A stretch of 64,000 nucleotides of DNA, from the NCBI RefSeq assembly GCF_058153355.1, contig NZ_CM177019.1; one strand, written 5' to 3'. Made by a program: the position numbers and the translations under genes. How positions within the stretch are numbered: position 1 is the stretch's first letter; every line of letters starts with the position of its first letter. This document shows, piece by piece, positions 1 to 64,000 of this stretch. The notes beneath the pieces are model-generated. The model did not search any database. It saw only the letters and a program-made list of their open reading frames with translations, and was not told the DNA's origin.

Positions 1-2313
1 ATGGCCGTTAAAGCCTCCGGGCGTTTTGTCCCTCCGTCAGCATTTGCTGCAGGCACCGGTAAGGCGTTTACCGGTGCTTATGCATGGAACGCGCCACGCG
101 AGGCTGTCGGGCGCGAAAGACCCCTTACACGTGACGAGATGCGTCAGGTGCAAGGTGTTTTATCCACGATTAACCGCCTGCCTTACTTTTTGCGCTCGCT
201 GTTTACTTCACGCTATGACTACATCCGGCGCAATAAAAGCCCGGTGCACGGGTTTTATTTCCTCACATCCACTTTTCAGCGTCGTTTATGGCCGCGCATT
301 GAGCGTGTGAATCAGCGCCATGAAATGAACACCGACGCGTCGTTGCTGTTTCTGGCAGAGCGTGACCACTATGCGCGCCTGCCGGGAATGAATGACAAGG
401 AGCTGAAAAAGTTTGCCGCCCGTATCTCATCACAGCTTTTCATGATGTATGAGGAACTCTGCGATGCCTGGGTGGATGCGCATGGCGAGAAAGAATCGCT
501 GTTTACGGATGAGGCGCAGGCTCACCTCTATGGTCATGTTGCTGGCGCTGCACGTGCTTTCAATATTTCCCCGCTCTACTGGAAAAAATACCGTAAAGGA
601 CAGATGACCACGAGGCAGGCATATTCTGCCATTGCCCGCCTGTTTAACGATGAGTGGTGGACTCATCAGCTTAAAGGCCAGCGTATGCGCTGGCATGAGG
701 CGTTACTGATTGCTGTCGGGGAGGTCAATAAAGACCGTTCTCCTTATGCCAGTAAACATGCCATTCGTGATGTGCGTGCGCGCCGCCAGGCAAATCTGGA
801 ATTTCTTAAATCGTGTGACCTTGAAAACAGGGAAACCGGCGAACGCATCGACCTTATCAGTAAGGTGATGGGCAGTATTTCTAATCCTGAAATTCGCCGG
901 ATGGAGCTGATGAACACCATTGCCGGTATTGAGCGTTACGCCGCCGCAGAGGGTGATGTGGGGATGTTTATCACGCTGACCGCGCCGTCAAAGTATCACC
1001 CGACACGTCAGGTCGGAAAAGGCGAAAGTAAAACCGTCCAGCTAAATCACGGCTGGAATGATGAGGCATTTAATCCAAAGGATGCTCAGCGTTATCTCTG
1101 CCGCATCTGGAGCCTGATGCGCACGGCATTCAAGGATAATGATTTACAGGCCTACGGTTTGCGAGTCGTCGAGCCACACCACGACGGAACGCCGCACTGG
1201 CATATGATGCTTTTTTGTAATCCACGCCAGCGTAACCAGATTATTGAAATCATGCGTCGCTACGCGCTCAAAGAGGATGGCGACGAAAGAGGAGCCGCGC
1301 GAAACCGTTTTCAGGCGAAACACCTTAACCGGGGCGGTGCTGCGGGGTATATCGCGAAATACATCTCAAAAAATATCGACGGATATGCACTGGATGGTCA
1401 GCTCGATAATGATACCGGCAGACCGCTGAAAGACACTGCCGCGGCTGTTACCGCATGGGCGTCAACGTGGCGCATCCCGCAATTTAAAACGGTTGGTCTG
1501 CCGACAATGGGGGCTTACCGTGAACTACGCAAATTGCCTCGCGGCGTCAGCATTGCTGATGAGTTTGACGAGCGCGTCGAGGCTGCACGCGCCGCCGCAG
1601 ACAGTGGTGATTTTGCGTTGTATATCAGCGCGCAGGGTGGGGCAAATGTCCCGCGCGATTGTCAGACTGTCAGGGTCGCCCGTAGCCCGTCGGATGACGT
1701 TAACGAGTATGAGGAAGAAGTCGAGAGAGTGGTCGGCATTTACGCGCCGCATCTCGGCGCGCGTCATATTCATATCACCAGAACGACGGACTGGCGCATT
1801 GTTCCGAAAGTGCCGGTCTTTGAGCCTTTGACTTTAAAAAGCGGCATCGCCGCGCCTCGGAGTCCTGTCAATAACTGTGGAAAGCCTGCCAGCAGTGATA
1901 CTTCGTTACCGGCTCCCACACCTTCTGAACATGCCGCAGCAGTGCTTAATCTGGTAGATGACGGTGTTATCGAATGGAGTGACCCGGAGGTTGTGAGGGC
2001 GCTCAGGGATGCATTAAAACACGGCCTGAAAACACCAAATCGTCAGCAAAGAAACGGAAGCCCGTTAAAACTACATGAAATAGCACCGTCGGCCAGACTG
2101 ACCAGGTCGGAACGAATGCAAATCACCCGTATCCGCGTTGACCTTGTTCAGAATGGTATCAGGCCTCAGCGATGGGAGCTTGAGGCGTTGGTTCGAGGAG
2201 CGAGAGTAAATTATGGTGATATGTCATTCAAATTTCCAATTGATGATCGATTTTATGATGATGTTAACTCTTTGAATTTATGGAGTATTGAGTCTCGTGT
2301 GAACTTCACATAA
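1..2313 (+). CDS. A: Phage replication initiation protein gpA (rolling-circle HUH endonuclease)
   Basis: 770-aa ORF; HxH motif (PHWHMML) and catalytic Tyr region (GYIAKYISKN); position before the A-cos cargo region as in P2. Last ~100 nt are AT-rich like the downstream cargo. Confidence 0.9.
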   Translation: MAVKASGRFVPPSAFAAGTGKAFTGAYAWNAPREAVGRERPLTRDEMRQVQGVLSTINRLPYFLRSLFTSRYDYIRRNKSPVHGFYFLTSTFQRRLWPRIERVNQRHEMNTDASLLFLAERDHYARLPGMNDKELKKFAARISSQLFMMYEELCDAWVDAHGEKESLFTDEAQAHLYGHVAGAARAFNISPLYWKKYRKGQMTTRQAYSAIARLFNDEWWTHQLKGQRMRWHEALLIAVGEVNKDRSPYASKHAIRDVRARRQANLEFLKSCDLENRETGERIDLISKVMGSISNPEIRRMELMNTIAGIERYAAAEGDVGMFITLTAPSKYHPTRQVGKGESKTVQLNHGWNDEAFNPKDAQRYLCRIWSLMRTAFKDNDLQAYGLRVVEPHHDGTPHWHMMLFCNPRQRNQIIEIMRRYALKEDGDERGAARNRFQAKHLNRGGAAGYIAKYISKNIDGYALDGQLDNDTGRPLKDTAAAVTAWASTWRIPQFKTVGLPTMGAYRELRKLPRGVSIADEFDERVEAARAAADSGDFALYISAQGGANVPRDCQTVRVARSPSDDVNEYEEEVERVVGIYAPHLGARHIHITRTTDWRIVPKVPVFEPLTLKSGIAAPRSPVNNCGKPASSDTSLPAPTPSEHAAAVLNLVDDGVIEWSDPEVVRALRDALKHGLKTPNRQQRNGSPLKLHEIAPSARLTRSERMQITRIRVDLVQNGIRPQRWELEALVRGARVNYGDMSFKFPIDDRFYDDVNSLNLWSIESRVNFT

Positions 2314-2367
2314 TATGGGGCCGTTGTAGGTGTTTGAATAATCAGACTTCAATTCAAAGGGATAATT

Positions 2368-3615
2368 ATGGTTATTTATCAAGGTGGTAAGATAATATCT
2401 GAAGATGATTTTTATTCTCATCTTTATTCGTTATGTCAGTTGGATAATGTAGGGGTTCTTTTAGGCGCGGGAGCATCGGTCGGATGTGGCGGCCAAACTA
2501 TGAAGCAGGTATGGCAGTTTTTTAAATATGAACATCCTGATCTATTGAATTTGTTACTAGAAAAATACTTATTGGTTGACAAAACTGAATCTGAACAAGA
2601 TATAGTTAATGTTGAGCTTCTAATTGATGAAGTAACTAAATTCTTGTCTGTGGCCAAAACAAGACGTAATGAAGACGAACAAAAAGAAATTAGTTTAATA
2701 TTAAGTGCTTTGTATAAACAAGTAACAAAGGCTGCATTGTTAACTGGAGAAGAGTTTGGTTGTAAAAATCAAGGGAAGAAAAAACAGTTTAAGTCTCATA
2801 AAGAATTAATTTCAAAGTTGATTTCAAATAGGCAGCCGGGACAATCGGCTCCGGCACTTTTTACTACCAACTATGATTTGGCATTAGAGTGGGCAGCTGA
2901 AGATTTAGGAATTCAGCTATTTAATGGTTTTTCAGGATTGCATACAAGACAATTTTATCCTCAAAATTTTGATTTGGCATTTAGAAATGTCAATGCAAAA
3001 GGGGAGGCTAGATTTGGTCATTATCACGCTTATCTATATAAATTGCATGGCTCTCTTACATGGTATCAGGATGATTTTTTAATAGTTAATGAGATAAGTG
3101 CATCTCAGGCATATGATAATTACATTAAAAATATTATTAATGGTGACGGTTTTTACTATGGTCAACATTTAATTTATCCGGGGGCTAATAAATATAGCCA
3201 TACAATTGGTTTTGTTTACGGTGAAATGTTTAGACGTTTTGGCGAGTTTTTGTCAAAACCTCAAACCGCTTTGTTTATTAATGGGTTTGGGTTTGGTGAT
3301 TATCATATAAACAGAATTGTTTTTGGTGCTTTGTTAAATCCGTCATTTCATGTTGTTATTTATTACCCTGATCTGGAGAATGCTTTAGATAAAGTTAGTA
3401 GAGGCGTTGCTTCTGAAGGTGAAAAGGCAATTGATGCTTTAAAAAATATGCAATTCAATCAAGTGACTATCGTGGGTGGGGGGGCAGATGCTTACTTTGA
3501 TAGTTTTGTGAAACATCTTCCTTATCCGGTGTTGTTCCCAAGAGAAAATACTGTTGATGACTTGGTTGAAGCTATTTCTAAATTGTCTAAAGGGGAAGGG
3601 AATGTCGCATTTTAA
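2368..3615 (+). CDS. SIR2-family (sirtuin-like, putative NAD+-consuming) protein, candidate defense effector
   Basis: 415 aa, AT-rich gene. Gly-rich dinucleotide-binding-like motif GAGASVGCGG (nt 2464-2493), TTNYD motif (nt 2863-2877), LHGS with candidate catalytic His (nt 3046-3048), matching SIR2_2-type signatures from memory. SD-like aagggataatt upstream. Confidence 0.7.
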   Translation: MVIYQGGKIISEDDFYSHLYSLCQLDNVGVLLGAGASVGCGGQTMKQVWQFFKYEHPDLLNLLLEKYLLVDKTESEQDIVNVELLIDEVTKFLSVAKTRRNEDEQKEISLILSALYKQVTKAALLTGEEFGCKNQGKKKQFKSHKELISKLISNRQPGQSAPALFTTNYDLALEWAAEDLGIQLFNGFSGLHTRQFYPQNFDLAFRNVNAKGEARFGHYHAYLYKLHGSLTWYQDDFLIVNEISASQAYDNYIKNIINGDGFYYGQHLIYPGANKYSHTIGFVYGEMFRRFGEFLSKPQTALFINGFGFGDYHINRIVFGALLNPSFHVVIYYPDLENALDKVSRGVASEGEKAIDALKNMQFNQVTIVGGGADAYFDSFVKHLPYPVLFPRENTVDDLVEAISKLSKGEGNVAF

Positions 3616-5422
3616 ACTATCTGAATTATCTGCTATTGGGTATGTCGTTGGTCTGGAGGGCGAAAAAATAAGGATAAATCTTCATGAAGGATTGCAAGGT
3701 AGGCTCGCCTCTCATAGGGATGGTGTTAGTTCTGTTACTCAGCCTGGAGATTTGATCGGTTTTGATGCCGGAAATATTCTGGTTGTGGCTCGAGTTACAG
3801 ATATGGCATTTGTCGAGGCTGATAAAGCACATAAGGCAAAAATAGGTACATCAGATATAGCAGATATGCCGTTAAGGCAAATAATAGCCTATGCAATAGG
3901 TTTTATTAGACGAGATATAGATGGATGTGTGTTTGTTTCGGAAGACTGGAGGTTACCTGCTCTGGGAGCATCCGCTGTCCCGTTAACATCTGATTTTTTA
4001 AATATCGTATATAGTATTGATAAAAATGATCTGGATAAAGCAATTGAGTTAGGAATAGATTCGAGGACTAAATCAGTTAAAATTTTAGCTAGCATTGATA
4101 AATTACTAACCAGGCATATGGCTGTTTTGGGCAGTACTGGATATGGTAAATCTAATTTTAATGCTTTACTTACACGCCGCATTTCAGAACAGTACCCTAA
4201 TGCAAGAATAGTAATTTTTGATATTAATGGCGAGTATTCTCAGGCTTTTGAAGGTGTTGCTAATGTTAAACATACTATTTTAGGTGAGTTACCAAAAGGA
4301 GAGTTTCCAAAACCACCTCTACAGAAAGGAGATATATTTTCTGAGAATGAACATTACTACTATAGAAAAATACCTTATCAAGCATTGGGATTTGCTGGGT
4401 TGATAAAATTACTACGCCCTAGTGATAAGACACAATTACCTGCATTAAGAAATGCGCTTAATGCTATAAATAGTGTTCATTTTTCCGATGATTCATTCTT
4501 TCTTAAGGATGAAGTAGGGGGCGTATTTAATATTTTTGATGATTGTAGAGATGAAGGGCAAGAGCTTTTATCTGCGTGGTTGAGTTTCTTAAGAAGAGGG
4601 ATGCTGTGTAAGGCAAATAAATGGCCGCCGTTTAAAAGTATTGCTAACTTGGTTGCGGAGTTTGGTTGCGTGGCGGCGGATTCGCGAAAAGCTGGATCTA
4701 GTAAACGAGATGCTTTTAGCTATGGTAATGTTCTGCCATTGATTAAGATAATTCAACAGTTATCAGAGGATTCTAGATTCAAGTATGTTGTTGATTTAAA
4801 TGGAGGTGGTGAATTATTAAGTGATGGCAAACATTGGGAATTAGCTATGAGACAGGAAGTTGATTATTTCTTTGGTAAAGAAAAGGGAGAGGAGAATGAC
4901 TGGAATATTCATATTGTTAATTTTAAGCATCTTTCACAAGATCATGCTCCAATGCTGTTAAGTGCATTATTAGAAATGTTTGCTGAAGTTCTCTTTCTTA
5001 GGGGGCAAAACAAAGCTTTTCCAACCGTGTTACTTCTTGAAGAGGCGCACCACTATTTAAGAGATCCTTATTCTGAAGTTGATGCACAAATTAAAGCTTA
5101 TGAAAGACTTGCTAAAGAAGGGCGTAAATTTAAATGTTCACTTATTGTGAGCACACAACGACCATCAGAGCTTTCATCAACAGTATTAGCAATGTGTGCA
5201 AATTGGTTTTCGTTGCGCCTGACAAATGAGCGTGATTTGCAGACTTTACGGTATGCGATGGAAAGTGGAAATGAGTTAATGATTCGGCAGATTTCTGGGC
5301 TTCCAAGAGGAGATGCAATAGCGTTTGGTGCTGCTTTTAATATACCCGTAAGAATTTCAATTCACCCTGCTGTACCCGGTCCGAGATCGTCTGACGCAAG
5401 TTATTCTCAAGAATGGCGATAA
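3602..5422 (+). CDS. HerA/FtsK-like P-loop ATPase, partner of the SIR2 protein
   Basis: About 606 aa from the ATG at 3602 (SD aggggaaggg just upstream; the track ORF starts at 3554). Walker A GSTGYGKS (nt 4130-4153), Walker B-like VLLLEEAHHY (about nt 5029-5058), STQRPSEL motif typical of HerA/VirB4-class ATPases. Start overlaps the SIR2 stop by 14 nt. Confidence 0.7.
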   Translation: MSHFKLSELSAIGYVVGLEGEKIRINLHEGLQGRLASHRDGVSSVTQPGDLIGFDAGNILVVARVTDMAFVEADKAHKAKIGTSDIADMPLRQIIAYAIGFIRRDIDGCVFVSEDWRLPALGASAVPLTSDFLNIVYSIDKNDLDKAIELGIDSRTKSVKILASIDKLLTRHMAVLGSTGYGKSNFNALLTRRISEQYPNARIVIFDINGEYSQAFEGVANVKHTILGELPKGEFPKPPLQKGDIFSENEHYYYRKIPYQALGFAGLIKLLRPSDKTQLPALRNALNAINSVHFSDDSFFLKDEVGGVFNIFDDCRDEGQELLSAWLSFLRRGMLCKANKWPPFKSIANLVAEFGCVAADSRKAGSSKRDAFSYGNVLPLIKIIQQLSEDSRFKYVVDLNGGGELLSDGKHWELAMRQEVDYFFGKEKGEENDWNIHIVNFKHLSQDHAPMLLSALLEMFAEVLFLRGQNKAFPTVLLLEEAHHYLRDPYSEVDAQIKAYERLAKEGRKFKCSLIVSTQRPSELSSTVLAMCANWFSLRLTNERDLQTLRYAMESGNELMIRQISGLPRGDAIAFGAAFNIPVRISIHPAVPGPRSSDASYSQEWR

Positions 5423-5576
5423 TCTTGTGGGAGAATGTAATAGGATAACGATAAGTGCATCTATCTGCATTAATTCGAATAAGGTTGAGAGGAGTTCAAA
5501 AACAAATTTAGACCGGCATTAGAGTGATTTAGATAGACATATGCAACTGCATTAAAACCGCCCCATGAAGCGGGCG

Positions 5577-5595
5577 GGCGAGGCGGGGAAAGCAC
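5577..5595. other. cos: Phage cos site (19-nt cohesive-end sequence)
   Basis: ggcgaggcggggaaagcac matches the P2 cohesive end as I recall it; lies next to the Q/P packaging genes as expected. Confidence 0.6.
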
Positions 5596-5737
5596 TGCGC
5601 GCTGGCGGTGGTGCTGATTTTATTTTTTCAGCGTCTGAGCGCGTCGTGATGGCGTTTAGATTGTTAGCCGGGGCGTTGGTGTGTCTGCGGGCTGTTTTGT
5701 GCGGTGGTGAGCGTGTGAGGGCGTGATGGCGGGGTGT

Positions 5738-5759
5738 AAAAAAGCCGCCCGCAGGCGGC
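5738..5759 (-). terminator. Rho-independent terminator downstream of Q
   Basis: On the minus strand: GC hairpin gccgcc-tgcg-ggcggc followed by a T-run, just past the Q stop. Confidence 0.55.
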
Positions 5760-5764
5760 GATGT

Positions 5765-6799
5765 TCAGCCGTTGTCAGTGTCCAGTGAGTAGTTTTTAAA
5801 GCGGATGACCTCCTGACCGAGCCAGCCGTTTATCTCGCGGATCCTGTCCTGTAACGGGATAAGCTCATTGCGGACAAAGACCTTTGCCACTTTCTCAATA
5901 TCACCCAGCGACCCGACGTTCTCCGGCTTGCCGCCCATCAACTGAAAGGGGATGCGGTGCGCGTCCAGCAGGTCAGCGGCGCTGGCTTTTTTGATATTAA
6001 AAAAATCGTCCTTCGTTGCCACTTCACTGAGCGGGATAATTTTAATGCCGTCAGCTTTCCCCTGCGGGGCATAGAGAAACAGGTTTTTAAAGTTGTTGCG
6101 GCCTTTCGACTTCACCATGTTTTCGCGAAGCATTTCGATATCGTTGCGATCCTGCACGGCATCGGTAACGTACATGATGTATCCGGCATGAGCGCCGTTT
6201 TCGTAATACTTGCGGCGGAACAGCGTGGCTGACTCATTCAGCCAGGCAGAGTTAAGGGCGCTGAGATATTCCGGCAGGCCGTACAGCTCCTGATTAATAT
6301 CCGGCTCCAGCAGATGAAACACGGAGCCAGGTGCGAAGGCTGTCGGCTCGTTGAAGGAAGGCACCCACCAGTAAACATCCTCCTCCACGCCACGGCGGGT
6401 ATATTTTGCCGGTGAGGTTTCCAGTCTGATGACCTTGCCGGTGGTGCTGTAACGCTTTTCCAGAAACGCATTGCCGAACACCAGAAAATCCAGCACAAAG
6501 CGGCTGAAATCCTGCTGGGAAAGCCACGGATGCGGGATAAATGTCGAGGCCAGAATATTGCGTTTGACGTAAATCGGGGAGCTGTGATGCACGGCAGCAC
6601 GCAGGCTTTTTGCCAGACCGGTAAAGCTGATTGGTGGCTCATACCATCTGCCGTTACTGATGCATTCGACGTAATCCAGAATGTCACGGCGGTCGAGTAC
6701 CGGCACCGGCTCACCAAAGGTGAATGCCTCCATTTTCGGGGCGCTGGCGGTCATTTTTTTTGCCGCAGGTTGCGGTGTTTTCCCTTTTTTCTTGCTCAT
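5765..6799 (-). CDS. Q: Portal protein gpQ
   Basis: 344 aa (P2 Q size); adjacent to cos; start overlaps the P stop (ATGA). Confidence 0.9.
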   Translation of the reverse strand: MSKKKGKTPQPAAKKMTASAPKMEAFTFGEPVPVLDRRDILDYVECISNGRWYEPPISFTGLAKSLRAAVHHSSPIYVKRNILASTFIPHPWLSQQDFSRFVLDFLVFGNAFLEKRYSTTGKVIRLETSPAKYTRRGVEEDVYWWVPSFNEPTAFAPGSVFHLLEPDINQELYGLPEYLSALNSAWLNESATLFRRKYYENGAHAGYIMYVTDAVQDRNDIEMLRENMVKSKGRNNFKNLFLYAPQGKADGIKIIPLSEVATKDDFFNIKKASAADLLDAHRIPFQLMGGKPENVGSLGDIEKVAKVFVRNELIPLQDRIREINGWLGQEVIRFKNYSLDTDNG

Positions 6800-8571
6800 C
6801 AGTAAAACTCCAGAATGGTGGATGTCAGCGGGGTGCTGATACCGGCGGTGAGTGGCTCATTTAACAGGGCGTGCATGGTCGCCCAGGCGAGGTCGGCGTG
6901 GCTGGCTTCCTCGCTGCGGCTGGCCTCATAGGTGGCGCTGCGCCCGCTGCTGGTCATGGTCTTGCGGATAGCCATAAACGAGCTGGTGATGTCGGTGGCG
7001 CTGACGTCGTATTCCAGACAGCCACGGCGGATAACGTCTTTTGCCTTGAGCACCATTGCGGTTTTCATTTCCGGTGTGTAGCGGATATCGCGCGCGGCGG
7101 GATAGAACGAGCGCACGAGCTGGAACACGCCGACACCGAGGCCGGTGGCATCAATACCGATGTATTCGACGTTGTATTTTTCGGTGAGTTTGCGGATGGA
7201 TTCTGCCTGAGTGGCAAAGTCCATGCCTTTCCACTGGTGACGCTCAAGGATCCTGAATTTGCCACCGGCCACCACCGGCGGTGCCAGCACCACGCATCCG
7301 GCGCTGTCGCCACGGTGTGACGGGTCGTAACCAATCCATACCGGACGTGAGCCGAACGGATTGGCGGCAAACGGCGCATAGTCTTCCCATTCTTCCAGCG
7401 TGTCGATCATGCAGCGTTGCAGCTCCTCGAACGGGAACACCGACGCCTTGTCGTCAACAAATTCACACATGAACAGGTTTTTAAAATCGTCGGCGCTGTT
7501 TTCGCGTTTGAGCTGCTCAATGTCGAACAGCGTGCAGCCGCCTTTCAGGGCGTCCTCAATGGTGACAATCTGCCGCCACTGGCCGTCCGCACAGAGAAGC
7601 CCACCGGCAAGGGCGTTATGACTGACGTCGATTTCCACGCGTTCAGCGGCGCTGGCGCGTCCCCGGTTAAACAGTTCACCCGACCAGAACGGGTAGGCGT
7701 CGTGCGCCAGCGTGGACGGGGTGGAGAAATAGGTCGAGCGCAGGTGACTCTGTGAGGCCATACCTGATGCCACCTTACGCAGTACCTGAAAATTCGGGAT
7801 CCAGAAAATCTCGTCGACGTACAGGTCGCCGTTATGGCTCTGTGCGGTGTTGGAGTTGGTGCCGAGAAAAATCAGTTTTGCGCCGTTATTGCCCAGGACA
7901 ATCGGGTCACCGGTCAGGTCAACGTCAACCAGCCGGGCAAAGGCGATGATGTATTCACGGAACACATACGCCTGCGTTTTACTGGCCGACAGAAAAATCT
8001 GGTTATGACCGGTTTTCAGGGCGCGCAGCAGCGCCTCGCGGGAAAAATAAAACGTCGCGCCAATCTGGCGGGATTTCAGGATATCGCGGATGCGGTGCTC
8101 AAGCCCGGCGCGATACCAGTGCAACTGATATTCGAAAGACTGCTCAAAGAAAATCTGCTCCAGCTTTTCGATGGCCTCGTCACTGAAAAAATTCTTTTTC
8201 GGTTTGCGACGCCCGCCTTTGTTGCGGTTAGCGACGTTCGGATTAAGGTCTGCCTCGTTGCCGGTCTGACTGTAACGGTTGACCCGTGCCAGTCGTTCAA
8301 TCTGGCGTCCGAGCAGGTCAATTTCCTTGAAGTCACCGCCGGTTTTCTGCGGTTTGATGATGAGCTGGGTCAGCCGCGCTTCCAGACTCATTTCGACACG
8401 GCTGATGGGGGCAACGCTGTCCCAGCCGTCGCGCTGTTTCCAGCTCTGCACCGTCGGGCGTTTCATCTGCAACATGGCGGCAATCTGCGGCACGGAAAAC
8501 CCCTGCCAGTACAGCAGCGCCGCCTGACGACGCGGGTCGTGTAAAAGAGTGGTGTCTGTGGTGATGGTCAT
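6799..8571 (-). CDS. P: Terminase large subunit (ATPase) gpP
   Basis: About 590 aa from the ATG at 8571 (SD gaggt); P2 synteny, divergent from O. Confidence 0.88.
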   Translation of the reverse strand: MTITTDTTLLHDPRRQAALLYWQGFSVPQIAAMLQMKRPTVQSWKQRDGWDSVAPISRVEMSLEARLTQLIIKPQKTGGDFKEIDLLGRQIERLARVNRYSQTGNEADLNPNVANRNKGGRRKPKKNFFSDEAIEKLEQIFFEQSFEYQLHWYRAGLEHRIRDILKSRQIGATFYFSREALLRALKTGHNQIFLSASKTQAYVFREYIIAFARLVDVDLTGDPIVLGNNGAKLIFLGTNSNTAQSHNGDLYVDEIFWIPNFQVLRKVASGMASQSHLRSTYFSTPSTLAHDAYPFWSGELFNRGRASAAERVEIDVSHNALAGGLLCADGQWRQIVTIEDALKGGCTLFDIEQLKRENSADDFKNLFMCEFVDDKASVFPFEELQRCMIDTLEEWEDYAPFAANPFGSRPVWIGYDPSHRGDSAGCVVLAPPVVAGGKFRILERHQWKGMDFATQAESIRKLTEKYNVEYIGIDATGLGVGVFQLVRSFYPAARDIRYTPEMKTAMVLKAKDVIRRGCLEYDVSATDITSSFMAIRKTMTSSGRSATYEASRSEEASHADLAWATMHALLNEPLTAGISTPLTSTILEFY

Positions 8572-8744
8572 GAATACCTCGCCGTGATGAATACACGGCA
8601 AGGCTACTGAGTCGCGCCCCGCGATTCGCTAAGGTGCTGTTGTGTCAGTGATAAGCCATCCGGGACTGATGGCGGAGGATGCGCATCGTCGGGAAACTGA
8701 TGCCGACATGTGACTCCTCTAATCACTATTCAGGACTCCTGACA

Positions 8745-9599
8745 ATGGCAAAAAAAGCATCAAAATTCTTTCGTATCGGCGTTGAGGGTGACACCTGTGA
8801 CGGGCGTGTCATCAGTGCGCAGGATATTCAGGAAATGGCCGAAACCTTTGACCCGCGAGTCTATGGTTGCCGCATTAACCTGGAACATCTGCGCGGCATC
8901 CTGCCTGACGGTATTTTTAAGCGTTATGGTGATGTGGTCGAACTGAAGGCCGAAAAGATTGACGATGATTCGGCGCTGAAAGGCAAATGGGCGCTGTTTG
9001 CGAAAATCACCCCGACCGATGACCTTATCGCGATGAACAAGGCCGCGCAGAAGGTCTATACCTCAATGGAAATTCAGCCGAACTTTGCCAATACAGGCAA
9101 ATGTTATCTGGTGGGTCTGGCCGTCACCGATGACCCGGCAAGCCTCGGCACGGAATACCTGGAATTCTGCCGCACGGCAAAACACAACCCTCTGAACCGC
9201 TTCAAATTAAGCCCTGAAAACCTGATTTCAGTGGCAACGCCTGTTGAGCTGGAATTTGAAGACCTGCCTGAAACCGTGTTCACAGCCCTGACCGAAAAGG
9301 TGAAATCCATTTTTGGCCGCAAACAGGCCAGCGATGACGCCCGTCTGAATGACGTGCATGAAGCGGTGACCGCTGTCGCTGAGCATGTGCAGGAAAAACT
9401 GAGCGCCACTGAGCAGCGCCTTGCTGAGATGGAAACCGCCTTTTCCGCACTTAAGCAGGATGTGACTGACAGGGCGGATGAAACCAGTCAGGCATTCACC
9501 CGCCTGAAAAACAGTCTCGACCACACCGAAAGTCTGACCCAGCAGCGCCGCAGCAAAGCCACCGGCGGTGGCGGTGACGCCCTGATGACGAACTGCTGA
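8745..9599 (+). CDS. O: Capsid scaffold protein gpO
   Basis: 284 aa from MAKKASKFF (track ORF starts at 8679); P2 size and position. Confidence 0.85.
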   Translation: MAKKASKFFRIGVEGDTCDGRVISAQDIQEMAETFDPRVYGCRINLEHLRGILPDGIFKRYGDVVELKAEKIDDDSALKGKWALFAKITPTDDLIAMNKAAQKVYTSMEIQPNFANTGKCYLVGLAVTDDPASLGTEYLEFCRTAKHNPLNRFKLSPENLISVATPVELEFEDLPETVFTALTEKVKSIFGRKQASDDARLNDVHEAVTAVAEHVQEKLSATEQRLAEMETAFSALKQDVTDRADETSQAFTRLKNSLDHTESLTQQRRSKATGGGGDALMTNC

Positions 9600-9657
9600 C
9601 CGGCGTCAGTCAGTCCGGGAAAACCTTCACGATTAACTCTTAATTTCAGGAAAAACT

Positions 9658-10731
9658 ATGCGCCAGGAAACCCGCTTTAAATTTAATGCCTACCTGTCCC
9701 GTGTTGCCGAACTGAACGGCATCGACGCCGGTGATGTGTCGAAAAAATTCACCGTTGAACCGTCGGTCACCCAGACCCTGATGAACACCATGCAGGAGTC
9801 CTCTGACTTTCTGACCCGCATCAACATTGTGCCGGTCAGCGAAATGAAAGGGGAAAAAATTGGTATTGGTGTCACCGGCTCCATCGCCAGCACCACCGAC
9901 ACCGCCGGTGGCACCGAGCGTCAGCCGAAGGACTTCTCGAAGCTGGCGTCCAACAAGTACGAATGCGACCAGGTTAACTTCGATTTTTATATCCGCTACA
10001 AAACGCTGGACCTGTGGGCGCGTTATCAGGATTTCCAGCTCCGTATCCGTAACGCCATTATCAAACGCCAGTCCCTTGATTTCATCATGGCCGGTTTTAA
10101 CGGCGTGAAGCGTGCCGAAACCTCTGACCGCAACAGTAATCCGATGCTGCAGGATGTGGCGGTCGGCTGGCTGCAGAAATACCGCAATGAAGCCCCGGCG
10201 CGCGTGATGAGCAAGGTCACTGACGAGGAAGGCCGCACCACCTCTGAGGTTATCCGCGTGGGTAAGGGCGGTGATTATGCCAGCCTTGATGCACTGGTGA
10301 TGGATGCGACCAACAACCTGATTGAACCGTGGTATCAGGAAGACCCTGACCTTGTGGTGATTGTGGGGCGTCAGCTACTGGCGGACAAGTATTTTCCCAT
10401 CGTCAACAAGGAGCAGGACAACAGCGAAATGCTGGCCGCTGACGTCATCATCAGCCAGAAACGCATCGGCAACCTGCCGGCGGTACGCGTCCCGTACTTC
10501 CCGGCGGATGCGATGCTCATCACGAAGCTGGAAAACCTGTCCATCTACTACATGGATGACAGCCATCGCCGCGTGATTGAGGAAAACCCGAAACTCGACC
10601 GCGTGGAGAACTACGAGTCAATGAACATTGATTACGTGGTGGAGGACTACGCCGCCGGTTGTCTGGTGGAAAAAATTAAAGTCGGTGATTTCTCCACACC
10701 GGCTAAAGCGACCGCAGAGCCGGGAGCGTAA
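9658..10731 (+). CDS. N: Major capsid protein gpN
   Basis: 357 aa; P2 size and position. Confidence 0.9.
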   Translation: MRQETRFKFNAYLSRVAELNGIDAGDVSKKFTVEPSVTQTLMNTMQESSDFLTRINIVPVSEMKGEKIGIGVTGSIASTTDTAGGTERQPKDFSKLASNKYECDQVNFDFYIRYKTLDLWARYQDFQLRIRNAIIKRQSLDFIMAGFNGVKRAETSDRNSNPMLQDVAVGWLQKYRNEAPARVMSKVTDEEGRTTSEVIRVGKGGDYASLDALVMDATNNLIEPWYQEDPDLVVIVGRQLLADKYFPIVNKEQDNSEMLAADVIISQKRIGNLPAVRVPYFPADAMLITKLENLSIYYMDDSHRRVIEENPKLDRVENYESMNIDYVVEDYAAGCLVEKIKVGDFSTPAKATAEPGA

Positions 10732-10734
10732 CCG

Positions 10735-11478
10735 ATGACGAGTCCCGCACAGCGCCACATGATGCGGGTCTCGGCAGCGATGACCGCGCAGCGGGAAGCC
10801 GCCCCGCTGCGACATGCAACTGTCTATGAGCAGATGCTGGTCAAGCTGGCCGCAGACCAGCGCACACTGAAAGCGATTTACTCAAAAGAGCTTAAGGCCG
10901 CGAAAAAACGCGAACTGCTGCCGTTCTGGTTGCCGTGGGTGAACGGCGTGCTGGAGCAGGGCAAAGGTGCACAGGATGACATTCTGATGACGGTCATGCT
11001 GTGGCGTCTGGATACCGGCGATATTGCCGGTGCGCTGGAGATTGCCCGTTATGCCCTGAAGTACGGTCTGACCATGCCGGGTAAACACCGCCGCACCCCG
11101 CCGTACATGTTCACCGAGGAGGTGGCGCTTGCGGCCATGCGCGCTCACGCTGCCGGTGAGTCTGTGGATCCCCGCCTGCTGATGGACACCCTCGAACTGA
11201 CCGCCACGGCTGACATGCCTGATGAAGTGCGCGCAAAACTGCACAAAATCACCGGTCTGTTTCTGCGTGACGCTGGTGATGCCGCAGGGGCGCTGGCTCA
11301 CCTGCAACGTGCGACACAGCTCGACTGTCAGGCAGGCGTCAAAAAAGAGATTGAACGACTGGAGCGGGAGCTGAAACCGAAGCCGGAGCCGCAGCCCAAA
11401 GCGGCCACCCGTACCCCGCGTAAGACCCGGAGCGTGACACCGGCAAAACGTGGACGCCCTAAAAAGAAAGCCAGTTAA
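10735..11478 (+). CDS. M: Terminase small (endonuclease) subunit gpM
   Basis: 247 aa, basic C-terminus; P2 synteny. Confidence 0.85.
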   Translation: MTSPAQRHMMRVSAAMTAQREAAPLRHATVYEQMLVKLAADQRTLKAIYSKELKAAKKRELLPFWLPWVNGVLEQGKGAQDDILMTVMLWRLDTGDIAGALEIARYALKYGLTMPGKHRRTPPYMFTEEVALAAMRAHAAGESVDPRLLMDTLELTATADMPDEVRAKLHKITGLFLRDAGDAAGALAHLQRATQLDCQAGVKKEIERLERELKPKPEPQPKAATRTPRKTRSVTPAKRGRPKKKAS

Positions 11479-11577
11479 CAACCGAATGCGCCCCGCGCCA
11501 GGGCGGCACGCCGGTCAGTGAGGGTGAATCACCTGACACTGCACCGGCGTCCACCGCCCGACTTTTCAGAGGTAGTC

Positions 11578-12087
11578 ATGATGACGCTGATTATTCCGCG
11601 AAAGGAGGCTCCCGTGTCCGGTGAGGGTACGGTGGTCATCCCGCAACCGGCAGGCGACGAGCCGGTGATTAAAAACACGTTCTTTTTTCCCGATATCGAC
11701 CCGAAGCGTGTCAGGGAACGTATGCGCCTTGAGCAGACCGTCGCCCCCGCCCGCCTGCGTGAGGCCATCAAGTCAGGCATGGCGGAAACGAATGCGGAGC
11801 TGTACGAGTACCGCGAACAGAAAATTGCCGCCGGTTTTACGCGTCTGGCGGACGTTCCGGCGGACGACATCGACGGTGAAAGCATCAAAGTTTTTTACTA
11901 CGAGCGCGCTGTGTGTGCGATGGCGACCGCGTCGCTTTATGAGCGTTACCGCGGCGTGGATGCCAGTGCGAAAGGCGACAAGAAGGCCGACAGCATTGAC
12001 AGCACCATTGATGAGCTGTGGCGGGATATGCGCTGGGCGGTGGCGCGCATCCAGGACAAGCCGCGCTGCATCGTGAGTCAAATCTGA
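11578..12087 (+). CDS. L: Head completion protein gpL
   Basis: 169 aa from MMTLIIPRKE (track ORF starts at 11518); P2 size. Confidence 0.8.
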   Translation: MMTLIIPRKEAPVSGEGTVVIPQPAGDEPVIKNTFFFPDIDPKRVRERMRLEQTVAPARLREAIKSGMAETNAELYEYREQKIAAGFTRLADVPADDIDGESIKVFYYERAVCAMATASLYERYRGVDASAKGDKKADSIDSTIDELWRDMRWAVARIQDKPRCIVSQI

Positions 12088-12290
12088 TGAAGACCTTTGC
12101 GCTACAGGGCGACACGCTCGACGCCATCTGTGTCCGGTATTACGGGCGCACTGAGGGCGTGGTCGAAGCCGTGCTCGCCGCAAATCCGGGACTGGCTGAA
12201 CTGGGCGCGGTGCTGCCGCACGGCACCGCCGTCGAACTGCCCGACGTTCAGACCGCGCCCGTGGCTGAAACTGTCAATCTGTGGGAGTAA
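12087..12290 (+). CDS. X: Tail protein gpX (LysM-like)
   Basis: 67 aa from MKTFALQGDTLDAICVRYYG; P2 size and position. Confidence 0.75.
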   Translation: MKTFALQGDTLDAICVRYYGRTEGVVEAVLAANPGLAELGAVLPHGTAVELPDVQTAPVAETVNLWE

Positions 12291-12293
12291 CGC

Positions 12294-12575
12294 ATGACAG
12301 CAGAAGAAAAAAGCGTCCTGTCGCTTTTCATGATTGGGGTGCTGATTGTTGTCGGCAAGGTGCTTGCCGGTGGTGAACCCATCACCCCGCGTCTGTTTAT
12401 CGGGCGCATGTTGCTCGGTGGTTTTGTCTCGATGGTTGCCGGTGTTGTTCTGGTGCAGTTTCCTGACCTGTCACTGCCTGCGGTGTGCGGCATCGGCTCC
12501 ATGCTGGGTATCGCCGGTTATCAGGTGATTGAGATTGCCATTCAGCGCCGCTTTAAGGGCAGGGGGAAACAGTAA
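12294..12575 (+). CDS. Y: Holin gpY
   Basis: 93 aa with hydrophobic transmembrane segments; first gene of the lysis cassette. Confidence 0.8.
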   Translation: MTAEEKSVLSLFMIGVLIVVGKVLAGGEPITPRLFIGRMLLGGFVSMVAGVVLVQFPDLSLPAVCGIGSMLGIAGYQVIEIAIQRRFKGRGKQ

Positions 12576-13072
12576 TGCCGGTAATTAACACGCATCAGAA
12601 TATCGCCGCCTTTCTCGACATGCTGGCCGTGTCCGAAGGGACGGCGAATCATCCGCTGACGAAAAACCGGGGCTATGACGTGATAGTCACCGGACTGGAC
12701 GGAAAGCCGGAAATTTTCACCGACTACAGTGACCACCCGTTCGCACATGGCCGACCGGCGAAGGTGTTTAACCGTCGCGGTGAAAAATCCACGGCCTCCG
12801 GTCGCTATCAGCAGCTTTACCTGTTCTGGCCGCACTACCGCAAACAGCTTGCCCTGCCGGATTTCAGTCCGTTGTCACAGGACAGACTTGCCATTCAGTT
12901 GATCCGCGAACGCGGTGCACTGGATGACATCCGGGCGGGACGTATTGAGCGCGCCATTTCACGCTGTCGCAATATCTGGGCGTCCCTGCCGGGTGCCGGT
13001 TACGGTCAGCGTGAGCATTCACTGGAAAAACTGGTCACCGTCTGGCGTACCGCCGGCGGCGTACCGGCTTAA
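12575..13072 (+). CDS. K: Endolysin gpK (lysozyme family)
   Basis: 165 aa; lambda R-like lysozyme signature (SEGT...GYDV); P2 position. Confidence 0.85.
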   Translation: MPVINTHQNIAAFLDMLAVSEGTANHPLTKNRGYDVIVTGLDGKPEIFTDYSDHPFAHGRPAKVFNRRGEKSTASGRYQQLYLFWPHYRKQLALPDFSPLSQDRLAIQLIRERGALDDIRAGRIERAISRCRNIWASLPGAGYGQREHSLEKLVTVWRTAGGVPA

Positions 13073-13086
13073 ACGGAGTAAACACC

Positions 13087-13512
13087 ATGAAGAAATTATC
13101 CCTTTCACTGATGCTGAACGTGTCGCTGGCGCTGATGCTGGCACTGTTCCTGATTTACCCGCAGAGCGTGGCCGTCAGTTTTGTCGCCACCTGGGCGATT
13201 CTGGCGACGGTTATCTGTGTGGTTGCCGGTGGTGTCGGCGTGTATGCCACTGAGTATGTACTTGAACGCTACGGGCGGGAGCTGCCGCCGGAATCGCTGG
13301 CCGTGAAGATTGTCACGTCGCTGTTTTTGCAGCCGGTGCCGTGGCGCAGACGGGCGGCGGCTCTGGTGGTGATGGTGGCGACATTTATCTCGCTGGTCGC
13401 CGCCGGGTGGATTTTTACCGCGCTGATTTACCTCGTGGCGTCGGTGTTCTTCTGGCTGATACGTACGGCCTGCCGTCAGCGTTTTGAGGGGCGGGAGCTA
13501 TGTCAAGGCTGA
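13087..13512 (+). CDS. lysA: Lysis timing membrane protein LysA
   Basis: 141 aa, multiple hydrophobic helices; P2 position. Confidence 0.7.
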   Translation: MKKLSLSLMLNVSLALMLALFLIYPQSVAVSFVATWAILATVICVVAGGVGVYATEYVLERYGRELPPESLAVKIVTSLFLQPVPWRRRAAALVVMVATFISLVAAGWIFTALIYLVASVFFWLIRTACRQRFEGRELCQG

Positions 13513-13925
13513 TGATTGTACTGATTGTGTTGTTATCGCTGGCGTTGGCGGGTCTGTTTCTGGTGAAACACAAAAATGCCAGCCTGCGCGCTTCGCTGGA
13601 CAGGGCGAACAGCGTCGCCAGCGGGCAGCAGACGACCATCACCATGCTGAAAAATCAGCTTCATGTTGCGCTCACCAGGGCAGACAAAAACGAGCTGGCG
13701 CAGGTGGCACTGCGTCAGGAACTGGAGAACGCCGCGAAGCGTGAAGCACAGCGCGAGAAAACCATCACGAGGTTACTCAATGAAAACGAAGATTTTCGCC
13801 GCTGGTACGGTGCTGACCTGCCTGATGCTGTGCGCCGGTTGCACCAGCGCCCGGCCTGCACTGACGCCAGTGATTGTCCCCAACGCCTGCCCGAAAGTGA
13901 GTCTTTGCCCGATGCCGGGCAGTGA
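13500..13925 (+). CDS. lysB: Rz-like spanin LysB
   Basis: 141 aa, N-terminal TM then coiled-coil-like region; P2 position. Confidence 0.75.
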   Translation: MSRLMIVLIVLLSLALAGLFLVKHKNASLRASLDRANSVASGQQTTITMLKNQLHVALTRADKNELAQVALRQELENAAKREAQREKTITRLLNENEDFRRWYGADLPDAVRRLHQRPACTDASDCPQRLPESESLPDAGQ

Positions 13926-14070
13926 CCCGGAGACGAACGGCGATTTAAGTGCCGATATCCGGCAGCTTGAGAACGCGCTGGCACGCTGTGCCAGCCAGGT
14001 AAAAATGATTAAACACTGTCAGGACGAAAACGATGCTCAAACCCGACAGCCTGCGCAGGGCGCTGACTGA
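13780..14070 (+). CDS. lysC: Rz1-like outer-membrane lipoprotein spanin LysC, out of frame, start embedded in lysB
   Basis: 96 aa from MKTKIFAAGTVLTCLMLCAGCTS (lipobox LCAGC), Pro-rich; start lies within lysB in another frame, as in P2. Confidence 0.65.
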   Translation: MKTKIFAAGTVLTCLMLCAGCTSARPALTPVIVPNACPKVSLCPMPGSDPETNGDLSADIRQLENALARCASQVKMIKHCQDENDAQTRQPAQGAD

Positions 14071-14500
14071 TGCCGTCACGGTGTTGAAAACTAACCCCGA
14101 TATGCTGCGGATATTCGTGGATAACGGGAGTATTGCCTCCACACTGGCGGCGTCGTTGTCATTCGAAAAGCGTTACACGCTCAATGTCATTGTGACCGAC
14201 TTTACCGGTGATTTTGACCTGCTCATCGTGCCGGTGCTGGCGTGGCTGCGGGAAAATCAGCCCGACATCATGACCACCGACGAAGGCCAGAAAAAGGGCT
14301 TCACGTTTTATGCGGACATCAACAATGACAGCAGCTTTGATATCAGTATCAGCCTGATGCTGACCGAGCGCACGCTGGTCAGTGAGGTTGACGGCGCGTT
14401 GTATGTGAAGAATATCCCGGAACCCACGCCGCCGGAGCCCGTCACCCGCCCGATGGAGCTTTATATCAATGGCGAACTGGTGAGCAAGTGGGATGAATGA
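14033..14500 (+). CDS. R: Tail completion protein gpR
   Basis: 155 aa; P2 size and position. Confidence 0.8.
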   Translation: MLKPDSLRRALTDAVTVLKTNPDMLRIFVDNGSIASTLAASLSFEKRYTLNVIVTDFTGDFDLLIVPVLAWLRENQPDIMTTDEGQKKGFTFYADINNDSSFDISISLMLTERTLVSEVDGALYVKNIPEPTPPEPVTRPMELYINGELVSKWDE

Positions 14501-14945
14501 GTTTAAGCGTTTTGAAGACCGGCTGACCGGACTTATTGAATCGCTGTCACCGTCAGGGCGTCGGCGACTGAGTGCCGAACTGGCGAAACGTCTGCGGCAG
14601 AGTCAGCAGCGTCGGGTGATGGCACAGAAAGCCCCGGACGGCACCCCCTACGTGCCACGCCAGCAGCAGAGCGCCAGAAAAAAGACCGGTCGCGTTAAGC
14701 GAAAAATGTTTGCGAAACTTATCACCAGTCGTTTTTTGCATATCCGCGCCAGCCCGGAACAGGCATCAATGGAGTTTTACGGCGGGAAGTCACCGAAAAT
14801 CGCCAGTGTGCATCAGTTCGGTCTGTCGGAAGAAAACCGGAAAGACGGTAAGAAAATTGATTATCCGGCGCGTCCCCTGCTCGGCTTTACCGGTGAGGAT
14901 GTGCAGATGATTGAAGAGATTATCCTGGCTCACCTCGACCGTTAG
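14493..14945 (+). CDS. S: Tail completion protein gpS
   Basis: 150 aa; P2 size and position. Confidence 0.8.
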   Translation: MNEFKRFEDRLTGLIESLSPSGRRRLSAELAKRLRQSQQRRVMAQKAPDGTPYVPRQQQSARKKTGRVKRKMFAKLITSRFLHIRASPEQASMEFYGGKSPKIASVHQFGLSEENRKDGKKIDYPARPLLGFTGEDVQMIEEIILAHLDR

Positions 14946-15011
14946 TTGTGCCATTCCCGACACCTCATCGTCACATTGCCGCCGGTATGACCCGGCGGCA
15001 TCCTTCCCGTT

Positions 15012-15647
15012 ATGAACACTCTCGCAAATATCCAGGAACTCGCGCGCGCACTGCGCAACATGATTCGCACCGGCCTTGTCGTCGAAACCAACCTTAAAGC
15101 CGGTCGCTGCCGTGTGCAGACCGGTGGCATGTGCACCGACTGGCTTCAGTGGCTGACCTGTCGTGCCGGTCGTTCGCGCACATGGTGGGCACCTTCCGTG
15201 GGGGAACAGGTGCTGATTCTGGCCGTGGGCGGTGAACTCGACACGGCGTTCGTTCTGCCGGGGATTTATTCCGGCGATAACCCTCCGCCGTCTGCGTCGG
15301 CGGATGCCCTGCATATCCGTTTCCCTGACGGGGCGGTGATTGAGTATGAACCTGAAACCAGTGCACTGACGGTAAGCGGAATTAAAACGGCCAGCGTGAC
15401 GGCTTCTGATTCTGTTACTGCCACGGTGCCGGTGGTCACGGTGAAAGCATCAACCCGCGTTACCCTGGACACACCGGAGGTGGTCTGCACCAACAGGCTG
15501 ATTACCGGCACGCTGGAAGTGCAGAAGGGCGGGACGATGCGCGGCAACATTGAACATACCGGCGGTGAACTTTCATCAAACGGGAAGGTACTGCATACCC
15601 ATAAACACCCCGGCGACAGCGGCGGCACAACCGGGAGTCCTTTATGA
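15012..15647 (+). CDS. V: Baseplate spike/assembly protein gpV
   Basis: 211 aa; P2 synteny. Confidence 0.85.
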   Translation: MNTLANIQELARALRNMIRTGLVVETNLKAGRCRVQTGGMCTDWLQWLTCRAGRSRTWWAPSVGEQVLILAVGGELDTAFVLPGIYSGDNPPPSASADALHIRFPDGAVIEYEPETSALTVSGIKTASVTASDSVTATVPVVTVKASTRVTLDTPEVVCTNRLITGTLEVQKGGTMRGNIEHTGGELSSNGKVLHTHKHPGDSGGTTGSPL

Positions 15648-15991
15648 CAGCGCGTTATCTCGGAATGAATCGCAGTGATGGCCTGACTGTCACTGACCTT
15701 GAGCATATCAGCCAGAGTATCGGCGATATCCTGCGTACGCCGGTCGGCTCGCGGGTGATGCGTCGTGATTACGGCTCGTTGCTGGCATCAATGATTGACC
15801 AGCCGCAGACCCCGGCGCTTGAGTTGCAGATTAAGGTTGCCTGTTACATGGCCGTGCTGAAATGGGAACCCCGCGTCACCCTGGCATCCGTCACCACGGC
15901 GCGCAGCTTTGACGGTCGAATGACAGTTACGTTAACCGGCCAGCATAACGACACCGGCCAGCCACTTTCGTTAACCATCCCTGTGAGTTGA
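15644..15991 (+). CDS. W: Baseplate protein gpW (GPW/gp25 lysozyme-like family)
   Basis: 115 aa; start overlaps the V stop. Confidence 0.85.
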   Translation: MTARYLGMNRSDGLTVTDLEHISQSIGDILRTPVGSRVMRRDYGSLLASMIDQPQTPALELQIKVACYMAVLKWEPRVTLASVTTARSFDGRMTVTLTGQHNDTGQPLSLTIPVS

Positions 15992-15995
15992 AACC

Positions 15996-16904
15996 ATGCC
16001 GATTATCGACCTGAACCAGCTACCCGCACCGGATGTGGTTGAGGAGCTGGACTTTGAAACCATTCTTGCCGAACGCAAGGCGACACTGATTTCCCTTTAC
16101 CCGGAAGACCAGCAGGAGGCGGTCGCCCGTACCCTGACGCTGGAATCCGAGCCTCTCGTCAAACTGCTGGAGGAAAATGCTTATCGCGAGCTTATCTGGC
16201 GTCAGCGTGTGAATGAGGCCGCACGGGCGGTAATGCTGGCCTGTGCCGCCGGTAATGACCTTGATGTGATTGGTGCCAATTACAACACCACGCGCCTGAT
16301 TATCACCCCGGCAGATGATTCGAACATTCCGCCGACACCGGCAGTGATGGAGTCTGACACTGATTATCGTCTGCGTATTCAGCAGGCGTTTGAGGGCTTA
16401 AGCGTCGCCGGGTCGGTGGGAGCCTATCAGTATCATGGTCGCAGTGCTGACGGGCGTGTCGCGGATATCTCTGTCACCAGTCCGTCTCCCGCCTGTGTCA
16501 CCATCTCTGTGCTGTCCCGCGAAAATAACGGTGTCGCATCCGAAGACCTGCTGGCTGTGGTACGTAACGCCCTTAATGGCGAGGACGTCAGGCCGGTGGC
16601 CGACCGCGTGACCGTGCAGTCTGCCGCCATTGTTGAATACCAGATAAACGCCACGCTTTACCTTTACCCTGGTCCCGAAAGCGAACCCATCCGCGCTGCC
16701 GCCGTGAAAAAGCTGGAAGCGTACATCACAGCACAGCACCGGCTGGGGCGCGACATCCGTCTGTCTGCCATTTATGCCGCCTTGCATGTGGAAGGCGTGC
16801 AGCGTGTCGAACTGACTGCACCACTGGCCGACATTGTGCTCAACAGTACGCAGGCGTCTTTCTGTACAGAATACCGCGTCGTGACCGGAGGCTCGGATGA
16901 GTGA
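15996..16904 (+). CDS. J: Baseplate protein gpJ
   Basis: 302 aa; P2 synteny. Confidence 0.85.
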   Translation: MPIIDLNQLPAPDVVEELDFETILAERKATLISLYPEDQQEAVARTLTLESEPLVKLLEENAYRELIWRQRVNEAARAVMLACAAGNDLDVIGANYNTTRLIITPADDSNIPPTPAVMESDTDYRLRIQQAFEGLSVAGSVGAYQYHGRSADGRVADISVTSPSPACVTISVLSRENNGVASEDLLAVVRNALNGEDVRPVADRVTVQSAAIVEYQINATLYLYPGPESEPIRAAAVKKLEAYITAQHRLGRDIRLSAIYAALHVEGVQRVELTAPLADIVLNSTQASFCTEYRVVTGGSDE

Positions 16905-17427
16905 TTCGCGACTGCTGCCGACCGGCTCATCACCGCTTGAAGTCGCCGCCGCAAAAGCCTGTGCGGAAATTGAAAAAACGCCGGTCAGTATTCGTGAGCT
17001 GTGGAACCCGGATACCTGTCCGGCAAATCTGCTGCCGTGGCTGGCGTGGGCGTTTTCGGTCGACAGGTGGGATGAAAAGTGGCCGGAAGCGACAAAACGC
17101 GCCGTTATCCGCGATGCCTATTTCATCCACTGTCATAAAGGCACTATCGGCGCAATCCGGCGTGTGGTGGAGCCGCTCGGCTATCTCATCAACGTGACGG
17201 AGTGGTGGGAAAACAGTGACCCGCCAGGCACCTTCAGGCTTGATATTGGTGTACTGGAAAGCGGCATCACAGAGGCAATGTATCAGGAAATGGAACGGCT
17301 GATTGCTGATGCCAAACCTGCAAGTCGCCACCTTATTGGCCTGAACATTACCCGGGACATTCCCGGCTACCTGTTCGCCGGTTGTGTGGCTTACGACGGC
17401 GATGTAATTACGGTTTACCCCGGATAA
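16897..17427 (+). CDS. I: Baseplate/tail protein gpI
   Basis: 176 aa; overlaps the J stop. Confidence 0.8.
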   Translation: MSDSRLLPTGSSPLEVAAAKACAEIEKTPVSIRELWNPDTCPANLLPWLAWAFSVDRWDEKWPEATKRAVIRDAYFIHCHKGTIGAIRRVVEPLGYLINVTEWWENSDPPGTFRLDIGVLESGITEAMYQEMERLIADAKPASRHLIGLNITRDIPGYLFAGCVAYDGDVITVYPG

Positions 17428-17437
17428 GTGAGGAATA

Positions 17438-19648
17438 ATGAGCACAAAATTCAGAACCGTTATCACCACTGCCGGTGCAGCAAAGCTGGCAGCGGCAACC
17501 GCGCCGGGAGGGCGGAAGGTCAACATTACCACGATGGCCGTCGGGGATGGCGGTGGTAAATTGCCTGTCCCGGATGCCGGACAGACCGGGCTTATCCACG
17601 AAGTCTGGCGACATGCGCTGAACAAAATCAGCCAGGACAAACGAAACAGTAATTATATTATCGCAGAGCTGGTTATTCCGCCGGAGGTGGGCGGTTTCTG
17701 GATGCGTGAGCTTGGCCTGTACGATGATGCGGGAACGTTAATTGCCGTGGCGAACATGGCCGAAAGTTATAAGCCTGCCCTTGCCGAAGGCTCAGGGCGT
17801 TCGCAGACCTGCCGTATGGTCATCATCGTCAGCAGTGTGGCCTCAGTGGAGCTGACCATTGACACCACAACGGTGATGGCAACGCAGGATTATGTTGATG
17901 ACAAAATTGCAGAGCACGAACAGTCACGACGTCACCCGGACGCCTCGCTGACCGCAAAAGGTTTTACTCAGTTAAGCAGCGCGACCAACAGCACGTCTGA
18001 AACACTGGCCGCAACGCCGAAAGCGGTAAAGGCCGCCTATGACCTTGCTAACGGGAAATATACCGCACAGGACGCCACCACAGCGCGAAAAGGGCTTGTC
18101 CAGCTCAGTAGCGCCACCAATAGCGATTCTGAAACGCTCGCCGCAACACCAAAAGCGGTAAAAGCAGCGTATGACCTTGCTAACGGGAAATATACCGCAC
18201 AGGACGCCACCACAGCGCGAAAAGGCCTTGTCCAGCTCAGTAGCGCCACCAACAGTGATTCTGAAACGCTTGCAGCAACGCCAAAGGCGGTAAAGGCAGC
18301 ATATGACCTTGCTAACGGGAAATACACTGCACAGGACGCCACCACAGCGCGAAAAGGTCTTGTCCAGCTCAGTAGCGTCACCAACAGTGATTCTGAAACC
18401 CTCGCGGCAACGCCAAAAGCAGTGAAGTCTGCCTATGACAATGCTGAAAAACGTCTTCAGAAAGATCAGAACGGTGCGGATATTCCGGGAAAGGATACCT
18501 TCACGAAAAATATCGGTGCCTGTCGTGCTTATAGCGGCGCTTTGAGCACTGAAGCCGGAAACTGGACAACCGCGCAGTTTATTGACTGGCTAGAGTCTCA
18601 GGGAGCCTTTAATCATCCCTACTGGATGTGCAAGTGTTCCTGGTCATACGGTAATAACAAAATTATTACCGATACTGACTGTGGGACGATTCATCTTGCA
18701 GGTTGCGTGATTGAGGTTATGGGTGTTAAAGCAGCAATGACCATTCGTGTGACCACTCCGAGTACATCAAGCAGTGGTGGTACCACCAGTGCGCAATTCA
18801 CGTATATCAATCACGGAGCTGATTATGCGCCGGGCTGGCGACGCGACTACAATACGAAAAATAAGCAACCGGCTTTTGCATTAGGGAAAACAGGAAATAC
18901 GGTTGCAAATAATAAAGCAGTAGGATGGAACTGGGACAGTGGTGCTTATTGTGCACAGGATGGCGGAGCATCAAAAATGGTGCTGCATTTTTACACGGGT
19001 GAGGGAAGTTGTCCGGCAATGCAGTTTCTTGTGGATTATAAAAACAGGGGGATTTTTTACAGGTCGGCACGTGATGGGTATGGATTTGAGGCTGACTGGT
19101 CAGAGTTTTATACCACATCACGAAAGCCAACACCTGCGGATATTCTTGCTCTGGCATTATCAGGCGGAAGCATGTCAGGCAGCATAAAATTTATCAATGA
19201 TGCCTTCCTGATTTGGGAAAGAAACACTGACTGGGCGAAAATTGGATTTAAAAATGATTCAGATGCTGATTCTGACTCATTCATGTGGTTTGAAACTGGT
19301 GATAATGGCAATGAATATTTTAAATGGCGCATCAGGTCTGGCAGCACAACAAAAGATCTGATGACGCTTAAGTCTGATGCACTACGGGTTACCGGGCAGG
19401 TGATACCATCAAATTTCAGCAATTTTGACTCCCGCTATGTCAGGGATCTCCGGCTTGGTGGTGCCGCCACATACAAACCTGCGAACAATGGCATGACATG
19501 GACACATCAGGCACCGTCCGGGTGTGTATATACCGGCATTATTGTTCAGGATACCGGCTCAAACTCTGCCGATAACATTGGTGGCGTATATTACAGACCG
19601 GTGCAGAAATACATTAACGGGACATGGTACAACGTGGCGCAGGTATAA
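17438..19648 (+). CDS. H: Tail fiber protein gpH, with internal tandem repeats and a lower-GC distal domain
   Basis: 736 aa; conserved N-terminus, about four copies of a ~44-aa repeat, then an AT-richer C-terminal receptor-binding region. Confidence 0.85.
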   Translation: MSTKFRTVITTAGAAKLAAATAPGGRKVNITTMAVGDGGGKLPVPDAGQTGLIHEVWRHALNKISQDKRNSNYIIAELVIPPEVGGFWMRELGLYDDAGTLIAVANMAESYKPALAEGSGRSQTCRMVIIVSSVASVELTIDTTTVMATQDYVDDKIAEHEQSRRHPDASLTAKGFTQLSSATNSTSETLAATPKAVKAAYDLANGKYTAQDATTARKGLVQLSSATNSDSETLAATPKAVKAAYDLANGKYTAQDATTARKGLVQLSSATNSDSETLAATPKAVKAAYDLANGKYTAQDATTARKGLVQLSSVTNSDSETLAATPKAVKSAYDNAEKRLQKDQNGADIPGKDTFTKNIGACRAYSGALSTEAGNWTTAQFIDWLESQGAFNHPYWMCKCSWSYGNNKIITDTDCGTIHLAGCVIEVMGVKAAMTIRVTTPSTSSSGGTTSAQFTYINHGADYAPGWRRDYNTKNKQPAFALGKTGNTVANNKAVGWNWDSGAYCAQDGGASKMVLHFYTGEGSCPAMQFLVDYKNRGIFYRSARDGYGFEADWSEFYTTSRKPTPADILALALSGGSMSGSIKFINDAFLIWERNTDWAKIGFKNDSDADSDSFMWFETGDNGNEYFKWRIRSGSTTKDLMTLKSDALRVTGQVIPSNFSNFDSRYVRDLRLGGAATYKPANNGMTWTHQAPSGCVYTGIIVQDTGSNSADNIGGVYYRPVQKYINGTWYNVAQV
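17950..18440 (+). repeat. In-frame tandem repeats (~132 bp x ~3.8) inside tail fiber gene H
   Basis: Repeated peptide GLVQLSSATNSxSETLAATPKAVKAAYDLANGKYTAQDATTARK; copies differ at synonymous sites, so the array is not a very recent duplication. Confidence 0.8.
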
Positions 19649-19651
19649 TTT

Positions 19652-20179
19652 ATGCAGCATTTGATAAATATAACGGCAGGTAATCCAAAAACGGTTGAAC
19701 AATATCAATTGACAAAGGACTTTGATGTTGTCTGGTTTTTTTCAGAAGATGGTAAGAACTGGTACGAAGAACAAAAGTATTTTGCTGATGACACGATAAA
19801 AATAGCGTACGACAAAGATAATATCATCCGCTATGTGGAAAAGGATGTGACAGCTATCAGACCGGATGGATTAAGTGTGGTTGAAGTGGCTGATATTACT
19901 GCTAATCGACGGGCGGACATTTCAGGGGGCTGGATGTTTAAGGACGGCAAAGTGATTAAACGCATTTATACGGCAGAGGAATTGCAGAAGCAGACAGAAA
20001 ATCGGAAAGCCAGACTTCTTGCAGATGCTGAATCCGTGATTTTGCCGCTGGAGCGCGCTGTCAGGCTGAATATGGCAACAGATGAGGAGCGTAGCCGACT
20101 GGAAGCATGGGAACGCTACAGTGTTCTGGTCAGCCGTGTGGATCCTGCAAATCCTGAATGGCCGGAAATGCCGCAATAA
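19652..20179 (+). CDS. G: Tail fiber assembly chaperone gpG
   Basis: 175 aa, AT-rich like the H distal domain; P2 position. Confidence 0.75.
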
Positions 20180-20459
20180 GTGATATGATCTCTTGTGTTA
20201 GTTAACATAGCTATAGTACAGAGTAAGGCCTAATCTGACAGTCCGCTCTGTGCTAGGAGCGGACATTATCAACATCATGCTATGTTAATGTATAAAGTGA
20301 AGATAAATTGATATAATAAGGCCACCATGAATATTTCAGAACCTTGTCAAAAGGTTTGCACATACTCTAGTCTTGCAATGTGTAGTTGATAGTTCCACTG
20401 AGGAGGTTCTTCGACATTCTTTATAAAAATGTACATTTTCATCAATAATAAGAGGTAAA

Positions 20460-20501
20460 ATGGCTTTAATAGTTTTTTGTGGATGTTATTTCTACTCATA
20501 A
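20460..20501 (+). CDS. 13-codon mini-ORF (MALIVFCGCYFYS) with strong SD, candidate leader peptide or small hydrophobic protein
   Basis: taagaggtaaa-ATG context; ends 67 nt upstream of the HEPN-like ORF. Very short, so speculative. Confidence 0.25.
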   Translation: MALIVFCGCYFYS

Positions 20502-20568
20502 ATTTTGAGATAAGTATTGAGTTGAGATAAAGTTAAACTCGTTAAATTCACTTTTAAAAGGATAAAGC

Positions 20569-21096
20569 ATGGACTGGAAAGATCTTGCATCAACCGCTGT
20601 GTATACAGGTATGACTGATGAAAATGAAAGCATATGGGAACGTGTTGATGGGGTTGACGTTGCCTTCATAGGTGCCTTTCTTACTGCGCACTTGAGCCTT
20701 GAAAAGTATATTACTGATTATCTTGGATTAAGATATCCTTCGTTAGCTTGGGGTGATGCAAAACTCACATTTTCACAAAAAATAGCTTTAATACAACATG
20801 AGCCTGCAAAATCCCCTTATGATGAAATATATTTAAGAATAAAAGACTTTAACAGCATAAGAAATAAAATCAGTCATCAATTGAATTATCAGATTACGGA
20901 TAAAGAAAAAAGTAAGTTTGTGGACTTCTACATGAAGATTACTAAAGCCAGTAAAACTAAACCAAATATTGATATTGATAACATGGCAGATTTGTTGGAT
21001 TTTTTCGTATCGATGACAAAATCCTATTTTGCTAGTGCTATTTCTTATTATCACTATAATAAAAAGGTTGCAGGTAAAAGTAATAAAATTGATTAA
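20569..21096 (+). CDS. Hypothetical protein with HEPN-like Rx4H motif; candidate single-gene anti-phage or abortive-infection cargo at the Z/fun hotspot
   Basis: 175 aa, strongly AT-rich, between G and FI. R98-N-K-I-S-H103 (nt 20860-20877) fits the Rx4-6H motif of HEPN RNase domains. SD aaaaggataaagc-ATG. Confidence 0.5.
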   Translation: MDWKDLASTAVYTGMTDENESIWERVDGVDVAFIGAFLTAHLSLEKYITDYLGLRYPSLAWGDAKLTFSQKIALIQHEPAKSPYDEIYLRIKDFNSIRNKISHQLNYQITDKEKSKFVDFYMKITKASKTKPNIDIDNMADLLDFFVSMTKSYFASAISYYHYNKKVAGKSNKID

Positions 21097-21271
21097 TAAA
21101 ACTGGACTTAGGGATAATTAATATATAGACGTTCTATCATTTTTAGAGTGTGCGGCAGCTCCATACATTCATGCGGATGTCAGCACCTCGCTCAAAGCAG
21201 ACAGTCAGATTTGATAGCGTTTGGACTATGTAAATAGTCAGTTGGAAAATGAGTGAGTACAAATCAGGACA

Positions 21272-21296
21272 GGCGGGCGAATTGCCCGCCTTTTCT
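21272..21296 (+). terminator. Rho-independent terminator at the end of the Z/fun cargo region
   Basis: ggcgggc-gaatt-gcccgcc hairpin followed by ttttctttat. Confidence 0.5.
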
Positions 21297-21394
21297 TTAT
21301 CTGTTGTTTCATCCACTGACCAGCCAGGTCAAATAGCGCCTCATACTCTGCACAACAGAAAATAATTGCACCCATTAACCACGGAGTTAAACGG

Positions 21395-22585
21395 ATGAGT
21401 GACTATCATCACGGCGTGCAGGTGCTGGAGATTAACGAGGGCACCCGCGTCATTTCCACTGTATCCACGGCCATTGTCGGCATGGTCTGCACGGCCAGCG
21501 ATGCGGATGCGGAAACCTTCCCCCTCAATAAACCTGTGCTGATTACCAATGTGCAGACCGCAATTGCAAAGGCCGGTAAAAAAGGCACGCTGGCGGCATC
21601 GTTGCAGGCCATCGCCGACCAGTCAAAACCGGTCACCGTTGTCGTGCGTGTGGAAGACGGCACCGGCGACGACGAGGAAACGAAACTCGCGCAGACCGTT
21701 TCCAATATCATCGGCACCACTGACGAAAACGGTCAGTACACCGGACTGAAAGCCCTGCTGGCCGCAGAGTCGGTAACCGGTGTTAAACCGCGTATTCTCG
21801 GTGTGCCGGGACTGGACACCAAAGAGGTGGCTGTTGCACTGGCATCAGTCTGTCAGAAGCTGCGCGCTTTCGGGTATATCAGCGCATGGGGCTGTAAAAC
21901 CATTTCCGAGGTGAAAGCCTACCGCCAGAATTTCAGCCAGCGTGAGCTGATGGTCATCTGGCCGGATTTCCTCGCATGGGATACGGTCGCCAGTACCACC
22001 GCCACCGCGTATGCCACCGCCCGTGCACTGGGCCTGCGCGCTAAAATCGACCAGGAGCAGGGCTGGCATAAAACGCTGTCCAACGTCGGGGTGAACGGTG
22101 TTACCGGCATCAGCGCGTCCGTATTCTGGGATTTGCAGGAGTCCGGCACCGATGCTGACCTGCTTAACGAGTCAGGCATCACAACGCTGATTCGCCGTGA
22201 CGGTTTCCGCTTCTGGGGTAACCGTACATGCTCTGATGACCCGCTGTTCCTCTTTGAAAACTACACCCGCACCGCGCAGGTGCTGGCCGACACGATGGCT
22301 GAGGCGCACATGTGGGCGGTGGACAAGCCCATCACCGCAACGCTGATTCGCGACATCGTTGACGGCATCAATGCCAAATTCCGTGAGCTGAAAACAAACG
22401 GCTATATCGTGGATGCGACCTGCTGGTTCAGCGAAGAATCCAACGATGCGGAAACCCTCAAGGCCGGAAAACTGTATATCGACTACGACTATACCCCGGT
22501 GCCTCCTCTTGAAAACCTGACCCTGCGCCAGCGTATTACCGATAAATACCTGGCAAATCTGGTCACCTCGGTTAACAGCAATTAA
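21395..22585 (+). CDS. FI: Tail sheath protein gpFI
   Basis: 396 aa; P2 size and position. Confidence 0.9.
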   Translation: MSDYHHGVQVLEINEGTRVISTVSTAIVGMVCTASDADAETFPLNKPVLITNVQTAIAKAGKKGTLAASLQAIADQSKPVTVVVRVEDGTGDDEETKLAQTVSNIIGTTDENGQYTGLKALLAAESVTGVKPRILGVPGLDTKEVAVALASVCQKLRAFGYISAWGCKTISEVKAYRQNFSQRELMVIWPDFLAWDTVASTTATAYATARALGLRAKIDQEQGWHKTLSNVGVNGVTGISASVFWDLQESGTDADLLNESGITTLIRRDGFRFWGNRTCSDDPLFLFENYTRTAQVLADTMAEAHMWAVDKPITATLIRDIVDGINAKFRELKTNGYIVDATCWFSEESNDAETLKAGKLYIDYDYTPVPPLENLTLRQRITDKYLANLVTSVNSN

Positions 22586-22597
22586 GGAGCCTGACCG

Positions 22598-23116
22598 ATG
22601 GCAATGCCGCGCAAACTCAAGTTAATGAACGTCTTTCTGAACGGCTACAGCTATCAGGGCGTTGCAAAGTCCGTCACGCTGCCAAAACTGACCCGTAAGC
22701 TCGAAAACTATCGCGGTGCGGGGATGAACGGCAGCGCACCGGTAGACCTCGGCCTTGATGACGATGCTCTGTCAATGGAGTGGTCGCTCGGTGGATTCCC
22801 GGATTCGGTTATCTGGGAGCTTTACGCTGCAACCAGTGCTGATGCCGTACCGATTCGTTTTGCAGGCTCTTACCAGCGCGACGATACCGGCGAAACGGTG
22901 GCCGTCGAAGTGGTCATGCGTGGACGTCAGAAAGAAATCGACACCGGCGAGGGTAAACAGGGAGAAGACACCGAGTCGAAAATCTCCGTGGTCTGCACCT
23001 ATTTCCGGCTGACGATGGACGGTAAGGAGCTGGTCGAAATCGACACCATCAACATGATTGAGAAGGTGAACGGCGTCGACCGGCTGGAGCAACACCGCCG
23101 CAATATCGGCCTGTAA
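22598..23116 (+). CDS. FII: Tail tube protein gpFII
   Basis: 172 aa; P2 size and position. Confidence 0.9.
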   Translation: MAMPRKLKLMNVFLNGYSYQGVAKSVTLPKLTRKLENYRGAGMNGSAPVDLGLDDDALSMEWSLGGFPDSVIWELYAATSADAVPIRFAGSYQRDDTGETVAVEVVMRGRQKEIDTGEGKQGEDTESKISVVCTYFRLTMDGKELVEIDTINMIEKVNGVDRLEQHRRNIGL

Positions 23117-23172
23117 TTTTCATCCGGTCAGCCAGGCTGACCGGTTAACCCCGATTCAGAAGTGAGGAAACC

Positions 23173-23448
23173 ATGAACAAAGAAAATGTCATTACCCTGG
23201 ACAATCCGGTCAAACGTGGTGAGCAGGTTATCGAACAGGTCACGCTGATGAAACCCAGTGCGGGGACGCTGCGCGGTGTCAGCCTGGCAGCGGTCGCGAA
23301 CTCCGAAGTCGATGCACTGATTAAGGTGCTGCCGCGCATGACGGCACCGATGCTGACCGAGCAGGAAGTCGCCGCGCTGGAACTGCCTGACCTTGTGGCG
23401 CTGGCCGGTAAGGTGGTCGGTTTTTTGTCGCCGAACTCGGTGCAGTGA
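23173..23448 (+). CDS. E: Tail assembly chaperone gpE (in-frame product)
   Basis: 91 aa; slippery run near the 3' end. Confidence 0.8.
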   Translation: MNKENVITLDNPVKRGEQVIEQVTLMKPSAGTLRGVSLAAVANSEVDALIKVLPRMTAPMLTEQEVAALELPDLVALAGKVVGFLSPNSVQ

Positions 23449-23600
23449 CGTTTCCAAAAAATCTCTCGGTCGATGACCTGATGGCGGATGTGGCAGTGAT
23501 ATTTCACTGGCCGCCATCAGAACTGTATCCCATGAGCCTGACCGAACTCATCACATGGCGCGAAAAGGCGCTCCGGCGAAGCGGAAACACGAATGAGTAA
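23173..23600 (+). CDS. E': gpE+E' extended product via -1 programmed frameshift at T6G
   Basis: Hand translation of the -1 frame from the ttttttg run gives ...FVAELGAVTFPKN...ELYPMSLTELITWREKALRRSGNTNE, stop at 23598-23600, overlapping the T start. Confidence 0.7.
23421..23427 (+). promoter_or_regulatory. -1 programmed ribosomal frameshift slippery site (TTTTTTG)
   Basis: ttttttg run in E, 21 nt before the E stop, with an open -1 frame downstream; the conserved G-T chaperone-type frameshift of tailed phages. Confidence 0.7.
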
Positions 23601-26040
23601 CAATGTAAAATTACAGGTATTGCTCAGGGCTGTTGACCAGGCATCCCGCCCGTTTAAATCCATCCGTACAGCGAGTAAGTCGCTGTCGGGGGAGATCCGG
23701 GAAACACAAAAATCACTGCGCGAGCTGAACGGTCACGCATCCCGTATTGAGGGATTCCGCAAGACCAGTGCACAGCTTGCCGTGACTGGTCATGCACTTG
23801 AAAAGGCACGGCAGGAAGCCGAAGCCCTTGCCACACAGTTTAAAAACACCGAACGTCCGACCCGTGCTCAGGCGAAAGTGCTGGAATCCGCAAAGCGTGC
23901 GGCGGAGGACTTACAGGCGAAATATAACCGCCTGACGGATTCCGTTAAACGCCAGCAGCGGGAACTGGCCGCTGTGGGAATTAATACCCGCAATCTTGCA
24001 CATGATGAGCAGGGACTGAAAAACCGTATCAGTGAAACCACCGCACAGCTTAACCGTCAGCGTGACGCGCTGGCGCGTGTCAGTGCGCAACAGGCCAAAC
24101 TTAACGCAGTCAAACAGCGTTATCAGGCCGGAAAAGAACTGGCAGGAAATATGGCCTCAGTGGGCGCTGCCGGTGTGGGGATTGCTGCTGCGGGAACGAT
24201 GGCCGGAGTTAAGTTGCTGATGCCCGGTTATGAGTTTGCGCAGAAAAACTCAGAATTGCAGGCCGTGCTAGGTGTGGCAAAAGACTCCGCCGAAATGACC
24301 GTACTACGCAAACAGGCGCGCCAGCTCGGCGACAATACCGCCGCCTCGGCGGATGATGCGGCCGGTGCACAGATAATCATCGCGAAAGCGGGTGGGGATG
24401 TTGATGCCATTCAGGCGACAACGCCGGTCACGCTGAATATGGCGCTGGCGAACCGCCGCACGATGGAAGAAAACGCCGCCCTGCTGATGGGGATGAAATC
24501 CGCCTTTCAGCTTTCAAACGATAAGGTCGCTCATATCGGGGATGTTCTCTCCATGACGATGAACAAAACCGCCGCTGATTTTGACGGCATGAGTGATGCG
24601 CTGACCTATGCCGCACCAGTGGCAAAAAATGCCGGTGTCAGCATTGAAGAAACCGCCGCAATGGTCGGGGCGCTGCATGATGCAAAAATCACAGGCTCAA
24701 TGGCGGGGACGGGAAGCCGTGCCGTGTTAAGTCGCCTGCAGGCACCGACTGGAAAAGCATGGGATGCACTCAAAGAGCTTGGCGTGAAAACCTCAGACAG
24801 TAAGGGAAACACCCGACCAGTATTTACCATTCTGAAAGAAATGCAGGCCAGCTTTGAGAAAAACCGGCTCGGTACTGCCCAGCAGGCCGAATACATGAAA
24901 ACCATTTTCGGGGAGGAGGCCAGCTCAGCCGCCGCTGTGCTGATGACTGCCGCGTCAACCGGAAAGCTGGACAAACTGACCGCTGCGTTTAAAGCCTCAG
25001 ACGGGAAGACCGCAGAGCTGGTAAATATCATGCAGGACAACCTCGGCGGTGACTTTAAGGAGTTTCAGTCCGCTTATGAGGCGGTGGGGACAGACCTGTT
25101 TGACCAGCAGGAAGGCGCACTGCGTAAGCTCACGCAGACGGCCACAAACTATGTGTTAAAACTCGACGGCTGGATCCAGAAAAACAAATCACTGGCGTCA
25201 ACCATCGGCCTCATTGTCGGTGGTGCACTGGCGCTGACTGCTGTCATCGGTGTCATTGGCCTCGTAGCCTGGCCGGTTATCACCGGCATCAATGCCATCA
25301 TCGCGGCAGCAGGCGCAATGGGGGCAATCTTCACGACGGTTGGTAGTGCCGTTATGACGGCCATCGGGGCGATTAGCTGGCCGGTTGTGGCTGTGGTGGC
25401 TGCCATTGTCGCCGGGGCGTTGCTTATCCGTAAATACTGGGAGCCTGTCAGCGCATTCTTTGGCGGTGTGGTTGAAGGGCTGAAAGCGGCATTTGCGCCG
25501 GTGGGGGAACTGTTCACGCCACTGAAGCCGGTGTTTGACTGGCTGGGCGAAAAGTTACAGGCCGCGTGGCAGTGGTTTAAAAACCTGATTGCCCCGGTTA
25601 AAGCCACACAGGACACCCTGAACCGTTGCCGTGATACGGGTGTCATGTTCGGGCAGGCACTGGCTGACGCGCTGATGCTGCCGCTTAATGTGTTTAACAA
25701 ACTGCGCAGCGGTATTGACTGGGTACTGGAAAAACTCGGCGTCATCAACAAAGAGTCTGACGCACTTGACCAGACTGCCGCCAGAACTCATGCCGCCACG
25801 TATGGCACAGGTGATTATATTCCGGCGACCAGCTCTTATGCGGGGTATCAGGCTTACCAGCCGGTCACGGCACCGGCTGGCCGCTCTTATGTGGACCAGA
25901 GTAAAAACGAATATCACATCAACCTGACGGGCGGTACTGCGCCGGGGACACAGCTTGACCGCCAGTTACAGGATGCGCTCGAAAAATACGAGCGGGATAA
26001 ACGTGCGCGCGCCCGTGCCAGCATGATGCATGACGGTTAA
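23593..26040 (+). CDS. T: Tail tape measure protein gpT
   Basis: 815 aa, coiled-coil N-terminal half and Gly/Ala-rich hydrophobic stretch; P2 position. Confidence 0.85.
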   Translation: MSNNVKLQVLLRAVDQASRPFKSIRTASKSLSGEIRETQKSLRELNGHASRIEGFRKTSAQLAVTGHALEKARQEAEALATQFKNTERPTRAQAKVLESAKRAAEDLQAKYNRLTDSVKRQQRELAAVGINTRNLAHDEQGLKNRISETTAQLNRQRDALARVSAQQAKLNAVKQRYQAGKELAGNMASVGAAGVGIAAAGTMAGVKLLMPGYEFAQKNSELQAVLGVAKDSAEMTVLRKQARQLGDNTAASADDAAGAQIIIAKAGGDVDAIQATTPVTLNMALANRRTMEENAALLMGMKSAFQLSNDKVAHIGDVLSMTMNKTAADFDGMSDALTYAAPVAKNAGVSIEETAAMVGALHDAKITGSMAGTGSRAVLSRLQAPTGKAWDALKELGVKTSDSKGNTRPVFTILKEMQASFEKNRLGTAQQAEYMKTIFGEEASSAAAVLMTAASTGKLDKLTAAFKASDGKTAELVNIMQDNLGGDFKEFQSAYEAVGTDLFDQQEGALRKLTQTATNYVLKLDGWIQKNKSLASTIGLIVGGALALTAVIGVIGLVAWPVITGINAIIAAAGAMGAIFTTVGSAVMTAIGAISWPVVAVVAAIVAGALLIRKYWEPVSAFFGGVVEGLKAAFAPVGELFTPLKPVFDWLGEKLQAAWQWFKNLIAPVKATQDTLNRCRDTGVMFGQALADALMLPLNVFNKLRSGIDWVLEKLGVINKESDALDQTAARTHAATYGTGDYIPATSSYAGYQAYQPVTAPAGRSYVDQSKNEYHINLTGGTAPGTQLDRQLQDALEKYERDKRARARASMMHDG

Positions 26041-26054
26041 GGAGGTGACGAAAA

Positions 26055-26534
26055 ATGATGCTCGCGTTAGGTATGTTTGTTTTTATGCGCCAGACGCTGC
26101 CACACCAGACCATGCAGCGTGAATCAGATTATCGCTGGCCGTCAAATTCCCGTATCGGCAAACGGGATGCCTTTCAGTTTCTCGGTGTGGGTGAGGAAAA
26201 CATTACGCTTGCCGGTGTGCTTTATCCCGAACTGACCGGCGGGAAGCTGACGATGACCACGCTCAGGCTGATGGCAGAGGAAGGCCGGGCGTGGCCGTTG
26301 CTGGATGGCTCCGGCATGATTTATGGCATGTATGTCATCAGCAGGGTGAATGAAACAGGGAGTATTTTCTTTGCAGACGGCACACCCCGGAAAATTGATT
26401 TTACGCTGTCGCTCACCCGCGTTGATGAATCACTGGCCGCGCTTTATGGCGATATCGGTAAACAGGCGGAGTCGCTCATCGGTAAGGCCGGCAGTCTGGC
26501 GACCAGATTCACAGGTATGACGGGGGCGGGATAA
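26055..26534 (+). CDS. U: Tail protein gpU
   Basis: 159 aa; P2 position. Confidence 0.8.
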   Translation: MMLALGMFVFMRQTLPHQTMQRESDYRWPSNSRIGKRDAFQFLGVGEENITLAGVLYPELTGGKLTMTTLRLMAEEGRAWPLLDGSGMIYGMYVISRVNETGSIFFADGTPRKIDFTLSLTRVDESLAALYGDIGKQAESLIGKAGSLATRFTGMTGAG

Positions 26535-27697
26535 TGCTGGATGCGCTGACATTTGATGCAGGCAGTACGCTGACGCCGGATTACATGCTGATGCTCGACA
26601 GCAGGGATATTACCGGCAATATCAGCGACCGTCTGATGAGCATGACCCTGACGGATAACCGGGGCTTTGAGGCTGACCAGCTTGATATTGAACTGAACGA
26701 TGCCGACGGGCAGGTCGGGCTGCCGGTTCGTGGCGCTGTCCTGACGGTGTATATCGGCTGGAAAGGTTTTGCCCTGGTATGCAAAGGAAAATTCACCGTT
26801 GATGAGGTAGAACACAGGGGCGCGCCGGATGTGGTCACCATCCGTGCCCGGAGTGCAGATTTTCGCGGGACGCTCAATTCCCGCCGGGAAGGCTCCTGGC
26901 ATGACACCACGCTCGGTGCGATTGTTGAAGCGATAGCCTCCCGTAACAGGCTGGAAGCCAGTGTCGCGCCGTCACTGGCAGGAATTAAAATCCCGCACAT
27001 CGACCAGTCGCAGGAGTCTGATGCGAAATTCCTGACCCGTCTTGCAGAACGCAACGGCGGTGAGGTGTCGGTAAAAATGGGAAAACTGTTGTTTCTCAAA
27101 GCGGGGCAGGGGGTGACGTCCAGCGGTAAAAAAATCCCGCAGATTACCATCACCCGCAGCGACGGCGACCGTCATCATTTTGCGATTGCTGACCGTGGAG
27201 CCTATACCGGCGTAACGGCAAAGTGGTTACACACCAAAGACCCGAAGCCGCAAAAGCAGAAGGTAAAACTGAAACGCAAAAAGAAAGAGAAACACCTGCG
27301 CGCACTGGAGCACCCGAAAGCGAAACCAGTCACGCAGAAGAAAGCGCCAAAAGTACCGGAAGCGCGCGAAGGTGAATACATGGCCGGTGAGGCTGACAAC
27401 GTTTTTGCACTGACCACGGTATATGCCACGAAAGCACAGGCCATGCGCGCCGCTCAGGCGAAGTGGGATAAACTGCAACGGGGCGTTGCGGAGTTCTCCA
27501 TCAGCCTGGCTACTGGTCGGGCAGATATTTACACGGAAACACCGGTCAAAGTGTCTGGCTTTAAGCGCGTCATAGACGAGCAGGACTGGACAATCACTAA
27601 GGTGACACACTTTCTGAATAATAGTGGCTTCACGACGTCCTTAGAACTTGAGGTAAGGCTTTCTGATGTGGAGTACGAAACAGAAGATGATGAGTGA
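26534..27697 (+). CDS. D: Late tail protein gpD
   Basis: 387 aa; P2 position (K-12 keeps a remnant of this gene as yegZ). Confidence 0.85.
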   Translation: MLDALTFDAGSTLTPDYMLMLDSRDITGNISDRLMSMTLTDNRGFEADQLDIELNDADGQVGLPVRGAVLTVYIGWKGFALVCKGKFTVDEVEHRGAPDVVTIRARSADFRGTLNSRREGSWHDTTLGAIVEAIASRNRLEASVAPSLAGIKIPHIDQSQESDAKFLTRLAERNGGEVSVKMGKLLFLKAGQGVTSSGKKIPQITITRSDGDRHHFAIADRGAYTGVTAKWLHTKDPKPQKQKVKLKRKKKEKHLRALEHPKAKPVTQKKAPKVPEAREGEYMAGEADNVFALTTVYATKAQAMRAAQAKWDKLQRGVAEFSISLATGRADIYTETPVKVSGFKRVIDEQDWTITKVTHFLNNSGFTTSLELEVRLSDVEYETEDDE

Positions 27698-27778
27698 TAT
27701 CTTTTATTTATCTGTTTGTTTTATAAGGATAAATTAACTAAAATGACACCATCAACAAAACCGGAAGAGGTGCTCGCG

Positions 27779-27997
27779 ATGTTTCATTGTCCTTTATGCC
27801 AGCATGCCGCACATGCGCGTACAAGTCGCTATATCACTGACACGACAAAAGAGCGTTATCACCAGTGCCAGAACGTGAATTGCAGCGCCACGTTCATCAC
27901 TTATGAGTCGGTACAGCGATACATCGTGAAGCCGGGAGAAGTCCACGCCGTAAGGCCGCACCCGTTGCCGTCAGGGCAGCAAATTATGTGGATGTAA
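27779..27997 (+). CDS. ogr: Late-gene transcriptional activator Ogr (zinc finger)
   Basis: 72 aa from MFHCPLCQHAAHARTSRY (track ORF starts at 27716); CxxC...CxxxxC zinc-binding pattern. Confidence 0.85.
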   Translation: MFHCPLCQHAAHARTSRYITDTTKERYHQCQNVNCSATFITYESVQRYIVKPGEVHAVRPHPLPSGQQIMWM

Positions 27998-28008
27998 TTA
28001 CATACAGG

Positions 28009-28034
28009 AAGCCCCTCAGTCGAGGGGCTTTTTT
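28009..28034 (+). terminator. Rho-independent terminator after ogr
   Basis: gcccctc-agtc-gaggggc hairpin followed by tttttt. Confidence 0.6.
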
Positions 28035-28098
28035 GTCGATGTGGTCAATGTGTGGACGTGACCAGAAATAAATCCTTTTATTTCATTGTATTACGCGT

Positions 28099-28125
28099 AA
28101 AAAATAAGCCCGTGTAAGGGAGATT
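28099..28125. other. attR: Prophage attR core (P2 att core sequence)
   Basis: aaaaaataagcccgtgtaagggagatt matches the P2 att core as I recall it; coincides with the cyaR terminator. Confidence 0.6.
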
Positions 28126-28185
28126 ACACAGGCTAAGGAGGTGGTTCCTGGTACAGCTAGCATTTTATGGGTTATGTTTTTCAGC
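28099..28185 (-). ncRNA. cyaR: Hfq-dependent sRNA CyaR (RyeE)
   Basis: Minus-strand sequence gctgaaaaacataacccataaaatgctagctgtaccaggaaccacctccttagcctgtgtaatctcccttacacgggcttatttttt matches CyaR from memory, with terminator hairpin and U-run; downstream of yegQ as in K-12. Confidence 0.8.
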
Positions 28186-28219
28186 GAAACGGATGATAAC
28201 CTTAATAAATGCAGCTGTA

Positions 28220-28235
28220 TGTGATCGGTTTCTAA
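28220..28235 (-). promoter_or_regulatory. Putative CRP site of the cyaR promoter (class II position)
   Basis: TGTGA-N6-TCTAA centred about 42 nt upstream of the inferred CyaR 5' end; CyaR is known to be CRP-activated. Confidence 0.4.
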
Positions 28236-28269
28236 GAATTTTCCATCCGGGAAAAATAATCGAAATTAA

Positions 28270-29631
28270 TCACTTACCGTGGGGGTTACGCGTGGTTTCC
28301 CCGGAGAAATTACGCATCAGCAGCGCGTAATTTAGCTCAAGATCCTGCGGGACCGGGATCCACACAGTATAACCATCGCCCGGTGCGACCGGCATTGCTT
28401 CGCCTTTGGCGTTTTCCATATGCTCAAGGGTAAAGTTAATGTTCCCTTGCGGCGTCATCAGCTCAAGGCTGTCGCCAACGGAGAATTTATTTTTCACCGC
28501 TACCGCCGCGAGGTCGCCCTTGCGCTCACCGGTAAACTCACCAACAAACTGCTGGCGGTCAGAAACTGAATAACCGTATTCGTAGTTCTGATAATCGTCG
28601 TGAGTATGACGACGCAGGAAACCTTCGGTATAGCCACGATGCGCCAGACCTTCCAGAGTTTCCAGCAGGCTGGTATCGAATGGTTTTCCCGCAGCTGCGT
28701 CATCGATAGCTTTACGGTAAACCTGCGCGGTGCGTGCGCAATAGTAGAAAGATTTTGTACGACCTTCGATTTTCAGCGAATGCACGCCCATTTTGGTCAG
28801 GCGTTCAACGTGGGCGATAGCGCGCAGATCTTTCGAGTTCATGATGTAAGTGCCGTGCTCATCTTCAAACGCGGTCATATACTCGCCCGGACGCTGAGCT
28901 TCTTCGATCATAAACACTTTGTCGGTTGGCGCGCCGATACCCAGCGTCGGCTCAACATTTTGCACCGGAATCGGCTCGTACTTGTGCACGATGTTGCCAA
29001 CGTCATCTTCTTTCCCTTCCTGGACGTTGTACTCCCAGCGGCAGGCGTTGGTGCAGGTGCCCTGGTTCGGGTCGCGCTTGTTGATATAGCCAGAGAGCAG
29101 GCAGCGACCGGAGTAGGCCATGCACAGCGCGCCGTGAACGAAGATCTCTACCTCCATATCCGGCACCTGATTGCGGATCTCTTCAATCTCTTCCAGCGAC
29201 AGCTCGCGAGAGAGGATCACGCGGGTCAGGCCCATTTGCTGCCAGAATTTCACCGTCGCCCAGTTCACGGCGTTAGCCTGTACCGAGAGATGGATCGGCA
29301 TTTCAGGGAAGTGCTCACGCACCAGCATAATCAGCCCTGGATCGGACATTATTAGCGCATCCGGCCCCATTTCCACCACCGGTTTCAGGTCACGGATAAA
29401 GGTTTTCAGCTTGGCGTTGTGCGGTGCAATGTTGACCACAACATAAAACTTTTTCCCCAGCGCATGGGCTTCATTAATGCCGAGCTGGAGATTTTCGTGG
29501 TTGAATTCGTTGTTTCGCACACGCAGGGAGTAACGCGGCTGGCCCGCATAAACAGCATCTGCGCCATAAGCGAAAGCGTAACGCATATTTTTCAGCGTTC
29601 CCGCCGGGGAAAGGAGTTCCGGTTTAAACAT
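28270..29631 (-). CDS. yegQ: Peptidase U32-family protein YegQ (TrhP)
   Basis: 453 aa, sequence recognised as YegQ; K-12 synteny. Confidence 0.9.
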   Translation of the reverse strand: MFKPELLSPAGTLKNMRYAFAYGADAVYAGQPRYSLRVRNNEFNHENLQLGINEAHALGKKFYVVVNIAPHNAKLKTFIRDLKPVVEMGPDALIMSDPGLIMLVREHFPEMPIHLSVQANAVNWATVKFWQQMGLTRVILSRELSLEEIEEIRNQVPDMEVEIFVHGALCMAYSGRCLLSGYINKRDPNQGTCTNACRWEYNVQEGKEDDVGNIVHKYEPIPVQNVEPTLGIGAPTDKVFMIEEAQRPGEYMTAFEDEHGTYIMNSKDLRAIAHVERLTKMGVHSLKIEGRTKSFYYCARTAQVYRKAIDDAAAGKPFDTSLLETLEGLAHRGYTEGFLRRHTHDDYQNYEYGYSVSDRQQFVGEFTGERKGDLAAVAVKNKFSVGDSLELMTPQGNINFTLEHMENAKGEAMPVAPGDGYTVWIPVPQDLELNYALLMRNFSGETTRNPHGK

Positions 29632-29836
29632 AATTCTCTCGTTCTGATGACAGGTCAGATCCGCTTCACCTGATGAAGCGGTTGGGGGAGTGCCCCCACT
29701 TTAAGGGCGGGCATTGTAGCGCAATCGGTGGGGTTGACTCCAGTGACAATGTTAAGGGAAAGACTGAGCGCATTTATTTCGTTTTGATTCCGATAGTCGT
29801 CAGGTTCAATTGTTATCAGTTGACCTTAATTTGGTG

Positions 29837-30574
29837 TTAAAGAAAGGGAATATAACCCCATAACTTGTTGTGAAGTTCCGGATTGCGGGTAAAAAGCGCC
29901 TGAAGTTGCTGACGCTGAGGAGCATTTGGTTGAATGCCCGAAAGATTGAATTTGCGTTGCCATATTGCGAGCTGTTTACCTGCAAATTCTTCAGTTAGCT
30001 TGTGTTGCGATTGCAGCAGAAGAATTAAACCGTCCCATTTGTTCAAACTATGATAAAGCCGACAATATGCGCAAGCATGTTTAACTGAAGGTGCGTTTTC
30101 CTGCAACTGCCGTATTTCCTCGAACGTGAGCGGAACGCGACACCATACACAGATGTTAACCATTAATCGCAGCCCGGTAGCGTCCGGGTTTGCCAGTGTG
30201 CTGAGAATAGTCTTTTTGACATCGCCATCAGGATTATCTTTTGCAAGAATGTGCATTGCGGCTAAACGCAGTGGGAATACATTCTGAGATAATCCCCATT
30301 CTGCCAGTTTTAAAATATTGGCATCATGAATGGAGTCCAGCCCGTATAAAGCTGCCCGGCGCTGTGAGGGAGTATATTCAGTCGAGGTGACAACATGACG
30401 CCAGAATTGCACAACATCCATGACGTCATTAAGCATGTTTTTAGCGCGTAGACGGATCAACATATTGTTATCCAGCAGTAATGCGCTGTACAACTCCGGA
30501 GGAATTTCTATAGCTCGGTCAGTAAGGCTAAACAACGTTGCTTGTCGAATTTGCGGGCGGTTATTTTCTGTCAA
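29837..30574 (-). CDS. Hypothetical protein, helical-repeat-like N-terminus and two CxxC pairs
   Basis: 245-aa ORF; CVWC and CAYC pairs near the C-terminus (CxxC-x30-CxxC); not recognised; lower GC than flanks by eye. Confidence 0.45.
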   Translation of the reverse strand: MTENNRPQIRQATLFSLTDRAIEIPPELYSALLLDNNMLIRLRAKNMLNDVMDVVQFWRHVVTSTEYTPSQRRAALYGLDSIHDANILKLAEWGLSQNVFPLRLAAMHILAKDNPDGDVKKTILSTLANPDATGLRLMVNICVWCRVPLTFEEIRQLQENAPSVKHACAYCRLYHSLNKWDGLILLLQSQHKLTEEFAGKQLAIWQRKFNLSGIQPNAPQRQQLQALFTRNPELHNKLWGYIPFL

Positions 30575-30614
30575 TAAGAATCTAAGTATCTTTAATCATT
30601 TCATCCCGGTCTGC

Positions 30615-31334
30615 TCAATCGACACGAAGGTAAGGGCCGTCTGCACTAACGTTGGCCCCGAAACCGCAGTCGTTCGGCGTATTGGTGCTTACTTCAAGCG
30701 TTTCGGTAGTAAGTTTGAGAGCAATATTGCAGTGAATCATATTGTCTGCATCATCACGCAATGCAATTACGCCTGTACCATTGTTCAGCGTTACAGATTC
30801 AGAAAACTCACCGATATTTGGCCCACTGTAAATGCCCATCATACCAAAGTAATAACCCTGAAAATCTACCTGCATCTTGCCTGTTAACCGCGCGGGTTTA
30901 AAGATGAACGTATTCCATGTCGCTTTGACCGCGTAGCTCCAGTATTCATTGGTTGTTGAAAAATCAGAGGGCAAAGCTGCGAGATTATCTTTGATAAGTT
31001 GCAAATTGTAGATGGATTTGGAATCTTGCGGTAGAAGCATGAGCCAGGCACGGGCTTTGCGCCATTGATTCTCACGCATCCAGGTTAGTGCGACATTGTT
31101 ATAAGCCGTGGCGATCGCTTTCTCATCATTAGCTTTACAGTCTTCACTCCATGCGGCTTGCTGTTCGAAGTATTTGCGTGCCGCAGGGTAGTTTTTCGCT
31201 TTATACAATGCCTGCCCCTGGCTTGCATACATGGTGATTTTCGCGCAATCAGCGTTAATTTGCTCGTCAGTTATCTCAGCATGTGCATTAGCCGACAATA
31301 GCAAAACTAAAGATATGACAAAGGGTAATTGCAT
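30615..31334 (-). CDS. Hypothetical secreted protein (signal peptide)
   Basis: About 239 aa from MQLPFVISLVLLLSANAHA (track ORF extends to 31427); not recognised. Confidence 0.45.
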   Translation of the reverse strand: MQLPFVISLVLLLSANAHAEITDEQINADCAKITMYASQGQALYKAKNYPAARKYFEQQAAWSEDCKANDEKAIATAYNNVALTWMRENQWRKARAWLMLLPQDSKSIYNLQLIKDNLAALPSDFSTTNEYWSYAVKATWNTFIFKPARLTGKMQVDFQGYYFGMMGIYSGPNIGEFSESVTLNNGTGVIALRDDADNMIHCNIALKLTTETLEVSTNTPNDCGFGANVSADGPYLRVD

Positions 31335-31432
31335 GTTAAATCCATTTAAAGTGAATAATTCCAGTCGTGATAGTATCGCCGTAAGAGGCGGAAATAAAGC
31401 CGGACGCCAACAACCCACGCCCGGCATCGTAA

Positions 31433-31765
31433 TTACGTATTGTCTTTCACCGTCTGGCTTGTGCCATTGGCTTTAACGGAGGCAATTCCGGTTTCACGAG
31501 ATTGCGCGGTGGCGTACATCTGGCTGGAGCCGATAATTTGATGATTGGCGGCTTTCAGATTGAAATAGAATTTGCCGTTGCTTGCCGTTTTTTTCTCATA
31601 GCGTTCTTCTTGCGGGCTGTTGCTACGTACCGACGCGATGCCCTTTTCCGCAGAGGCTTTTGAGGTATACAGCTCGCTGGTGAGGATAGTCTCACCATTG
31701 CCCGCTTTTAGCACAAACCGGAATTGATTATCACTGCTCTTACTGAGTTCAAACCAACCAGCCAT
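31433..31765 (-). CDS. yegP: DUF1508-family protein YegP
   Basis: 110 aa from MAGWFELSKSSDNQFRFVLKAGNGE with two internal repeats; K-12 synteny. Confidence 0.85.
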   Translation of the reverse strand: MAGWFELSKSSDNQFRFVLKAGNGETILTSELYTSKASAEKGIASVRSNSPQEERYEKKTASNGKFYFNLKAANHQIIGSSQMYATAQSRETGIASVKANGTSQTVKDNT

Positions 31766-31944
31766 AATGACTCCTTGATTGAAATTGCGTATCGAAAACA
31801 GCATCTAAAAGGACTGTTTGCCGATTAAAGTATGAGCGATTTTCAGGTGCTTGCCAGGGCGGAGAGATAATGTCAGATAGCCGACAATGCGCGGGATAAT
31901 GCTGCCGGATGTGGCGTGAATGCCCTCTCCGGCAGGTAAAAATG

Positions 31945-32667
31945 TTAAACGATGCGGCAGGCGTCGGCTTCCCAGCGATAACCGACACCGTAGACGGCGC
32001 GGATAAAAGACTGCTCTTCGTCCAGAGCTTCCAGCTTGCGACGCAGGTTTTTAATGTGGCTGTCGATGGTGCGGTCAGTTACTACGCGGTAGTCGTCATA
32101 AAGGTGGTTCAACAACTGCTCGCGGGAGAACACTTTTCCTGGTTCATGAGAGAGTGTTTTCAGCAGACGAAATTCCGCAGGCGTCAGGTCAAGCATTTTA
32201 CCGCGCCATGAAGCCTGAAAACGACCTTCGTCGATAATCAACGGGCTTTCAGCATCCTGTTGCTGCAACTCGCGCTGCGGTTTGCAACGGCGCAAAATGG
32301 TTTTGACGCGCGCTACCACTTCCCGTGGGCTGTACGGCTTGCAGATATAATCATCTGCGCCAATCTCCAGTCCGAGCAGGCGGTCTATCTCTTCGATTTT
32401 TGCCGTCACCATCACGACAGGAACATCGGAAAAACGACGAATCTCCCGACACAACGTCAGGCCATCGGTGCCAGGGAGCATCAGATCCAACAGGATCAGA
32501 TCCGGTGGTGTCTGGCGCACATATGGCAGTACCTGATCGCCGTGGCTGATAAGCGTCGGCGCATAGCTCGCAGCACGCAGATAATCAATAAGCAACTGCC
32601 CCAGCTTCGGTTCATCTTCCACGATCAAAATACGTGGCGTGTTTTCGTCGATTGGTAACTCGGTCAT
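31945..32667 (-). CDS. baeR: Response regulator BaeR (OmpR family)
   Basis: 240 aa, receiver domain plus winged-helix domain; overlaps baeS. Confidence 0.95.
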
Positions 32668-34067
32668 ACTTCTCTCTGTAAATCCCGTTCCAGCGGTAAC
32701 TCTACTGTAATGCTTACCCCGCCAAAAGGCGAATGAGCGGCAACAATGCGACCATTATGTGCTTCAACAATGTTAAGACAAATCGCTAGCCCCAAGCCGG
32801 AACCGCCGCTGGCACGGTTGCGGGAACCTTCGGTGCGATAAAAACGCTCAAACAATTTTTGCAGTTGATCGTCACTAACGCCCGGTGCACTGTCGGCAAA
32901 GGTCAGACGCACCGTTTTGTCATGTTGCTCGGCAGAGATATGCAGGCTGCCGCTGCTGTCGGTATAGCGCAGGCTGTTTTCCAGTAAGTTATTGAACAAC
33001 TGCATTAAACGATCGCGATCGCCAAATACGGTAATGCTGTCTGGCAGGGAAAATTGCAGTTTCAGCCCGCGGCTGGCGAAACGCTCACGAAATGCGCCAC
33101 CCGCGACTTCCAGTAGCGGGATCAGATCCACCGACGATTTCTGGTAGGCGAGAGCGCCTTCATCAGACATCGACAATTGATGAAGATCATCCACCAGTTT
33201 GGTCAGTGTACCGACCTCTGCCTGTAAAGAAGCCACCGTCTCCGGCGTGAATTTACGCACGCCATCCTGAATAGCTTCCAGTTCGCCGCGCAGTACTGCT
33301 AAAGGTGTGCGCAGCTCGTGGGAGATATCGGCCATAAAATCGCGGCGCATCTGTTGGTTTTTCTCCAGCGTGCTGGCGAGCTGGTTGAAGTCTTGCGCCA
33401 GTTTGCCCAATTCATCTTCACTGGTGGGCGTCACGCGAGTAGTGAAATCGCCCGCTGCCAGTTTGTGTGTACCGTCCACCAGTCGTTTGACCGGAGCCAG
33501 CAAACCGCGCGCCAGTGGGAATGTCGCCAGCGCCGCTAACAAGGTAGATAAAGCGACAATCAGCCAACTGGTTTGCCTCTGTTGTCTGTCAAAATTGATA
33601 TCGGTATTGCGGGTCAGTCGTTCAACAGGGGAGGCGATCACCGCACCCACTTCCGCCCCATTGACCATAATGGGCCGCCGTGTGCCGTCTGGTGGAATCG
33701 GTGCTCGCGGGCCAACCAGCACTTTGTTGTTTTGATCAACCACCCAGAATTGCGTGCGCCAACCGTGTGGCGGCATACCGGGGCCGGGCTTATCTTCGTT
33801 GTTATCATGCTCCAGCGAACGTAGGATCTGAAATACAAAGCGATCGTTATTACGCAGGAAGCGCCAGTTCCCGTGCTGGGCGTACTGCTCACCAAGCGCA
33901 TCGCCGAGCATTTGCAGCCGTTGTTCATTTCCATGCTTGATGTAATCGATAAAGCCGCGCTCAAAACTGATACGTACCGCCCAGTGCATCGTGATCAATA
34001 AGACAATGCAGGTGGCGAAAATCGCCAGAAACAGTTTGCCGGTAATACCGGGTCGCCAGAATTTCAT
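32664..34067 (-). CDS. baeS: Sensor histidine kinase BaeS
   Basis: 467 aa, H-box HELRTPL, HAMP and ATPase domains. Confidence 0.95.
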
Positions 34068-35479
34068 TGCGCGCTCCTTTTTCGCCGCGAAATAGCGACA
34101 TTTTGATGCGTATCGTTCGGCACTCTGGCAAAGACAAACGCCGGAAGGGCGATGATAAACGCCATGCTAAGCCAGGTGTACATAAAGACGGTTTGTGTGG
34201 TGCTGCTGTCTACACTGACATGCTGTGAACCAAAAAGCCCCAGCAACAGCCCGGCGATGGTGACGCCGATACTCATCGATAATTGCATAATCATCGACAG
34301 CAGGCTGTTGCCGCTGCTCGCCAGATTGTCTGGTAGATCTTTCAGCGTCAGGGTGTTCATGGAGGAGAAACGTGTCGAGTTGACCATTCCTTGTAAAAAC
34401 AGGACGAACGGCAAAACGTAGTACCAGCCCAGCAGAGCGGTAGTCATAAACAGCAGGGTGACCAGCGACAGGCCCAGCGTGGTCGCCACCAGTACCCGAC
34501 GGTAGCCAAAGCGATTCACCACCTGCACTACAATTCGCTTCATTCCCATGCTGCCGAGCACCATCGGGATCATCATCAGTCCGGCATGAAACGGTGAGAA
34601 GCCAAGGCCAATCTGTAAGAAAACCGGTGTCATAAAGGGCAACATGCCACTGCCGATACGTCCGGCAAAGCTCCCCGCCAGGCCCAGCGAAAAGGTACGA
34701 GTGCGGAACAGTTTCAGACTGAAAAGAGCGCGGTTGTTATTTCTGGCGTGCAGCAGATAAAGCACCAGTGCTACCACGCCAATTGCTGCCAGTCCGGCAA
34801 TCGCCAGCGGTGAAAGTCCCGTGCCTTTACTGCCATCCAGCGCCAGAGTTAATACCGCCATGCCAACCGCCAGCAATAAAAAGCCGGAGAGATCGAAGCG
34901 CCGCGTCTGCATGGTGTAGTTTGGCATTAACATCAGCGTGGCGATCGCACCGATAATCCCTACCGGTATGTTGATCAAAAAGATCCAATGCCAGGACGCG
35001 TATTCCACCAGCAGGCCGCCGAGCGCCGGACCCAATAGTGGGCCGACCTGACCGGGCAGCGTAACAAAGGTCATCGCCGCCATATATTGCTCGCGCGGTA
35101 CAATTTTCATCACCGTAAGCCTGCCGACCGGCACCATCATCGCGCCGCCAACGCCCTGTAACGCGCGTGCCAGCAACAGTTCGTTTAGCGTGGCAGAAAG
35201 CGCGCAAAACAGCGAACCGAGGGTAAACAGCACGATGGCGGTAAAGAAGATATTGCGTACGCCGACTTTGTCCGCCAGCCAGCCGCTGGCGGGCAGCATC
35301 ACCGCCACGGTCAGCACATAAGATACGATGACCATGTGCATATGTAGCGGACTTTCCCCAAGGCTTTGCGCCATTGAGGGAAGGGCGGTGTTTACGATGG
35401 TGGTGTCCAGCGACTGCATAAAGAAGCCGAAAGCCACAATCCACAATTGCCAGCGGGTGCTGTCGGGAAGATCTGTCAT
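34064..35479 (-). CDS. mdtD: MFS transporter MdtD
   Basis: 471 aa, 12-14 TM MFS-like. Confidence 0.93.
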
Positions 35480-38400
35480 TTACTCGGTTACCGTTTGTTT
35501 AGGTTTACGCGAAAAACGCAGCCGCAGACGGTCAAAAAAGAGATACACCACTGGCGTGGTATACAGCGTCAGAAGCTGGCTCATTACCAGACCTCCGACA
35601 ATGGTGATCCCCAGGGGTTGGCGCAGCTCCGAGCCGTCACCGCCCGCCAATACCAACGGCAGCGCACCAAACAGCGCCGCCAGGGTAGTCATCATAATCG
35701 GGCGAAAACGCAGCAGACAGGCCTGGAAAATAGCTTCCTGCGGCGTCAGGTTACCGTGCCGTTGGGCTTCGAGCGCAAAATCGACCATCATTATGGCGTT
35801 TTTCTTCACGATGCCGATTAATAGCATGATCCCTATCAGGGCGATTAGGCTGAACGGGGCATTGAATAGCTCCAGCGCCAACAGCGCTCCAACGCCCGCC
35901 GAGGGCAGGGTGGAGAGAATCGTGAGCGGATGTACGTAACTCTCGTAAAGGATACCCAGTACGATATACACCGTGGCGATGGCTGCGATAATCAGGATCA
36001 CCTGCGAGTTCATCGTCTCCTGGAATACCTGCGCTGTTCCGGCAAAACTGCCGCGCACCGTCGAAGGCACACCTAGCTGGGTCATTGCGCGGTCAATCGC
36101 CGCACTGGCGTCCGAGAGCGATTTTCCGGTCGGCAAGTTGAACGAGATGGTCGAGGCCGCCGATAATCCCTGATGATTCACCGACAGCGGGGCATTCGCC
36201 GGTTGCCATTTAGCGAAATATGACAGCGGGATCGCTTTTCCTTCGTTATTAATGACGAACATTTTTTCCAGTGCACTGATGTCCTGGGTATAGCGCGGAT
36301 CCACTTCCATCACCACTTTATACTGGTTCATGGGCTGGTAAATGGTCGAGATTTGCCGCTGCCCGAAGGCGTTATTCAACAGGCTGTTGGCGGCCTGCAC
36401 GTCGATTCCCAGTCGTGCCATAGTGTCGCGGTCGTAAACCAGATTCATCTCCGCGCCGTTATCCTGCTGGTCGGAATTCACGTCCGCCAGTTCCGGTAAC
36501 GTTGCCAGTTTTTTGCGGATTTTCGGCTCCCATTCGCGCAGCGCCGCCAGGTCGTCGGAGAGCAACGTATACTGGTAACTGGCGTTCGACTGACGTCCGC
36601 CAACGCGAATATCCTGCACTGCCATCAGGAACAGATTCGCCCCCGGTTCTTTCGCCAGCTTCACCCGCAAACGGTCGATAATTTGCTGCGCCGTTTCGCT
36701 GCGTTCGTCGCGTGGCTTGAGGGTGATAAACATCATCCCACTGTTCACCCGCGAGCCACCGGTAAAGCCGGTGACATTATCCACTGCCGGATCGTCACGG
36801 ATAATTTTCATGAAATCCTGCAATTTGCCGCGCATCGCCTGAAACGAAATACTCTGATCCGCCTGTATCCCGCCCATCAGTACACCAGTGTCCTGCTCCG
36901 GGAAGAAGGTTTTCGGGATCGAGATATACAGCCAGATATTCAAAGCAATGGTGCCAAGCAGCACCACGCCCACCAGACGGGTATGATTGAGCACCCATTT
37001 CAGCGACTTGCCGTAGCCTTGTTGCAGAGCAACCAACATGCGACCAAAACCACGCAGACGCTTTTGCTCGCGCGGCTTGCTGGCTTTTAGCATCCAGCCG
37101 CACATCATCGGCGTTAACGTCAGGGAAACCAGCAACGAAATACCAATGGCGACAGAAAGCGTCACGGCAAATTCGCGTAACAGTCGGCCCGGCAATCCGC
37201 CCATCAGCAGCAGCGGCAGGAACACCGCCACCAGTGACAGACTCATCGACAGTACCGTAAAGCCGACTTCGCGAGTACCTTGCAGCGCGGCTTGCAACGG
37301 TTTCATTCCCGCTTCCAGATGACGGGCAATGTTTTCCAGCACCACGATGGCATCATCCACCACAAAGCCTGTAGCGATGGTCAGCGCCATTAACGAAAGA
37401 TTATTGAGACTGAAACCGCACAGGTACATCGCCGCAAACGTACCAATCAGCGAAACCGGCACCGCAACGGCGGGAATAATAGTGGCGCGACCCGAGCGCA
37501 GGAATAAAAAGACCACCAGAATCACCAGCGCCACCGAGATAATCAGCGTTTGCTCGACTTCCTCCAGCGAGGCGCGAATGGTGGGAGAGCGATCCTGGGC
37601 AATTTGCAGATCAATCGCCGCCGGAATGGTCTCCTGCAACTCCGGTAATTTTGCCCGGATGCTGTCTACCGTCTGGATAATATTGGCTTCCGGCAGCTTG
37701 CGGATCATCAGCAAAATAGCCGGTTTAGCGTTGGTCATCCCGGCGTTGCGCACATCCTGCACCGAATCGGTCACCGTCGCCACATCACCCAGACGAACCG
37801 CGCCGCCGTTGTTGTAATGAACAATCAGCGGTTGGTATTCGGCTGCGGTTTTTAGTTCATCGTTAGTCTGGATCTGCCAGCGGTGAGTGCCATCTTCCAG
37901 CGCGCCCTGCGGTTTACGCACGTTGGCATTGCTGATGGCAGTGCGCACATCGTCCAGTGACACGCCCTGATTAAACAGCGCCTGCGGATTCAGCCCAACG
38001 CGCACGGCGGGCAGTGAGCTGCCGCCAACATCGACATCACCGACACCGTCGATTTGCGAAATCGTCGGAGCCAACTGCGTCGAGGCAAAATCGTACAGTT
38101 CACCCTGCGAATAAGTATCGGATGTCAGCGTGAGGATCATAATTGGCGCATCCGACGGGTTCGCTTTGCGATAGGTCGGATGGCTGGGCATCCCACTGGG
38201 CAGCAAACTTTGTGCAGCGTTGATCGCCGCCTGCACATCGCGCGCTGCGCCGTTGATATCCCGGTCAAAATCAAACTGCAAAATAATACGCGTGCTGCCA
38301 AGCGAACTGCTGGAGGTCATTTCACTGACCCCGGCGATGCGCCCAAGTGAGCGCTCCAGCGGCGTGGCGACGGAAGACGCCATTGTCTCCGGTGATGCAC

Positions 38401-38557
38401 CGGGCAGCGAGGCGCTGACCATAATCACCGGAAAATCGACCTGCGGCAGCGGGGCGACCGGCAGCATACGGAAACCCAGTATGCCGCACAGGGTAATGGC
38501 GACCGACAGTAAAATCGTCGCCACCGGGCGGTAAATGAAGAGGGCAAAAAACTTCAC
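35480..38557 (-). CDS. mdtC: RND multidrug efflux pump subunit MdtC
   Basis: 1025 aa RND transporter. Confidence 0.95.
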
Positions 38558-41500
38558 TTACGCCTCCTCTTCATGACGGACAAAGCGACTTTTGGTCCAC
38601 AATGCCAGGCGGTCGAATAGCAGATAAATCACAGGCGTGGTAAACAGCGTCAGCACCTGGCTAACAATCAGGCCGCCGACCATGCCGATGCCTAACGGAC
38701 GACGTAGTTCCGCGCCGACTCCGGTGCTCAACATCAGCGGCAGCGCGCCAAGCAGTGCCGCCAGAGTGGTCATCAGGATCGGACGAAAACGCAGCAAACA
38801 GGCCTGGTAAATTGCATCGCGCGGCGACATGCCTTGCTCGCGCTCGGCAGCCAGCGCGAAGTCGATCATCATGATGGCGTTTTTCTTCACAATACCGATC
38901 AGCAAAATAATGCCGATGATTGCGATCACATCCAGTTCGCTACCGGCAATCAGCAACGCCAGCAGTGCGCCAACACCTGCCGTTGGCAACGTCGAGAGAA
39001 TGGTGATCGGGTGAATAAAGCTCTCGTACAGAATGCCGAGCACGATGTACATCGCCACCACTGCCGCGACAATCAGCCAGACAGTGCTGCCCAATGCCGA
39101 CTGGAAGGCGAGGGGGCTACCCTGGAACTGCGTGGTGATATCCACCGGCAGATTCAGCGTCTTTTCGGTGTCCATAATCGCCTGCACCGCATCGCCCAGC
39201 GAATAGTTATCTGGCACGTTAAAGGAGATGGTCGTTACCGGGAACTGATCCAGATGGTTGATGGAGAGCGGCGCAAAACGCTGCTCAATTTTGGCAATTG
39301 AGCTTAGCGGCACCACGCCACCGTCGCTGCTGGTCAGGCGAATGGTATCCAGCGCCGCAAGCCCTGGGGTATTTTCGGTATTGTGCTCCAGCACCACGCG
39401 ATACTGGTTAGCCTGAGTATAAATGGTGGAAATCAGTCGCTGACCAAACGCGTTGTACAGGGCGTTATCGACGTCCGCCATGCTGATCCCCAGACGGCTG
39501 GCGCTGTCGCGATCAACATTGACATACGCCAGCAGCCCTTTGTCCTGCCAGTCACTGGAGACATCAGAAAGCTGTGGCAGCTGCTGGAGTTTTTCCACGA
39601 GTTGCGGAACCCAGGTGCTGAGCGCATCCAGCGATGTGGCCTGCAAGGTAAACTGGTACTGGGTGCGGCTGACCTGAGTATCAATCGTCAGGTCCTGCGT
39701 TGGTTGCAGGAAGAGATCGACGCCCGGCACTTTATCTACTGCTGTTTGCAAACGGGCGATGACTTTTTGCACCCGATCATCACGTTCATCCAACGGTTTG
39801 AGGTTGATCTGTAAACGCGCACTGTTCAGCGACGGGTTAGTGCCATCAACGCCAACAAATGAGGTCAGGCTTTGCACCGCCGGATCCTGCAATATCACGT
39901 CCGCGACCTGGCGTTGCCGCTGGGCCATATTGGCAAAGGAGCTGGATTGCGGTGCCTGCAAGGTGCCCTGAATAATGCCGTTGTCCTGTACCGGGAAGAA
40001 ACCTTTCGGAATGAACACCCACAATAGAACGCTCAGCAGCAGCGTGCTGAGCGCCACGCTTAAGGTCAGCCACGGATGATTCAGCACTTTCGCCAGTCCA
40101 CGACCATAGGCGGCAATTATCCTGTCGAACATTTTTTCCGAGGCCCGGGAGAAGCGGTTCTGTTTACGCAGCGACTCCTGGCTGAGCATCCGCGCGCACA
40201 TCATCGGTGTCAGGGTCAGCGACACCACGGCTGAGATCAAAATCGCTACCGCCAGGGTAATGGCAAATTCGCGGAACAGTCGCCCGACGATATCGCCCAT
40301 AAACAGCAGCGGGATCAGCACTGCAATCAGAGAGAAAGTCAGTGAGATAATGGTAAAACCGATTTCACCTGCGCCCTTGAGCGCCGCTGCCAGTGGTTTT
40401 TCGCCTTTTTCGATATAGCGGGAAATGTTTTCGATCACCACGATGGCGTCGTCGACAACGAATCCGGTGGCGATGGTTAACGCCATCAGCGTCAGGTTAT
40501 TGATTGAAAAATCGAGAAACACCATAACCGCAAAGGTGCCAATTAACGACAGCGGCACGGCGACGCCAGGAATGATAGTCGCCGGAATATTGCGCAAAAA
40601 AAGGTAGATAATCATGACTACCAGCGCGATAGCCATCATCAATTCAAACTGGGTATCGTTGACCGATGCGCGGATATTGGTGGTACGGTCAGAAAGTACC
40701 GTCACCTTCACCGATTTCGGCAGACTCTCGGTGAGCTGTGGCAGCATCTGCCGGATGCTGTCGGCGGTGGAGATAATGTTAGCACCAGGCTGGCGCTGAA
40801 CATTCATCACAATGGCCTGTTCTTTATTTGCCCACGCCCCAAGCCAGCTATTTTCTGCACCTTGCTCTACGGTTGCGACATCGCCCAGACGAATCGGCGC
40901 GCCGTTCTGGTAGGCAATAATTAGCTGGCGATACTCTTCGGCGGATTGCATCTGGTCGTTCGCGGAAAGGGTGACCGCGCGGGAAGGGCCGTCGAGGCTA
41001 CCTTTAGCCGAGTTAACGTTAGCGCCGGTAATGGCGGTGCGCACGGTTTCGCTGGTCAGGCCGAGGGCGGCAATCGCCTGGGCGTTAAGTTTGACGCGAA
41101 CAGCCGGACGCTGACCGCCGGAAAGCGTCACCAGCCCGACGCCGGAAATCTGCGAGATCTTCTGCGCGACGCGGGTTTCCACCATATCTTCCACTTGCGT
41201 CATCGGCATGGCGGTTGAGGTAACAGCGAGCGTCATGATCGGCGGATCTGCCGGGTTCACTTTGCTGTATACCGGAGGGTTAGGCAGATCGCTCGGCAAC
41301 AGGTTAGTGGCGGCGTTAATCGCGGCCTGCACTTCCTGCTCGGCGACATCCAGCGGCAATGTTAGCTGGAATTGCAAGGTGATAACTGACGCGCCGCCGG
41401 AACTTTGCGATGACATCTGTTTCAGGCCAGACATCTGCCCAAATTGGCGTTCGAGCGGCGCAGTAACGGCGGAGGTCATGACATCCGGGCTGGCACCTGG

Positions 41501-41680
41501 GTAGAGGGTGACCACCTGAATGGTTGGATAGTCCACTTCCGGCAGCGCCGAAACGGGCAGGGCGCGATAACCGATAATCCCGGCGAGTAAGATCGCCACC
41601 ATCAGCAGCGTGGTGGCAACAGGACGCATAATAAACAGGCGCGACGGACCGCCTGTGCTGCTCGGGGGTAACACCTGCAT
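38558..41680 (-). CDS. mdtB: RND multidrug efflux pump subunit MdtB
   Basis: 1040 aa RND transporter. Confidence 0.95.
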
Positions 41681-42927
41681 CAGGAGCGTGCTCCTTTTTT
41701 AGCGTATTCGCGGCTGGTGGCTTTCTCTTCCGAAGTGGTGGCGCTTTGAGCTTCAACCACTTCCACTTTCGCCCCTTCGGTCAGACGATCAATGCCATCC
41801 GTCACTACGCGGTCGCCTGCAGAAATACCTGCGCGGATCACCACTTTCTGACTGTCCTGAATGCCCGGCGTCACCAGATGTTTGCTGACCTTGTTTTCGC
41901 TATTCAGCACCCAGACAAAATGGCCTTCGTTGCCCATTTGCAGGGCGGCGGTGGGGATCACCACGGCGTTTTGTTCGGTGTCGACTAACATGCGCGCGTT
42001 AACAAACTGATTGGGAAACAGCGCATCATCCTGATTATTAAAGCGTGCTTTCACTTTAATCGTACCGGTAGTGGCATCGATTTGGTTATCGAGACTTAAC
42101 AGCGTGCCTTCACTTAATTTCTTCGAGTTGGTGCGATCCCAGGCTTCAACAACCAGCGGTTTTCCGGCTTTTTGCGCCTGTACTACGGTAGTGATATCGC
42201 TTTCCGGCAGGGTAAAGAGCAAATCGATAGGATGCGTCTGGGTGATCACCACAATTCCGGTGGTATCACCACTGGAGATTTGGTTACCAACATCAACCTG
42301 CTTGAGACCAACGCGACCATCGACTGGTGCGGTGATGCGGCTCCAGTCGAGTTGCAGCTGCGCACTGGCGACGCTCGCTTCATCAGCCTTAATGGTACCT
42401 TCGGTTTCACTGACCAGCGCCTGTTGGGCATCCAATTCCTGACGGGAGACGAGATTGGTTTTTGCCAGTTGCTGATAACGCGCTAAATCACGGCGGGCGT
42501 TGGCTAGTGTGGCTTTATCTTTTGCCAGTTGCCCCTGAGCTTGTGCTAATGCAACTTTGAACTGGCTGGGGTCAATTTCTGCCAGTAAATCGCCTGCTTT
42601 GACCTGCTGACCCTCCTGGAAATGTAATGCCATCAGTTGACCATCTACGCGACTGCGCACCGTAACGGTGTTAGCAGCGGTAATCGTACCAAGCCCGGTG
42701 AGGTAACGCGGAACCGCCTGTTCCACGGCAGTTGCTGCCTGAACCGGGGCCAATGGGCCGGAACGCATACCACGGCGGCCACCGGCTGGCGACTGCTGTG
42801 CTTGCTTCGTCGCACCTGGCGCTGCGCTCTGGGATTCATTGCGGCCTTGCCAGAACCAGAAAGCGGCGATGGCGGCGATAACCACCACGATTACGATTAC
42901 CCAACGGGATTTATAACTGCCTTTCAT
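41680..42927 (-). CDS. mdtA: Membrane fusion protein MdtA
   Basis: 415 aa from [16 protein letters not shown] (track ORF extends to 43074). Confidence 0.93.
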
Positions 42928-43124
42928 CGTTAAGAGTTTCTCTTCCTGAAACGTTTCGCGGAATGATACTAGTGTAGCCAGCCAATAAGGGAGAAAAATG
43001 GAGGAATTATGAAACACTGTCGGGAATCGTCTGAATGACGGGCACTTTTGCGAGCACGCATCCAGTAATAACACAGGAAACTATTTTATCTACGCGTTAG
43101 CGATAGACTGCATTAAGGGCAAAA

Positions 43125-43265
43125 GGAGGTAGGCCGACGATTTCAGCGGGACGCTGAAACGGGAAAGCCCCTCCCGAGGAAGGGGCCTTAAATAAGGAAA
43201 GGGTCATGATGAAGTGGATCATCATCGTGGTGCTCTTAGTCGTTAGCTACCCAGCTTACTAAGAC
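43125..43265 (-). ncRNA. sib: Sib antisense sRNA (antitoxin) overlapping ibs copy 1; ends approximate
   Basis: By established knowledge Sib RNAs (~140 nt) are encoded antisense to and fully overlap ibs; boundaries not determinable here. Confidence 0.35.
43206..43262 (+). CDS. ibs: Ibs-family small hydrophobic toxin peptide (MMKWIIIVVLLVVSYPAY)
   Basis: 18-aa ORF in repeat unit 1; resembles IbsA/IbsB of E. coli. Confidence 0.7.
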   Translation: MMKWIIIVVLLVVSYPAY

Positions 43266-43452
43266 TACCAGGGCGGGGGAAACCCCGCTCAACCCTCACT
43301 CCTGAAAATATGCCTTCACGGTCAGAATGTCAATCCGCAGGCTTTGCAGTCTGCGATCCTGCCAGCAAATATTCTTTGCGAGTCGTTACGCAATAATCAC
43401 AGATGAAACTATTTTATCTAAGCGTTAGCGATAGACTGCATTCAGGGCAAAA

Positions 43453-43593
43453 GGAGGTAGGCCGACGATTTCAGCGGGACGCTGAAACGGGAAAGCCCCT
43501 CCCGAGGAAGGGGCCTTAAATAAGGAAAGGGTCATGATGAAGATACTCATCATCGTGGTGCTCTTAGTCATTAGCTTACCGGCTTACTAAGAC
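43453..43593 (-). ncRNA. sib: Sib antisense sRNA overlapping ibs copy 2; ends approximate
   Basis: As for copy 1. Confidence 0.35.
43534..43590 (+). CDS. ibs: Ibs-family small hydrophobic toxin peptide (MMKILIIVVLLVISLPAY)
   Basis: 18-aa ORF in repeat unit 2. Confidence 0.7.
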   Translation: MMKILIIVVLLVISLPAY

Positions 43594-43780
43594 TACCAGG
43601 GCGGGGGAAACCCCGCTCTACCCTCACTCCTGAAAGTATGCCTTCACAATCAGATTGTCAATCCGCAGGCTTTGTAGTCTGCGATCCTGCCAGCAAATAT
43701 TCTTTGCGAGACGTTACGCAATAATCACATGTGAAACTATTTTATCTGCAAGTTAGCGATAGACTGCTTGCATGGCGAAA

Positions 43781-43921
43781 GGAGGTAGGCCGCCGATTTC
43801 AGCGGGACGCTGAAACGGGAAAGCCCCTCCCGAGGAAGGGGCCTTAAATAAGGAAAGGGTCATGATGAAGCTACTCATCATCGTGGTGCTCTTAGTTATT
43901 AGCTGGCCAGCTTACTAAGAC
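43781..43921 (-). ncRNA. sib: Sib antisense sRNA overlapping ibs copy 3; ends approximate
   Basis: As for copy 1. Confidence 0.35.
43862..43918 (+). CDS. ibs: Ibs-family small hydrophobic toxin peptide (MMKLLIIVVLLVISWPAY)
   Basis: 18-aa ORF in repeat unit 3. Confidence 0.7.
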   Translation: MMKLLIIVVLLVISWPAY

Positions 43922-44135
43922 TACCAGGGCGGGGGAAACCCCGCTCTACCCTCACTCCTGAAGTTATGTTACTCCACCCTTATTGTCAATCTGTAAGTCC
44001 ACGTTCTTGCGGGGCGAATAGCAAAACCCTCTGCGCTTATGGGCCGAATTCTGAAAGTTGCTTTGCCTGCTCTTATTTCATTATTGCAGTCGGTATGATA
44101 CCGGACCTCAATAATTCTCTAAGAAAGGATTTCTT

Positions 44136-44795
44136 ATGAGCGAACAAATCACGTTTGCCACCAGCGATTTTGCCAGTAACCCGGAACCACGTTGCCCCTG
44201 CATTTTGCTGTTGGATGTTTCTGGTTCGATGAGTGGTAGACCTATTAATGAACTTAACGCCGGATTGGTTACCTTTCGCGATGAACTGCTTGCCGATTCG
44301 CTGGCCTTAAAAAGAGTGGAACTCGGTATTGTGACGTTCGGCCCGGTGCATGTGGAACAACCATTTACCAGCGCCGCTAATTTTTTCCCGCCCATCCTGT
44401 TTGCCCAGGGCGATACACCAATGGGGGCCGCCATTACCAAAGCCCTGAATATGGTTGAGGAGCGCAAACGTGAGTATCGCGCCAATGGTATTTCCTATTA
44501 TCGTCCGTGGATTTTCCTGATTACCGATGGCGCACCAACCGATGAGTGGCAGGCTGCTGCCAACAAGGTGTTTCAGGGGGAAGAAGATAAGAAGTTTGCC
44601 TTCTTTTCCATCGGTGTTCAGGGGGCGGATATGAAGACGCTGGCCCAAATCAGCGTTCGTCAGCCTTTGCCACTGCAGGGATTACAATTCCGTGAACTGT
44701 TTAGCTGGTTATCCAGTTCGCTGCGTTCGGTTTCCCGCTCCACGCCGGGAACGGAAGTTGTACTGGAAGCGCCAAAAGGCTGGACGTCAGTGTGA
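44136..44795 (+). CDS. yegL: von Willebrand factor A-domain protein YegL
   Basis: 219 aa, MIDAS-like DVSGSMSG motif. Confidence 0.9.
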
Positions 44796-45553
44796 GCTGG
44801 CGTCTGGTTTATGCATCAGCCGTTGGAACGTCGCACATCAGCGCTGACTTGTCTTGCCAGGATGCCTGCCAGATGCAGGTTGCCTGGCTAGAAGACCAGC
44901 AGCCATTATTGTCGGTATTTGTCGCTGATGGCGCAGGCAGCGTCTCGCAGGGAGGCGAAGGTGCGAAGCTTGCCGTCAATGAAGCGATGGCTTATATATC
45001 GCAAAAAGTGCAGGGTGGGGAATTAGGGCTTAATGATGTTCTCGCCACGGATATTGTACTGACTATTCGTCAGCGACTTTTTGCCGAGGCAGAGGCCAAA
45101 GAATTAGCGGTTCGCGATTTTGCCTGCACATTTCTGGGACTGATTTCATCGCCTAACGGCACATTGATTATGCAGATTGGCGATGGTGGCGTGGTGGTAG
45201 ATTTGGGGCACGGTTTGCAATTGCCGCTCACGCCGATGGTGGGTGAATATGCCAACATGACGCATTTCATTACCGATGAAGATGCCGTTTCCAGACTGGA
45301 AACTTTCACCAGCACTGAGCGTGCGCATAGAGTTGCAGCATTTACGGATGGTATTCAGAGACTGGCGTTAAATATGCTGGATAATTCTCCGCATGTGCCT
45401 TTCTTTACCCCGTTTTTCAATGGACTGGCGTCAGCAACGCAGGAACAACTCGATTTATTACCTGAATTGTTAAAGCAGTTTTTGTCCAGCCCAGCGGTAA
45501 ACGAGCGTACCGATGATGATAAAACGTTAGCACTGGCTATGTGGACAGAATGA
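44792..45553 (+). CDS. yegK: PP2C-family protein phosphatase YegK (PphC)
   Basis: 253 aa; overlaps the yegL stop; K-12 synteny. Confidence 0.88.
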
Positions 45554-45617
45554 ACATCGCATGGCGGTTGAAGACAACGGTTCAACCGCCAGTTTAAGCA
45601 ATCAATATAATGGCTGG

Positions 45618-46079
45618 CTAGCGAACTAACTTTGCTCTTAGCTCGTCGGCTTCTTCTTTTGGATAGGTGACCAATAAAGGATCAATGGTATAACCACCGT
45701 AAATTTTATCCCCGCGCGTATACATCCAGTCTGAAATATCTTCTTTCTTGATTTTCCACTCCTGGCCATATTCTACGTTTGTAACAATACCAGGGTCATT
45801 GCTTATTATACCAATAAACATGCCGTTAGAATAAGTCACATCCGTGAGCCAGAAATGCTCGGTTTCTCCGCGATCGGTTATCGGGGCTTTGACTGCGAAA
45901 GTATCAGCATCTTTTTTATTCATAACTTCGATGAATTGATCGGTTTCTTTCCGCGCATGTTTAATCGCGTCAGACATCGCCTTTTTATCATAACCTCCCG
46001 TCACTAACGTATCCGAAACTTCACTAAAGCCCGCGGTAGTAAAAAATAGCAGACACAACATAAGTAATATCTTTTTCAT
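45618..46079 (-). CDS. yegJ: Secreted protein of unknown function YegJ
   Basis: 153 aa with signal peptide MKKILLMLCLLFFTTAGFS. Confidence 0.85.
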   Translation of the reverse strand: MKKILLMLCLLFFTTAGFSEVSDTLVTGGYDKKAMSDAIKHARKETDQFIEVMNKKDADTFAVKAPITDRGETEHFWLTDVTYSNGMFIGIISNDPGIVTNVEYGQEWKIKKEDISDWMYTRGDKIYGGYTIDPLLVTYPKEEADELRAKLVR

Positions 46080-46279
46080 TTTTTCTCCAGAATCCCTGTG
46101 TAGTAAAAGTTAGCAAAAAACCTGTGGAAGTGAATCATTATCAGGTTGGAATTGAATTGTATCCTGATGAAATTGCATTATCATTTTTATTCTTGAGTGG
46201 GACTCTTCCAATATGGAAATAATTATAATGGGCAGTGTTATTATTCATTGAAATATAATATGACTGCCCTTGAAACATT

Positions 46280-48226
46280 ATGAAGAAAAATATAAAAGTA
46301 TTTACATCGACAGGTGAATTGACCACTCTCGGGCGTGAACTGGGCAAAGGTGGCGAAGGCGCGGTTTATGATATCGAGGAGTTTGTCGATAGCGTCGCCA
46401 AGATTTATCACACGCCGCCACCCGCCTTAAAACAGGACAAACTTGCCTTTATGGCTGCGACAGTTGACGCGCAGTTGCTGAATTATGTCACCTGGCCGCA
46501 AGCAACGCTTCATAGTGGACGAGGTGGGAAGGTTATCGGTTTTATGATGCCAAAAGTTTCTGGTAAAGAACCGATTCATATGATCTATAGCCCGGCACAT
46601 CGTCGCCAGAGTTACCCTCATTGTGCGTGGGATTTTCTCCTCTATGTTGCGCGCAATATTGCTTCATCTTTTGCTACGGTTCATGAGCACGGGCACGTCG
46701 TGGGTGACGTAAACCAGAACAGCTTTATGGTAGGTCGCGACAGCAAAGTGGTGTTGATCGATAGTGACTCCTTTCAGATTAACGCCAATGGCACACTGCA
46801 TTTATGCGAAGTCGGCGTGTCGCATTTTACGCCGCCAGAGCTGCAAACCTTGTCGTCATTTGTTGGCTTTGAACGCACAGAAAATCACGATAATTTTGGC
46901 CTTGCATTGCTGATTTTTCACGTCTTGTTTGGTGGGCGGCATCCTTATTCTGGTGTGCCGCTTATCTCTGATGCGGGTAATGCGCTGGAGACGGATATTG
47001 CCCATTTTCGTTATGCCTACGCGTCAGACAATCAGAGACGTGGCTTAAAACCGCCGCCACGATCGATTCCGCTATCGATGTTACCGGGTGATGTTGCAGC
47101 CATGTTTCAGCAGGCATTCACGGAAAGTGGCGTGGCAACCTCGCGTCCGACGGCAAAAGCGTGGGTAGCGGCACTGGATTCTCTACGCCAACAGTTAAAG
47201 AAATGTACCGTTTCAGCAATGCATGTTTACCCTGGTCATTTAACCGACTGCCCGTGGTGTACACTGGATAATCAAGGCGTTATCTATTTTATTGATCTTG
47301 GCGAAGAGGTGATTACCACCGGCGGTGATTTTGTGCTGGCGAAAGTCTGGGCGATGGTGATGGCGTCAGTAGCACCGCCAGCACTACAGTTACCATTACC
47401 CGCTCATTTCCAACCAGCTGGCAGGCCGCTTCCTTTAGGCCTGTTACGGCGTGAATACATTATTCTGATTGAGATCGCACTGTCAGCGTTATCGCTGTTG
47501 CTTTGCGGTCTTCAGGCAGAACCGCGTTATATTATTTTGGTGCCTGTGCTGGCGGCTATCTGGATTATTGGCAGTCTGACAAGCAAAGCTTACAAAGCAG
47601 AAGTCCAGCACCGTCGTGAGGTATTTAATCGTGCGAAAATGGACTATGACCATTTAGTCAGCCAGATCCAACAGTTGGGCGGGTTGGAAGGTTTTATCGC
47701 CAAACGGACGATGCTCGAAAAAATGAAGGACGAAATTCTCGGTTTACCGGAAGAAGAAAAGCGCGCGGTGGCAGCACTTCATGACACCGCAAGGGAACGG
47801 CAGAAGCAGAAGTTTCTGGAGGGATTTTTTATTGATGTTGCCTCTATTCCCGGCGTTGGCCCTGCGCGTAAAGCGGCGTTACGGTCTTTTGGTATTGAAA
47901 CAGCAGCAGATGTTACCCGTCGTGGTGTTAAGCAAGTGAAAGGGTTTGGTGACCATCTGACCCAGGCGGTTATCGACTGGAAAGCGAGTTGCGAACGCCG
48001 TTTTGTGTTCAGGCCGAATGAAGCGGTAACGCCAGCAGACAGACAAGCGGTAATGGCGAAAATGACCGCCAAACGACATCGGCTGGAATCGGCGCTGACT
48101 GTCGGCGCGACAGAGTTGCAGCGATTCCGCCTTCATGCTCCTGCACGGACCATGCCGTTGATGGAACCATTACGTCAGGCAGCGGAGAAACTGGCTCAGG
48201 CGCAGGCTGATTTAAGCCGCTGCTGA
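46280..48226 (+). CDS. yegI: Protein kinase-like protein YegI
   Basis: 648 aa; N-terminal kinase-like fold, TM segments, C-terminal helical region. Confidence 0.88.
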   Translation: MKKNIKVFTSTGELTTLGRELGKGGEGAVYDIEEFVDSVAKIYHTPPPALKQDKLAFMAATVDAQLLNYVTWPQATLHSGRGGKVIGFMMPKVSGKEPIHMIYSPAHRRQSYPHCAWDFLLYVARNIASSFATVHEHGHVVGDVNQNSFMVGRDSKVVLIDSDSFQINANGTLHLCEVGVSHFTPPELQTLSSFVGFERTENHDNFGLALLIFHVLFGGRHPYSGVPLISDAGNALETDIAHFRYAYASDNQRRGLKPPPRSIPLSMLPGDVAAMFQQAFTESGVATSRPTAKAWVAALDSLRQQLKKCTVSAMHVYPGHLTDCPWCTLDNQGVIYFIDLGEEVITTGGDFVLAKVWAMVMASVAPPALQLPLPAHFQPAGRPLPLGLLRREYIILIEIALSALSLLLCGLQAEPRYIILVPVLAAIWIIGSLTSKAYKAEVQHRREVFNRAKMDYDHLVSQIQQLGGLEGFIAKRTMLEKMKDEILGLPEEEKRAVAALHDTARERQKQKFLEGFFIDVASIPGVGPARKAALRSFGIETAADVTRRGVKQVKGFGDHLTQAVIDWKASCERRFVFRPNEAVTPADRQAVMAKMTAKRHRLESALTVGATELQRFRLHAPARTMPLMEPLRQAAEKLAQAQADLSRC

Positions 48227-48238
48227 GCCATTTTTCAA

Positions 48239-49591
48239 TTAACGAAACACCACTTCTGCCCAACGTGCCAGCCCGGCGGTAACCGACCCAAAGTCATCGC
48301 CGCCTGCAATTGGAATGCCCGGCAACTGTTCTGCCAGCGCTTTTTTAATCAGCGGTGATCGGGCGCTACCACCAGTCAGATAGATGACATCCGGTTTTTC
48401 CTGGGCGTTATCCAGCGCCAGTTGCACCTGTTCCAGAATTCGCGCCAGCGGCTGACTGAGGGCGTTTTCCAGTCCTTGTTGGCTAATCAGTGTTGCCAGT
48501 TCATCGCTGATAAACGGCAGCGATGCGCGGGTTTCCGCTGCGCTGGAAAGGGCGATTTTGCTCTCTTCCGCGCTGCGTACCAGCCGATAACTTAAACGCT
48601 GACGCCAGACTTTCTGTAACAGGGCCACTTTCTCCGGTTCGCGGGCGTCGCGTACCAGGTCGTTAAGCAGACGACCGTTAGCACTACTGTAGAAATCACT
48701 CTGCGCTGGTACATCGTTGATGGCAACCGCATTCCACCACGGCAGGATCGGCAGGGCGATGCCTTTTTCGGTTTCGCCACCCATGCCCAGTAACGGCATC
48801 AGGTTTTTAAACGCCAGCGCGATATCCAGATCGTTACCACCAATACGGCAACCACTATGACCCAGCAGGCTGGCTTCACGATCGAGACGCGAACGCCACT
48901 GTGGCCCCATTAGCAGTAAAGAACAGTCAGTCGTACCACCACCAATATCCACCACCAGCACCCGTTTTTCTTCCTGCAAGGTGGCTTCGTAATCCAGCCC
49001 AGCCGCCACCGGCTCGTACTGGAATACCACATCCTTAAACCCGGCACGCTTCGCTGCGCGCTCCAGAATCCCTTGTGCCTGGGCGTTTGCTTCATCGCCG
49101 CCCAGCCCCTGGAAGTTGATCGGGCGACCAATCACCGCCTGGGTAATCGCTTCTGGCAATTGCGCCTGCGCCTGTTGGCGAATGTGCAGCATCATTGCGC
49201 AGACCAGATCCTCAAACAGCGCTACCTGCTGCGGTTTTAAGCCGCTGGCACCGAGGAACGATTTTGGTGATTTCACAAACCACACTTCTTCCGGATCATC
49301 AATGTATTGTGCCAGTGAAGAAAGACCGAACTGCACGCTTTTCGCCGTGACATCGATATCTTCTTCGCGGTTATAACGAATTGCCCGACGTAATAGCGCC
49401 TGCGTTTCATTGTCGTCTGCCGGAACATCATGATGGCGGTACAGCCATTCGCTTACCGCTTCACGCGTTGGCGCGCAAAGCATTGAAGGCAGCAGCGTGC
49501 TGTCGTTTTCCATTTTCAGTAATTGCGGTTTACCGTCACGCATGACCGCCACTGAACAGTTTGCTGTACCGTAATCAAAACCAATAAACAC
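48239..49591 (-). CDS. yegD: Hsp70/actin-fold ATPase YegD, probable GTG start
   Basis: 450 aa from a GTG start (MFIGFDYGTANCSVAV), preceded by gggga SD; the track ORF extends upstream without an in-frame ATG at the right place. Confidence 0.85.
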   Translation of the reverse strand: MFIGFDYGTANCSVAVMRDGKPQLLKMENDSTLLPSMLCAPTREAVSEWLYRHHDVPADDNETQALLRRAIRYNREEDIDVTAKSVQFGLSSLAQYIDDPEEVWFVKSPKSFLGASGLKPQQVALFEDLVCAMMLHIRQQAQAQLPEAITQAVIGRPINFQGLGGDEANAQAQGILERAAKRAGFKDVVFQYEPVAAGLDYEATLQEEKRVLVVDIGGGTTDCSLLLMGPQWRSRLDREASLLGHSGCRIGGNDLDIALAFKNLMPLLGMGGETEKGIALPILPWWNAVAINDVPAQSDFYSSANGRLLNDLVRDAREPEKVALLQKVWRQRLSYRLVRSAEESKIALSSAAETRASLPFISDELATLISQQGLENALSQPLARILEQVQLALDNAQEKPDVIYLTGGSARSPLIKKALAEQLPGIPIAGGDDFGSVTAGLARWAEVVFR

Positions 49592-49724
49592 GAAATAATC
49601 CCCATGCCGGTGAAGAAGGGGCGTGACTTTAGCGAAATGTTGCCGTCGCGACAACCGGAATATGAAAGCAAAGCGCAGCGTCTGAATAACGTTTATGCTG
49701 AAAGCGGATAAACAAGGAGAAGCG

Positions 49725-50573
49725 ATGTATACCCTGAACTGGCAGCCGCCATATGACTGGTCGTGGATGTTGGGATTTCTCGCCGCCCGCGCGGTGAGCG
49801 GCGTGGAAACGGTCGCTGACGATTTTTATGCCCGTAGTCTGGCGGTGGGCGAATATCGCGGCGTGGTGACTGCTATTCCGGATATAGCCAGCCATACTCT
49901 GCACATAAATTTAAGTGCAGGTTTAGAACCTGTTGCCGCTGAGTGTCTGGCGAAAATGAGCCGCCTGTTTGATCTGCAATGTCACCCGCAGATTGTTAAC
50001 GGTGCGTTGGGCAAGTTAGGCGCGGCGCGGCCCGGATTGCGTTTACCTGGTTGTGTTGATGCTTTTGAGCAGGGCGTGCGGGCGATTTTAGGCCAACTGG
50101 TGAGCGTGGCGATGGCGGCAAAATTGACCGCCAGAGTGGCACAGCTTTATGGCGAACGGCTGGATGATTTTCCGGATTATGTCTGCTTCCCCACGCCTCA
50201 GCGGCTGGCTGCAGCCGACCCGCAGGCATTAAAAGTGTTAGGTATGCCGTTGAAACGGGCAGAGGCGCTGATTCATCTGGCAAATGCGGCGCTGGAGGGC
50301 ACCTTACCAATGACAATACCGAGCGACGTAGAACAAGCGATGAAAACGCTGCAAACTTTTCCGGGTATCGGGCGCTGGACGGCGAATTATTTCGCCTTAC
50401 GTGGTTGGCAGGCGAAAGATGTTTTCCTGCCGGATGATTATCTGATTAAACAGCGATTTCCGGGAATGACACCGGCACAAATCCGCCGTTATGCCGAACG
50501 CTGGAAGCCCTGGCGTTCTTATGCGCTGTTGCATATCTGGTATACGGAAGGCTGGCAACCAGACGAAGCATGA
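49725..50573 (+). CDS. alkA: 3-methyladenine DNA glycosylase II AlkA
   Basis: 282 aa from MYTLNWQPPYDW; helix-hairpin-helix glycosylase. Confidence 0.95.
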   Translation: MYTLNWQPPYDWSWMLGFLAARAVSGVETVADDFYARSLAVGEYRGVVTAIPDIASHTLHINLSAGLEPVAAECLAKMSRLFDLQCHPQIVNGALGKLGAARPGLRLPGCVDAFEQGVRAILGQLVSVAMAAKLTARVAQLYGERLDDFPDYVCFPTPQRLAAADPQALKVLGMPLKRAEALIHLANAALEGTLPMTIPSDVEQAMKTLQTFPGIGRWTANYFALRGWQAKDVFLPDDYLIKQRFPGMTPAQIRRYAERWKPWRSYALLHIWYTEGWQPDEA

Positions 50574-50574
50574 C

Positions 50575-50682
50575 GTTGGTCGCCGGATGCGGTGCGAGCG
50601 CCTTATCCGGCCTGGGGAATGAGCGATTTGTAGGCATGATAAGACGCGTTAGCGTCGCATCAGGCAATGGGCAAACGCTCCC
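50575..50682. repeat. REP (repetitive extragenic palindrome) elements
   Basis: gccggatgcggtgcgagcgccttatccggcc and gcatgataagacgcgttagcgtcgcatcaggc motifs. Confidence 0.6.
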
Positions 50683-53600
50683 TCAGTTAATCGCGAAATA
50701 ACTGCTATTCACCAGCAAATCCAGCGGTTGGGCATCGGCAATCACATCGCCATAAATCAGATCGACGCCGATGCCAGAAAGCGTATCCATCACTAAGGGT
50801 AAAACAACTGGCCCGGCGATAGTCTTCACCCCGAGTCGCTGAGCGTGCCCCTGAATAATCGTAATCAGCATCTCATCCATCAAATTACCCTGCACGCTGG
50901 CGCATAGCTCACCGTCAAGTAGCAGGTAATCTGCCATATTCGCTTTCAGCGTGTTGAAAATTTGCAGATCGCGACCCACCTGGCTGAGCACTATCCGACA
51001 TCCCGCCAGCCGTAGTTTTTGCACGCTTTCTGCGTGATCGAAAACCGCTTCTGCCGGAATAATCAGATGTAATAACCGTGGTGGTAGAGGGTTATTTTCC
51101 AGTTGCTCAAGCAGTTCATTCACCAGCGCGGCGCTACTCAAGCCGGCAACAGAAAGGGGGAGGGCGATGCTTAAGCCTTTACTGGCAATCGCTTTTGCGG
51201 TCTGCTGGAAAAATTCATGGAGTACCCGGCGGTCAAGAGCATGGTTAAGCGCCGGATCACCGAAGCTACGACGAAATGTTTGTTCATCAAAAATCTCGCC
51301 TTCGCAACCCCAGAGTTTTAGTGATATCAACCACAAATTACGCGCTTCCGGGATCCGTGGCGAAGCGACGCCGTGGGCGATCATCATCAACTGATTCTCT
51401 TTAATCATCCGCCACTGTTCATCAATCGACATCGCCGCCCGTTCGCTATGTGCGTCAGCTTGCTGCGGTTCGTAAACTGTCACCCGGCCGCGGCCACCAT
51501 TTTTGGAGGCATAACAGGCGATGTCAGCCTGCGACATCACTTCAACCGCCTGATGATTGTTGTCATCAATCAAGGTAATCCCGGCACTGGCACCTACCCG
51601 ATGTACACGTCCTTCCCATATAAAGTGATAGTCATTCACGGCGCTGATAATGCGTGTAGCGATAAAACGCGCACTTTCGACATTACAATCTGGCAGCAGC
51701 AGACCAAATTCATCGCCACCGAGTCGCGCAAGTACGTCGCTGGAGCGCAGCATACTCAGCATCAATGACGCCAGTTCGCGCAACAAAGCGTCGCCAGCGG
51801 CGTGTCCGGCGCTGTCATTCACCGCTTTAAAGCGATCAAGATCGATAAACACCAGGGCATGTCGCTGATGTGTACTGTTTACCGTTTGCAGCAGGATGCG
51901 TAGTTGCTTCTCAAAACTGGCGCGATTGGCGAGATGCGTCAGTGCATCATGGGAGGCGCTGTAGCTCAGCTGGCGCAGCATTTTGCGTGATTCGGTGACG
52001 TCCTGAATCACCAGAACCGAGCCTATATTGCTGCCGTCCAGAGTACTTAACGGTGTAATACTGTAATGCACGTCGTAGCTGCCGCCGCTCCGGCAGTGCA
52101 ACACCACATCTTGTTCAATCGCAGAACGTGAGGTGTCGGCACTGTAAATGTTCTCCATTAATGGCCCGTTGTCGCCAAAAGTAATATGCAACACCGTCAG
52201 GAGCGGAACACCTAACGCTTCTTCCTGCGTCCAGCCGCTCATCTTCTCCGCCACTGGATTCATAAAGGTAATTTTCATCGCCATGTCAATACAGACCACG
52301 GCTTCGCCGATGGAGTCCAGCGTAATATGCAGGCGCTCTTTTTCCTGAAACAGTGCCTCGTTAAGCTGTTTCACTTCAGTCATATCCATATTGATGCCAA
52401 GCAGGCGTTCAACTTCGCCTTCTTTATTCAGTACCCGGTTAGCGAGGGCGCGGATATGGCGAATACCGTCTTTCACGGTAATGCGAAATTCCAGTTTAAA
52501 GGGAGAGCGCGATTGCAATGAATCGCGAATCACTTTTTCGGCGTGCTGGCGATCTTCCGGCAGCACGCACTCGTACCACACCTGCCAGTTCGGTTTGATA
52601 TGCGGAGGAATTTCATACAGCTCGAACATCCGCTTATCCCAGCTAAAAATATTCGGCTTTAGCTCCCACTCCCAGATGCCAATCCCGCCCGCTTCGTTAG
52701 CCAGCGTGATGCGCTCCATCAGTTGCTGGTTCACCTGTTCGGTGCGTTTTAGCTCGTTAATGTCTTCAATCTGAGCGATAAAATAGAGCGGCGTACCATC
52801 GGTGTGGCGCACTAGTGAGACGGCAAGCAACGCCCAGACAACATCGCCATTGCGGTTGTAGTAGCGTTTTTCCATTGAATAGGTGTTTATTTCACCGCTT
52901 ATCAGCTTTTCAACCTGTTGCAGATCTTTATTGAGATCCTCCGGCCAGGTCAGTTGCTGAAAGGTGAGTCCGCGCAGTTCTTCCTGACTGTAACCGAGAA
53001 ACTGGCAGAGCGCTTTGTTGGATTGCAGCCATTGCCCCTCGGTGCCCACTAATGCCATGCCGATGGCGGAATATTCCATCGCGTTCCGAAAACGGGTTTC
53101 GCTTTCGGAAATGTGTTTGCGTTCCGCACGAAAGGCATACATCACCATCGTCATGATGTTGGCGGGCAGCAGGATCAGTAAAAACGGTAGCCACGGCATA
53201 TGGCTCATCAGGTACGTCCGCGGCGTAGCAAGCAGGGAGGGATCCGCGGCCATCATCAGCGACACCATCATCACCGTGGTAAGGAAAATCAAAAAGGCTT
53301 CCATTCGTGGCAGGCGCACGGCGCTCCACATCAGCAGCACAATAATGAAAGTAAAAGGCCACGGTAGATACAGCATCGAAAGCCAGCTTAACGTCAGTGT
53401 GATGGCTAACGTGAGCAGTGACTCAAAAAGCAACCTTGGGTTGCGATGGCGCAGCAGATAGTGTGGTTTAAATAACAATCCCAGCGGCACCAGTGCCAGG
53501 GCGCCGATGGATTCTGACAGTACCCATATCAAAAATGCCCTGAGAGGATCGTCTCCGGGCGTCAGCAGGACAACCAGAACACCCCCTAACAGAGGTGGAA

Positions 53601-54000
53601 CAATGGCGCTGCCGAATGCCAGACGCAGCCAGTCAGCCAGATTTTGCAATGGGTTATACCACGGCAGCAATTTACGCAGTAGCACTGCCCCGACCACGGC
53701 TTCAACAATATTGATGGTCGTCCAGGTCATGTTCAGCGAGCTGGTGGAAAAAAGCAGGATGGATGCGGCGATATTTCCCAGCGAGCAGCTCAGCGCTATT
53801 CCCGGCCACATGCGCCCGGCATGGCGATAAAACGCCACCATCATGATGGACGTCGGGAACCACAGTGGGGCGAGTTGGGTGCCAAACTGCGAAAGCTCAA
53901 GCGAGAAAAGGGTAAAGATAAACGAGACTAAACCTAAACTGACCAGGTGAAGCAGCGGGTGGGGCAGGGCAATTAATACATGCTGTGATTGTTTGCTCAT
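50683..54000 (-). CDS. dgcE: Diguanylate cyclase DgcE (YegE): membrane MASE1, PAS, GGDEF and EAL domains
   Basis: 1105 aa, GGDEF motif (RLGGDEFGLLL), N-terminal multi-TM region. Confidence 0.9.
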   Translation of the reverse strand: MSKQSQHVLIALPHPLLHLVSLGLVSFIFTLFSLELSQFGTQLAPLWFPTSIMMVAFYRHAGRMWPGIALSCSLGNIAASILLFSTSSLNMTWTTINIVEAVVGAVLLRKLLPWYNPLQNLADWLRLAFGSAIVPPLLGGVLVVLLTPGDDPLRAFLIWVLSESIGALALVPLGLLFKPHYLLRHRNPRLLFESLLTLAITLTLSWLSMLYLPWPFTFIIVLLMWSAVRLPRMEAFLIFLTTVMMVSLMMAADPSLLATPRTYLMSHMPWLPFLLILLPANIMTMVMYAFRAERKHISESETRFRNAMEYSAIGMALVGTEGQWLQSNKALCQFLGYSQEELRGLTFQQLTWPEDLNKDLQQVEKLISGEINTYSMEKRYYNRNGDVVWALLAVSLVRHTDGTPLYFIAQIEDINELKRTEQVNQQLMERITLANEAGGIGIWEWELKPNIFSWDKRMFELYEIPPHIKPNWQVWYECVLPEDRQHAEKVIRDSLQSRSPFKLEFRITVKDGIRHIRALANRVLNKEGEVERLLGINMDMTEVKQLNEALFQEKERLHITLDSIGEAVVCIDMAMKITFMNPVAEKMSGWTQEEALGVPLLTVLHITFGDNGPLMENIYSADTSRSAIEQDVVLHCRSGGSYDVHYSITPLSTLDGSNIGSVLVIQDVTESRKMLRQLSYSASHDALTHLANRASFEKQLRILLQTVNSTHQRHALVFIDLDRFKAVNDSAGHAAGDALLRELASLMLSMLRSSDVLARLGGDEFGLLLPDCNVESARFIATRIISAVNDYHFIWEGRVHRVGASAGITLIDDNNHQAVEVMSQADIACYASKNGGRGRVTVYEPQQADAHSERAAMSIDEQWRMIKENQLMMIAHGVASPRIPEARNLWLISLKLWGCEGEIFDEQTFRRSFGDPALNHALDRRVLHEFFQQTAKAIASKGLSIALPLSVAGLSSAALVNELLEQLENNPLPPRLLHLIIPAEAVFDHAESVQKLRLAGCRIVLSQVGRDLQIFNTLKANMADYLLLDGELCASVQGNLMDEMLITIIQGHAQRLGVKTIAGPVVLPLVMDTLSGIGVDLIYGDVIADAQPLDLLVNSSYFAIN

Positions 54001-54317
54001 TACCGCTTTATCCGCAAGGCCTGGTCGCCAGTATTCGTTTCTGTGTTTATGCTAGTACAAAAGTTTTACATTTTATATGCGAATTGCTCATAAAGTGACG
54101 TAAAGGCGGATAATTTGCGCAACTGCGTATAACATTTTTTACCTTGTATAAAACTGATCAACGTAATTTGCCACCGGGAATTATTCGTCAACAATTAACT
54201 CTGAGCGCGCGGCAACGCTATTCGACTGGTATCAGGCGGATGAAATCCCTATAATTGCCGCGTTTGGCGCTTCGTCGCCCCCTTCCTAACATCCAGGTTA
54301 ATCAGGTCGCTAAATAT

Positions 54318-54959
54318 ATGACTGATCAGTCTCATCAGTGCGTCATTATCGGTATCGCTGGCGCATCGGCTTCCGGCAAGAGTCTTATTGCCAGTACCCT
54401 TTATCGTGAATTACGTGAGCAAGTCGGTGATGAACACATCGGCGTAATTCCCGAAGACTGCTATTACAAAGATCAAAGCCATCTGTCGATGGAAGAACGC
54501 GTTAAGACCAACTACGACCATCCCAGCGCGATGGATCACAGCCTGCTGCTTGAGCATTTACAAGCATTGAAACGCGGCTCGGCAATTGACCTGCCGGTTT
54601 ACAGCTATGTTGAACATACGCGAATGAAAGAAACGGTGACGGTTGAGCCGAAGAAAGTCATCATTCTCGAAGGCATTTTGCTGCTGACGGATGCGCGTTT
54701 GCGTGACGAACTTAACTTCTCAATTTTCGTTGATACCCCGCTGGATATCTGCCTGATGCGCCGCATCAAGCGTGATGTTAACGAGCGTGGGCGTTCAATG
54801 GATTCAGTGATGGCGCAATATCAAAAAACTGTGCGCCCGATGTTCCTGCAATTCATTGAGCCTTCTAAACAATATGCGGACATTATCGTGCCGCGCGGCG
54901 GGAAAAACCGCATTGCGATCGATATATTGAAAGCGAAAATAAGTCAGTTCTTTGAATAA
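54318..54959 (+). CDS. udk: Uridine/cytidine kinase
   Basis: 213 aa from [22 protein letters not shown] (P-loop); track ORF starts at 54255. Confidence 0.95.
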
Positions 54960-55050
54960 GCTTGATAAATTGTGTACCGTTCAGTGATAACCTGGTATGC
55001 CCTTGACGTAATTGGCGTTAAGGGAGTGATGCGCGAAAGGAGAAAATGCC

Positions 55051-55632
55051 ATGCGTCTGTGTGACCGAGATATTGAAGCCTGGCTTGATGAAGGCCGTTT
55101 GTCGATCAACCCACGTCCGCCAGTGGAGCGTATTAACGGCGCGACGGTGGATGTACGCCTGGGCAATAAATTTCGTACCTTCCGTGGTCACACGGCAGCG
55201 TTTATCGATCTGAGCGGTCCCAAAGATGAAGTGAGCGCCGCGCTTGACCGCGTGATGAGCGATGAGATCGTTCTCGACGAGGGCGAGGCGTTCTATCTTC
55301 ACCCAGGAGAGCTGGCGCTGGCGGTGACGCTGGAGTCGGTGACGCTGCCAGCCGATCTGGTGGGCTGGCTGGACGGGCGTTCCTCTTTGGCGCGTCTGGG
55401 GCTGATGGTGCACGTCACCGCGCACCGCATCGATCCGGGCTGGTCTGGCTGCATTGTGCTGGAGTTCTACAACTCCGGTAAGCTGCCGCTGGCGCTGCGT
55501 CCGGGCATGTTAATTGGTGCGCTGAGCTTTGAGCCGCTTTCCGGCCCGGCGGCGCGACCTTACAACCGCCGTGAAGATGCGAAATATCGCAACCAGCAGG
55601 GCGCGGTAGCCAGCCGAATCGATAAAGACTAA
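55051..55632 (+). CDS. dcd: dCTP deaminase
   Basis: 193 aa; K-12 synteny udk-dcd-asmA. Confidence 0.95.
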
Positions 55633-55653
55633 TTCAGGCCCATTGAGGATACC

Positions 55654-57507
55654 ATGAGACGATTTCTGACGACGCTGATGATACTCCTGGTCGTGCTGGT
55701 GGCCGGATTATCTGCGTTAGTGTTGCTGGTGAATCCGAATGATTTCCGCGACTATATGGTCAAGCAAGTTGCTGCACGTAGCGGTTATCAATTGCAGCTC
55801 GACGGGCCACTGCGTTGGCACGTCTGGCCGCAGCTTAGTATCCTCTCCGGGCGAATGTCTCTCACCGCCCAGGGCGCGACCCAGCCACTGGTTCGCGCCG
55901 ACAACATGCGCCTGGACGTGGCGCTTTTACCACTACTGAGTCATCAACTGAGCGTTAAGCAGGTGATGCTAAAAGGGGCAGTGATCCAACTGACGCCGCA
56001 GACGGAAGCGGTGCGCAGTGAAGACGCTCCGGTTGCACCTCGCGACAATACCTTGCCGGATCTGTCAGACGATCGCGGATGGTCGTTTGATATATCCAGT
56101 CTTAAGGTGGCGGACAGCGTTCTGGTGTTCCAGCATGAAGATGACGAGCAGGTGACAATCCGCAATATCCGCCTGCAAATGGAACAAGATCCCCAACATC
56201 GTGGCTCATTTGAGTTCTCCGGGCGGGTTAATCGCGATCAGCGCGATCTCACGATATCCCTTAACGGTACGGTAGATGCTTCTGATTATCCGCATGATTT
56301 AACGGCGGCTATTGAACAAATTAACTGGCAGTTGCAGGGTGCAGATTTACCAAAACAAGGTATTCAGGGGCAGGGGAGTTTCCAGGCCCAGTGGCAGGAG
56401 TCACATAAACGCCTTTCATTTAACCAAATTAGTTTGACCGCCAATGACAGTACGCTGAGCGGGCAAGCACAGGTTACGCTGACAGAGAAACCGGAATGGC
56501 AGCTGAGGCTGCAATTCCCGCAACTGAATCTTGACAACCTCATCCCGCTTAATGAAACCGCGAATGGTGAAAACGGTGCCGCGCAGCAGGGGCAGAGCCA
56601 ATCAACGTTGCCGCGCCCGGTTATTTCTTCGCGTATTGATGAACCGGCCTATCAGGGACTGCAAGGCTTTACGGCTGATATTTTGTTGCAGGCCAGTAAC
56701 GTGCGCTGGCGCGGAATGAATTTTACAGATGTTGCCACGCAAATGACCAACAAGTCGGGTCTGCTGGAAATTACTCAACTACAGGGCAAGCTTAACGGTG
56801 GACAGGTTTCACTGCCGGGCACGCTGGACGCGACATCAATAAATCCGCGGATAAACTTCCAGCCACGGCTGGAAAACGTTGAGATTGGTACCATTCTGAA
56901 GGCGTTTAACTATCCGATTTCGTTGACCGGAAAAATGTCACTGGCTGGTGATTTCTCCGGTGCTGACATAGATGCCGACGCATTCCGCCACAACTGGCAA
57001 GGACAGGCACATGTCGAAATGACCGACACGCGCATGGAAGGGATGAACTTCCAGCAGATGATTCAGCAAGCGGTAGAACGTAATGGTGGTGATGTGAAGG
57101 CCGCTGAAAACTTCGATAACGTAACGCGTCTTGACCGCTTTACCACCGATTTGACGTTGAAGGATGGCGTCGTGACGTTAAACGACATGCAAGGTCAATC
57201 GCCTGTGCTGGCGCTTACAGGGGAAGGCATGTTGAATCTGGCAGATCAAACCTGCGACACCCAGTTTGATATTCGGGTCGTGGGTGGCTGGAACGGGGAA
57301 AGCAAACTGATTGATTTCCTCAAAGAAACGCCAGTACCGCTGCGGGTTTATGGCAACTGGCAGCAACTCAATTACAGTCTGCAAGTGGATCAGTTACTGC
57401 GCAAACATCTACAGGACGAAGCGAAACGTCGCCTGAATGACTGGGCCGAGCGGAATAAAGATTCCCGCAATGGCAAAGATGTGAAGAAGTTGCTGGAGAA
57501 GATGTAG
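55654..57507 (+). CDS. asmA: Outer-membrane protein assembly factor AsmA
   Basis: 617 aa with N-terminal TM anchor. Confidence 0.92.
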   Translation: MRRFLTTLMILLVVLVAGLSALVLLVNPNDFRDYMVKQVAARSGYQLQLDGPLRWHVWPQLSILSGRMSLTAQGATQPLVRADNMRLDVALLPLLSHQLSVKQVMLKGAVIQLTPQTEAVRSEDAPVAPRDNTLPDLSDDRGWSFDISSLKVADSVLVFQHEDDEQVTIRNIRLQMEQDPQHRGSFEFSGRVNRDQRDLTISLNGTVDASDYPHDLTAAIEQINWQLQGADLPKQGIQGQGSFQAQWQESHKRLSFNQISLTANDSTLSGQAQVTLTEKPEWQLRLQFPQLNLDNLIPLNETANGENGAAQQGQSQSTLPRPVISSRIDEPAYQGLQGFTADILLQASNVRWRGMNFTDVATQMTNKSGLLEITQLQGKLNGGQVSLPGTLDATSINPRINFQPRLENVEIGTILKAFNYPISLTGKMSLAGDFSGADIDADAFRHNWQGQAHVEMTDTRMEGMNFQQMIQQAVERNGGDVKAAENFDNVTRLDRFTTDLTLKDGVVTLNDMQGQSPVLALTGEGMLNLADQTCDTQFDIRVVGGWNGESKLIDFLKETPVPLRVYGNWQQLNYSLQVDQLLRKHLQDEAKRRLNDWAERNKDSRNGKDVKKLLEKM

Positions 57508-57509
57508 GT

Positions 57510-57580
57510 TACCAGGTGACCTGTCCTGTAGGCCTGATAAGACGCGTAAAGCGTCGCATCAGGCGTTCGCGGCGGCACCA
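57510..57580. repeat. REP element
   Basis: cctgtaggcctgataagacgcgtaaagcgtcgcatcaggcg motif. Confidence 0.55.
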
Positions 57581-57958
57581 TTATATTCTGAATATGTAAG
57601 ATCGAAGGCTGTTCCGTTCACTTGATGTTCCTCGCTACTATGGAACGCTCAAGCCGGTGAACGTGCCAGGGTGGCTCAATCGCCACCACCCTGGCAACCC
57701 GGGCTCCCGGCGGTAAATCGCCGCTGGCGCGGTTCCCTCATCTTATTCCTTTCGGCTATCGGGTACGGGCGCGAGGTAACATCCCTGTAAAACGCGCCCT
57801 CAGCCCACATCCATGTGGGCTGCCCCGGCCTACAGGAAACGATTCGGCGATTTACAGCCGGACCCACACCCCCGCTGTAATGTCCATGTACCACAGACAA
57901 CGCTTCATTGCTGAAGTTATAAGGCGTCACGCAGCATCGGGTAAAATGACCGATACCA

Positions 57959-59542
57959 TCACACCTCGTACTCCATCTCGCCATCCTTACGCAGCGGTAT
58001 AATCTGCACCTTCTGCACGCGATGGCTTTCCACCTGCAACGTTTTAAGCAAATAATCCCCCACCTGAACTTCTTCGCCAGGTTTTGGAATACGCTGTAAA
58101 TATTCCATCAACAGCCCGGCAATGGTGTGATATTCACGTTTTTCATCCAGCGGCAGCGGCACATATTGCACCAGATCTTCCAGCGGCATATGACCATTCG
58201 CCGTCCAGGAACCGTCCGCATTCTTCTGAATATCATGGCGGGCGTCGATCTCTTCCACTTCGTTCGGTAAGTTACCGGCAATGGTTTCAGTGACGTCACT
58301 TAATGTCACAATCCCTTCCACCGAGCCAAACTCATCCACCACAAAAGCAAAGTGTGTGCGGGCATTACGGAACTGCTCCAGGGCAGGTAACAACGGCAAG
58401 GTTTCCGGGAACACCAGCGGCTGGCGAATCAACACCCGCAGGTTGAGCGGTTCGCCACGCAGTGACTGTTGTAGCAGGTCGATAACGTGAACAACACCGA
58501 GCAAATCTTCTGCGTCATCACCGTCGGTAACCACCAGCCGCGTATGCTGATTTCGCTCCAGCAACTGGCGGATCTCGTCTTCCGGCGCGTTGAGATCGAT
58601 ATGCTCAATATCGTGGCGCGACGTCATAATGCTGCTGACAGTACGCTGGTTAAGATTAAGTACCCGCTCAATCATCCGCCGTTCCTGCGGATTAAAGATC
58701 TGCTGGTTACCATGATCCACCAGCATGGACGCGGTTTCGGCGTCCAGTTCCGCATCTTCTTTTTGCCCGCTAAGCAGGCGCATTACCGCTTCGGTAGTCC
58801 GCTGGCGTAGCGTCTGGTTAGCGGAAAGAAAACGTCGCCGGTTAAAGATAGCCAACTGATTGAGCGCCTCGATCATCACCGAGAAACCAATGGCAGCGTA
58901 CAGGTAGCCTTTCGGAATGATGAAGCCGAAACCTTCTGCCACCAGGCTAAAGCCAATCATCAACAGGAAGCTTAAGCAGAGAATAACGATGGTCGGGTGA
59001 CTGTTAACAAATTGCGTTAACGGCTTGCTGGCCATCAACATCAGGCTGATAGCGATAACCACGGCGGCCATCATGACCAGTAAATGGTCGACCATCCCGA
59101 CGGCGGTAATCACTGAGTCGAGTGAGAAGATGGCGTCCAGTACCACAATTTGTGTCACCACCCCCCAGAACTTCGCACCTTTGCGTTGTGTGGGATTATT
59201 GCTGTCTTTCCCTTCCAGCCGTTCGTTCAGCTCCATCGTGGCTTTGAACAACAGGAAGAAACCACCAAACAGCATGATTAAGTCGCGGGCGCTAAAGGTA
59301 AACGAGCGGAAGCTGAACAGCGGTTGCGTCAGGGTGACCAGCCAGGAGATTGACGCCAGCAGTAACAGGCGCATTAACATCGCCAGCAACAGCCCGGTAA
59401 CCCGTGCGCGGTCGCGCTGCTTCGGCGGTAGTTTTTCGGCGAGGATGGCAATAAAGACCAGGTTATCAATGCCGAGGACCAGTTCGATCACAATCAGCGT
59501 GATTAACCCGGCCCAGATAGACGGATCGGCAATCCATTCCAT
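57959..59542 (-). CDS. yegH: TerC/CBS-domain membrane protein YegH
   Basis: 527 aa from [13 protein letters not shown] (track ORF extends to 59608). Confidence 0.9.
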
Positions 59543-60010
59543 AGTAAGTACAAAACCTATTCGTTGTATGACAAATGTCACAATTCGATCATGGATAAAT
59601 CGGGGCAAAAATGCAATGTTGCAGCACTATTTATCTCATATTATTTGAGGGTAATAACCTCACATTATCCCTGAATTAAAAGTGGTAATAATAAAACATT
59701 ATTTAAGAAATATCGCATGTGGAGGCGCAATATTAAATATTGTCAACCTAAAGAAACTCCTAAAAACCATATTGAATGACACTTAATATAATTCTTAAAA
59801 ATAGCCAATTGCCGAATTGTTACCTTGCCTGCTATTCCGTTAGCTGTAACACTTCCTCCTGCATTATTGGAGAGCCAATATTCAATTACCATAATGTCAC
59901 CTTATATTCGGAAGTTAATTTCCGCAATAACCCTTGCTCATCAACGATTGTATGCAGAGAGGGTTTGAAAAATTAAGCTAAATCAGTGTGTTGGTAGCTA
60001 AAAAGCCAGG

Positions 60011-60022
60011 GGCGGTAGCGTG
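60011..60022 (+). promoter_or_regulatory. ops element (GGCGGTAGnnTG) of a JUMPstart sequence in the wza leader, RfaH antitermination site
   Basis: ggcggtagcgtg about 180 nt upstream of wza. Confidence 0.65.
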
Positions 60023-60200
60023 TCTGGATGCCTGAAAGACCAGTCTGAATTATTCTGTCAATAGCCTGCGGATGAAATCAATTTTTTTAGGACTGATGCC
60101 AGTTAAATTTTTATTCAATTAACTGCAAGGTAAATGTGCATGGCGACATTGCTATTAATAGTGCACAGGATAATTACTCTGCCAAAGTGATAAATAAACA

Positions 60201-61340
60201 ATGATGAAATCCAAAATGAAATTGATGCCATTATTGGTGTCAGTAACCTTGATAAGCGGTTGCACAGTACTTCCGGGCAGCAATATGTCGACGATGGGGA
60301 AAGACGTCATCAAACAGCAGGACGCTGATTTCGATCTCGACAAAATGGTGAATGTTTATCCGCTGACCCCGCGCCTGATTGACCAATTACGCCCACGTCC
60401 GAATGTAGCGCGCCCTAATATGACGCTGGAAAGTGAGATCGCGAATTACCAGTATCGCGTCGGGCCGGGGGACGTTCTTAATGTCACCGTCTGGGATCAC
60501 CCGGAACTCACCACGCCAGCCGGTCAGTACCGCAGCTCCAGCGACACCGGCAACTGGGTACAGCCTGACGGCACCATGTTCTACCCGTATATCGGCAAGG
60601 TCCACGTCGTGGGGAAAACGCTCGCTGAAATCCGCAGTGATATTACCGGGCGCTTAGCGACGTACATCGCTGACCCGCAGGTGGACGTTAATATCGCCGC
60701 CTTCCGCTCGCAAAAAGCCTATATCTCCGGCCAGGTGAATAAATCCGGTCAACAGGCGATTACCAACGTACCACTGACCATTCTCGATGCCATCAACGCC
60801 GCAGGTGGCCTGACCGACACCGCTGACTGGCGCAACGTGGTGCTAACACACAATGGTCGTGAAGAGCGCATTTCTTTGCAGGCGCTGATGCAAAACGGCG
60901 ACCTCAACCAGAATCGCCTGCTTTACCCCGGCGATATTCTCTACGTGCCACGTAATGATGATCTGAAAGTATTTGTGATGGGTGAAGTGAAGAAACAGAG
61001 CACCCTGAAAATGGACTTTAGCGGCATGACCCTGACTGAAGCTCTGGGCAATGCCGAAGGTATCGACATGACCACCTCCAACGCCAGCGGCATCTTTGTC
61101 ATTCGTCCGCTGAAAGGCGAGGGCGGGCGTAACGGCAAGATTGCCAATATCTACCAGCTGGATATGTCCGATGCCACGTCGCTGGTGATGGCGACAGAAT
61201 TCCGCCTGCAACCTTATGACGTGGTGTATGTCACCACCGCCCCGGTTTCCCGCTGGAACCGTCTGATCAATCAGTTGCTGCCAACTATTAGCGGTGTCCG
61301 TTACATGACGGATACAGCCAGCGACATTCATAACTGGTAA
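60201..61340 (+). CDS. wza: Outer-membrane polysaccharide export lipoprotein Wza (colanic acid)
   Basis: 379 aa, lipobox LISGCTV. Confidence 0.95.
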
Positions 61341-61345
61341 TCGTC

Positions 61346-61789
61346 ATGTTTAACAACATCTTAGTTGTCTGTGTCGGCAATATTTGCCGTTCCCCGACGG
61401 CGGAACGCTTACTGCAACGTTATCACCCGGAGCTGAAAGTGGAGTCCGCTGGACTCGGCGCGCTGGTCGGTAAGGGCGCTGATCCTACCGCTATCAGCGT
61501 CGCCGCAGAACATCAACTGTCTCTGGAAGGTCACTGTGCCCGTCAAATCAGCCGCCGTCTGTGTCGCAACTACGACCTGATTTTGACCATGGAAAAGCGC
61601 CATATCGAACGCTTATGCGAGATGGCACCCGAGATGCGCGGCAAAGTGATGCTGTTTGGTCACTGGGATAACGAATGTGAAATCCCCGATCCGTATCGCA
61701 AAAGCCGGGAAACGTTTGCAGCGGTGTACACATTACTTGAACGGTCTGCCCGCCAGTGGGCGCAGGCATTGAACGCAGAGCAGGTATAA
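61346..61789 (+). CDS. wzb: Low-molecular-weight protein-tyrosine phosphatase Wzb
   Basis: 147 aa, CX5R motif CVGNICRS. Confidence 0.95.
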   Translation: MFNNILVVCVGNICRSPTAERLLQRYHPELKVESAGLGALVGKGADPTAISVAAEHQLSLEGHCARQISRRLCRNYDLILTMEKRHIERLCEMAPEMRGKVMLFGHWDNECEIPDPYRKSRETFAAVYTLLERSARQWAQALNAEQV

Positions 61790-61791
61790 GA

Positions 61792-63954
61792 ATGACAGAA
61801 AAAGTAAAACAACATGCCGCTCCGGTAACGGGCAGTGATGAAATCGATATTGGTCGCCTGGTCGGCACCGTCATTGAAGCGCGCTGGTGGGTGATTGGCA
61901 TCACCGCTGTATTTGCCCTCTGTGCCGTGGTTTACACCTTCTTCGCCACGCCGATTTATAGTGCCGACGCACTGGTACAAATCGAGCAAAACAGCGGCAA
62001 TTCGTTAGTGCAGGATATCGGATCGGCGTTAGCCAACAAACCGCCTGCATCGGACGCCGAGATCCAGTTGATTCGTTCGCGTCTGGTGCTTGGTAAAACG
62101 GTGGACGATCTCGACCTCGATATTGCAGTGAGCAAAAACACGTTCCCGATTTTCGGTGCGGGCTGGGATCGCCTGATGGGACGTCAGAACGAGACGGTGA
62201 AAGTGACCACCTTTAACCGCCCGAAAGAGATGGCGGATCAGGTGTTTACGCTTAATGTGCTGGACGATAAAAACTACACCCTGAGCAGCGACGGCGGCTT
62301 TAGCGCCCGTGGGCAAGCGGGCCAGATGCTGAAAAAAGAAGGCGTCACGCTGATGGTTGAAGCCATTCACGCCCGCCCGGGCAGTGAGTTTACCGTCACC
62401 AAATACTCCACGTTGGGGATGATCAACCAACTGCAAAACAGCCTGACGGTAACGGAGAACGGCAAAGACGCAGGCGTACTGAGCCTGACTTATACCGGTG
62501 AAGATCGCGAACAGATCCGCGACATTCTTAACAGCATCGCCCGTAACTATCAGGAACAAAATATTGAGCGCAAATCGGCGGAAGCGTCGAAAAGCCTCGC
62601 TTTCCTCGCGCAACAGTTACCGGAAGTACGTAGCCGCCTCGATGTTGCCGAAAACAAACTGAATGCCTTCCGTCAGGATAAAGATTCTGTTGATCTGCCG
62701 CTGGAAGCGAAAGCGGTGCTCGATTCGATGGTGAACATCGACGCGCAGTTGAACGAACTGACCTTTAAAGAGGCGGAAATCTCCAAGCTGTACACCAAAG
62801 TTCACCCGGCGTACCGCACGCTGCTGGAGAAACGTCAGGCGCTGGAAGAAGAGAAAGCCAAACTTAACGGTCGCGTAACGGCGATGCCGAAAACCCAGCA
62901 GGAGATTGTGCGCCTGACCCGCGATGTCGAGTCTGGTCAGCAGGTCTATATGCAACTGCTGAATAAAGAGCAGGAGCTGAAAATCACCGAAGCCAGCACC
63001 GTCGGCGATGTGCGCATTGTTGACCCGGCAATCACCCAGCCTGGCGTGCTGAAACCGAAGAAAGGGCTGATTATCCTCGGCGCGATTATCCTTGGCCTGA
63101 TGCTTTCTATCGTGGGTGTGCTGCTGCGCTCGTTGTTTAATCGCGGCATCGAAAGCCCGCAGGTGCTGGAAGAACACGGTATCAGCGTCTATGCCAGCAT
63201 CCCGCTGTCGGAATGGCAGAAAGCGCGCGATAGCGTCAAAACCATCAAAGGGATTAAACGCTATAAACAGAGCCAGCTACTGGCGATGGGGAATCCAACC
63301 GATCTGGCGATTGAAGCCATCCGCAGTCTGCGTACCAGTTTGCACTTCGCGATGATGCAGGCACAGAACAATGTGTTGATGATGACCGGGGTTAGCCCGT
63401 CAATCGGTAAAACCTTTGTCTGCGCCAACCTGGCGGCGGTGATCAGCCAGACCAATAAACGGGTGTTGTTGATCGACTGCGATATGCGCAAAGGCTACAC
63501 CCACGAGCTGCTGGGCACTAATAACGTTAATGGCCTGTCGGAAATTCTGATTGGTCAGGGCGATATTACTACCGCTGCTAAACCGACCTCTATTGCCAAA
63601 TTTGACCTGATCCCGCGCGGTCAGGTGCCGCCAAATCCTTCTGAACTGTTGATGAGCGAACGCTTTGCCGAACTGGTGAACTGGGCGAGTAAAAACTATG
63701 ACCTGGTGTTGATTGATACGCCGCCGATTCTGGCAGTGACCGATGCGGCAATTGTTGGTCGTCATGTTGGAACCACGTTAATGGTGGCGCGTTATGCGGT
63801 CAACACATTGAAAGAAGTGGAAACCAGTCTGAGCCGCTTTGAGCAAAACGGTATTCCGGTGAAAGGGGTGATTCTGAACTCCATCTTCCGCCGCGCCAGC
63901 GCGTATCAGGATTATGGCTATTACGAATACGAATATAAGTCGGATGCGAAATAA
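61792..63954 (+). CDS. wzc: Tyrosine autokinase / polysaccharide copolymerase Wzc
   Basis: 720 aa from MTEKVKQHAAP (track ORF starts at 61756); Walker A GVSPSIGKT; C-terminal tyrosine cluster YQDYGYYEYEYK. Confidence 0.95.
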   Translation: MTEKVKQHAAPVTGSDEIDIGRLVGTVIEARWWVIGITAVFALCAVVYTFFATPIYSADALVQIEQNSGNSLVQDIGSALANKPPASDAEIQLIRSRLVLGKTVDDLDLDIAVSKNTFPIFGAGWDRLMGRQNETVKVTTFNRPKEMADQVFTLNVLDDKNYTLSSDGGFSARGQAGQMLKKEGVTLMVEAIHARPGSEFTVTKYSTLGMINQLQNSLTVTENGKDAGVLSLTYTGEDREQIRDILNSIARNYQEQNIERKSAEASKSLAFLAQQLPEVRSRLDVAENKLNAFRQDKDSVDLPLEAKAVLDSMVNIDAQLNELTFKEAEISKLYTKVHPAYRTLLEKRQALEEEKAKLNGRVTAMPKTQQEIVRLTRDVESGQQVYMQLLNKEQELKITEASTVGDVRIVDPAITQPGVLKPKKGLIILGAIILGLMLSIVGVLLRSLFNRGIESPQVLEEHGISVYASIPLSEWQKARDSVKTIKGIKRYKQSQLLAMGNPTDLAIEAIRSLRTSLHFAMMQAQNNVLMMTGVSPSIGKTFVCANLAAVISQTNKRVLLIDCDMRKGYTHELLGTNNVNGLSEILIGQGDITTAAKPTSIAKFDLIPRGQVPPNPSELLMSERFAELVNWASKNYDLVLIDTPPILAVTDAAIVGRHVGTTLMVARYAVNTLKEVETSLSRFEQNGIPVKGVILNSIFRRASAYQDYGYYEYEYKSDAK

Positions 63955-63957
63955 TGA

Positions 63958-64000
63958 CGCCTGCATTCGCACCGCCCCGTAGGCCGGATAAGGCGCTCAC
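63958..64000. repeat. REP element (partial at window end)
   Basis: cgcctgcattcgcaccgccccgtaggccggataaggcgctcac. Confidence 0.5.

What the first reader, a model, noticed from the sequence alone, without database searches (positions are those of the whole stretch)
2205..5576. AT-rich SIR2 + HerA-like two-gene cargo in the prophage A-cos hotspot: candidate anti-phage system
Directly after replication gene A and before cos, where P2 carries tin/old, sit two translationally coupled genes (stop/start overlap at 3602-3615) whose composition is much more AT-rich than the phage backbone. Gene 1 has SIR2-type motifs (GAGASVGCGG, TTNYD, LHGS); gene 2 has HerA-type Walker A/B and STQRP motifs. This architecture matches the SIR2-HerA class of NAD+-depleting defense systems, and the A-cos interval is a known cargo hotspot of P2-like phages. 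The composition shift already begins in the last ~100 nt of A, so the recombination junction probably lies inside the A 3' end. Whether this variant is a described subtype cannot be judged without a search.
Basis: partly seen in the sequence, partly recalled or inferred. Interest (0 to 1): 0.75.

Follow-up and report, generated by a model that had tools for sequence, protein, structure and literature searches.

The report
Known SIR2-HerA defence cassette in P2 prophage

Summary
A 3.3-kb AT-rich segment (window 2216-5547, GC 0.36 against 0.54-0.56 in the backbone) lies between P2-type gene A and cos (5577-5595). It carries SIR2 (2368-3615, 415 aa) and HerA (3602-5422, 606 aa), which overlap by 14 nt.

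Both proteins give full-length top hits to the PADLOC SIR2 and HerA models (3e-188 and 6.5e-272). They are collinear with the solved E. coli SIR2-HerA complex (8J4U/8SU9; SIR2 81% identical). The NADase residues N168 and H227 and the HerA Walker A lysine K183 are present.

Identical DNA occurs in several complete E. coli genomes. Rousset et al. 2022 list "SIR2 | DUF87 = SIR2+HerA (Gao 2020)" as system 14 of the P2 gpA-gpQ hotspot, with 188 occurrences. The solved allele itself sits at the same position in P2-like viral contigs.

Modest additions from this work:
- The left junction is inside A, at 2215/2216.
- The AT-rich A tail travels with the cassette across divergent P2-like backbones.
- A CATAAT hexamer about 54 nt upstream of SIR2 is conserved and may be the cassette's own promoter. 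This is inferred only.

Verdict: interpretation supported, already known, low interest.

The parts
1..2313 (+). P2-type replication gene A (770 aa). Positions 1-2215 are backbone.
   Evidence: 96.3% nt identity to P2 A over 1-2215. RefSeq calls it 'replication endonuclease' in the identical locus. The window starts exactly at the ATG of A, so the int-C-cox-B arm of the prophage lies outside the window.
1834..1883 (+). P2 origin of replication (nick site near 1859) inside A
   Evidence: The 50 nt around the P2 nick site (P2 position 29892) are identical in the window.
2216..2313 (+). AT-rich replacement tail of A (aa 739-770, NYGDMSFKFPIDDRFYDDVNSLNLWSIESRVNFT), linked to the cassette
   Evidence: Homology to P2 ends at 2215. 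The DNA of 2216-2367 is found only in the 14 E. coli genomes that carry this SIR2-HerA allele. Related tails (DDFxDDxNSLNxW) occur upstream of SIR2-HerA in divergent P2-like contigs. An element pattern found 7 P2-like loci in IMG/VR and all 7 have SIR2-HerA downstream.
2216..5547 (+). Whole cargo segment (GC 0.363) between the backbone junctions
2262..2316 (+). Conserved upstream element with TTGAAT (2273-2278) and a CATAAT -10-like hexamer (2309-2314). It is a candidate promoter for the cassette (weak -35, TTGAGT at 2288-2293). Inferred only.
   Evidence: Alignment of 11 alleles: the hexamers are kept even where the element is non-coding (L002, L014, L020). CATAAT lies 53-55 nt upstream of the SIR2 ATG in 9 of 11 alleles. 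The generic scan found no + strand promoter at its threshold.
2368..3615 (+). SIR2 NADase effector gene (415 aa) with N168 and H227 active-site residues
   Evidence: PADLOC PDLC02186 3.2e-188. NCBIfam SIR2_antiphage 499.2 bits. Pfam SIR2_2. PDB 8j4u_A full length at 6e-231, 81% identity. Active-site residues as.
3602..5422 (+). HerA ATPase/helicase gene (606 aa): Walker A GSTGYGKS (K183), Walker B LLLEEAH, STQRP
   Evidence: PADLOC PDLC02185 6.5e-272. NCBIfam HerA_antiphage 701.5 bits. Pfam DUF87. PDB 8j4u_M residues 1-605, 1071 bits. The 14-nt overlap with SIR2 is kept in all 10 alleles examined.
5577..5595 (+). cos (19-nt P2 cohesive end); backbone homology resumes at 5548
   Evidence: Alignment to P2 cosR. 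Sequence read directly.
5765..6799 (-). Portal gene Q, right border of the gpA-gpQ hotspot
   Evidence: All late genes from Q to ogr (5765-27997) are intact.

Best explanation
Window 2368-5422 is an intact two-gene SIR2-HerA (Nezha) anti-phage operon. It is carried as lysogenic-conversion cargo in the gpA-cos-gpQ hotspot of a complete-looking P2-like prophage.

Shown here: family membership, catalytic motifs, full-length collinearity with the solved E. coli complex, cargo status, and cassette boundaries.

Inferred from the published homologues:
- The two proteins assemble into a large complex (12 SIR2 and 6 HerA in E. coli).
- HerA binding licenses the SIR2 NADase.
- On infection by a foreign phage the complex hydrolyses NAD+ to ADP-ribose and nicotinamide, which starves the phage and stops infection.
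- The HerA ATPase/helicase activity and an ATP-inhibited SIR2 nuclease activity probably contribute.

Also inferred: in the lysogen the operon is probably transcribed from its own weak promoter inside the AT-rich A tail (the -10-like CATAAT at 2309-2314). SIR2 and HerA are probably translated in a coupled way through the 14-nt overlap. The infection signal is not established in the sources I read.

The cassette appears to move between P2-like phages by recombination within the 3' end of A on the left and near cos on the right.
For: Family hits: PADLOC SIR2 3.2e-188 and HerA 6.5e-272, both full length. NCBIfam SIR2_antiphage and HerA_antiphage are the top hits. Pfam SIR2_2 and DUF87.

Solved structures: PDB 8j4u/8su9, SIR2 1-415 and HerA 1-605; SIR2 is 81% identical.

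Catalytic residues: N168, H227, K183 and Walker B are present. N168A or H227A, or herA deletion, abolish defence in the V. cholerae homologue, which has the same numbering (PMC11559045).

Biochemistry of homologues: complex formation activates the NADase, nuclease, ATPase and helicase activities, including in the E. coli system (PMC11472057). NAD+ depletion on infection and the phage counter-pathway NARP1 are described.

Cargo status and known location. Rousset 2022 Table S5B row 14 lists 188 occurrences in the P2 hotspot. Seventeen IMG/VR loci were found: 14 show the full A - SIR2 - HerA - Q order, two are cut short by a contig end, and the most divergent (L021) has no Q hit. The SIR2 of L016 and L017 is identical to the PDB chain, and L016 HerA is identical over the 602 residues compared.

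Integrity: both ORFs are intact and the same DNA is present in at least 10 genomes at 99.7% identity or more.
Against: This particular allele (81% SIR2 and 77% HerA identity to the allele matching the solved structure) has not been tested. No expression data exist. The promoter is a weak consensus match (8 of 12), below the scan threshold. NCBIfam scores fall just under the curated cut-offs (499.2 against 500; 701.5 against 800), but a HerA identical to the solved chain over the 602 residues compared also scores only 710.3, so the cut-off is not informative. The relative weight of NAD+ depletion and DNA attack is debated in the literature.
Confidence: 0.88

Rival explanations
1. It is the same SIR2-HerA system, but protection comes mainly from attack on phage DNA (HerA helicase/translocase plus the SIR2-associated nuclease) rather than from NAD+ depletion.
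For: The NAR 2024 study reports ssDNA-preferring nuclease activity of SIR2 in the complex and helicase activity of HerA, also for the E. coli proteins. The mBio paper cites multiple mechanisms proposed by Tang et al. and Shen et al..
Against: Point mutations of the NADase site alone (N168A, H227A) abolish defence in homologues. Phage NAD+-reconstitution pathways overcome SIR2-HerA. ATP inhibits the nuclease in vitro.
Confidence: 0.08
2. The cassette is silent or non-functional baggage in this prophage. It may not be expressed in the lysogen because the upstream early operon is repressed and there is no real promoter, or the allele may be inactive.
For: No + strand promoter reached the scan threshold between A and SIR2. 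The candidate promoter matches only 8 of 12 positions. There are no expression data.
Against: Both ORFs are intact with all catalytic motifs. The gene lengths (415-416 aa; 603-610 aa) and the 14-nt overlap are conserved across 10 alleles that have diverged to 69-84% identity, with catalytic blocks 92-100% identical in pairwise comparison. That pattern indicates purifying selection. The upstream element is conserved even where it is non-coding.
Confidence: 0.03
3. It is not a defence system but a HerA-based DNA-processing module (like HerA-NurA end resection) that serves P2 replication or packaging next to ori and cos.
For: HerA proteins work with NurA in DNA end resection. The genes lie between ori and cos.
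Against: There is no NurA gene and the partner is a SIR2 NADase. The archaeal repair HerA models score far lower (92 and 88 bits against 701 for the anti-phage model). The pair is absent from P2 and most P2-like phages, so it cannot be a backbone function.
Confidence: 0.01

Closest known systems
E. coli SIR2-HerA / Nezha (PDB 8J4U, 8SU9, 8SUB, 8SUW, 8SXX, 8UAE, 8UAF; Shen et al. 2023 and Tang et al. 2023, Mol Cell; system first reported by Gao et al. 2020)
   Same: Same two-gene order and same protein lengths (415 aa; 606 against 610 aa). Full-length collinear alignment. The same N168/H227 and Walker A/B residues, and a conserved SIR2 C-terminus. Same genomic position: the allele matching the solved structure also lies between A and cos/Q of P2-like contigs.
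   Different: The allele is diverged: 81% identity for SIR2 and 77% for HerA. Differences are concentrated in HerA residues 226-250, 301-348 and 399-423 and in SIR2 residues 50-74 and 325-349. The left junction also differs: here A keeps a full-length, cassette-linked tail, whereas in the solved-allele loci homology to the window's A stops at residue 673.
P2 gpA-gpQ hotspot system 14, 'SIR2 | DUF87', of Rousset et al. 2022 (PMC9122126, Table S5B)
   Same: Same hotspot and same domain pair, annotated there as SIR2+HerA (Gao 2020), with 188 occurrences among 18,150 E. coli P2 loci.
   Different: The representative HerA printed in that table begins identically to the window's protein and then follows the residues of the L002-type allele, which is 84% identical to the window's. 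The window carries a sister allele.
P2 old/tin lysogenic-conversion genes
   Same: Same locus between A and cos. Same role as prophage-borne exclusion of other phages.
   Different: The proteins are unrelated. old and tin are on the opposite strand with their own promoter near cos. SIR2-HerA is co-oriented with A.
SIR2-HerA of Paenibacillus sp. 453MF, S. aureus and V. cholerae
   Same: Same architecture and the same activation of the SIR2 NADase by HerA.
   Different: These are distant in sequence: PDB hits 8yhx and 8w9l have E-values of only 1e-15 and 2e-10 for SIR2. Their stoichiometries differ (the Paenibacillus SIR2 switches from a dodecamer to a tetradecamer; the S. aureus SIR2 is a dimer on its own). 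They are not in P2 prophages.

Membership tests
SIR2-HerA (Nezha) anti-phage system | Two adjacent, co-oriented genes, SIR2 followed by HerA | tested here: met
   2368-3615 and 3602-5422, both on the + strand, with a 14-nt overlap.
SIR2-HerA (Nezha) anti-phage system | SIR2-type NADase domain with the Asn/His active-site pair | tested here: met
   N168 (TTNYD) and H227 (LHGS). The same residues are named as the active site. Pfam SIR2_2 5e-09. PADLOC SIR2 3e-188.
SIR2-HerA (Nezha) anti-phage system | HerA/FtsK-type P-loop ATPase with Walker A and Walker B motifs | tested here: met
   GSTGYGKS 177-184 and LLLEEAH 477-483. Pfam DUF87 2e-21. PADLOC HerA 6.5e-272.
SIR2-HerA (Nezha) anti-phage system | Full-length homology to an experimentally characterised member | tested here: met
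   PDB 8j4u_A residues 1-415 (770 bits, 81% identity) and 8j4u_M residues 1-605 (1071 bits).
SIR2-HerA (Nezha) anti-phage system | NCBIfam equivalog cut-offs (NF042942 at 500 bits; NF042943 at 800 bits) | tested here: inconclusive
   The window scores 499.2 and 701.5 bits, both below the cut-offs. Proteins of L016, whose SIR2 is identical to the solved chain and whose HerA is identical over the 602 residues compared, score 507.2 and only 710.3. The HerA cut-off therefore excludes that HerA too and is not a biological criterion.
SIR2-HerA (Nezha) anti-phage system | Phage protection, NAD+ depletion on infection, and assembly of the SIR2-HerA complex | not testable with these tools
   These need cloning, plaque assays, NAD+ measurement and biochemistry.
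P2-like gpA-gpQ (old/tin) cargo hotspot | Located between replication gene A and cos/portal gene Q | tested here: met
   A is 1-2313, cos is 5577-5595 and Q is 5765-6799 on the - strand.
P2-like gpA-gpQ (old/tin) cargo hotspot | Content varies between otherwise related phages and has a foreign composition | tested here: met
   The flanks match 2156 complete E. coli genomes but the cargo is in only 23. P2 has orf91/tin/old at this position. GC is 0.36 against 0.54-0.56.
HerA-NurA DNA end-resection module | NurA nuclease partner and a repair-type HerA | tested here: not met
   There is no NurA gene and the partner is SIR2. Repair HerA models score 92 and 88 bits against cut-offs of 800 and 970.
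DUF4297-HerA (the other Gao 2020 HerA system) | DUF4297 partner and the HerA_antiphage_2 type of HerA | tested here: not met
   The partner is SIR2. NF042944 scores only 131 bits and PADLOC PDLC02188 only 2.6e-36.

The most novel reading that the evidence does not exclude
The cassette may be more than 'two genes dropped in a hotspot'. It may be a self-contained exchange module of three parts: (i) its own AT-rich replacement for the last ~30 codons of replication gene A, (ii) a conserved promoter-like element embedded in that tail, and (iii) SIR2-HerA. On this reading it swaps between divergent P2-like phages by homologous recombination within A and at cos. The hypervariable HerA patches (aa 226-250, 301-348, 399-423) would then set which phages each allele recognises.
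Probability: 0.3. Interest if true: 0.3.

Novelty: already known. Interest (0 to 1): 0.12.

Why it matters
It matters little as a discovery. The system, its structure, its NADase mechanism and its presence in this P2 hotspot are all published, and identical proteins are in RefSeq (WP_000237502.1, WP_000017834.1).

Three practical points follow:
- RefSeq names these proteins only 'SIR2 family protein' and 'ATP-binding protein', because the NCBIfam cut-offs are narrowly missed. A HerA identical to the solved chain over the 602 residues compared also fails the HerA cut-off.
- Several naturally diverged alleles (69-84% identity) sit at one locus. They form a ready-made panel for mapping which parts of HerA or SIR2 determine phage specificity.
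- The cassette-linked tail of gene A gives a concrete recombination junction for studying how P2-like phages exchange defence cargo.

Tried and rejected
1. An anti-Shine-Dalgarno hairpin. The window has a 15-nt inverted repeat (2264-2278 with 2351-2365) that would pair the conserved upstream element with the SIR2 ribosome-binding site. RNAalifold on 7 alleles found no conserved pairs. The single-sequence fold is not unusual (z = -1.73; 11 of 200 shuffles fold as well). Rejected as a conserved regulator.

2. Terminal repeats that would suggest a transposon or integron-type insertion. Only short repeats at chance level were found.

3. The TTGAAT and CATAAT hexamers as one sigma-70 promoter. They are 30-31 nt apart, which is too far. 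Only CATAAT with a weak -35 fits.

4. Isolated phages carrying the system. tblastn of HerA against 50,697 phage records found nothing at 1e-20 or better, and megablast matched only the flanks. Plasmid hits were only 40-44% identical SIR2 proteins in alpha-proteobacteria.

5. Rfam found nothing inside 2205-5576.

6. The Shen et al. 2023 manuscript (PMC11418745) is not held in the library. The E. coli mechanism is therefore cited second-hand.

7. A single-sequence AlphaFold model of the second cargo protein (20569-21096) was too poor to use (pLDDT 40.6).


Full report
**Observation**

The six-frame ORF list shows gene A at 1-2313 (770 aa), a 415-aa ORF at 2368-3615 and a 606-aa ORF from the ATG at 3602 to 5422, all on the + strand. 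The two cargo ORFs overlap by 14 nt (ATGTCGCATTTTAA, 3602-3615). Each has a purine-rich Shine-Dalgarno sequence upstream.

GC falls from 0.49-0.59 to 0.31-0.43 between about 2100 and 5550. Measured over the final boundaries, GC is 0.363 for 2216-5547, against 0.535 for 1-2215 and 0.555 for 5548-20179.

The P2 cohesive-end sequence GGCGAGGCGGGGAAAGCAC lies at 5577-5595.

**What it is**

- PADLOC gives full-length top hits to its SIR2 model (PDLC02186, 3.2e-188) and HerA model (PDLC02185, 6.5e-272).
- In NCBIfam the best families are 'SIR2 family anti-phage-associated protein' (499.2 bits) and 'anti-phage-associated helicase HerA' (701.5 bits).
- Pfam finds SIR2_2 and DUF87.
- Against the PDB, both proteins align end to end with the E. 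coli SIR2-HerA complex, entries 8J4U, 8SU9, 8SUB, 8SUW, 8SXX, 8UAE and 8UAF. SIR2 is 81% identical.

The NCBIfam scores are just under the curated cut-offs of 500 and 800 bits. This explains why RefSeq names the identical proteins only 'SIR2 family protein' and 'ATP-binding protein'. L016 carries the solved allele: its SIR2 is identical to the PDB chain and its HerA is identical over the 602 residues compared. Its proteins score 507.2 and only 710.3 bits. The HerA cut-off therefore says nothing about membership.

**Context**

Window 1-2215 is 96.3% identical to P2 gene A, and the P2 ori nick region is identical. All late genes from Q to ogr (5765-27997) are intact. The prophage ends next to the CyaR sRNA gene.

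DNA identical to window 2100-5700 is present in complete E. coli genomes such as PEC395, H5 and H6. Fourteen of 5426 genomes carry this allele at 96.5% identity or more. Nine more carry an allele 78% identical in DNA, and the one whose annotation I inspected (H15) also has it between A and Q of a P2-like prophage integrated elsewhere. In contrast, 2156 genomes match only the flanks, and P2 itself has orf91, tin and old at this position. The segment is therefore variable cargo, not backbone.

**Already known**

Rousset et al. [quoted passage not shown] Their Table S5B lists 'SIR2 | DUF87', annotated 'SIR2 + HerA (Gao et al., 2020)', as system 14 with 188 occurrences.

A scan of IMG/VR with the SIR2 protein returned 17 viral loci.
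- Fourteen show the full A - SIR2 - HerA - (cos) - Q order.
- Two are cut short by a contig end.
- The most divergent, L021, has an A fragment but no Q hit.
- The backbones have A proteins only 44-100% identical and Q proteins 75-100% identical to the window's.
- Two of the loci (L016, L017) encode a SIR2 identical to the PDB chain. L016 HerA is identical to the PDB chain over the 602 residues compared.

The structurally characterised E. coli system is thus itself cargo of this hotspot. The window carries a sister allele, 81% (SIR2) and 77% (HerA) identical to it.

**Mechanism**

The mechanism is inferred from the published homologues.
- HerA binding activates the otherwise auto-inhibited SIR2 NADase (PMC11514289, PMC11472057).
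[quoted passage not shown] This was also seen for the E. coli proteins, and ATP inhibits the nuclease.
- The Nezha complex has 12 SIR2 and 6 HerA subunits. N168A or H227A, or deletion of herA, abolish defence in the V. cholerae homologue, which has the same residue numbering as the window's protein (PMC11559045).
- NAD+ is depleted after infection, and phages with the NARP1 pathway rebuild NAD+ and escape.

The window's proteins keep all of these residues. They also keep the SIR2 C-terminal segment that says is needed for dodecamer assembly in E. coli (alignment).

I therefore commit to NAD+-depleting abortive infection by a SIR2-HerA complex, with helicase and nuclease activity as a possible second arm. 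The infection signal is not established in the sources I read.

**What this analysis adds**

1. *Left junction.* The left junction is at 2215/2216, inside A. The last 32 codons of A are an AT-rich, diverged homologue of the P2 tail (NYGDMSFKFPIDD... against NYDGKKFTYPVADE...).

2. *The A tail travels with the cassette.*
   - Its DNA (2216-2367) occurs only in the 14 genomes that carry this allele.
   - Related tails with the motif DDFxDDxNSLNxW precede SIR2-HerA in divergent backbones (L008, L009, L012, L013, L015, L019).
   - A non-coding relic of the tail persists in loci where the A reading frame ends earlier (L002, L014, L020).
   - A 16-base pattern from the element matched 95 IMG/VR stretches. 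Of the 80 listed, 7 were P2-like and all 7 had SIR2-HerA downstream. The other 73 had no A, SIR2, HerA or Q homologue and are probably chance matches.
   - Caveat: the pattern is narrow, and 15 matches were not listed.

3. *Candidate promoter.* Within this element a CATAAT hexamer lies 53-55 nt upstream of the SIR2 ATG in 9 of 11 alleles (window 2309-2314), with only a weak -35. Because the P2 early operon is repressed in a lysogen (established P2 biology, my own knowledge), this is a reasonable candidate for the cassette's own promoter. It is an inference. The generic scan found no + strand promoter at its threshold.

4. *Conserved architecture, patchy variation.* Across 10 alleles the protein lengths (415-416 aa; 603-610 aa) and the 14-nt overlap do not change. 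Mean pairwise identity is 0.92-1.00 over the catalytic blocks. It falls to 0.40-0.64 in HerA residues 226-250, 301-348 and 399-423, and to about 0.6 in SIR2 residues 50-74 and 325-349. These patches are candidates for specificity or arms-race surfaces. That is speculation.

**Rejected ideas**

- A window-specific hairpin pairing the upstream element with the SIR2 ribosome-binding site is neither conserved nor unusually stable.
- No flanking repeats suggest transposition.
- No isolated phage record carries the pair.
- There is no Rfam family in the region.

**Verdict**

The system and its location in this hotspot are already published, and identical proteins are already in RefSeq. Novelty: already known. 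Interest: low.

Noticed in passing
window 20180-21394 (ORF 20569-21096, + strand): A second AT-rich island (GC 0.35) lies between the tail-fibre assembly gene G and the sheath gene FI, where (from my own knowledge) P2 carries Z/fun. It has one 175-aa ORF that matches only phrog_5483 (unknown function, 2.4e-60). There is no Pfam, PADLOC or NCBIfam hit. It contains an R-x4-H motif (RNKISH, aa 98-103) reminiscent of HEPN nucleases. The single-sequence AlphaFold model was all-helical but of poor confidence (pLDDT 40.6), so no fold search was run. It is a possible uncharacterised exclusion gene.
   Followed up: partly
window 29723-31398: About 1.7 kb is present here but absent from E. coli PEC395, between trhP (yegQ) and yegP. 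It holds two - strand ORFs: 29837-30574 (245 aa) and 30615-31427 (270 aa, with a weak TPR match at 1.6e-3). GC is about 0.45. There are no significant family hits.
   Followed up: partly
window 17969-18439 (inside tail-fibre gene H, 17438-19648): The gene contains tandem 132-nt repeats that encode repeated ...ATPKAVKAAYDLANGKYTAQDATTARKGLVQLSSATNSDSETLA... units in the tail-fibre protein.
   Followed up: no
window 28102-28187 (-), 43191-43989 (-), 59984-60022 (+): The CyaR/RyeE sRNA gene lies directly beyond ogr, at the right end of the prophage. Three Sib antitoxin RNAs lie where the related E. coli genome has ibs toxin genes. A JUMPstart element is present. All are ordinary E. coli features.
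   Followed up: no
NCBIfam NF042943 / NF042942 (database observation): The curated cut-off of HerA_antiphage (800 bits) excludes even a HerA identical to the solved E. coli chain over the 602 residues compared (710.3 bits). The window's SIR2 misses its cut-off by 0.8 bits. RefSeq therefore labels these defence genes generically as 'ATP-binding protein' and 'SIR2 family protein'.
   Followed up: yes
window 31399-57512 compared with E. coli PEC395: The chromosomal flank (yegP, baeSR, mdtABCD, yegI, dgcE, asmA) is only 94-97% identical to strain PEC395, while the prophage is 98.8-100% identical. The same prophage and cassette therefore sit in a rather divergent host background, which is consistent with horizontal spread.
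   Followed up: no
window 1: The window begins exactly at the ATG of gene A. One complete E. coli record (NZ_CP151009.1) has the same region at the same coordinates (2100-5700). The source record therefore probably starts at this gene, and the int-C-cox-B arm of the prophage lies outside the window.
   Followed up: no

Follow-up and report, generated by a model that had tools for sequence, protein, structure and literature searches.

A P2-type prophage at the cyaR site, probably complete and carrying two cargo loci

Earlier work places P2-type prophages at cyaR in two Escherichia coli strains, Wphi2 in W and P2*B in B, and records ogr-D' for K-12 (PMC3032704). The interval between genes A and Q is a described cargo hotspot of P2-like prophages (PMC9122126), and two further reports (PMC11514289, PMC11472057) attribute phage resistance by NAD+ depletion to homologues of SIR2-HerA. 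P2-like prophages are also common, with 2,237 of 5,426 complete E. coli genomes (~41%) matching the A-to-Q segment. Because both the site and the hotspots are this well documented (PMC3032704, PMC9122126), the element described here is an ordinary one; it offers little novelty and matters little beyond annotation.

Positions 1-28125 of the window, by which we mean the whole 64,000-nucleotide stretch analysed, very likely represent the right-hand 88% of a 31.8-kb temperate prophage of P2 type (genus Peduovirus), complete and undamaged as far as sequence can tell. The reconstructed prophage genome of 31,776 bp is ~78% similar to P2 (BLAST identities over length), above the genus threshold of at least 70% and below the species threshold of at least 95% for Peduovirus P2.

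The element keeps the gene order of P2 (NC_001895) from int to ogr. Apart from H and G, its late proteins share 93-100% of their residues with those of P2; identity reaches 100% for C, Cox, Ogr, Y, K, E and E+E', and the cos 19-mer, ori, the PP/PO region and the 27-bp att core are the same. It differs from P2 in carrying SIR2-HerA in place of old, tin and orf91 and a 175-aa open reading frame in place of fun(Z), in lacking orf30, and in its PV spacer, H tip and gpA C-terminal tail; G is 74% identical.

A closer match is the prophage of PEC395 (NZ_CM168010.1, 1744250-1776052), which occupies the same site with the same 31,776-bp architecture, both cargo loci and exact 27-bp cores at both ends. 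It aligns to window 1-28125 at 99.1% identity with 0 indels, and its PGAP annotation contains no pseudogene. The 250 substitutions that separate the two cluster in the blocks Q-M and FI-T, a pattern typical of exchange by recombination among P2-like phages. The PEC395 host flank differs in lacking the yegP-yegQ island and in a baeS-mdtD region only ~93% identical. The same element is also present in public genomes besides PEC395.

Two phage genome records, fiAA91-ss (NC_022750) and PhiR44_1 (PV340563), share the orf30-less S-V spacer and the PF region with the window, and fiAA91-ss additionally shares the H tip and G (~97% identical). Both differ in their immunity and integrase modules and in cargo, which is cdt-V in fiAA91-ss and Dcm with paraMORC3 in PhiR44_1. 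The PhiR44_1 record lists E. coli C as host.

At the same site, the 3' end of cyaR adjoining yegR, E. coli K-12 MG1655 has only the 629-bp cryptic prophage PR-X (ogrK and the yegZ pseudogene, a D fragment) between cyaR and yegR, in contrast to the full-length element here. An earlier note on this DNA had said that K-12 retains only ogrK and a D fragment, and the MG1655 sequence agrees.

Gene content and intactness within the window

Every P2 protein was compared with the window by tblastn, and each gene was then translated directly. Full-length matches were obtained for A, Q, P, O, N, M, L, X, Y, K, lysA, lysB, lysC, R, S, V, W, J, I, G, FI, FII, E, T, U, D and ogr, at 93-100% identity for all but G (74%). 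All 28 P2-homologous genes have a start codon and a single terminal stop, with no internal stops, and the late genes follow the P2 order without interruption (Q-P, O-N-M-L-X-Y-K-lysABC-R-S, V-W-J-I-H-G, FI-FII-E-E'-T-U-D, ogr). The earlier note's description of the packaging, head, lysis, tail and late-regulator genes as full length is thus upheld, and the alignment to P2 that it had proposed is collinear from gene A to attR. Its statements that the E/E' frameshift is intact and that cos is present hold as well: T6G is kept, with a simulated -1 fusion product of 142 aa equal to the E+E' of P2, and the exact cos 19-mer lies next to Q in a flanking region that aligns with P2. Coordinates are collected in Table 1.

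Table 1. Features of the prophage and its right junction, in window coordinates.
Feature	Position	Strand	Remarks
A, rolling-circle replication initiator, 770 aa	1..2313	+	95% identical to P2 gpA over 751 aa
ori (nick-site region), inside gene A	1852..1872	+	GCGCCTCGGAGTCCTGTCAAT; same as annotated ori of fiAA91-ss and P2 around nick site 29892
Cargo 1a, SIR2 NADase effector, 415 aa	2368..3615	+	PADLOC SIR2 PDLC02186, E 3e-188; Pfam SIR2_2
Cargo 1b, HerA ATPase, 606 aa	3602..5422	+	PADLOC HerA PDLC02185, E 6.5e-272; Pfam DUF87
cos, 19-nt cohesive-end sequence	5577..5595	+	GGCGAGGCGGGGAAAGCAC; exact match to P2 cosL/cosR
Q, portal, 344 aa	5765..6799	-	99% identical to P2; intact
P, large terminase, 590 aa	6799..8571	-	99.7% identical to P2; intact
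Divergent late promoters PP/PO with Ogr binding site (predicted)	8572..8744		174/174 nt as P2 2994-3167
O (scaffold), N (major capsid), M (small terminase), L (head completion), X; 284, 357, 247, 169, 67 aa	8745..12290	+	97.6-99.4% identical to P2; intact
Lysis cassette Y (holin), K (endolysin), lysA, lysB, lysC	12294..14070	+	Y and K 100%, lysA/B/C 93-96% identical to P2; all intact
R and S, tail completion, 155 and 150 aa	14033..14945	+	98% identical to P2
S-V spacer (PV region), 66 nt	14946..15011	+	Identical to PhiR44_1; 1 nt different from fiAA91-ss
Baseplate V, W, J, I; 211, 115, 302, 176 aa	15012..17427	+	96-99% identical to P2; intact
H, tail fibre (736 aa, mosaic tip), and G, fibre-assembly chaperone (175 aa)	17438..20179	+	Pfam Phage_tail_fib, Phage_fiber_2, gp37_C, Caudo_TAP
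Cargo 2, 175-aa protein at the P2 fun(Z) position (G-FI)	20569..21096	+	phrog_5483, function-unknown family; GC 0.37
PF late-promoter region (predicted), upstream of FI	21235..21394	+	Near-identical to PhiR44_1 and fiAA91-ss
FI (tail sheath) and FII (tail tube), 396 and 172 aa	21395..23116	+	98-99% identical to P2; intact
E and E+E', tail chaperones	23173..23600	+	E 100% identical to P2; -1 frameshift at T6G (23421-23427)
T (tape measure), U, D; 815, 159, 387 aa	23593..27697	+	98-99% identical to P2; intact
ogr, late-gene activator, 72 aa	27779..27997	+	100% identical to P2 Ogr
ogr/F-operon terminator hairpin, then attP left (P) arm with Int and IHF sites	28008..28098	+	Aligns with P2 24265-24355
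attR 27-bp core	28099..28125	+	AAAAAATAAGCCCGTGTAAGGGAGATT; exact P2 attP core
cyaR sRNA gene (host)	28102..28187	-	Rfam RF00112, 100.7 bits, E 6e-19

The departures from P2 are confined to a few places. The C-terminal tail of gpA diverges; the protein conserves its HUH motif (HHDGTPHWH) and the YIAKYISK tyrosines. H is a mosaic, 96% identical to P2 over its N-terminal 251 aa and different in its tip, with 736 aa against 669 in P2; the H tip and G have 96.8-97.3% nucleotide identity to fiAA91-ss and to a Peduovirus P2 isolate, and identical H and G proteins occur in PEC395. P2 orf30 is absent between S and V, and the S-V spacer gives no alignment with P2's own PV region; a reading of this spacer as a defect was rejected because it is the spacer of phage PhiR44_1. 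In the PF region the proximal 40 nt are those of P2, and in the ogr promoter region 6 of 82 nt differ.

Each phage protein of the window has exact copies in other genomes, and the element therefore has no private alleles. The exact gpA protein is present in 858 index blocks, and the exact alleles of V, FI, R and T lie on 550, 19, 17 and 16 contigs, respectively.

Ends of the element, early region and expected behaviour

The right end that the earlier note had placed at 28125 is exact, since the att core spans 28099-28125 and 28125 is its last base. Position 1, by contrast, falls within the element, at the ATG of gene A, which leaves int, C, cox, B and attL outside the window. A rotation of the source record to the start codon of gene A is the probable reason for this internal start. 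The RefSeq record NZ_CP151009.1 likewise begins with the gene A ATG and holds the early genes at its end, and records or windows that begin at gene A in this way are a rotation artefact that hides the left end of the prophage.

The left end was read instead from Logan contigs of run SRR31441161, used as a proxy. Two of these contigs match window 1-5974 and 22664-43145 at 100% identity with zero mismatches, and from these 26.4 kb of perfect identity we infer that they derive from the same isolate as the window. Upstream of A, contig SRR31441161_25 carries the attL core, int, C, cox, orf78, B, orf80, orf81, orf82 and orf83, all of them present and intact. The attL core, at 3588-3614 of this contig, is the exact 27-mer of attR and also the attL core of PEC395, in which the module int-C-cox-B with orf78 and orf80-83 is likewise present. 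The proxy early region is collinear with P2, with 53 mismatches over 3,678 bp and no indels (98.6% identity); int (337 aa) is 99.7% identical to its P2 counterpart, and cox and C are each 100% identical. With this left part the element measures 31,803 bp from attL to attR.

The earlier description of the prophage as apparently complete is therefore confirmed, with a correction. The genes in the window are intact, as is the proxy left end; completeness is nevertheless not readable from the window alone, because the 3,678 bp from attL to orf83 lie outside it.

The 3' terminator of cyaR overlaps the 27-bp att core, and Int-mediated recombination at this core would have placed the element between yegR and cyaR/yegQ. 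The cyaR integration site is presumably P2 locI, a point that we do not use as evidence. A tRNA gene as integration target was ruled out, as the 64-kb window holds no tRNA genes and the target is the sRNA gene. In the P arm the Int-arm part is identical to P2 and the IHF-site part carries several substitutions; the whole of 28008-28098 is identical in PEC395.

If the element behaves as P2 does, the C repressor, which is that of P2, would keep Pe off, and Cox, Int and IHF would excise the prophage. gpA would nick ori within its own gene, with gpB supporting rolling-circle replication, and Ogr would activate the PP, PO, PV and PF late operons. The terminase (P and M) would cut cos, the capsid proteins N, O, Q and L would assemble, a contractile tail would be built from FI, FII, T, E/E', the baseplate proteins V, W, J and I and the H/G fibre, and Y, K and LysABC would lyse the host cell. 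The proposal of the earlier note that this is plausibly a functional temperate phage gains support from the intact window genes, the intact proxy early region and the exact attL. Sequence intactness is no proof of viability, as missense or regulatory defects are invisible at that level.

Two cargo loci

Judged from its sequence, cargo 1 is the known SIR2-HerA anti-phage system, located between A and cos. The two overlapping genes are those of SIR2-HerA (Nezha; PDB 8j4u, 8su9), with the same lengths of 415 and 606 aa and full-length matches (770 bits for the SIR2 protein to the 415-aa chain 8j4u_A; 1071 bits for HerA to 8j4u_M); no differences appear at the sequence level. The GC content of the SIR2 cargo is 0.35-0.38, against 0.55-0.60 for the phage core.

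Cargo 2 is the sole mildly new lead that the element offers. It has no match in Pfam or PADLOC. The segment DFNxIRNKISH is invariant in 18 homologues, and with it a HEPN-like R-x4-H motif (R98-N-K-I-S-H103). A profile search of the PDB returned a weak match to HepS of Gifsy-1 (9oij_A, E 0.022 over only 38 aa), and the Pfam family HEPN_Swt1 weakly matches one of the 18 family members (E 0.17). An AF2 model is all-alpha, with a pLDDT of 57 that is too poor for a fold search. We tentatively suggest that cargo 2 might represent a new HEPN-type abortive-infection nuclease of P2-like phages, consisting of a single protein and distantly related to Gifsy-1 HepS.

Both cargo loci lie between attL and attR. 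They occupy the two positions at which P2 is known to vary, A-Q and G-FI (the place of fun(Z) in P2), and both are absent from sibling isolates that have an empty site and identical flanks. These observations bear out the earlier view of the element as the vehicle of both loci, which may be ascribed to a phage that is mobile and probably active.

Probable recent acquisition and alternative readings

Two isolates, GCA_043012465.1 and SRR28786219, have an empty site with a single core and no prophage, and their flanks are 100% identical over 15,969 bp on the right and 3,584 bp on the left (~19.5 kb). Prophages that are 99.9-99.98% identical, in turn, sit in hosts whose adjacent flank is only ~95% identical. 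Together these observations point to very recent acquisition by infection as the most likely history. The presence/absence polymorphism could instead reflect precise excision (curing), which would still require active Int and Cox. A further reading, which we consider highly improbable, is that the polymorphism arose through homologous recombination of a chromosomal segment, with no infection or Int excision, and so is silent on phage activity. The region is indeed recombinogenic, its baeS-mdtD part being only ~93% identical to PEC395 while other window parts reach 98% identity to E. coli genomes. An imported segment would be expected to bring a foreign donor flank; lysogen and non-lysogen, however, show 100% identical sequence on either side as far as the 27-bp core, which counts against this reading, and the known carriers of near-identical prophages have flanks that are ~5% divergent.

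Of the alternatives to an undamaged element, the one that carries some weight, although we regard it as unlikely, is that the prophage looks intact and is nevertheless defective or cryptic, its excision, replication, assembly or lysis stopped by one or more missense or regulatory mutations, and is now only a fixed carrier of defence genes. Function is not readable from sequence, and relatives do decay: CM132283.1 has lost every late gene and CP148535.1 is without int and Q gene calls, so the lineage decays in some hosts, and the remnant at this site in K-12 illustrates where such decay ends. Against this stand the absence of any stop, frameshift or indel in comparison with P2 or PEC395, protein alleles that are all common to other genomes, and the empty-site isolates and near-identical copies in divergent hosts, which indicate mobility within essentially zero divergence time. 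The two features counted against intactness, a PV region unlike that of P2 and the IHF-site substitutions, are variants that also occur in other phages or prophages. Much less probable, and only marginally more credible than segment recombination, is a truncated element, in which the left end of the source genome is unlike the SRR31441161 contigs through an IS insertion, an early-gene deletion or a rearrangement. The window does end at the gene A ATG, and nothing upstream is directly seen. The zero mismatches over 26.4 kb with two SRR31441161 contigs nonetheless extend to a BaeS allele that is specific to the lineage and present on only 5 contigs. The break coincides with the gene A ATG, which is also where the rotated NZ_CP151009.1 begins, and the full early module precedes A in most related loci examined.

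For the undamaged, recently acquired prophage that we favour, the public lysogen and non-lysogen with identical flanks form a potential indicator pair, which would permit a direct test of cargo 2 and of phage viability. In an exact-protein look-up the 270-aa open reading frame of the yegP-yegQ island found no match. Compared with 5,426 complete E. coli genomes, the host flank of the window reached a best identity of 98.3% and a best coverage of 89% for 26-34 kb. As a lineage tag the YegS allele is too common (80 blocks, other strains only), whereas the YegR allele is usable.

Gene content and control sequences of the prophage

The ORF listing and base composition give a GC content of 0.55-0.60 from window position 1 to ~28.1 kb, with two AT-rich islands inside this block at ~2.3-5.4 kb (GC 0.35-0.38) and ~20.2-21.2 kb (GC 0.37). 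The best megablast matches among phage records are P2-like, namely fiAA91-ss (83% coverage, 97% identity) and P2 itself (78%, 96%). Every annotated P2 protein (NC_001895) was then compared with the window by tblastn. A, Q, P, O, N, M, L, X, Y, K, lysA, lysB, lysC, R, S, V, W, J, I, FI, FII, E, T, U, D and ogr are full length, in P2 order and 93-100% identical to their P2 counterparts; G also matches over its full length, at 74% identity, and H is conserved only in its N-terminal 251 residues. On direct translation every P2-homologous gene possesses a start codon, one terminal stop and the P2 length, bar the lengths of H (736 aa) and A (770 aa vs 761). Both analyses confirm that the packaging, head, lysis, tail and late-regulator genes are full length and P2-like, as the earlier note had read them. 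The same tblastn search did not find int, C, cox, orf78, B or orf80-83 in the window, nor the non-essential orf30, fun(Z), orf91, tin and old.

The 19-nt cos sequence lies in a region that aligns with P2, and a simulated -1 shift at the slippery T6G yields a 142-aa E+E' product identical to that of P2, so that the reported cos site and intact E/E' frameshift both hold. Both the HUH and the tyrosine motifs are retained in gpA, and the P-O intergenic region, comprising PP, PO and the Ogr site, is identical to P2 at 174/174 positions. Between S and V, orf30 is missing and the spacer shows no alignment to the PV region of P2; PhiR44_1 (record host E. coli C) has the identical spacer and fiAA91-ss has it with 1 nt changed, and the PF region, too, is shared with these two deposited phages. 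Downstream of ogr follow a terminator hairpin, the P arm and the 27-bp attP core, where P2 homology ends. Given the position of CyaR, its terminator overlaps the att core. K-12 has at this position only cyaR, the 629-bp PR-X (ogrK and the yegZ pseudogene) and yegR, in agreement with the earlier description of a remnant.

Coordinates of features in the window and in related sequences
Feature	Sequence	Position	Strand	Remark
ori inside A	window	1852-1872		exact
cos, 19-nt cohesive end	window	5577-5595		exact
H internal direct repeats	window	17969-18439		~132 bp
Slippery T6G, E/E'	window	23421
attP core, 27 bp	window	28099-28125		exact
CyaR	window	28102-28187	minus	Rfam
attL core	L030	3588-3614		exact
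attB arm	L019, reverse complement	~5335-5435
attB arm	L030	3500-3587
Phage counterpart of attB arm	window	27998-28098
yegQ-yegP variable island	window	29727-31427
yegP-baeR-baeS-mdtD	window	31399-36073
Sib RNAs, three copies	window	43191-43989		RF00113
JUMPstart	window	59984-60022		RF01707
Cargo-ogr junction	L008	15423-16732
int and Q regions	L009	6322-7557 and 15423-16797

By every sequence-testable criterion the element is a P2-like Peduovirus. It has the same immunity and integration modules as P2. Its overall similarity to P2 is ~78%, since the cargo has been replaced and the fibre tip differs. Such an element is ordinary, P2-like prophages being well known: P2-like sequences were matched in 2,237 of 5,426 complete E. 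coli genomes, and P2-type prophages at cyaR in E. coli W and B, together with the ogr-D' remnant in K-12, were tabulated in 2011 (PMC3032704).

Within the tail-fibre gene H, the internal direct repeats are 85-89% identical and correspond to four stretches of Pfam Phage_fiber_2. This repeat is a likely break point for short-read contigs and a likely hotspot of fibre recombination.

Record start and left end

The window opens on the ATG of gene A, which is no biological boundary. The RefSeq record NZ_CP151009.1, too, begins at this very base of the prophage: orf83 spans its origin, and int to orf82 close the record. In several other records the D-baeS region lies at ~25-37 kb, consistent with a start at or close to gene A. 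Together, these placements suggest that assembly-rotation software, mistaking P2 gpA for a replication start gene, leaves the prophage divided between the two record ends. The window itself probably represents the opening 64 kb of a record rotated to the start of gene A.

Proxy contigs were found through exact-protein look-ups of the BaeS allele, which occurs on only five contigs, and then of the YegR allele of the lineage. The right-hand Logan contig SRR31441161_89 is 100.000% identical to window 22664-43145, and L030 (SRR31441161_25), the left-end proxy from the same run, matches window 1-5974 at 7266-13239 without mismatch. Upstream of A, L030 carries orf83, orf82, orf81, orf80, B (97.6% identical to P2), orf78, cox (100%), C (100%) and int (337 aa, 99.7%). 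Thus int, C, cox, B and attL, which the earlier note had proposed to seek upstream, are all present in this proxy and collinear with P2. The 3,678-bp region upstream of A differs from P2 by 53 substitutions, without indels; the C-cox control region contains just 2 of them, and the annotated operators and promoter hexamers contain none. The whole prophage comprises 31,803 bp with both cores, and the phage genome 31,776 bp (GC 0.513).

Mobility and viability

Two hosts of the same lineage (GCA_043012465.1 and SRR28786219) possess the unoccupied site, reading yegQ, cyaR, one core and yegR. On the right they match window 28099-44067 at 100.000% identity over 15,969 bp, and on the left L030 31-3614 at 100%. 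Since both flanks are identical, with zero SNPs in ~19.5 kb, the sole difference between lysogen and non-lysogen is the prophage with one additional copy of the core. Homologous recombination, with no phage activity, could be proposed to account for this polymorphism; such an import would bring donor flank sequence, none of which is seen, and we consider it extremely improbable. It is also very unlikely that the source's own left end differs from the proxy contigs.

Prophages 99.9-99.98% identical occupy the same site in strains whose adjacent gatD-yegS DNA is only ~95% identical to that of the present lineage (e.g., locus L010). No phage protein of the window is a private allele; exact copies of all occur in other loci (R on 17 contigs, V on 550, FI on 19 and T on 16). 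The prophage of the closest complete record, E. coli PEC395 (NZ_CM168010.1), is collinear without indels, differs by 250 substitutions clustered in two recombination-like blocks, is flanked on both sides by exact cores and carries no pseudogene flags. Taken together, the empty-site siblings, near-identical copies, PEC395 collinearity and shared alleles are best read as signs of a viable phage that was recently transmitted; such a phage would be expected to produce virions. As C repressors of the P2 type do not respond to SOS induction, its release would be spontaneous. That the prophage is silently defective appears unlikely. The apparently complete prophage of the earlier note is correctly described, and its interpretation as a plausibly functional phage is supported.

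On the yegR side of the core, the empty attB contains a hairpin and then ~65 bp resembling the ogr terminator and P arm of the phage (~70% identity). Given this resemblance, the 'empty' site may itself be the fossil of an older P2-type right end.

Two related prophages differ in content. L008 (CM132283.1), with an identical gpA, keeps int to A and SIR2-HerA and has lost all of Q to D, the cargo being joined almost directly to ogr; it is thus a decayed derivative that retains the defence system. In L009 (CP148535.1), of all prophages in complete genomes the one nearest in sequence (4 mismatches and 1 gap over 12.3 kb), neither int nor Q is called as a gene, and both regions carry a 1-bp indel; this reflects either real decay or homopolymer sequencing error.

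Cargo loci and host flank

In the A-cos island, the gene of a 415-aa SIR2 protein overlaps that of a 606-aa HerA ATPase. The two proteins give top PADLOC matches (E 3e-188 and 6.5e-272) and match the solved SIR2-HerA complex 8j4u over their full lengths. SIR2-HerA is a known NAD+-depleting defence system. Its position here is the A-Q hotspot described by Rousset et al., of which 18,150 loci were counted in E. coli (PMC9122126).

The G-FI island encodes one 175-aa protein, which matches no Pfam or PADLOC entry and falls in a PHROG family of unknown function. Its 23 homologues are all hypothetical proteins of Enterobacterales, and their alignment contains an invariant DFNxIRNKISH (R-x4-H motif). 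A profile search of the PDB with this family returned a weak local match (E 0.022, 38 aa), centred on that motif, to HepS, a HEPN abortive-infection protein (PMC13043305). With a pLDDT of 57, the AlphaFold model is of too low quality to be used. A HEPN nuclease is therefore a hypothesis only. Both cargo loci lie between attL and attR and are missing from the empty-site siblings, which bears out the proposal that the prophage is their vehicle.

In the host flank, a variable island separates yegQ from yegP. Its 245-aa ORF shares 91% identity with a 466-aa HEAT-repeat protein of related strains, over that protein's C-terminal half, and an unrelated 270-aa ORF with weak TPR matches takes the place of the N-terminal half; PEC395 and K-12 have nothing at this position. 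The adjoining yegP-mdtD segment is only ~92.8% identical to PEC395 and is locally divergent or recombinant host DNA. Across window 26-34 kb most complete E. coli genomes fall in a 90-95% identity band, 46-56 kb reaches 98.3%, and the gatD-yegS flank of the lineage is also ~95% identical. Further along, the Sib antitoxin RNA is present in three tandem copies upstream of mdtA (136-140 bits each); the neighbouring contigs carry three Ibs toxin ORF calls. A JUMPstart element precedes a large plus-strand operon at ~60.2 kb.

Follow-up and report, generated by a model that had tools for sequence, protein, structure and literature searches.

The 64-kb stretch of DNA that was analysed (hereafter the window) includes part of a P2-like (Peduovirus) prophage, carried by an Escherichia chromosome, in which the genes lysB and lysC are read in different frames over part of their length. 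This arrangement raises the question of whether both frames encode proteins, whether these proteins form a spanin, to which class of spanins the pair belongs, and at which codon the second gene starts. As detailed below, the region almost certainly encodes the two-component spanin of the prophage, and lysB and lysC are here a well-characterised, intact, and already known gene pair.

With regard to the geometry of the locus, the ORF list places lysB, the i-spanin gene, at 13500..13925 on the plus strand (ATG to stop, 141 aa), and lysC, coding for the o-spanin prolipoprotein, at 13780..14070 on the same strand (ATG to stop, 96 aa, with a mature form of 76 aa from Cys21). The lysC frame is +1 relative to that of lysB, with a start offset of 280 nt. 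The two genes share a dual-coding segment of 146 nt (13780..13925, plus strand), read as lysB codons 94-141 in frame 0 and as lysC codons 1-49 in frame +1, and lysC ends 145 nt beyond the lysB stop. Its 3' end overlaps by 38 nt (14033..14070, plus strand) the start of gene R, which is read in the third frame. Direct reading and the ORF list are in full agreement with the coordinates of lysB and lysC, the 145-nt extension, and the overlap with R reported in a preliminary description of this DNA, and re-inspection revealed no disrupted frame in either gene. That description had labelled the pair 'embedded' in its title, which is wrong, as lysC continues for 145 nt after the lysB stop and into R, and 'overlapped' in its text, which is right. 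Kongari et al. (2018) recognised three classes, exemplified by lambda (embedded), P2 (overlapped), and T4 (separated), P2 being listed as 'ovl' in SpaninDB (PMC6139136). In the lambda-type embedded class, the o-spanin gene lies wholly inside the i-spanin gene, and this is not the case for lysC, whose start lies inside lysB in another frame and whose end lies past the lysB stop, as in the overlapped class; the PGAP note on lysC likewise reads 'not fully embedded'. The frame of P2 lysC and its stop inside R have been described by Lynch et al. (2010), who draw the same contrast between embedded and overlapped genes (PMC3091744).

The assignment to P2 lysB and lysC, already made in the preliminary description, is firmly established by alignment with P2 (NC_001895), which reveals a base-for-base identical geometry and 96% protein identity, and by equivalog matches far above their cutoffs. 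In P2, lysB occupies 7922-8347 and lysC 8202-8492, and R begins at 8455, all lengths, offsets, and overlaps being equal to those of the window; the lysC/R overlap of P2 (8455-8492) is the equivalent of 14033-14070 here. Over the 2.2-kb lysis cassette, the DNA is 97.4% identical to that of Peduovirus P2 and close relatives. LysB shares 136 of 141 residues with P2 LysB (NP_046767.1) in a gapless alignment, the five substitutions being V9I, V16L, N38S, M130L, and P135S. LysC shares 92 of 96 residues with P2 LysC (NP_757382.1; UniProt SPAN2_BPP2), also without gaps and with equivalent start and stop, and differs by R2K, P25R, P28L, and Q51E. Of these, R2K is the only difference within the signal peptide, while the linker immediately following the lipidated Cys has lost two prolines (CTSAPPAPTP in P2, CTSARPALTP here). 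The two loci are also alike in the GAGGT Shine-Dalgarno sequence of lysC, the 20-aa signal ending in LCAG before the lipobox Cys, all cysteines, and a hairpin inside lysC, as well as in their neighbourhood, with Y, K, and lysA upstream and R and S downstream.

Family models lead to the same assignment. LysB reaches 171.5 bits against a cutoff of 92.75 with TIGR03495 (phage_LysB equivalog, 'Rz-like lysis system protein LysB'), and LysC 124.7 bits against a cutoff of 27 with NF038368 (P2_Rz1 equivalog, 'Rz1-like lysis system protein LysC'), as well as 61.9 bits against a cutoff of 27 with Pfam PF23793 LysC. The PHROG families matched are annotated as Rz-like spanins, LysB falling into phrog_89. 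The exact 141-aa and 96-aa proteins have already been deposited in public databases under the names LysB and LysC, in keeping with the earlier remark that the pair is not novel. An exact copy (100% identity) of the 571-nt region occurs in at least nine RefSeq E. coli genomes, and matches to it are present in 1603 of 5426 complete E. coli genomes. Markov et al. reportedly defined lysC in 2004 and provided genetic evidence for it in P2. For the overlapped class, this phage serves as the type example, and its spanin is among those that have been tested experimentally (PMC6139136).

Both genes belong to a lysis cassette in which Y, K, lysA, lysB, and lysC follow one another contiguously over 12294-14070, all on the plus strand. 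The first gene of the cassette, Y (12294..12575; PF04550 Phage_holin_3_2, 2.6e-42), codes for the holin, identical to P2 Y at 93 of 93 residues, and K (12575..13072; phrog_90; glycoside hydrolase family 24 according to PGAP) for the endolysin, identical to P2 K at 165 of 165. The following gene, lysA (13087..13512; phrog_162; 131/141 residues identical to P2 LysA), encodes a membrane protein affecting lysis timing, is annotated in P2 as 'nonessential; affects timing of lysis', and overlaps the start of lysB by 13 nt. Downstream, also on the plus strand, R (14033..14500; PF06891 P2_Phage_GpR, 3.2e-45; 152/155 residues identical to P2 R) codes for a tail completion protein and is not part of the spanin. 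The cassette had previously been described as intact, and it is: Y and K are 100% identical to their P2 counterparts, and lysA, lysB, lysC, R, and S are all full length without internal stops. Elsewhere in the prophage, gene A, coding for the replication endonuclease, runs off the left end of the window (1-2313), Q lies at 5765-6799 on the minus strand, the late genes from Q to D together with ogr are arranged in P2 order, and host genes begin at about 28.27 kb.

The signals required for late expression are also preserved. The late-promoter control region of the O operon was placed by homology at 8635..8705 on the plus strand, with the activator (Ogr) site at 8635-8665 and the transcription start at 8705. 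The divergent P/O late-promoter region containing it is identical over 173 of 173 nt to P2 3000-3172, the segment in which P2 carries the corresponding annotations, and ogr is intact (27779-27997). A hairpin of sequence GCTGGCAC-GCT-GTGCCAGC, with an 8-bp stem in the predicted fold, is located inside lysC (13977..13995, plus strand). It is identical in sequence to P2 8399-8417, which carries the annotation 'putative transcription attenuator; O operon'. As an intrinsic terminator, this hairpin was rejected, no U-run being found after the stem and the terminator scan remaining silent; the 86-nt fold around it is not unusually stable (z = -0.5).

It could be argued that the genes, albeit intact, sit in a prophage that is either defective or silent at all times, so that the spanin would never be made. 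Such a reading touches expression only, not gene identity. As the left end of the window falls within gene A, the integrase and immunity region, with int, C, and cox, lies outside the view, and P2 prophages are not known to be inducible by the SOS response. Against it stand the presence at full length of all late genes from Q to ogr, together with the identity of the P/O late-promoter region to that of P2 and the intact ogr, and we regard a silent or defective prophage as rather unlikely. With its complete P2-like lysis cassette, the prophage is probably capable of lysing its host in the event of lytic growth, although the biological import of the finding is small.

The second question of weight concerns the lipidated residue of LysC. 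The signal peptide (aa 1-20, MKTKIFAAGTVLTCLMLCAG) and the Cys21 codon, as read directly from the DNA, extend over 13780..13842 on the plus strand, the Cys21 codon being a TGC at 13840-13842. Two basic residues, K2 and K4, precede a hydrophobic stretch covering residues 5-20, which leads into A-G-C21. LysC has the signal peptidase II signal that is looked for in an o-spanin, though position -3 is occupied by Cys. The preliminary description had noted a lipobox LCAGC; the string L17-C18-A19-G20-C21 is indeed present, but it is not a canonical lipobox. Since position -3 is Cys, C-A-G-C matches neither the consensus [LVI][ASTVI][GAS]C (PMC6139136) nor the PROSITE core pattern. The SpaninDB entry for P2 LysC gives a signal of the same 20 aa and reports two candidate cleavage sites from LipoP (after 20 and after 17), with no Prosite match. 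Cys21 is invariant in the 10 homologues that were aligned and is in register with the LSGC and LAGC lipoboxes of distant members. According to the established rule of Asp at +2 in lipoprotein sorting, the N-terminus of mature LysC, which reads C-T-S and has no Asp at +2, is consistent with sorting to the outer membrane. From these features, LysC would be an outer-membrane lipoprotein lipidated on Cys21.

Three cysteines (C14, C18, and C21) are found in the signal region, and the pair could also be a spanin with Cys18 as the lipidated residue, following cleavage after Leu17, the second of the LipoP sites noted in SpaninDB for P2 LysC. This appears quite improbable. Cys18 is replaced by Leu in the homologues of SEN8, Klebsiella ST11, Pseudomonas BR319a, and Burkholderia Momento, whereas Cys21 is kept throughout and is preceded by canonical LSG or LAG in the homologues without Cys18; further, residue -1 of Cys18 is Leu, outside the [GAS] of the consensus (PMC6139136). 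Cys14 was also considered as a lipidation site and rejected: although it is invariant, the L-P motif of LysB dictates its codon, the hexamer TGCCTG being invariant. In phage Momento, the dipeptide 'AC' occurs also at C14, which a simple pattern picks, while alignment indicates C21 as the equivalent residue. Lipidation on Cys21 is retained in what follows.

The start codon of lysC bears directly on this signal. A Shine-Dalgarno sequence, GAGGT, lies inside lysB at 13769..13773 (plus strand), 6 nt upstream of the ATG at 13780, and the identical GAGGT is marked in SpaninDB as that of P2 lysC. Its duplex with the 3' tail of 16S rRNA was estimated at -6.6 kcal/mol for 13780, compared with -3.0 for the ATG at 13825 and +0.4 for that at 13663. 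When every start codon in the six frames of the 64-kb window was scanned (ORFs of at least 50 aa), a relaxed lipoprotein-signal rule was passed at only four loci; besides lysC, these are a gene for a host lipoprotein at 60201 and a pair of short antisense ORFs. On the strength of the Shine-Dalgarno duplex and the conservation of the signal peptide, the starts at 13663 (longest ORF), 13825 (PGAP), and about 13912 (52-aa stubs) were rejected, and 13780, the start given in the preliminary description, is the right one. A low level of initiation at 13825 might still produce a second, non-exported LysC isoform, modulating spanin activity or lysis timing; or, in a milder version, the conserved hairpin at 13977-13995 might act as an attenuator tuning R and S relative to the lysis genes. 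We mention these proposals as speculation and consider them very improbable. For the putative short isoform, an analogy may be seen in the dual-start arrangement of holin and antiholin.

A more radical version, in which the true start is the internal ATG at 13825 (Met16; 81 aa, MLCAGC...) or a later one yielding a stub, so that the product would lack an export signal and fail to qualify as a lipoprotein, is encouraged by public annotation. RefSeq/PGAP places lysC of E. coli C41 at the equivalent of 13825-14070 (81 aa), this exact allele is annotated in the 81-aa form on 242 contigs against 19 for the 96-aa form, and the records of SW9, EtG, GCS667, and ST11-OXA245phi3.1 give lysC as an ORF of 48 to 52 aa. 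The ATG at 13825, however, has no usable Shine-Dalgarno sequence, its duplex being less than half as strong as that of 13780, and the 15 codons upstream of it encode a charged-then-hydrophobic signal peptide kept in every homologue, out to Burkholderia and Pasteurella. In most of the records listed, tblastn matches to LysC begin at query residue 1, the NF038368 alignment starts at residue 4, and both the curated P2 record and SpaninDB contain a 96-aa LysC. An exclusive start at 13825 or beyond is therefore scarcely credible.

Kongari et al. found the start of the o-spanin gene wrongly annotated in 64 of 528 systems and describe this error as common (PMC6139136). Some phage records omit lysC entirely. 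Such stub and omitted annotations fit the survey result that o-spanins are often missing or have a wrong start (PMC6139136). The commonest public form, of 81 aa, starts too late to include the charged end of the LysC signal peptide and retains little of its hydrophobic part, so automated screens for lipoproteins or spanins will miss LysC. The practical value of the locus lies in this annotation issue, the start at 13780 being, on the above grounds, the right one and the commonest public start the wrong one.

The conservation of lysC extends far beyond P2. A tblastn search with LysC gave matches in 282 phage records, 252 of them covering at least 80% of the query, and the frame, the signal peptide, and the Cys are kept in P2-like phages of Salmonella, Erwinia, Yersinia, Klebsiella, Burkholderia, Pseudomonas, and Pasteurella. 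In each of the 10 homologues compared, which include an Escherichia phage, lysC is read in the +1 frame of lysB and shows the overlapped arrangement, the overlap measuring 131-170 nt and the extension 94-145 nt. Common to the 10 LysC proteins without exception are the lipobox Cys, C37, C43, and C70, together with an NGxL motif; in the LysB homologues, a W...LP...R motif is likewise invariant. Diversity was estimated on close relatives from IMG/VR (95-99% identity; 75 full-length loci, of which 49 gapless and 46 distinct), a sample of shallow divergence. Among the 46 distinct relatives, 13.7% of sites segregate in the lysB/lysC overlap compared with 27.0% in lysB-only DNA (Fisher p=0.002), and a single site out of 38 in the lysC/R overlap. 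Long spurious overlapping ORFs abound in GC-rich phage DNA, and many occur in the window (e.g., 11708-12076 and 13484-13744), so ORF length alone proves nothing for lysC, yet the idea that its +1 frame is a chance opening, with lysB as the only gene, was rejected and has virtually no chance of being correct, given family models far above their cutoffs (NF038368 and PF23793), wide conservation across the 282 records with invariant cysteines and motif, and the lower diversity of the overlap.

The overlap also imposes reciprocal constraints on the two proteins. Because position 2 of the lysC codons is position 3 of the lysB codons, each of the five substitutions between P2 and the window in the lysB/lysC overlap changes the amino acid in only one of the two frames and leaves the other protein unaltered. 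The W102 codon of LysB (TGG) fixes G9 of LysC (GGN), and the invariant hexamer TGCCTG encodes both the L/V-P of LysB (L107-P108) and C14-L15 of LysC. Conversely, the lipobox Cys codon of LysC (TGY) limits LysB residues 114-115 to L or M, then H, R, Q, or F (xTG, then a codon starting with C or T). The invariance of G9, C14, and L15 in the LysC signal peptide may most simply be explained as a by-product of the LysB motif. The locus is a clean teaching example of dual coding.

The predicted architecture of the two proteins is that of a spanin pair. LysB harbours a predicted membrane helix at about residues 4-22 (13509-13565), with a maximal 19-residue Kyte-Doolittle hydropathy of 3.11 at residue 4, and this hydrophobic segment is followed by K23-H24-K25. 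The AlphaFold2 model, built on a 10-sequence alignment, shows residues 3 to 95 as one continuous helix (pLDDT 80-94) and further contains two short helices; from about residue 117 onwards, the chain is disordered. LysB has the single N-terminal transmembrane domain and the mostly alpha-helical periplasmic domain that define an i-spanin, and its topology would be N-in/C-out. The LysC model, a weaker one (mean pLDDT 63), comprises the signal helix (6-19), a disordered linker (20-56), and a helix at 57-88 (pLDDT about 86), whose codons are located downstream of the lysB stop. Mature LysC counts 76 aa, with 10.5% Pro. The periplasmic cysteines, C120 and C126 in LysB and C37, C43, C70, and C80 in mature LysC, could take part in intermolecular disulfides, and their numbers (two and four, respectively) equal the SpaninDB counts for P2. 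A search for solved structures of LysB or LysC relatives found none, returning only non-significant matches to coiled-coil proteins.

On the basis of studies on lambda Rz/Rz1 and on P2, from which topology, lipidation, complex formation, and membrane fusion can be extrapolated, the following mechanism can be proposed. Late in the lytic cycle, lysB and lysC would be transcribed within the Ogr-activated O operon. LysB would insert its N-terminal helix into the inner membrane in an N-in/C-out orientation and extend a long alpha-helical rod into the periplasm, while LysC, translated in the +1 frame from its own ribosome-binding site inside lysB, would be exported, lipidated on Cys21, and cut by signal peptidase II after Gly20. 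The periplasmic ends of LysB and LysC would bind each other, forming a complex that passes through the peptidoglycan mesh and reaches across the periplasm. Once the holin Y has opened the inner membrane and the endolysin K has removed the peptidoglycan, the spanin complexes would be free to change shape, and would then draw the inner and outer membranes together and fuse both, leading to destruction of the outer membrane and phage release.

Among the known systems close to this pair are, besides P2, the homologues of other Peduoviridae (SW9, EtG, SEN8/Fels-2, Burkholderia KL3, KS14, and Momento, Pseudomonas BR319a, and Pasteurella Pmp6), with 25-75% protein identity. The distant members of this family possess canonical lipoboxes (LSGC, LAGC) and lack C120 and C126 of LysB, and in KS14 and KL3 the lysC/R overlap amounts to only 8 bp (PMC3091744).

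In the embedded prototype, lambda Rz/Rz1, as in LysB/LysC, an inner-membrane protein of type II whose periplasmic domain is helical is paired with a small lipoprotein of the outer membrane, the gene of which occupies the +1 frame, and the pair acts at the end of lysis, once holin and endolysin have done their work. However, Rz1 is encoded wholly inside Rz, whereas lysC extends 145 nt past lysB, and mature Rz1 is a proline-rich and unstructured protein of 40 aa (PMC6139136), compared with 76 aa and a predicted C-terminal helix (57-88) for mature LysC. No significant sequence similarity was detected between Rz/Rz1 and LysB/LysC, the only match being a weak one to a second Rz-like PHROG (E=1e-4). 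The expression 'classic Rz/Rz1-type', used in the preliminary description, captures the kind of spanin correctly but is unfortunate as wording, lambda Rz/Rz1 being of the embedded class and unrelated in sequence at a significant level. By analogy, LysB and LysC would work like Rz and Rz1, but without sequence kinship. The same role, disruption of the outer membrane, is fulfilled in T4 by PseT.3/PseT.2, whose genes are separated and whose sequences are unrelated (PMC6139136), and in T1 by gp11, also unrelated in sequence, a unimolecular spanin with both anchors in one protein (PMC6139136).

Divergence from P2 is not uniform across the lysis cassette. Whereas Y and K (12294-13072) are identical to their P2 counterparts at the protein level (100% identity), LysA (13087-13512) carries 10 substitutions over 141 residues, and this protein also displays the highest non-synonymous diversity among relatives. 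This pattern suggests that lysA is under relaxed or diversifying selection, or is mosaic.

For the lysC allele found in the window, the RefSeq/PGAP form is an 81-residue protein starting at Met16 (13825-14070), a start that removes most of the signal peptide. Among the contigs carrying this allele, 242 have the 81-residue form, versus 19 with the correct 96-residue form. Furthermore, four phage records contain lysC stubs of 48 to 52 residues, and the gene is left out of some others. Within lysC, a plus-strand hairpin with an 8-bp stem and a 3-nt loop (13977-13995) is identical to a feature named 'putative transcription attenuator; O operon' in the P2 record. No U-run follows this hairpin, and the stability of the fold around it is unremarkable (z = -0.5).

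Downstream, S and V are separated by only 66 nt (14946-15011). In P2, the non-essential orf30 lies on the opposite strand between these two genes, whereas the prophage in the window lacks it. The tail-fibre gene H (17438-19648) harbours a plus-strand tandem repeat (17978-18439) composed of 3.5 copies of a 132-nt unit with 89% matches, encoding repeated 44-residue blocks of the tail-fibre shaft. The length of H varies among prophages, since its counterpart in a prophage of E. coli C41 exceeds it by 108 nt, and the number of repeats is possibly the part that varies.

A plus-strand ORF encoding 175 residues (20569-21096) lies in a gap of 32% GC between the tail-fibre assembly gene G and the sheath gene FI, which corresponds to the Z/fun cargo slot of P2. 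Searches of Pfam and PADLOC returned no match for this ORF, its sole family match being phrog_5483, of unknown function. A homologue with 91% identity, annotated 'hypothetical protein', is present in one phage record, vB_EcoM-569R9. The ORF may represent an uncharacterised exclusion or defence gene.

At its right end, the prophage adjoins the minus-strand yegQ/trhP gene (28270-29631; region 27998-29631), and the top E. coli match to this junction reaches only 98.4%. In many E. coli genomes, ogrK and a remnant of the D gene are found at the yegQ/trhP site. The large minus-strand ORFs further right are presumably baeSR-mdtABCD-like; beyond them lie a lipoprotein gene at 60201, with a 20-residue signal sequence, and two further ORFs (60201-63954), which we take to be probably wza-wzb-wzc.

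Between gene A and the portal gene Q, in the position of the P2 tin/old cargo slot, lies a plus-strand AT-rich island (2368-5422; 34-40% GC, compared with about 55% in its flanks). It codes for a 415-residue SIR2-family protein (PADLOC SIR2, 623.9 bits) and, from the ATG at 3602, a 606-residue HerA ATPase (PADLOC HerA, 901.5 bits), which together make up a SIR2-HerA anti-phage defence pair. This cargo is present in 23 of 5426 E. coli genomes (query coverage of at least 80%). The lysB-lysC region of the window has a 100% identical counterpart in a prophage of E. coli C41, and there the tin/old slot holds the cdtABC toxin genes.

Follow-up and report, generated by a model that had tools for sequence, protein, structure and literature searches.

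Since the early 1990s it has been textbook knowledge that the H and G genes of phage P2 form mosaics with the S and U genes of Mu and P1. In the P2-like phage P88, swapping the 31-aa HR2 segment near the tip of the H protein alters host range (PMC5285337), and LPS is a ligand of Mu fibres (PMC11915804; PMC11821841). According to the section of PMC9608196 that cites North et al. 2019, the tail fibre assembly proteins (Tfa) Mu U and P2 G are known chaperones of fibre folding, and Tfa binds the fibre through a variable N-terminal domain and trimerises it through a conserved C-terminal domain. It was in lambda Stf that the PF03406 ('Pf2') domain was first recognised, and the repetitive domain of related prophage fibres varies in length between alleles; little is known of the structural role of PF03406 (PMC3368898), PMC8078820 gives no more than a contact-based model of it, and no solved structure of the PF03406 repeat region itself was found. 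The R18C paper is silent on tail fibres.

The locus analysed here lies in a window of 64,000 nucleotides (the whole stretch of DNA under study). The account that best explains it, held as a whole with high confidence and contradicted by no finding, makes the region the host-recognition module H-G of an intact E. coli prophage of the P2 type (Peduovirus). The genes and domains that delimit the module are as follows.

17438..19648, + strand: gene H, tail fibre protein, 736 aa (ORF; WP_000104730.1 in RefSeq, strain PEC395)
17438..17890, + strand: putative N-terminal baseplate-attachment domain of H, aa 1-151 (PF12571 Phage_tail_fib, E 1.5e-58)
19652..20179, + strand: gene G, tail fibre assembly protein (Tfa), 175 aa (ORF; PF02413 Caudo_TAP, E 1.3e-33; phrog_136)
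~19652-19951, + strand: N-terminal domain of G
~19952-20179, + strand: C-terminal domain of G

Gene identity and prophage context

ORF order and the RefSeq annotation of the identical PEC395 locus show a complete P2-like prophage in which H is part of the V-W-J-I-H-G operon, after the V-W-J-I baseplate genes and before the Tfa gene, in an order syntenic with P2, fiAA91-ss and NC_070905. By ORF positions, G starts 4 nt past the stop codon of H. The Pfam matches of H are PF12571, four stretches of PF03406, and gp37_C, and no NCBIfam model was returned for H, for G or for the cargo-slot gene that follows G. Over H-G, nucleotide identity is 98.2% to Peduovirus P2 NC_070905 and 96.5% to fiAA91-ss. 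The N-terminal domain of H has 94-100% identity to P2 H, and is 98-100% identical across 80 IMG/VR loci with many differing distal ends.

Many P2-like prophages of E. coli are defective, and K-12 retains only ogrK-type remnants; by that precedent the prophage could be cryptic, with H and G as decaying, functionless remnants. Such a state is very improbable here, as every P2 gene from A to ogr, late and early, is present as an intact ORF, and neither H nor G is truncated, both being 96-98% identical to their counterparts in isolated phages and under purifying selection. The close match (96-98% identity) of H to its counterparts in isolated phages suggests that H assembles as a trimer on the baseplate and functions in adsorption.

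Two further features were observed in passing. One is a SIR2-HerA defence pair; the other, at 20569-21096 in the Z/fun slot (the cargo slot after G), is an uncharacterised gene with a HEPN motif. The putative HEPN assignment of this gene comes from a single feature, an invariant Rx4H motif; its AlphaFold2 model is weak (pLDDT 62), and a Foldseek search of the PDB with that weak model as the query gave no significant match (best E 1.7).

An array of 44-residue units in H

The repetitive stretch of H consists of the following units.

17960..18442, + strand: array of 132-nt (44-aa) PF03406 units, in register (Tandem Repeats Finder)
17960-18091, + strand: unit A
18092-18223, + strand: unit B
18224-18355, + strand: unit C
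18356-18442, + strand: unit D (partial, 29 aa)

Tandem Repeats Finder delimits a repeat at 17978-18439 with a period of 132 nt, 3.5 copies, 89% matches and a score of 714. In frame, three full 44-aa units (aa 175-218, 219-262 and 263-306) are followed by a partial fourth (aa 307-335) that has 29 conserved residues and is divergent beyond them, and the four stretches of H matched by PF03406 have an E value of 4.3e-80. The initial annotation had described about 3.8 copies of a 44-aa repeat; the array is there, but the count is nearer 3.65. The same annotation was correct that H has 736 aa compared to 669 aa in P2, with four AATPKAV motifs here and two in P2, and that the copies have diverged synonymously: the second and third units are separated by 11 synonymous changes and no others in 132 nt (P ~2e-7 under random placement). 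Across the units, pS ranges from 0.33 to 0.59 and pN from 0 to 0.16; with pN/pS far below 1, the units are under strong purifying selection, and units B and C are old paralogues rather than fresh products of slippage. An antisense ORF of 115 aa (18037-18384) was rejected as a gene; it lies wholly within the array, and it exists because the repeat leaves the reverse frame nearly stop-free.

Polymorphism in unit number is observed directly: copy number differs by whole in-frame units between H alleles that are otherwise near-identical. The arrangement is A-C-D in fiAA91-ss, A-B-C-D in the window and in NC_070905, A-B-B-C-D in strain CE516 (in which the two B units are 100% identical over 87 nt), and A-D' in P2; E. 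coli has H proteins of 692, 736 and 780 aa. Assemblers are known to stumble over tandem repeats of 132 nt, and the existence of 3-unit and 5-unit alleles might be taken to mean that the four-unit array is itself an artefact of repeats collapsed or expanded in short-read assembly, a concern that accompanied the original description of the array. The probability of this is negligible, and the possibility was rejected: an identical 2742-nt H-G span with four units is found in 24 complete E. coli genomes and in the phage record NC_070905 (a 3-unit span of 2610 nt is found in 5 complete E. coli genomes); the protein cluster P0102 (736 aa; listed with 100% BLASTP identity and coverage) occurs on 180 contigs; the array is just 483 nt long and its four units can be told apart at 77-92% nucleotide identity; and the 3-unit and 5-unit alleles differ by defined units (B lost or B duplicated), as real alleles would.

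With the four-unit array accepted as genuine, whole units would be gained or lost through unequal recombination, giving alleles with 2, 3, 4 or 5 units, because the unit of 132 nt preserves the reading frame and the DNA identity between units is 77-92%. Whether this variation matters to the phage can be approached from the distribution of alleles. The reading given slightly better than even weight is that unit number is functionally neutral, the array drifting by recombination and a fibre of 2-5 units being equally serviceable for adsorption whatever its length. Versions of a near-identical H with 3, 4 and 5 units coexist in E. coli; an isolated phage with a complete genome, fiAA91-ss, has 3 units, so that this number appears sufficient; and the literature searched records no phenotype tied to unit number. 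Against neutrality stand the purifying selection on the units, the age of the B and C paralogues, and a correlation among IMG/VR loci between unit number and distal type (2 units in 14/14 loci of the P2-mid type and 4 units in 33/34 of the S'-type), which shared ancestry could explain equally well. The opposite reading, taken as a whole, is unlikely: the number of 44-aa shaft units would be an adaptively tuned, fast-changing length adjuster of the contingency type, fibre reach would be fitted to the distal module in use and to how deep the host O-antigen or capsule is, and synonymous divergence would be maintained so that recombination still adds and removes units, though less often. The 3-, 4- and 5-unit alleles, the one fresh B-B duplication, the tracking of distal type and a pN/pS far below 1 are compatible with such an adjuster.

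Distal modules of H and linkage of the tip to G

Beyond the array, H is divided into three parts.

18437..19153, + strand: domain of the Mu S' type (gp52, G(-) fibre), aa 334-572 (phmmer match to PDB 8JU3 residues 177-416, domain E 2e-117)
19154..19405, + strand: segment of the Mu S (gp49) / P2 H type, 'NTDWAKIGFKND...TTKDLMTLK', aa 573-656 (5YVQ residues 184-267, domain E 2e-30)
19388..19648, + strand: distal tip of H, last 86 aa; not the P2 allele (47.7% identity to the P2 tip)

The boundaries of this mosaic were mapped by PDB matches, tblastn, and pairwise maps against P2, 12W, 12474II and Mu. Residues 334-571 of H have ~80% identity in a HMMER alignment to Mu S' in 8JU3, the G(-) fibre (Mori et al. 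2024, Virology 593:110017); by tblastn, the domain has 73% identity to Mu Sv', 74% to P7 Sv and 83.5% to the vB_EcoM-12474 phages. A solved homologue of the S'-type domain is thus available; for trimeric fibres, models built from the monomer are unreliable. In the next segment, 19221-19384 has 81.7% nucleotide identity to P2 H, and Pfam Gp34_trimer scores 26.3 bits on aa 573-656, just under its cut-off of 27 bits. The tip ends in the conserved residues INGTWYNVAQV. The distal half had been described in advance as a horizontally exchanged mosaic, and it is one, composed of the S'-type domain, the segment of the Mu S / P2 H type and a distinct tip allele; compared to canonical P2 H it is not identical, with identity falling to 22-50% in blocks of 50 columns through the divergent region and to 47.7% in the last 86 aa. 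Exchange is also evident elsewhere: at least 12 length classes of H share one N-terminus in IMG/VR, the block at 19389-20252 has 93.5% nucleotide identity to phage 12W, whose H otherwise differs, and vB_EcoM-12474II pairs an S'-type domain (83%) with a P2-type G (76%). The distal part comprises at least two independently exchanged modules rather than one, and the S'-type domain assorts independently of the tip and G.

The GC content is 0.56 in gene I and the N-terminus of H, 0.54 in the repeats, 0.47 at 18437-19153, 0.42 at 19154-19405, 0.49 in the tip and 0.45 in G. The shift towards AT that was initially reported from ~18450 through the end of G is therefore present after the array. Canonical P2 has a GC content of 0.56 in the N-terminal part of H, 0.47 in the remainder of H and 0.44 in G, and that of Mu Sv, Sv', U and U' is 0.43-0.47; since canonical P2 and Mu S/U have the same drop, the composition is a trait of the whole cassette family rather than of this allele, and AT-richness does not mark the present H-G allele as a recent import.

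G is an allele of P2 G rather than a foreign chaperone, with an identity to P2 G of 68% over the N-terminal 100 aa and 81% over the C-terminal 75 aa. A chaperone matched to its fibre had been proposed, and linkage of the tip to G is what is observed: the tip allele and the G allele are concordant in 66/66 IMG/VR loci (37 + 29 concordant and 0 discordant, in loci that are not phylogenetically independent), and the tip is at least 89.5% identical in exactly those GenBank phages that carry the present G allele.

From homologues and the literature, the working of the module can be outlined as follows. H would be a trimeric tail fibre anchored to the baseplate by its conserved aa 1-151; and the 44-aa PF03406 units would form a modular stretch of the shaft, their number affecting its length. 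The distal half is built of exchangeable modules common to Mu, P1/P7 and other phages. By homology to Mu U and P2 G, G may act as a fibre-folding chaperone, in which the variable N-terminal domain recognizes the tip and the conserved helical C-terminal domain drives trimerisation. Recognition of the tip by the N-terminal domain would cause the tip and G to be inherited as one cassette. Binding of the LPS core and control of host range may both fall to the distal modules, perhaps with G remaining bound to them; setting host range is the accepted role of H-G modules and, by homology and the literature, probably that of this one.

Within that outline, specificity might reside mainly in the cassette of tip and G (the last ~86 aa of H and the N-terminal domain of G), the S'-type domain being a mere shaft or spacer. 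This is a tenable reading given somewhat less than even weight. It agrees with the change in host range of P88 upon the HR2 swap near the tip (PMC5285337), with the statement in the section of PMC9608196 citing North et al. 2019 that Tfa binds the distal tip, remains on the Mu virion and aids receptor recognition, with the strict co-segregation of tip and G in the 66 IMG/VR loci, and with the internal position of the S'-type domain, ~165 aa ahead of the C-terminus of H. However, the 240-aa S'-type block is kept at 73-83% identity across Mu S', P7 Sv and P2-like phages, and the S'-type domain is most of the variable, orientation-specific part of Mu S'; moreover, E. coli DSM 12242 was the only strain on which vB_EcoM-12474V, with its S'-type domain and another tip, would plate, the K-12 strains W3110, JM109 and DH5alpha giving no plating (PMC6834657).

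With host range set by the distal modules of H, the H-G module would decide which strains are attacked by the prophage or by an engineered P2-type phage or tailocin derived from it. The module map consists of an anchor, 2-5 shaft units, an S'-type domain, an S-type segment, and the tip plus G as one unit. Such a map of exchangeable pieces is useful for host-range engineering, and the strict linkage of the tip to G indicates that these two should be moved jointly. The exact H protein and allele are already present in RefSeq and in sequenced phages, and their biology is known; beyond the module map, the H-G locus brings no new biology.

Comparison with Mu, lambda and P2-type fibres

An invertible segment of the Mu/P1 type or a shufflon was considered and ruled out. 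The best match to a gix site at the H-G locus is 15/26, the inverted repeats found there are only short and imperfect, with no long ones, and in the ORFs and RefSeq annotation there is neither an invertase gene nor a second H-G set between G and FI. Although it employs an S'-type module, the locus is no invertible switch.

Compared to Mu S' (gp52) and U', aa 334-571 of H correspond to S' residues 177-416 (~80% by HMMER, 73% by tblastn), and the single PF03406 unit of Mu Sc resembles the last repeat unit of H. The differences are that ~33 residues between two 'NGADIP' motifs of S', including the gix-encoded FIQNLGLQ, are absent here, that H has an extra Mu S-type segment between its S'-type domain and its tip, and that U' is only 38% identical to G, whose C-terminal domain resembles those of U and P2 G. 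The hosts of Mu in the G(-) state are E. coli C, Shigella sonnei and Citrobacter freundii. With Mu S (gp49; PDB 5YVQ, North et al. 2019), H shares aa 573-656, corresponding to S residues 184-267 (66.7% by BLASTP over aa 571-651), and a homologous tip, and G is 67-77% identical to U (TfaMu) with the same logic of chaperone domains; in contrast, the tip is only ~37-52% identical to that of S, and S residues 268-424 have no counterpart in H. The side tail fibres lambda Stf and Rac StfR have a PF03406-family repeat of 40-odd residues, as H does, but a different N-terminal anchor (PF08400) and a siphovirus context.

P2 gpH and gpG (NC_001895) agree with the present proteins in operon position, N-terminal domain (94-100% aa identity), first repeat unit, the 'NTDWAKIGFKND' segment (~80%), the last ~17 residues of H, the GC drop in distal H and G, and a G of 175 aa with ~75% identity. 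P2 gpH differs in having 2 units rather than 4, no Mu S'-type domain, another middle region, an extra ~120 aa ahead of the tip and a tip that is 47.7% identical; P2 gpG differs in its N-terminal domain (68%). The closest described systems are fiAA91-ss (NC_022750), which has the same H/G allele at 96.5% nucleotide identity without unit B (A-C-D, 692 aa), and 'Peduovirus P2' NC_070905 / OU784750. Both carry cargo genes in the post-G slot that differ from the one here, and the latter has the same H/G allele at 98.2% nucleotide identity with 4 units and 736 aa, exactly as in the window.

The H-G locus within its prophage

The P2-type tail fibre gene H and the adjacent gene G, for the tail fibre assembly protein (Tfa), are part of a complete P2-type prophage; the gene order here is V-W-J-I-H-G, and FI-FII-E-T-U-D-ogr come next. 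The PHROGs assignments of both are consistent with the Pfam matches.

Features of H and G:
17438-19648, + strand: H, ORF of 736 aa (RefSeq WP_000104730.1)
H aa 1-151: PF12571 (Pfam E 1.5e-58)
H, four stretches: PF03406, 'phage tail fibre repeat' (Pfam E 4.3e-80)
H aa 485-577: gp37_C (Pfam)
H: Gp34_trimer (Pfam score slightly under the cut-off)
19652-20179, + strand: G, ORF of 175 aa (RefSeq WP_001164090.1)
G: PF02413 Caudo_TAP (Pfam E 1.3e-33)

The H-G query has a 100% identical match in the E. coli PEC395 chromosome, where the prophage adjoins trhP (yegQ) and the bae/mdt genes. In the window, 27779-64000 holds the end of the prophage at ogr and then the host genes trhP (yegQ), yegP, baeRS and mdtDCBA; in E. 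coli K-12 this neighbourhood retains the cryptic P2 remnant ogrK. Non-P2 genes fill two cargo slots of the prophage.

Cargo genes:
2368-3615, + strand: SIR2 family protein, 415 aa (PADLOC SIR2 model, E 3e-188)
3602-5422, + strand: HerA-type ATPase, 606 aa (PADLOC HerA model, E 6e-272)
20569-21096, + strand: Z/fun slot ORF, 175 aa, AT-rich (GC 0.33, GC3 0.27)

The first two ORFs overlap. They occupy the old/tin slot of P2, which has replication gene A on one side and portal gene Q on the other, and are a known SIR2-HerA anti-phage defence pair. The Z/fun slot of P2, between G and FI, corresponds to about 20253-21186, at whose edges similarity to all of the phages compared breaks off and resumes, and its gene differs in each of P2, fiAA91-ss, NC_070905, 12W, 12474II and CE516. 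The slot ORF has no match in Pfam below E 0.05, none in PADLOC or NCBIfam, and a sole match in PHROGs (phrog_5483, function unknown); only 23 clusters of homologues were found for it, of which the named ones are all from Enterobacterales and annotated as hypothetical or uncharacterised. It contains an invariant DFNxIRNKISH, which has the Rx4H pattern of HEPN nucleases; AlphaFold2 gave a weak (pLDDT 62), all-alpha model, and a Foldseek search of this model against the PDB returned nothing significant, with the YggD/MtlR-like 3c8g and Csm6 among the best matches. The ORF is a candidate, as yet unproven, HEPN-type abortive-infection gene. A strong, G+C-rich hairpin at 21271-21291 (+ strand; 9 pairs, 7 of them G-C, with a T run after it) is found 175 nt past the slot ORF, with FI about 100 nt further on, within the block that regains P2 similarity and upstream of the pF promoter, and is likely to terminate transcripts that read through from the V operon and the slot gene.

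Number of repeat units in H

The tandem 44-aa array described in the initial annotation is confirmed by Tandem Repeats Finder (period 132 nt, 3.5 copies, 89% matches, 17978-18439) and by the in-frame units, which begin at aa 175 (nt 17960) and comprise three full 44-aa units and a fourth conserved over 29 residues. H is indeed 736 aa long, compared to 669 aa with two motifs in P2; the H proteins of fiAA91-ss and NC_070905 have 692 aa with three motifs and 736 aa with four, respectively. The synonymous divergence claimed between copies is also present, with pS of 0.33-0.59 versus pN of 0-0.16 between units, and the 11 differences among the 132 nt of the second and third units change no amino acid (P about 2e-7). 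Every part of the initial observation is real and far beyond chance. An antisense ORF of 115 aa (18037-18384, - strand), itself repetitive, lies wholly inside the array; the array leaves one reverse frame nearly stop-free, which accounts for the ORF, and no support was found for its being a gene.

Typing of the units (A, 17960-18091; B, 18092-18223; C, 18224-18355; D, partial, 18356-18442) by nucleotide identity allowed positional homologues to be recognised across alleles.

Unit series of the array in H
fiAA91-ss: A-C-D
window and NC_070905: A-B-C-D
E. coli CE516: A-B-B-C-D
P2: A-D'

The two B units of CE516 are 100% identical to each other over their first 87 nt, which indicates a recent duplication. 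Homologues of H in E. coli have 692, 736 or 780 aa, and in complete E. coli genomes that carry the allele at full length the H-G span is 2742 nt (24 genomes) or 2610 nt (5 genomes). Thus, from the unit series, the length classes and the span counts, the array gains or loses entire units without a shift of frame, the pattern that unequal recombination between 132-nt repeats would give. The protein cluster listed with 100% BLASTP identity to, and coverage of, the 736-aa query is carried by 180 contigs, and the four-unit state of the window is the common state. Assembly artefact as the source of the four-unit count is excluded by the 24 complete genomes with the longer span, these contigs and the unit-specific alleles; the count is genuine and polymorphic across complete E. 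coli genomes. Among the IMG/VR Peduovirus loci, alleles with a P2-type middle region have two units in 14 of 14, alleles with the Mu S'-type domain have four units in 33 and five in one, and the remaining distal types have three to five.

Mosaic distal half and the tip-G cassette

The proposal that distal H is a horizontally exchanged mosaic is borne out by the nucleotide map against P2, matches to solved structures and tblastn. At the nucleotide level H is about 97% similar to P2 H up to 18162; the similarity then disappears and comes back at 19221-19384 (82%) and again from 19594 across G to 20274 (76%). Among solved structures, the Mu G(-) fibre S' (8JU3) aligns through its residues 177-416 with H aa 334-571 (domain E 2e-117, alignment identity about 80%) and Mu S (5YVQ) through residues 184-267 with H aa 573-656, while the tip, the last 86 aa, has weak similarity to each of them. 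By tblastn, the S'-type block is related to Mu Sv' (73%), P7 Sv (74%) and the vB_EcoM-12474 phages (83.5%), while L-413C, 10W and 12W share just its C-terminal third. The H of vB_EcoM-12474II, also with four units, is collinear with that of the window over aa 1-569 (92%), beyond which a different tip follows directly, partnered by a P2-type G. Mapped in this way, the distal half of H is a mosaic of three or more pieces. At least 12 length classes of H (621-816 aa) stand behind a 98-100% identical N-terminus in the IMG/VR loci, so mosaicism of this kind is the norm.

The initial annotation also noted an AT-richer composition from distal H through G and read it as typical of horizontal exchange. 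The shift is genuine: GC is about 0.56 in gene I and the H N-terminus, 0.54 in the repeats, 0.47, 0.42 and 0.49 across three distal segments of H, and 0.45 in G. It is not diagnostic of recent import, because the P2 genes (0.56 in the N-terminal part of H, 0.47 in the rest, 0.44 in G) and Mu Sc, Sv, U, U' and Sv' (0.43-0.47) are alike; low GC is common to the whole exchangeable pool of fibre and chaperone genes. Haggard-Ljungquist et al., in J Bacteriol in 1992, reportedly argued for such a shared composition when they first described horizontal traffic between P2 H/G and the fibre genes of Mu, P1 and lambda.

G alleles of GenBank phages fall into two classes, 22 records with at least 93% identity and then a drop to about 76% (P2, pro147, L-413C, HQ103, 12474II and others), and the tip of H follows that division record for record: its identity is at least 89.5% in NC_070905, fiAA91-ss, NC_070906, P22H1, P24E6b, D8, 9W-12W, P24C9, PhiR44_1/2 and P22H4, and 47-50% in phages with P2-type G. 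An independent IMG/VR sample of 80 loci was picked solely on a 98-100% identical H N-terminus; H was complete in 73 and G recognisable in 66. The claim that G is matched to its fibre was upheld there, with tip identity of at least 85% together with G identity of at least 90% in 37 loci, both below these thresholds in 29, and none discordant among the 66, which are not phylogenetically independent. The block of tip plus G (19389-20252, 93.5% nucleotide identity to phage 12W) occurs behind quite different H bodies, and tip and G form one cassette. G has 68% identity to P2 G over its first 100 residues and 81% over the rest. The linkage is consistent with the published logic of Tfa, that of a variable N-terminal domain that binds the distal end of the fibre and a conserved C-terminal helical domain that trimerises (PMC9608196, citing North et al. 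2019).

Function, host range and known systems

Domain order, unit polymorphism, module boundaries and tip-G linkage were observed directly. The PF03406 units would build up the length of the shaft, G would fold and trimerise the tip and may remain attached, and the LPS core may be bound by the S'-type domain, the tip or both. The hosts of Mu G(-) include E. coli C, Shigella sonnei and Citrobacter freundii, and it is not known to infect K-12; fiAA91-ss was reportedly propagated on S. sonnei. The N-terminal domain of H would dock on the baseplate wedge, in comparison with the N-terminus of Mu gp49, which docks on gp48 (PMC11915804). In the P2-like phage P88, a swap of the 31-aa near-tip HR2 alters host range (PMC5285337), and vB_EcoM-12474V, with an S'-type domain and another tip, plated on E. 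coli DSM 12242 and failed to plate on W3110, JM109, DH5alpha or ATCC 11303 (PMC6834657). The P88, vB_EcoM-12474V, Mu G(-) and fiAA91-ss data offer indirect hints on the host range that the initial annotation attributed to this module.

In Mu S' (AF083977), NGADIP occurs twice, closing Sc and opening Sv' on either side of the gix-encoded FIQNLGLQ. In the window (18440-18532) unit D is joined straight to the second copy, an arrangement that recombination between the two motifs would leave after loss of about 33 residues, the gix-encoded segment among them. An invertible G-segment switch was rejected despite the borrowed Mu S'-type domain: H contains no gix-like site (best match 15 of 26) and neither flanking inverted repeats nor an invertase is present at H-G, so the S'-type module is fixed rather than switchable. 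The unit series A-C-D, A-B-C-D and A-B-B-C-D, like the strict linkage of tip and G, is neat as description and adds no new biology. The locus belongs to the P2 gpH/gpG family, with every testable defining feature of that family present; this H-G allele is already annotated in RefSeq and present in sequenced phages (fiAA91-ss, NC_070905 / OU784750), and the finding as a whole is already known.
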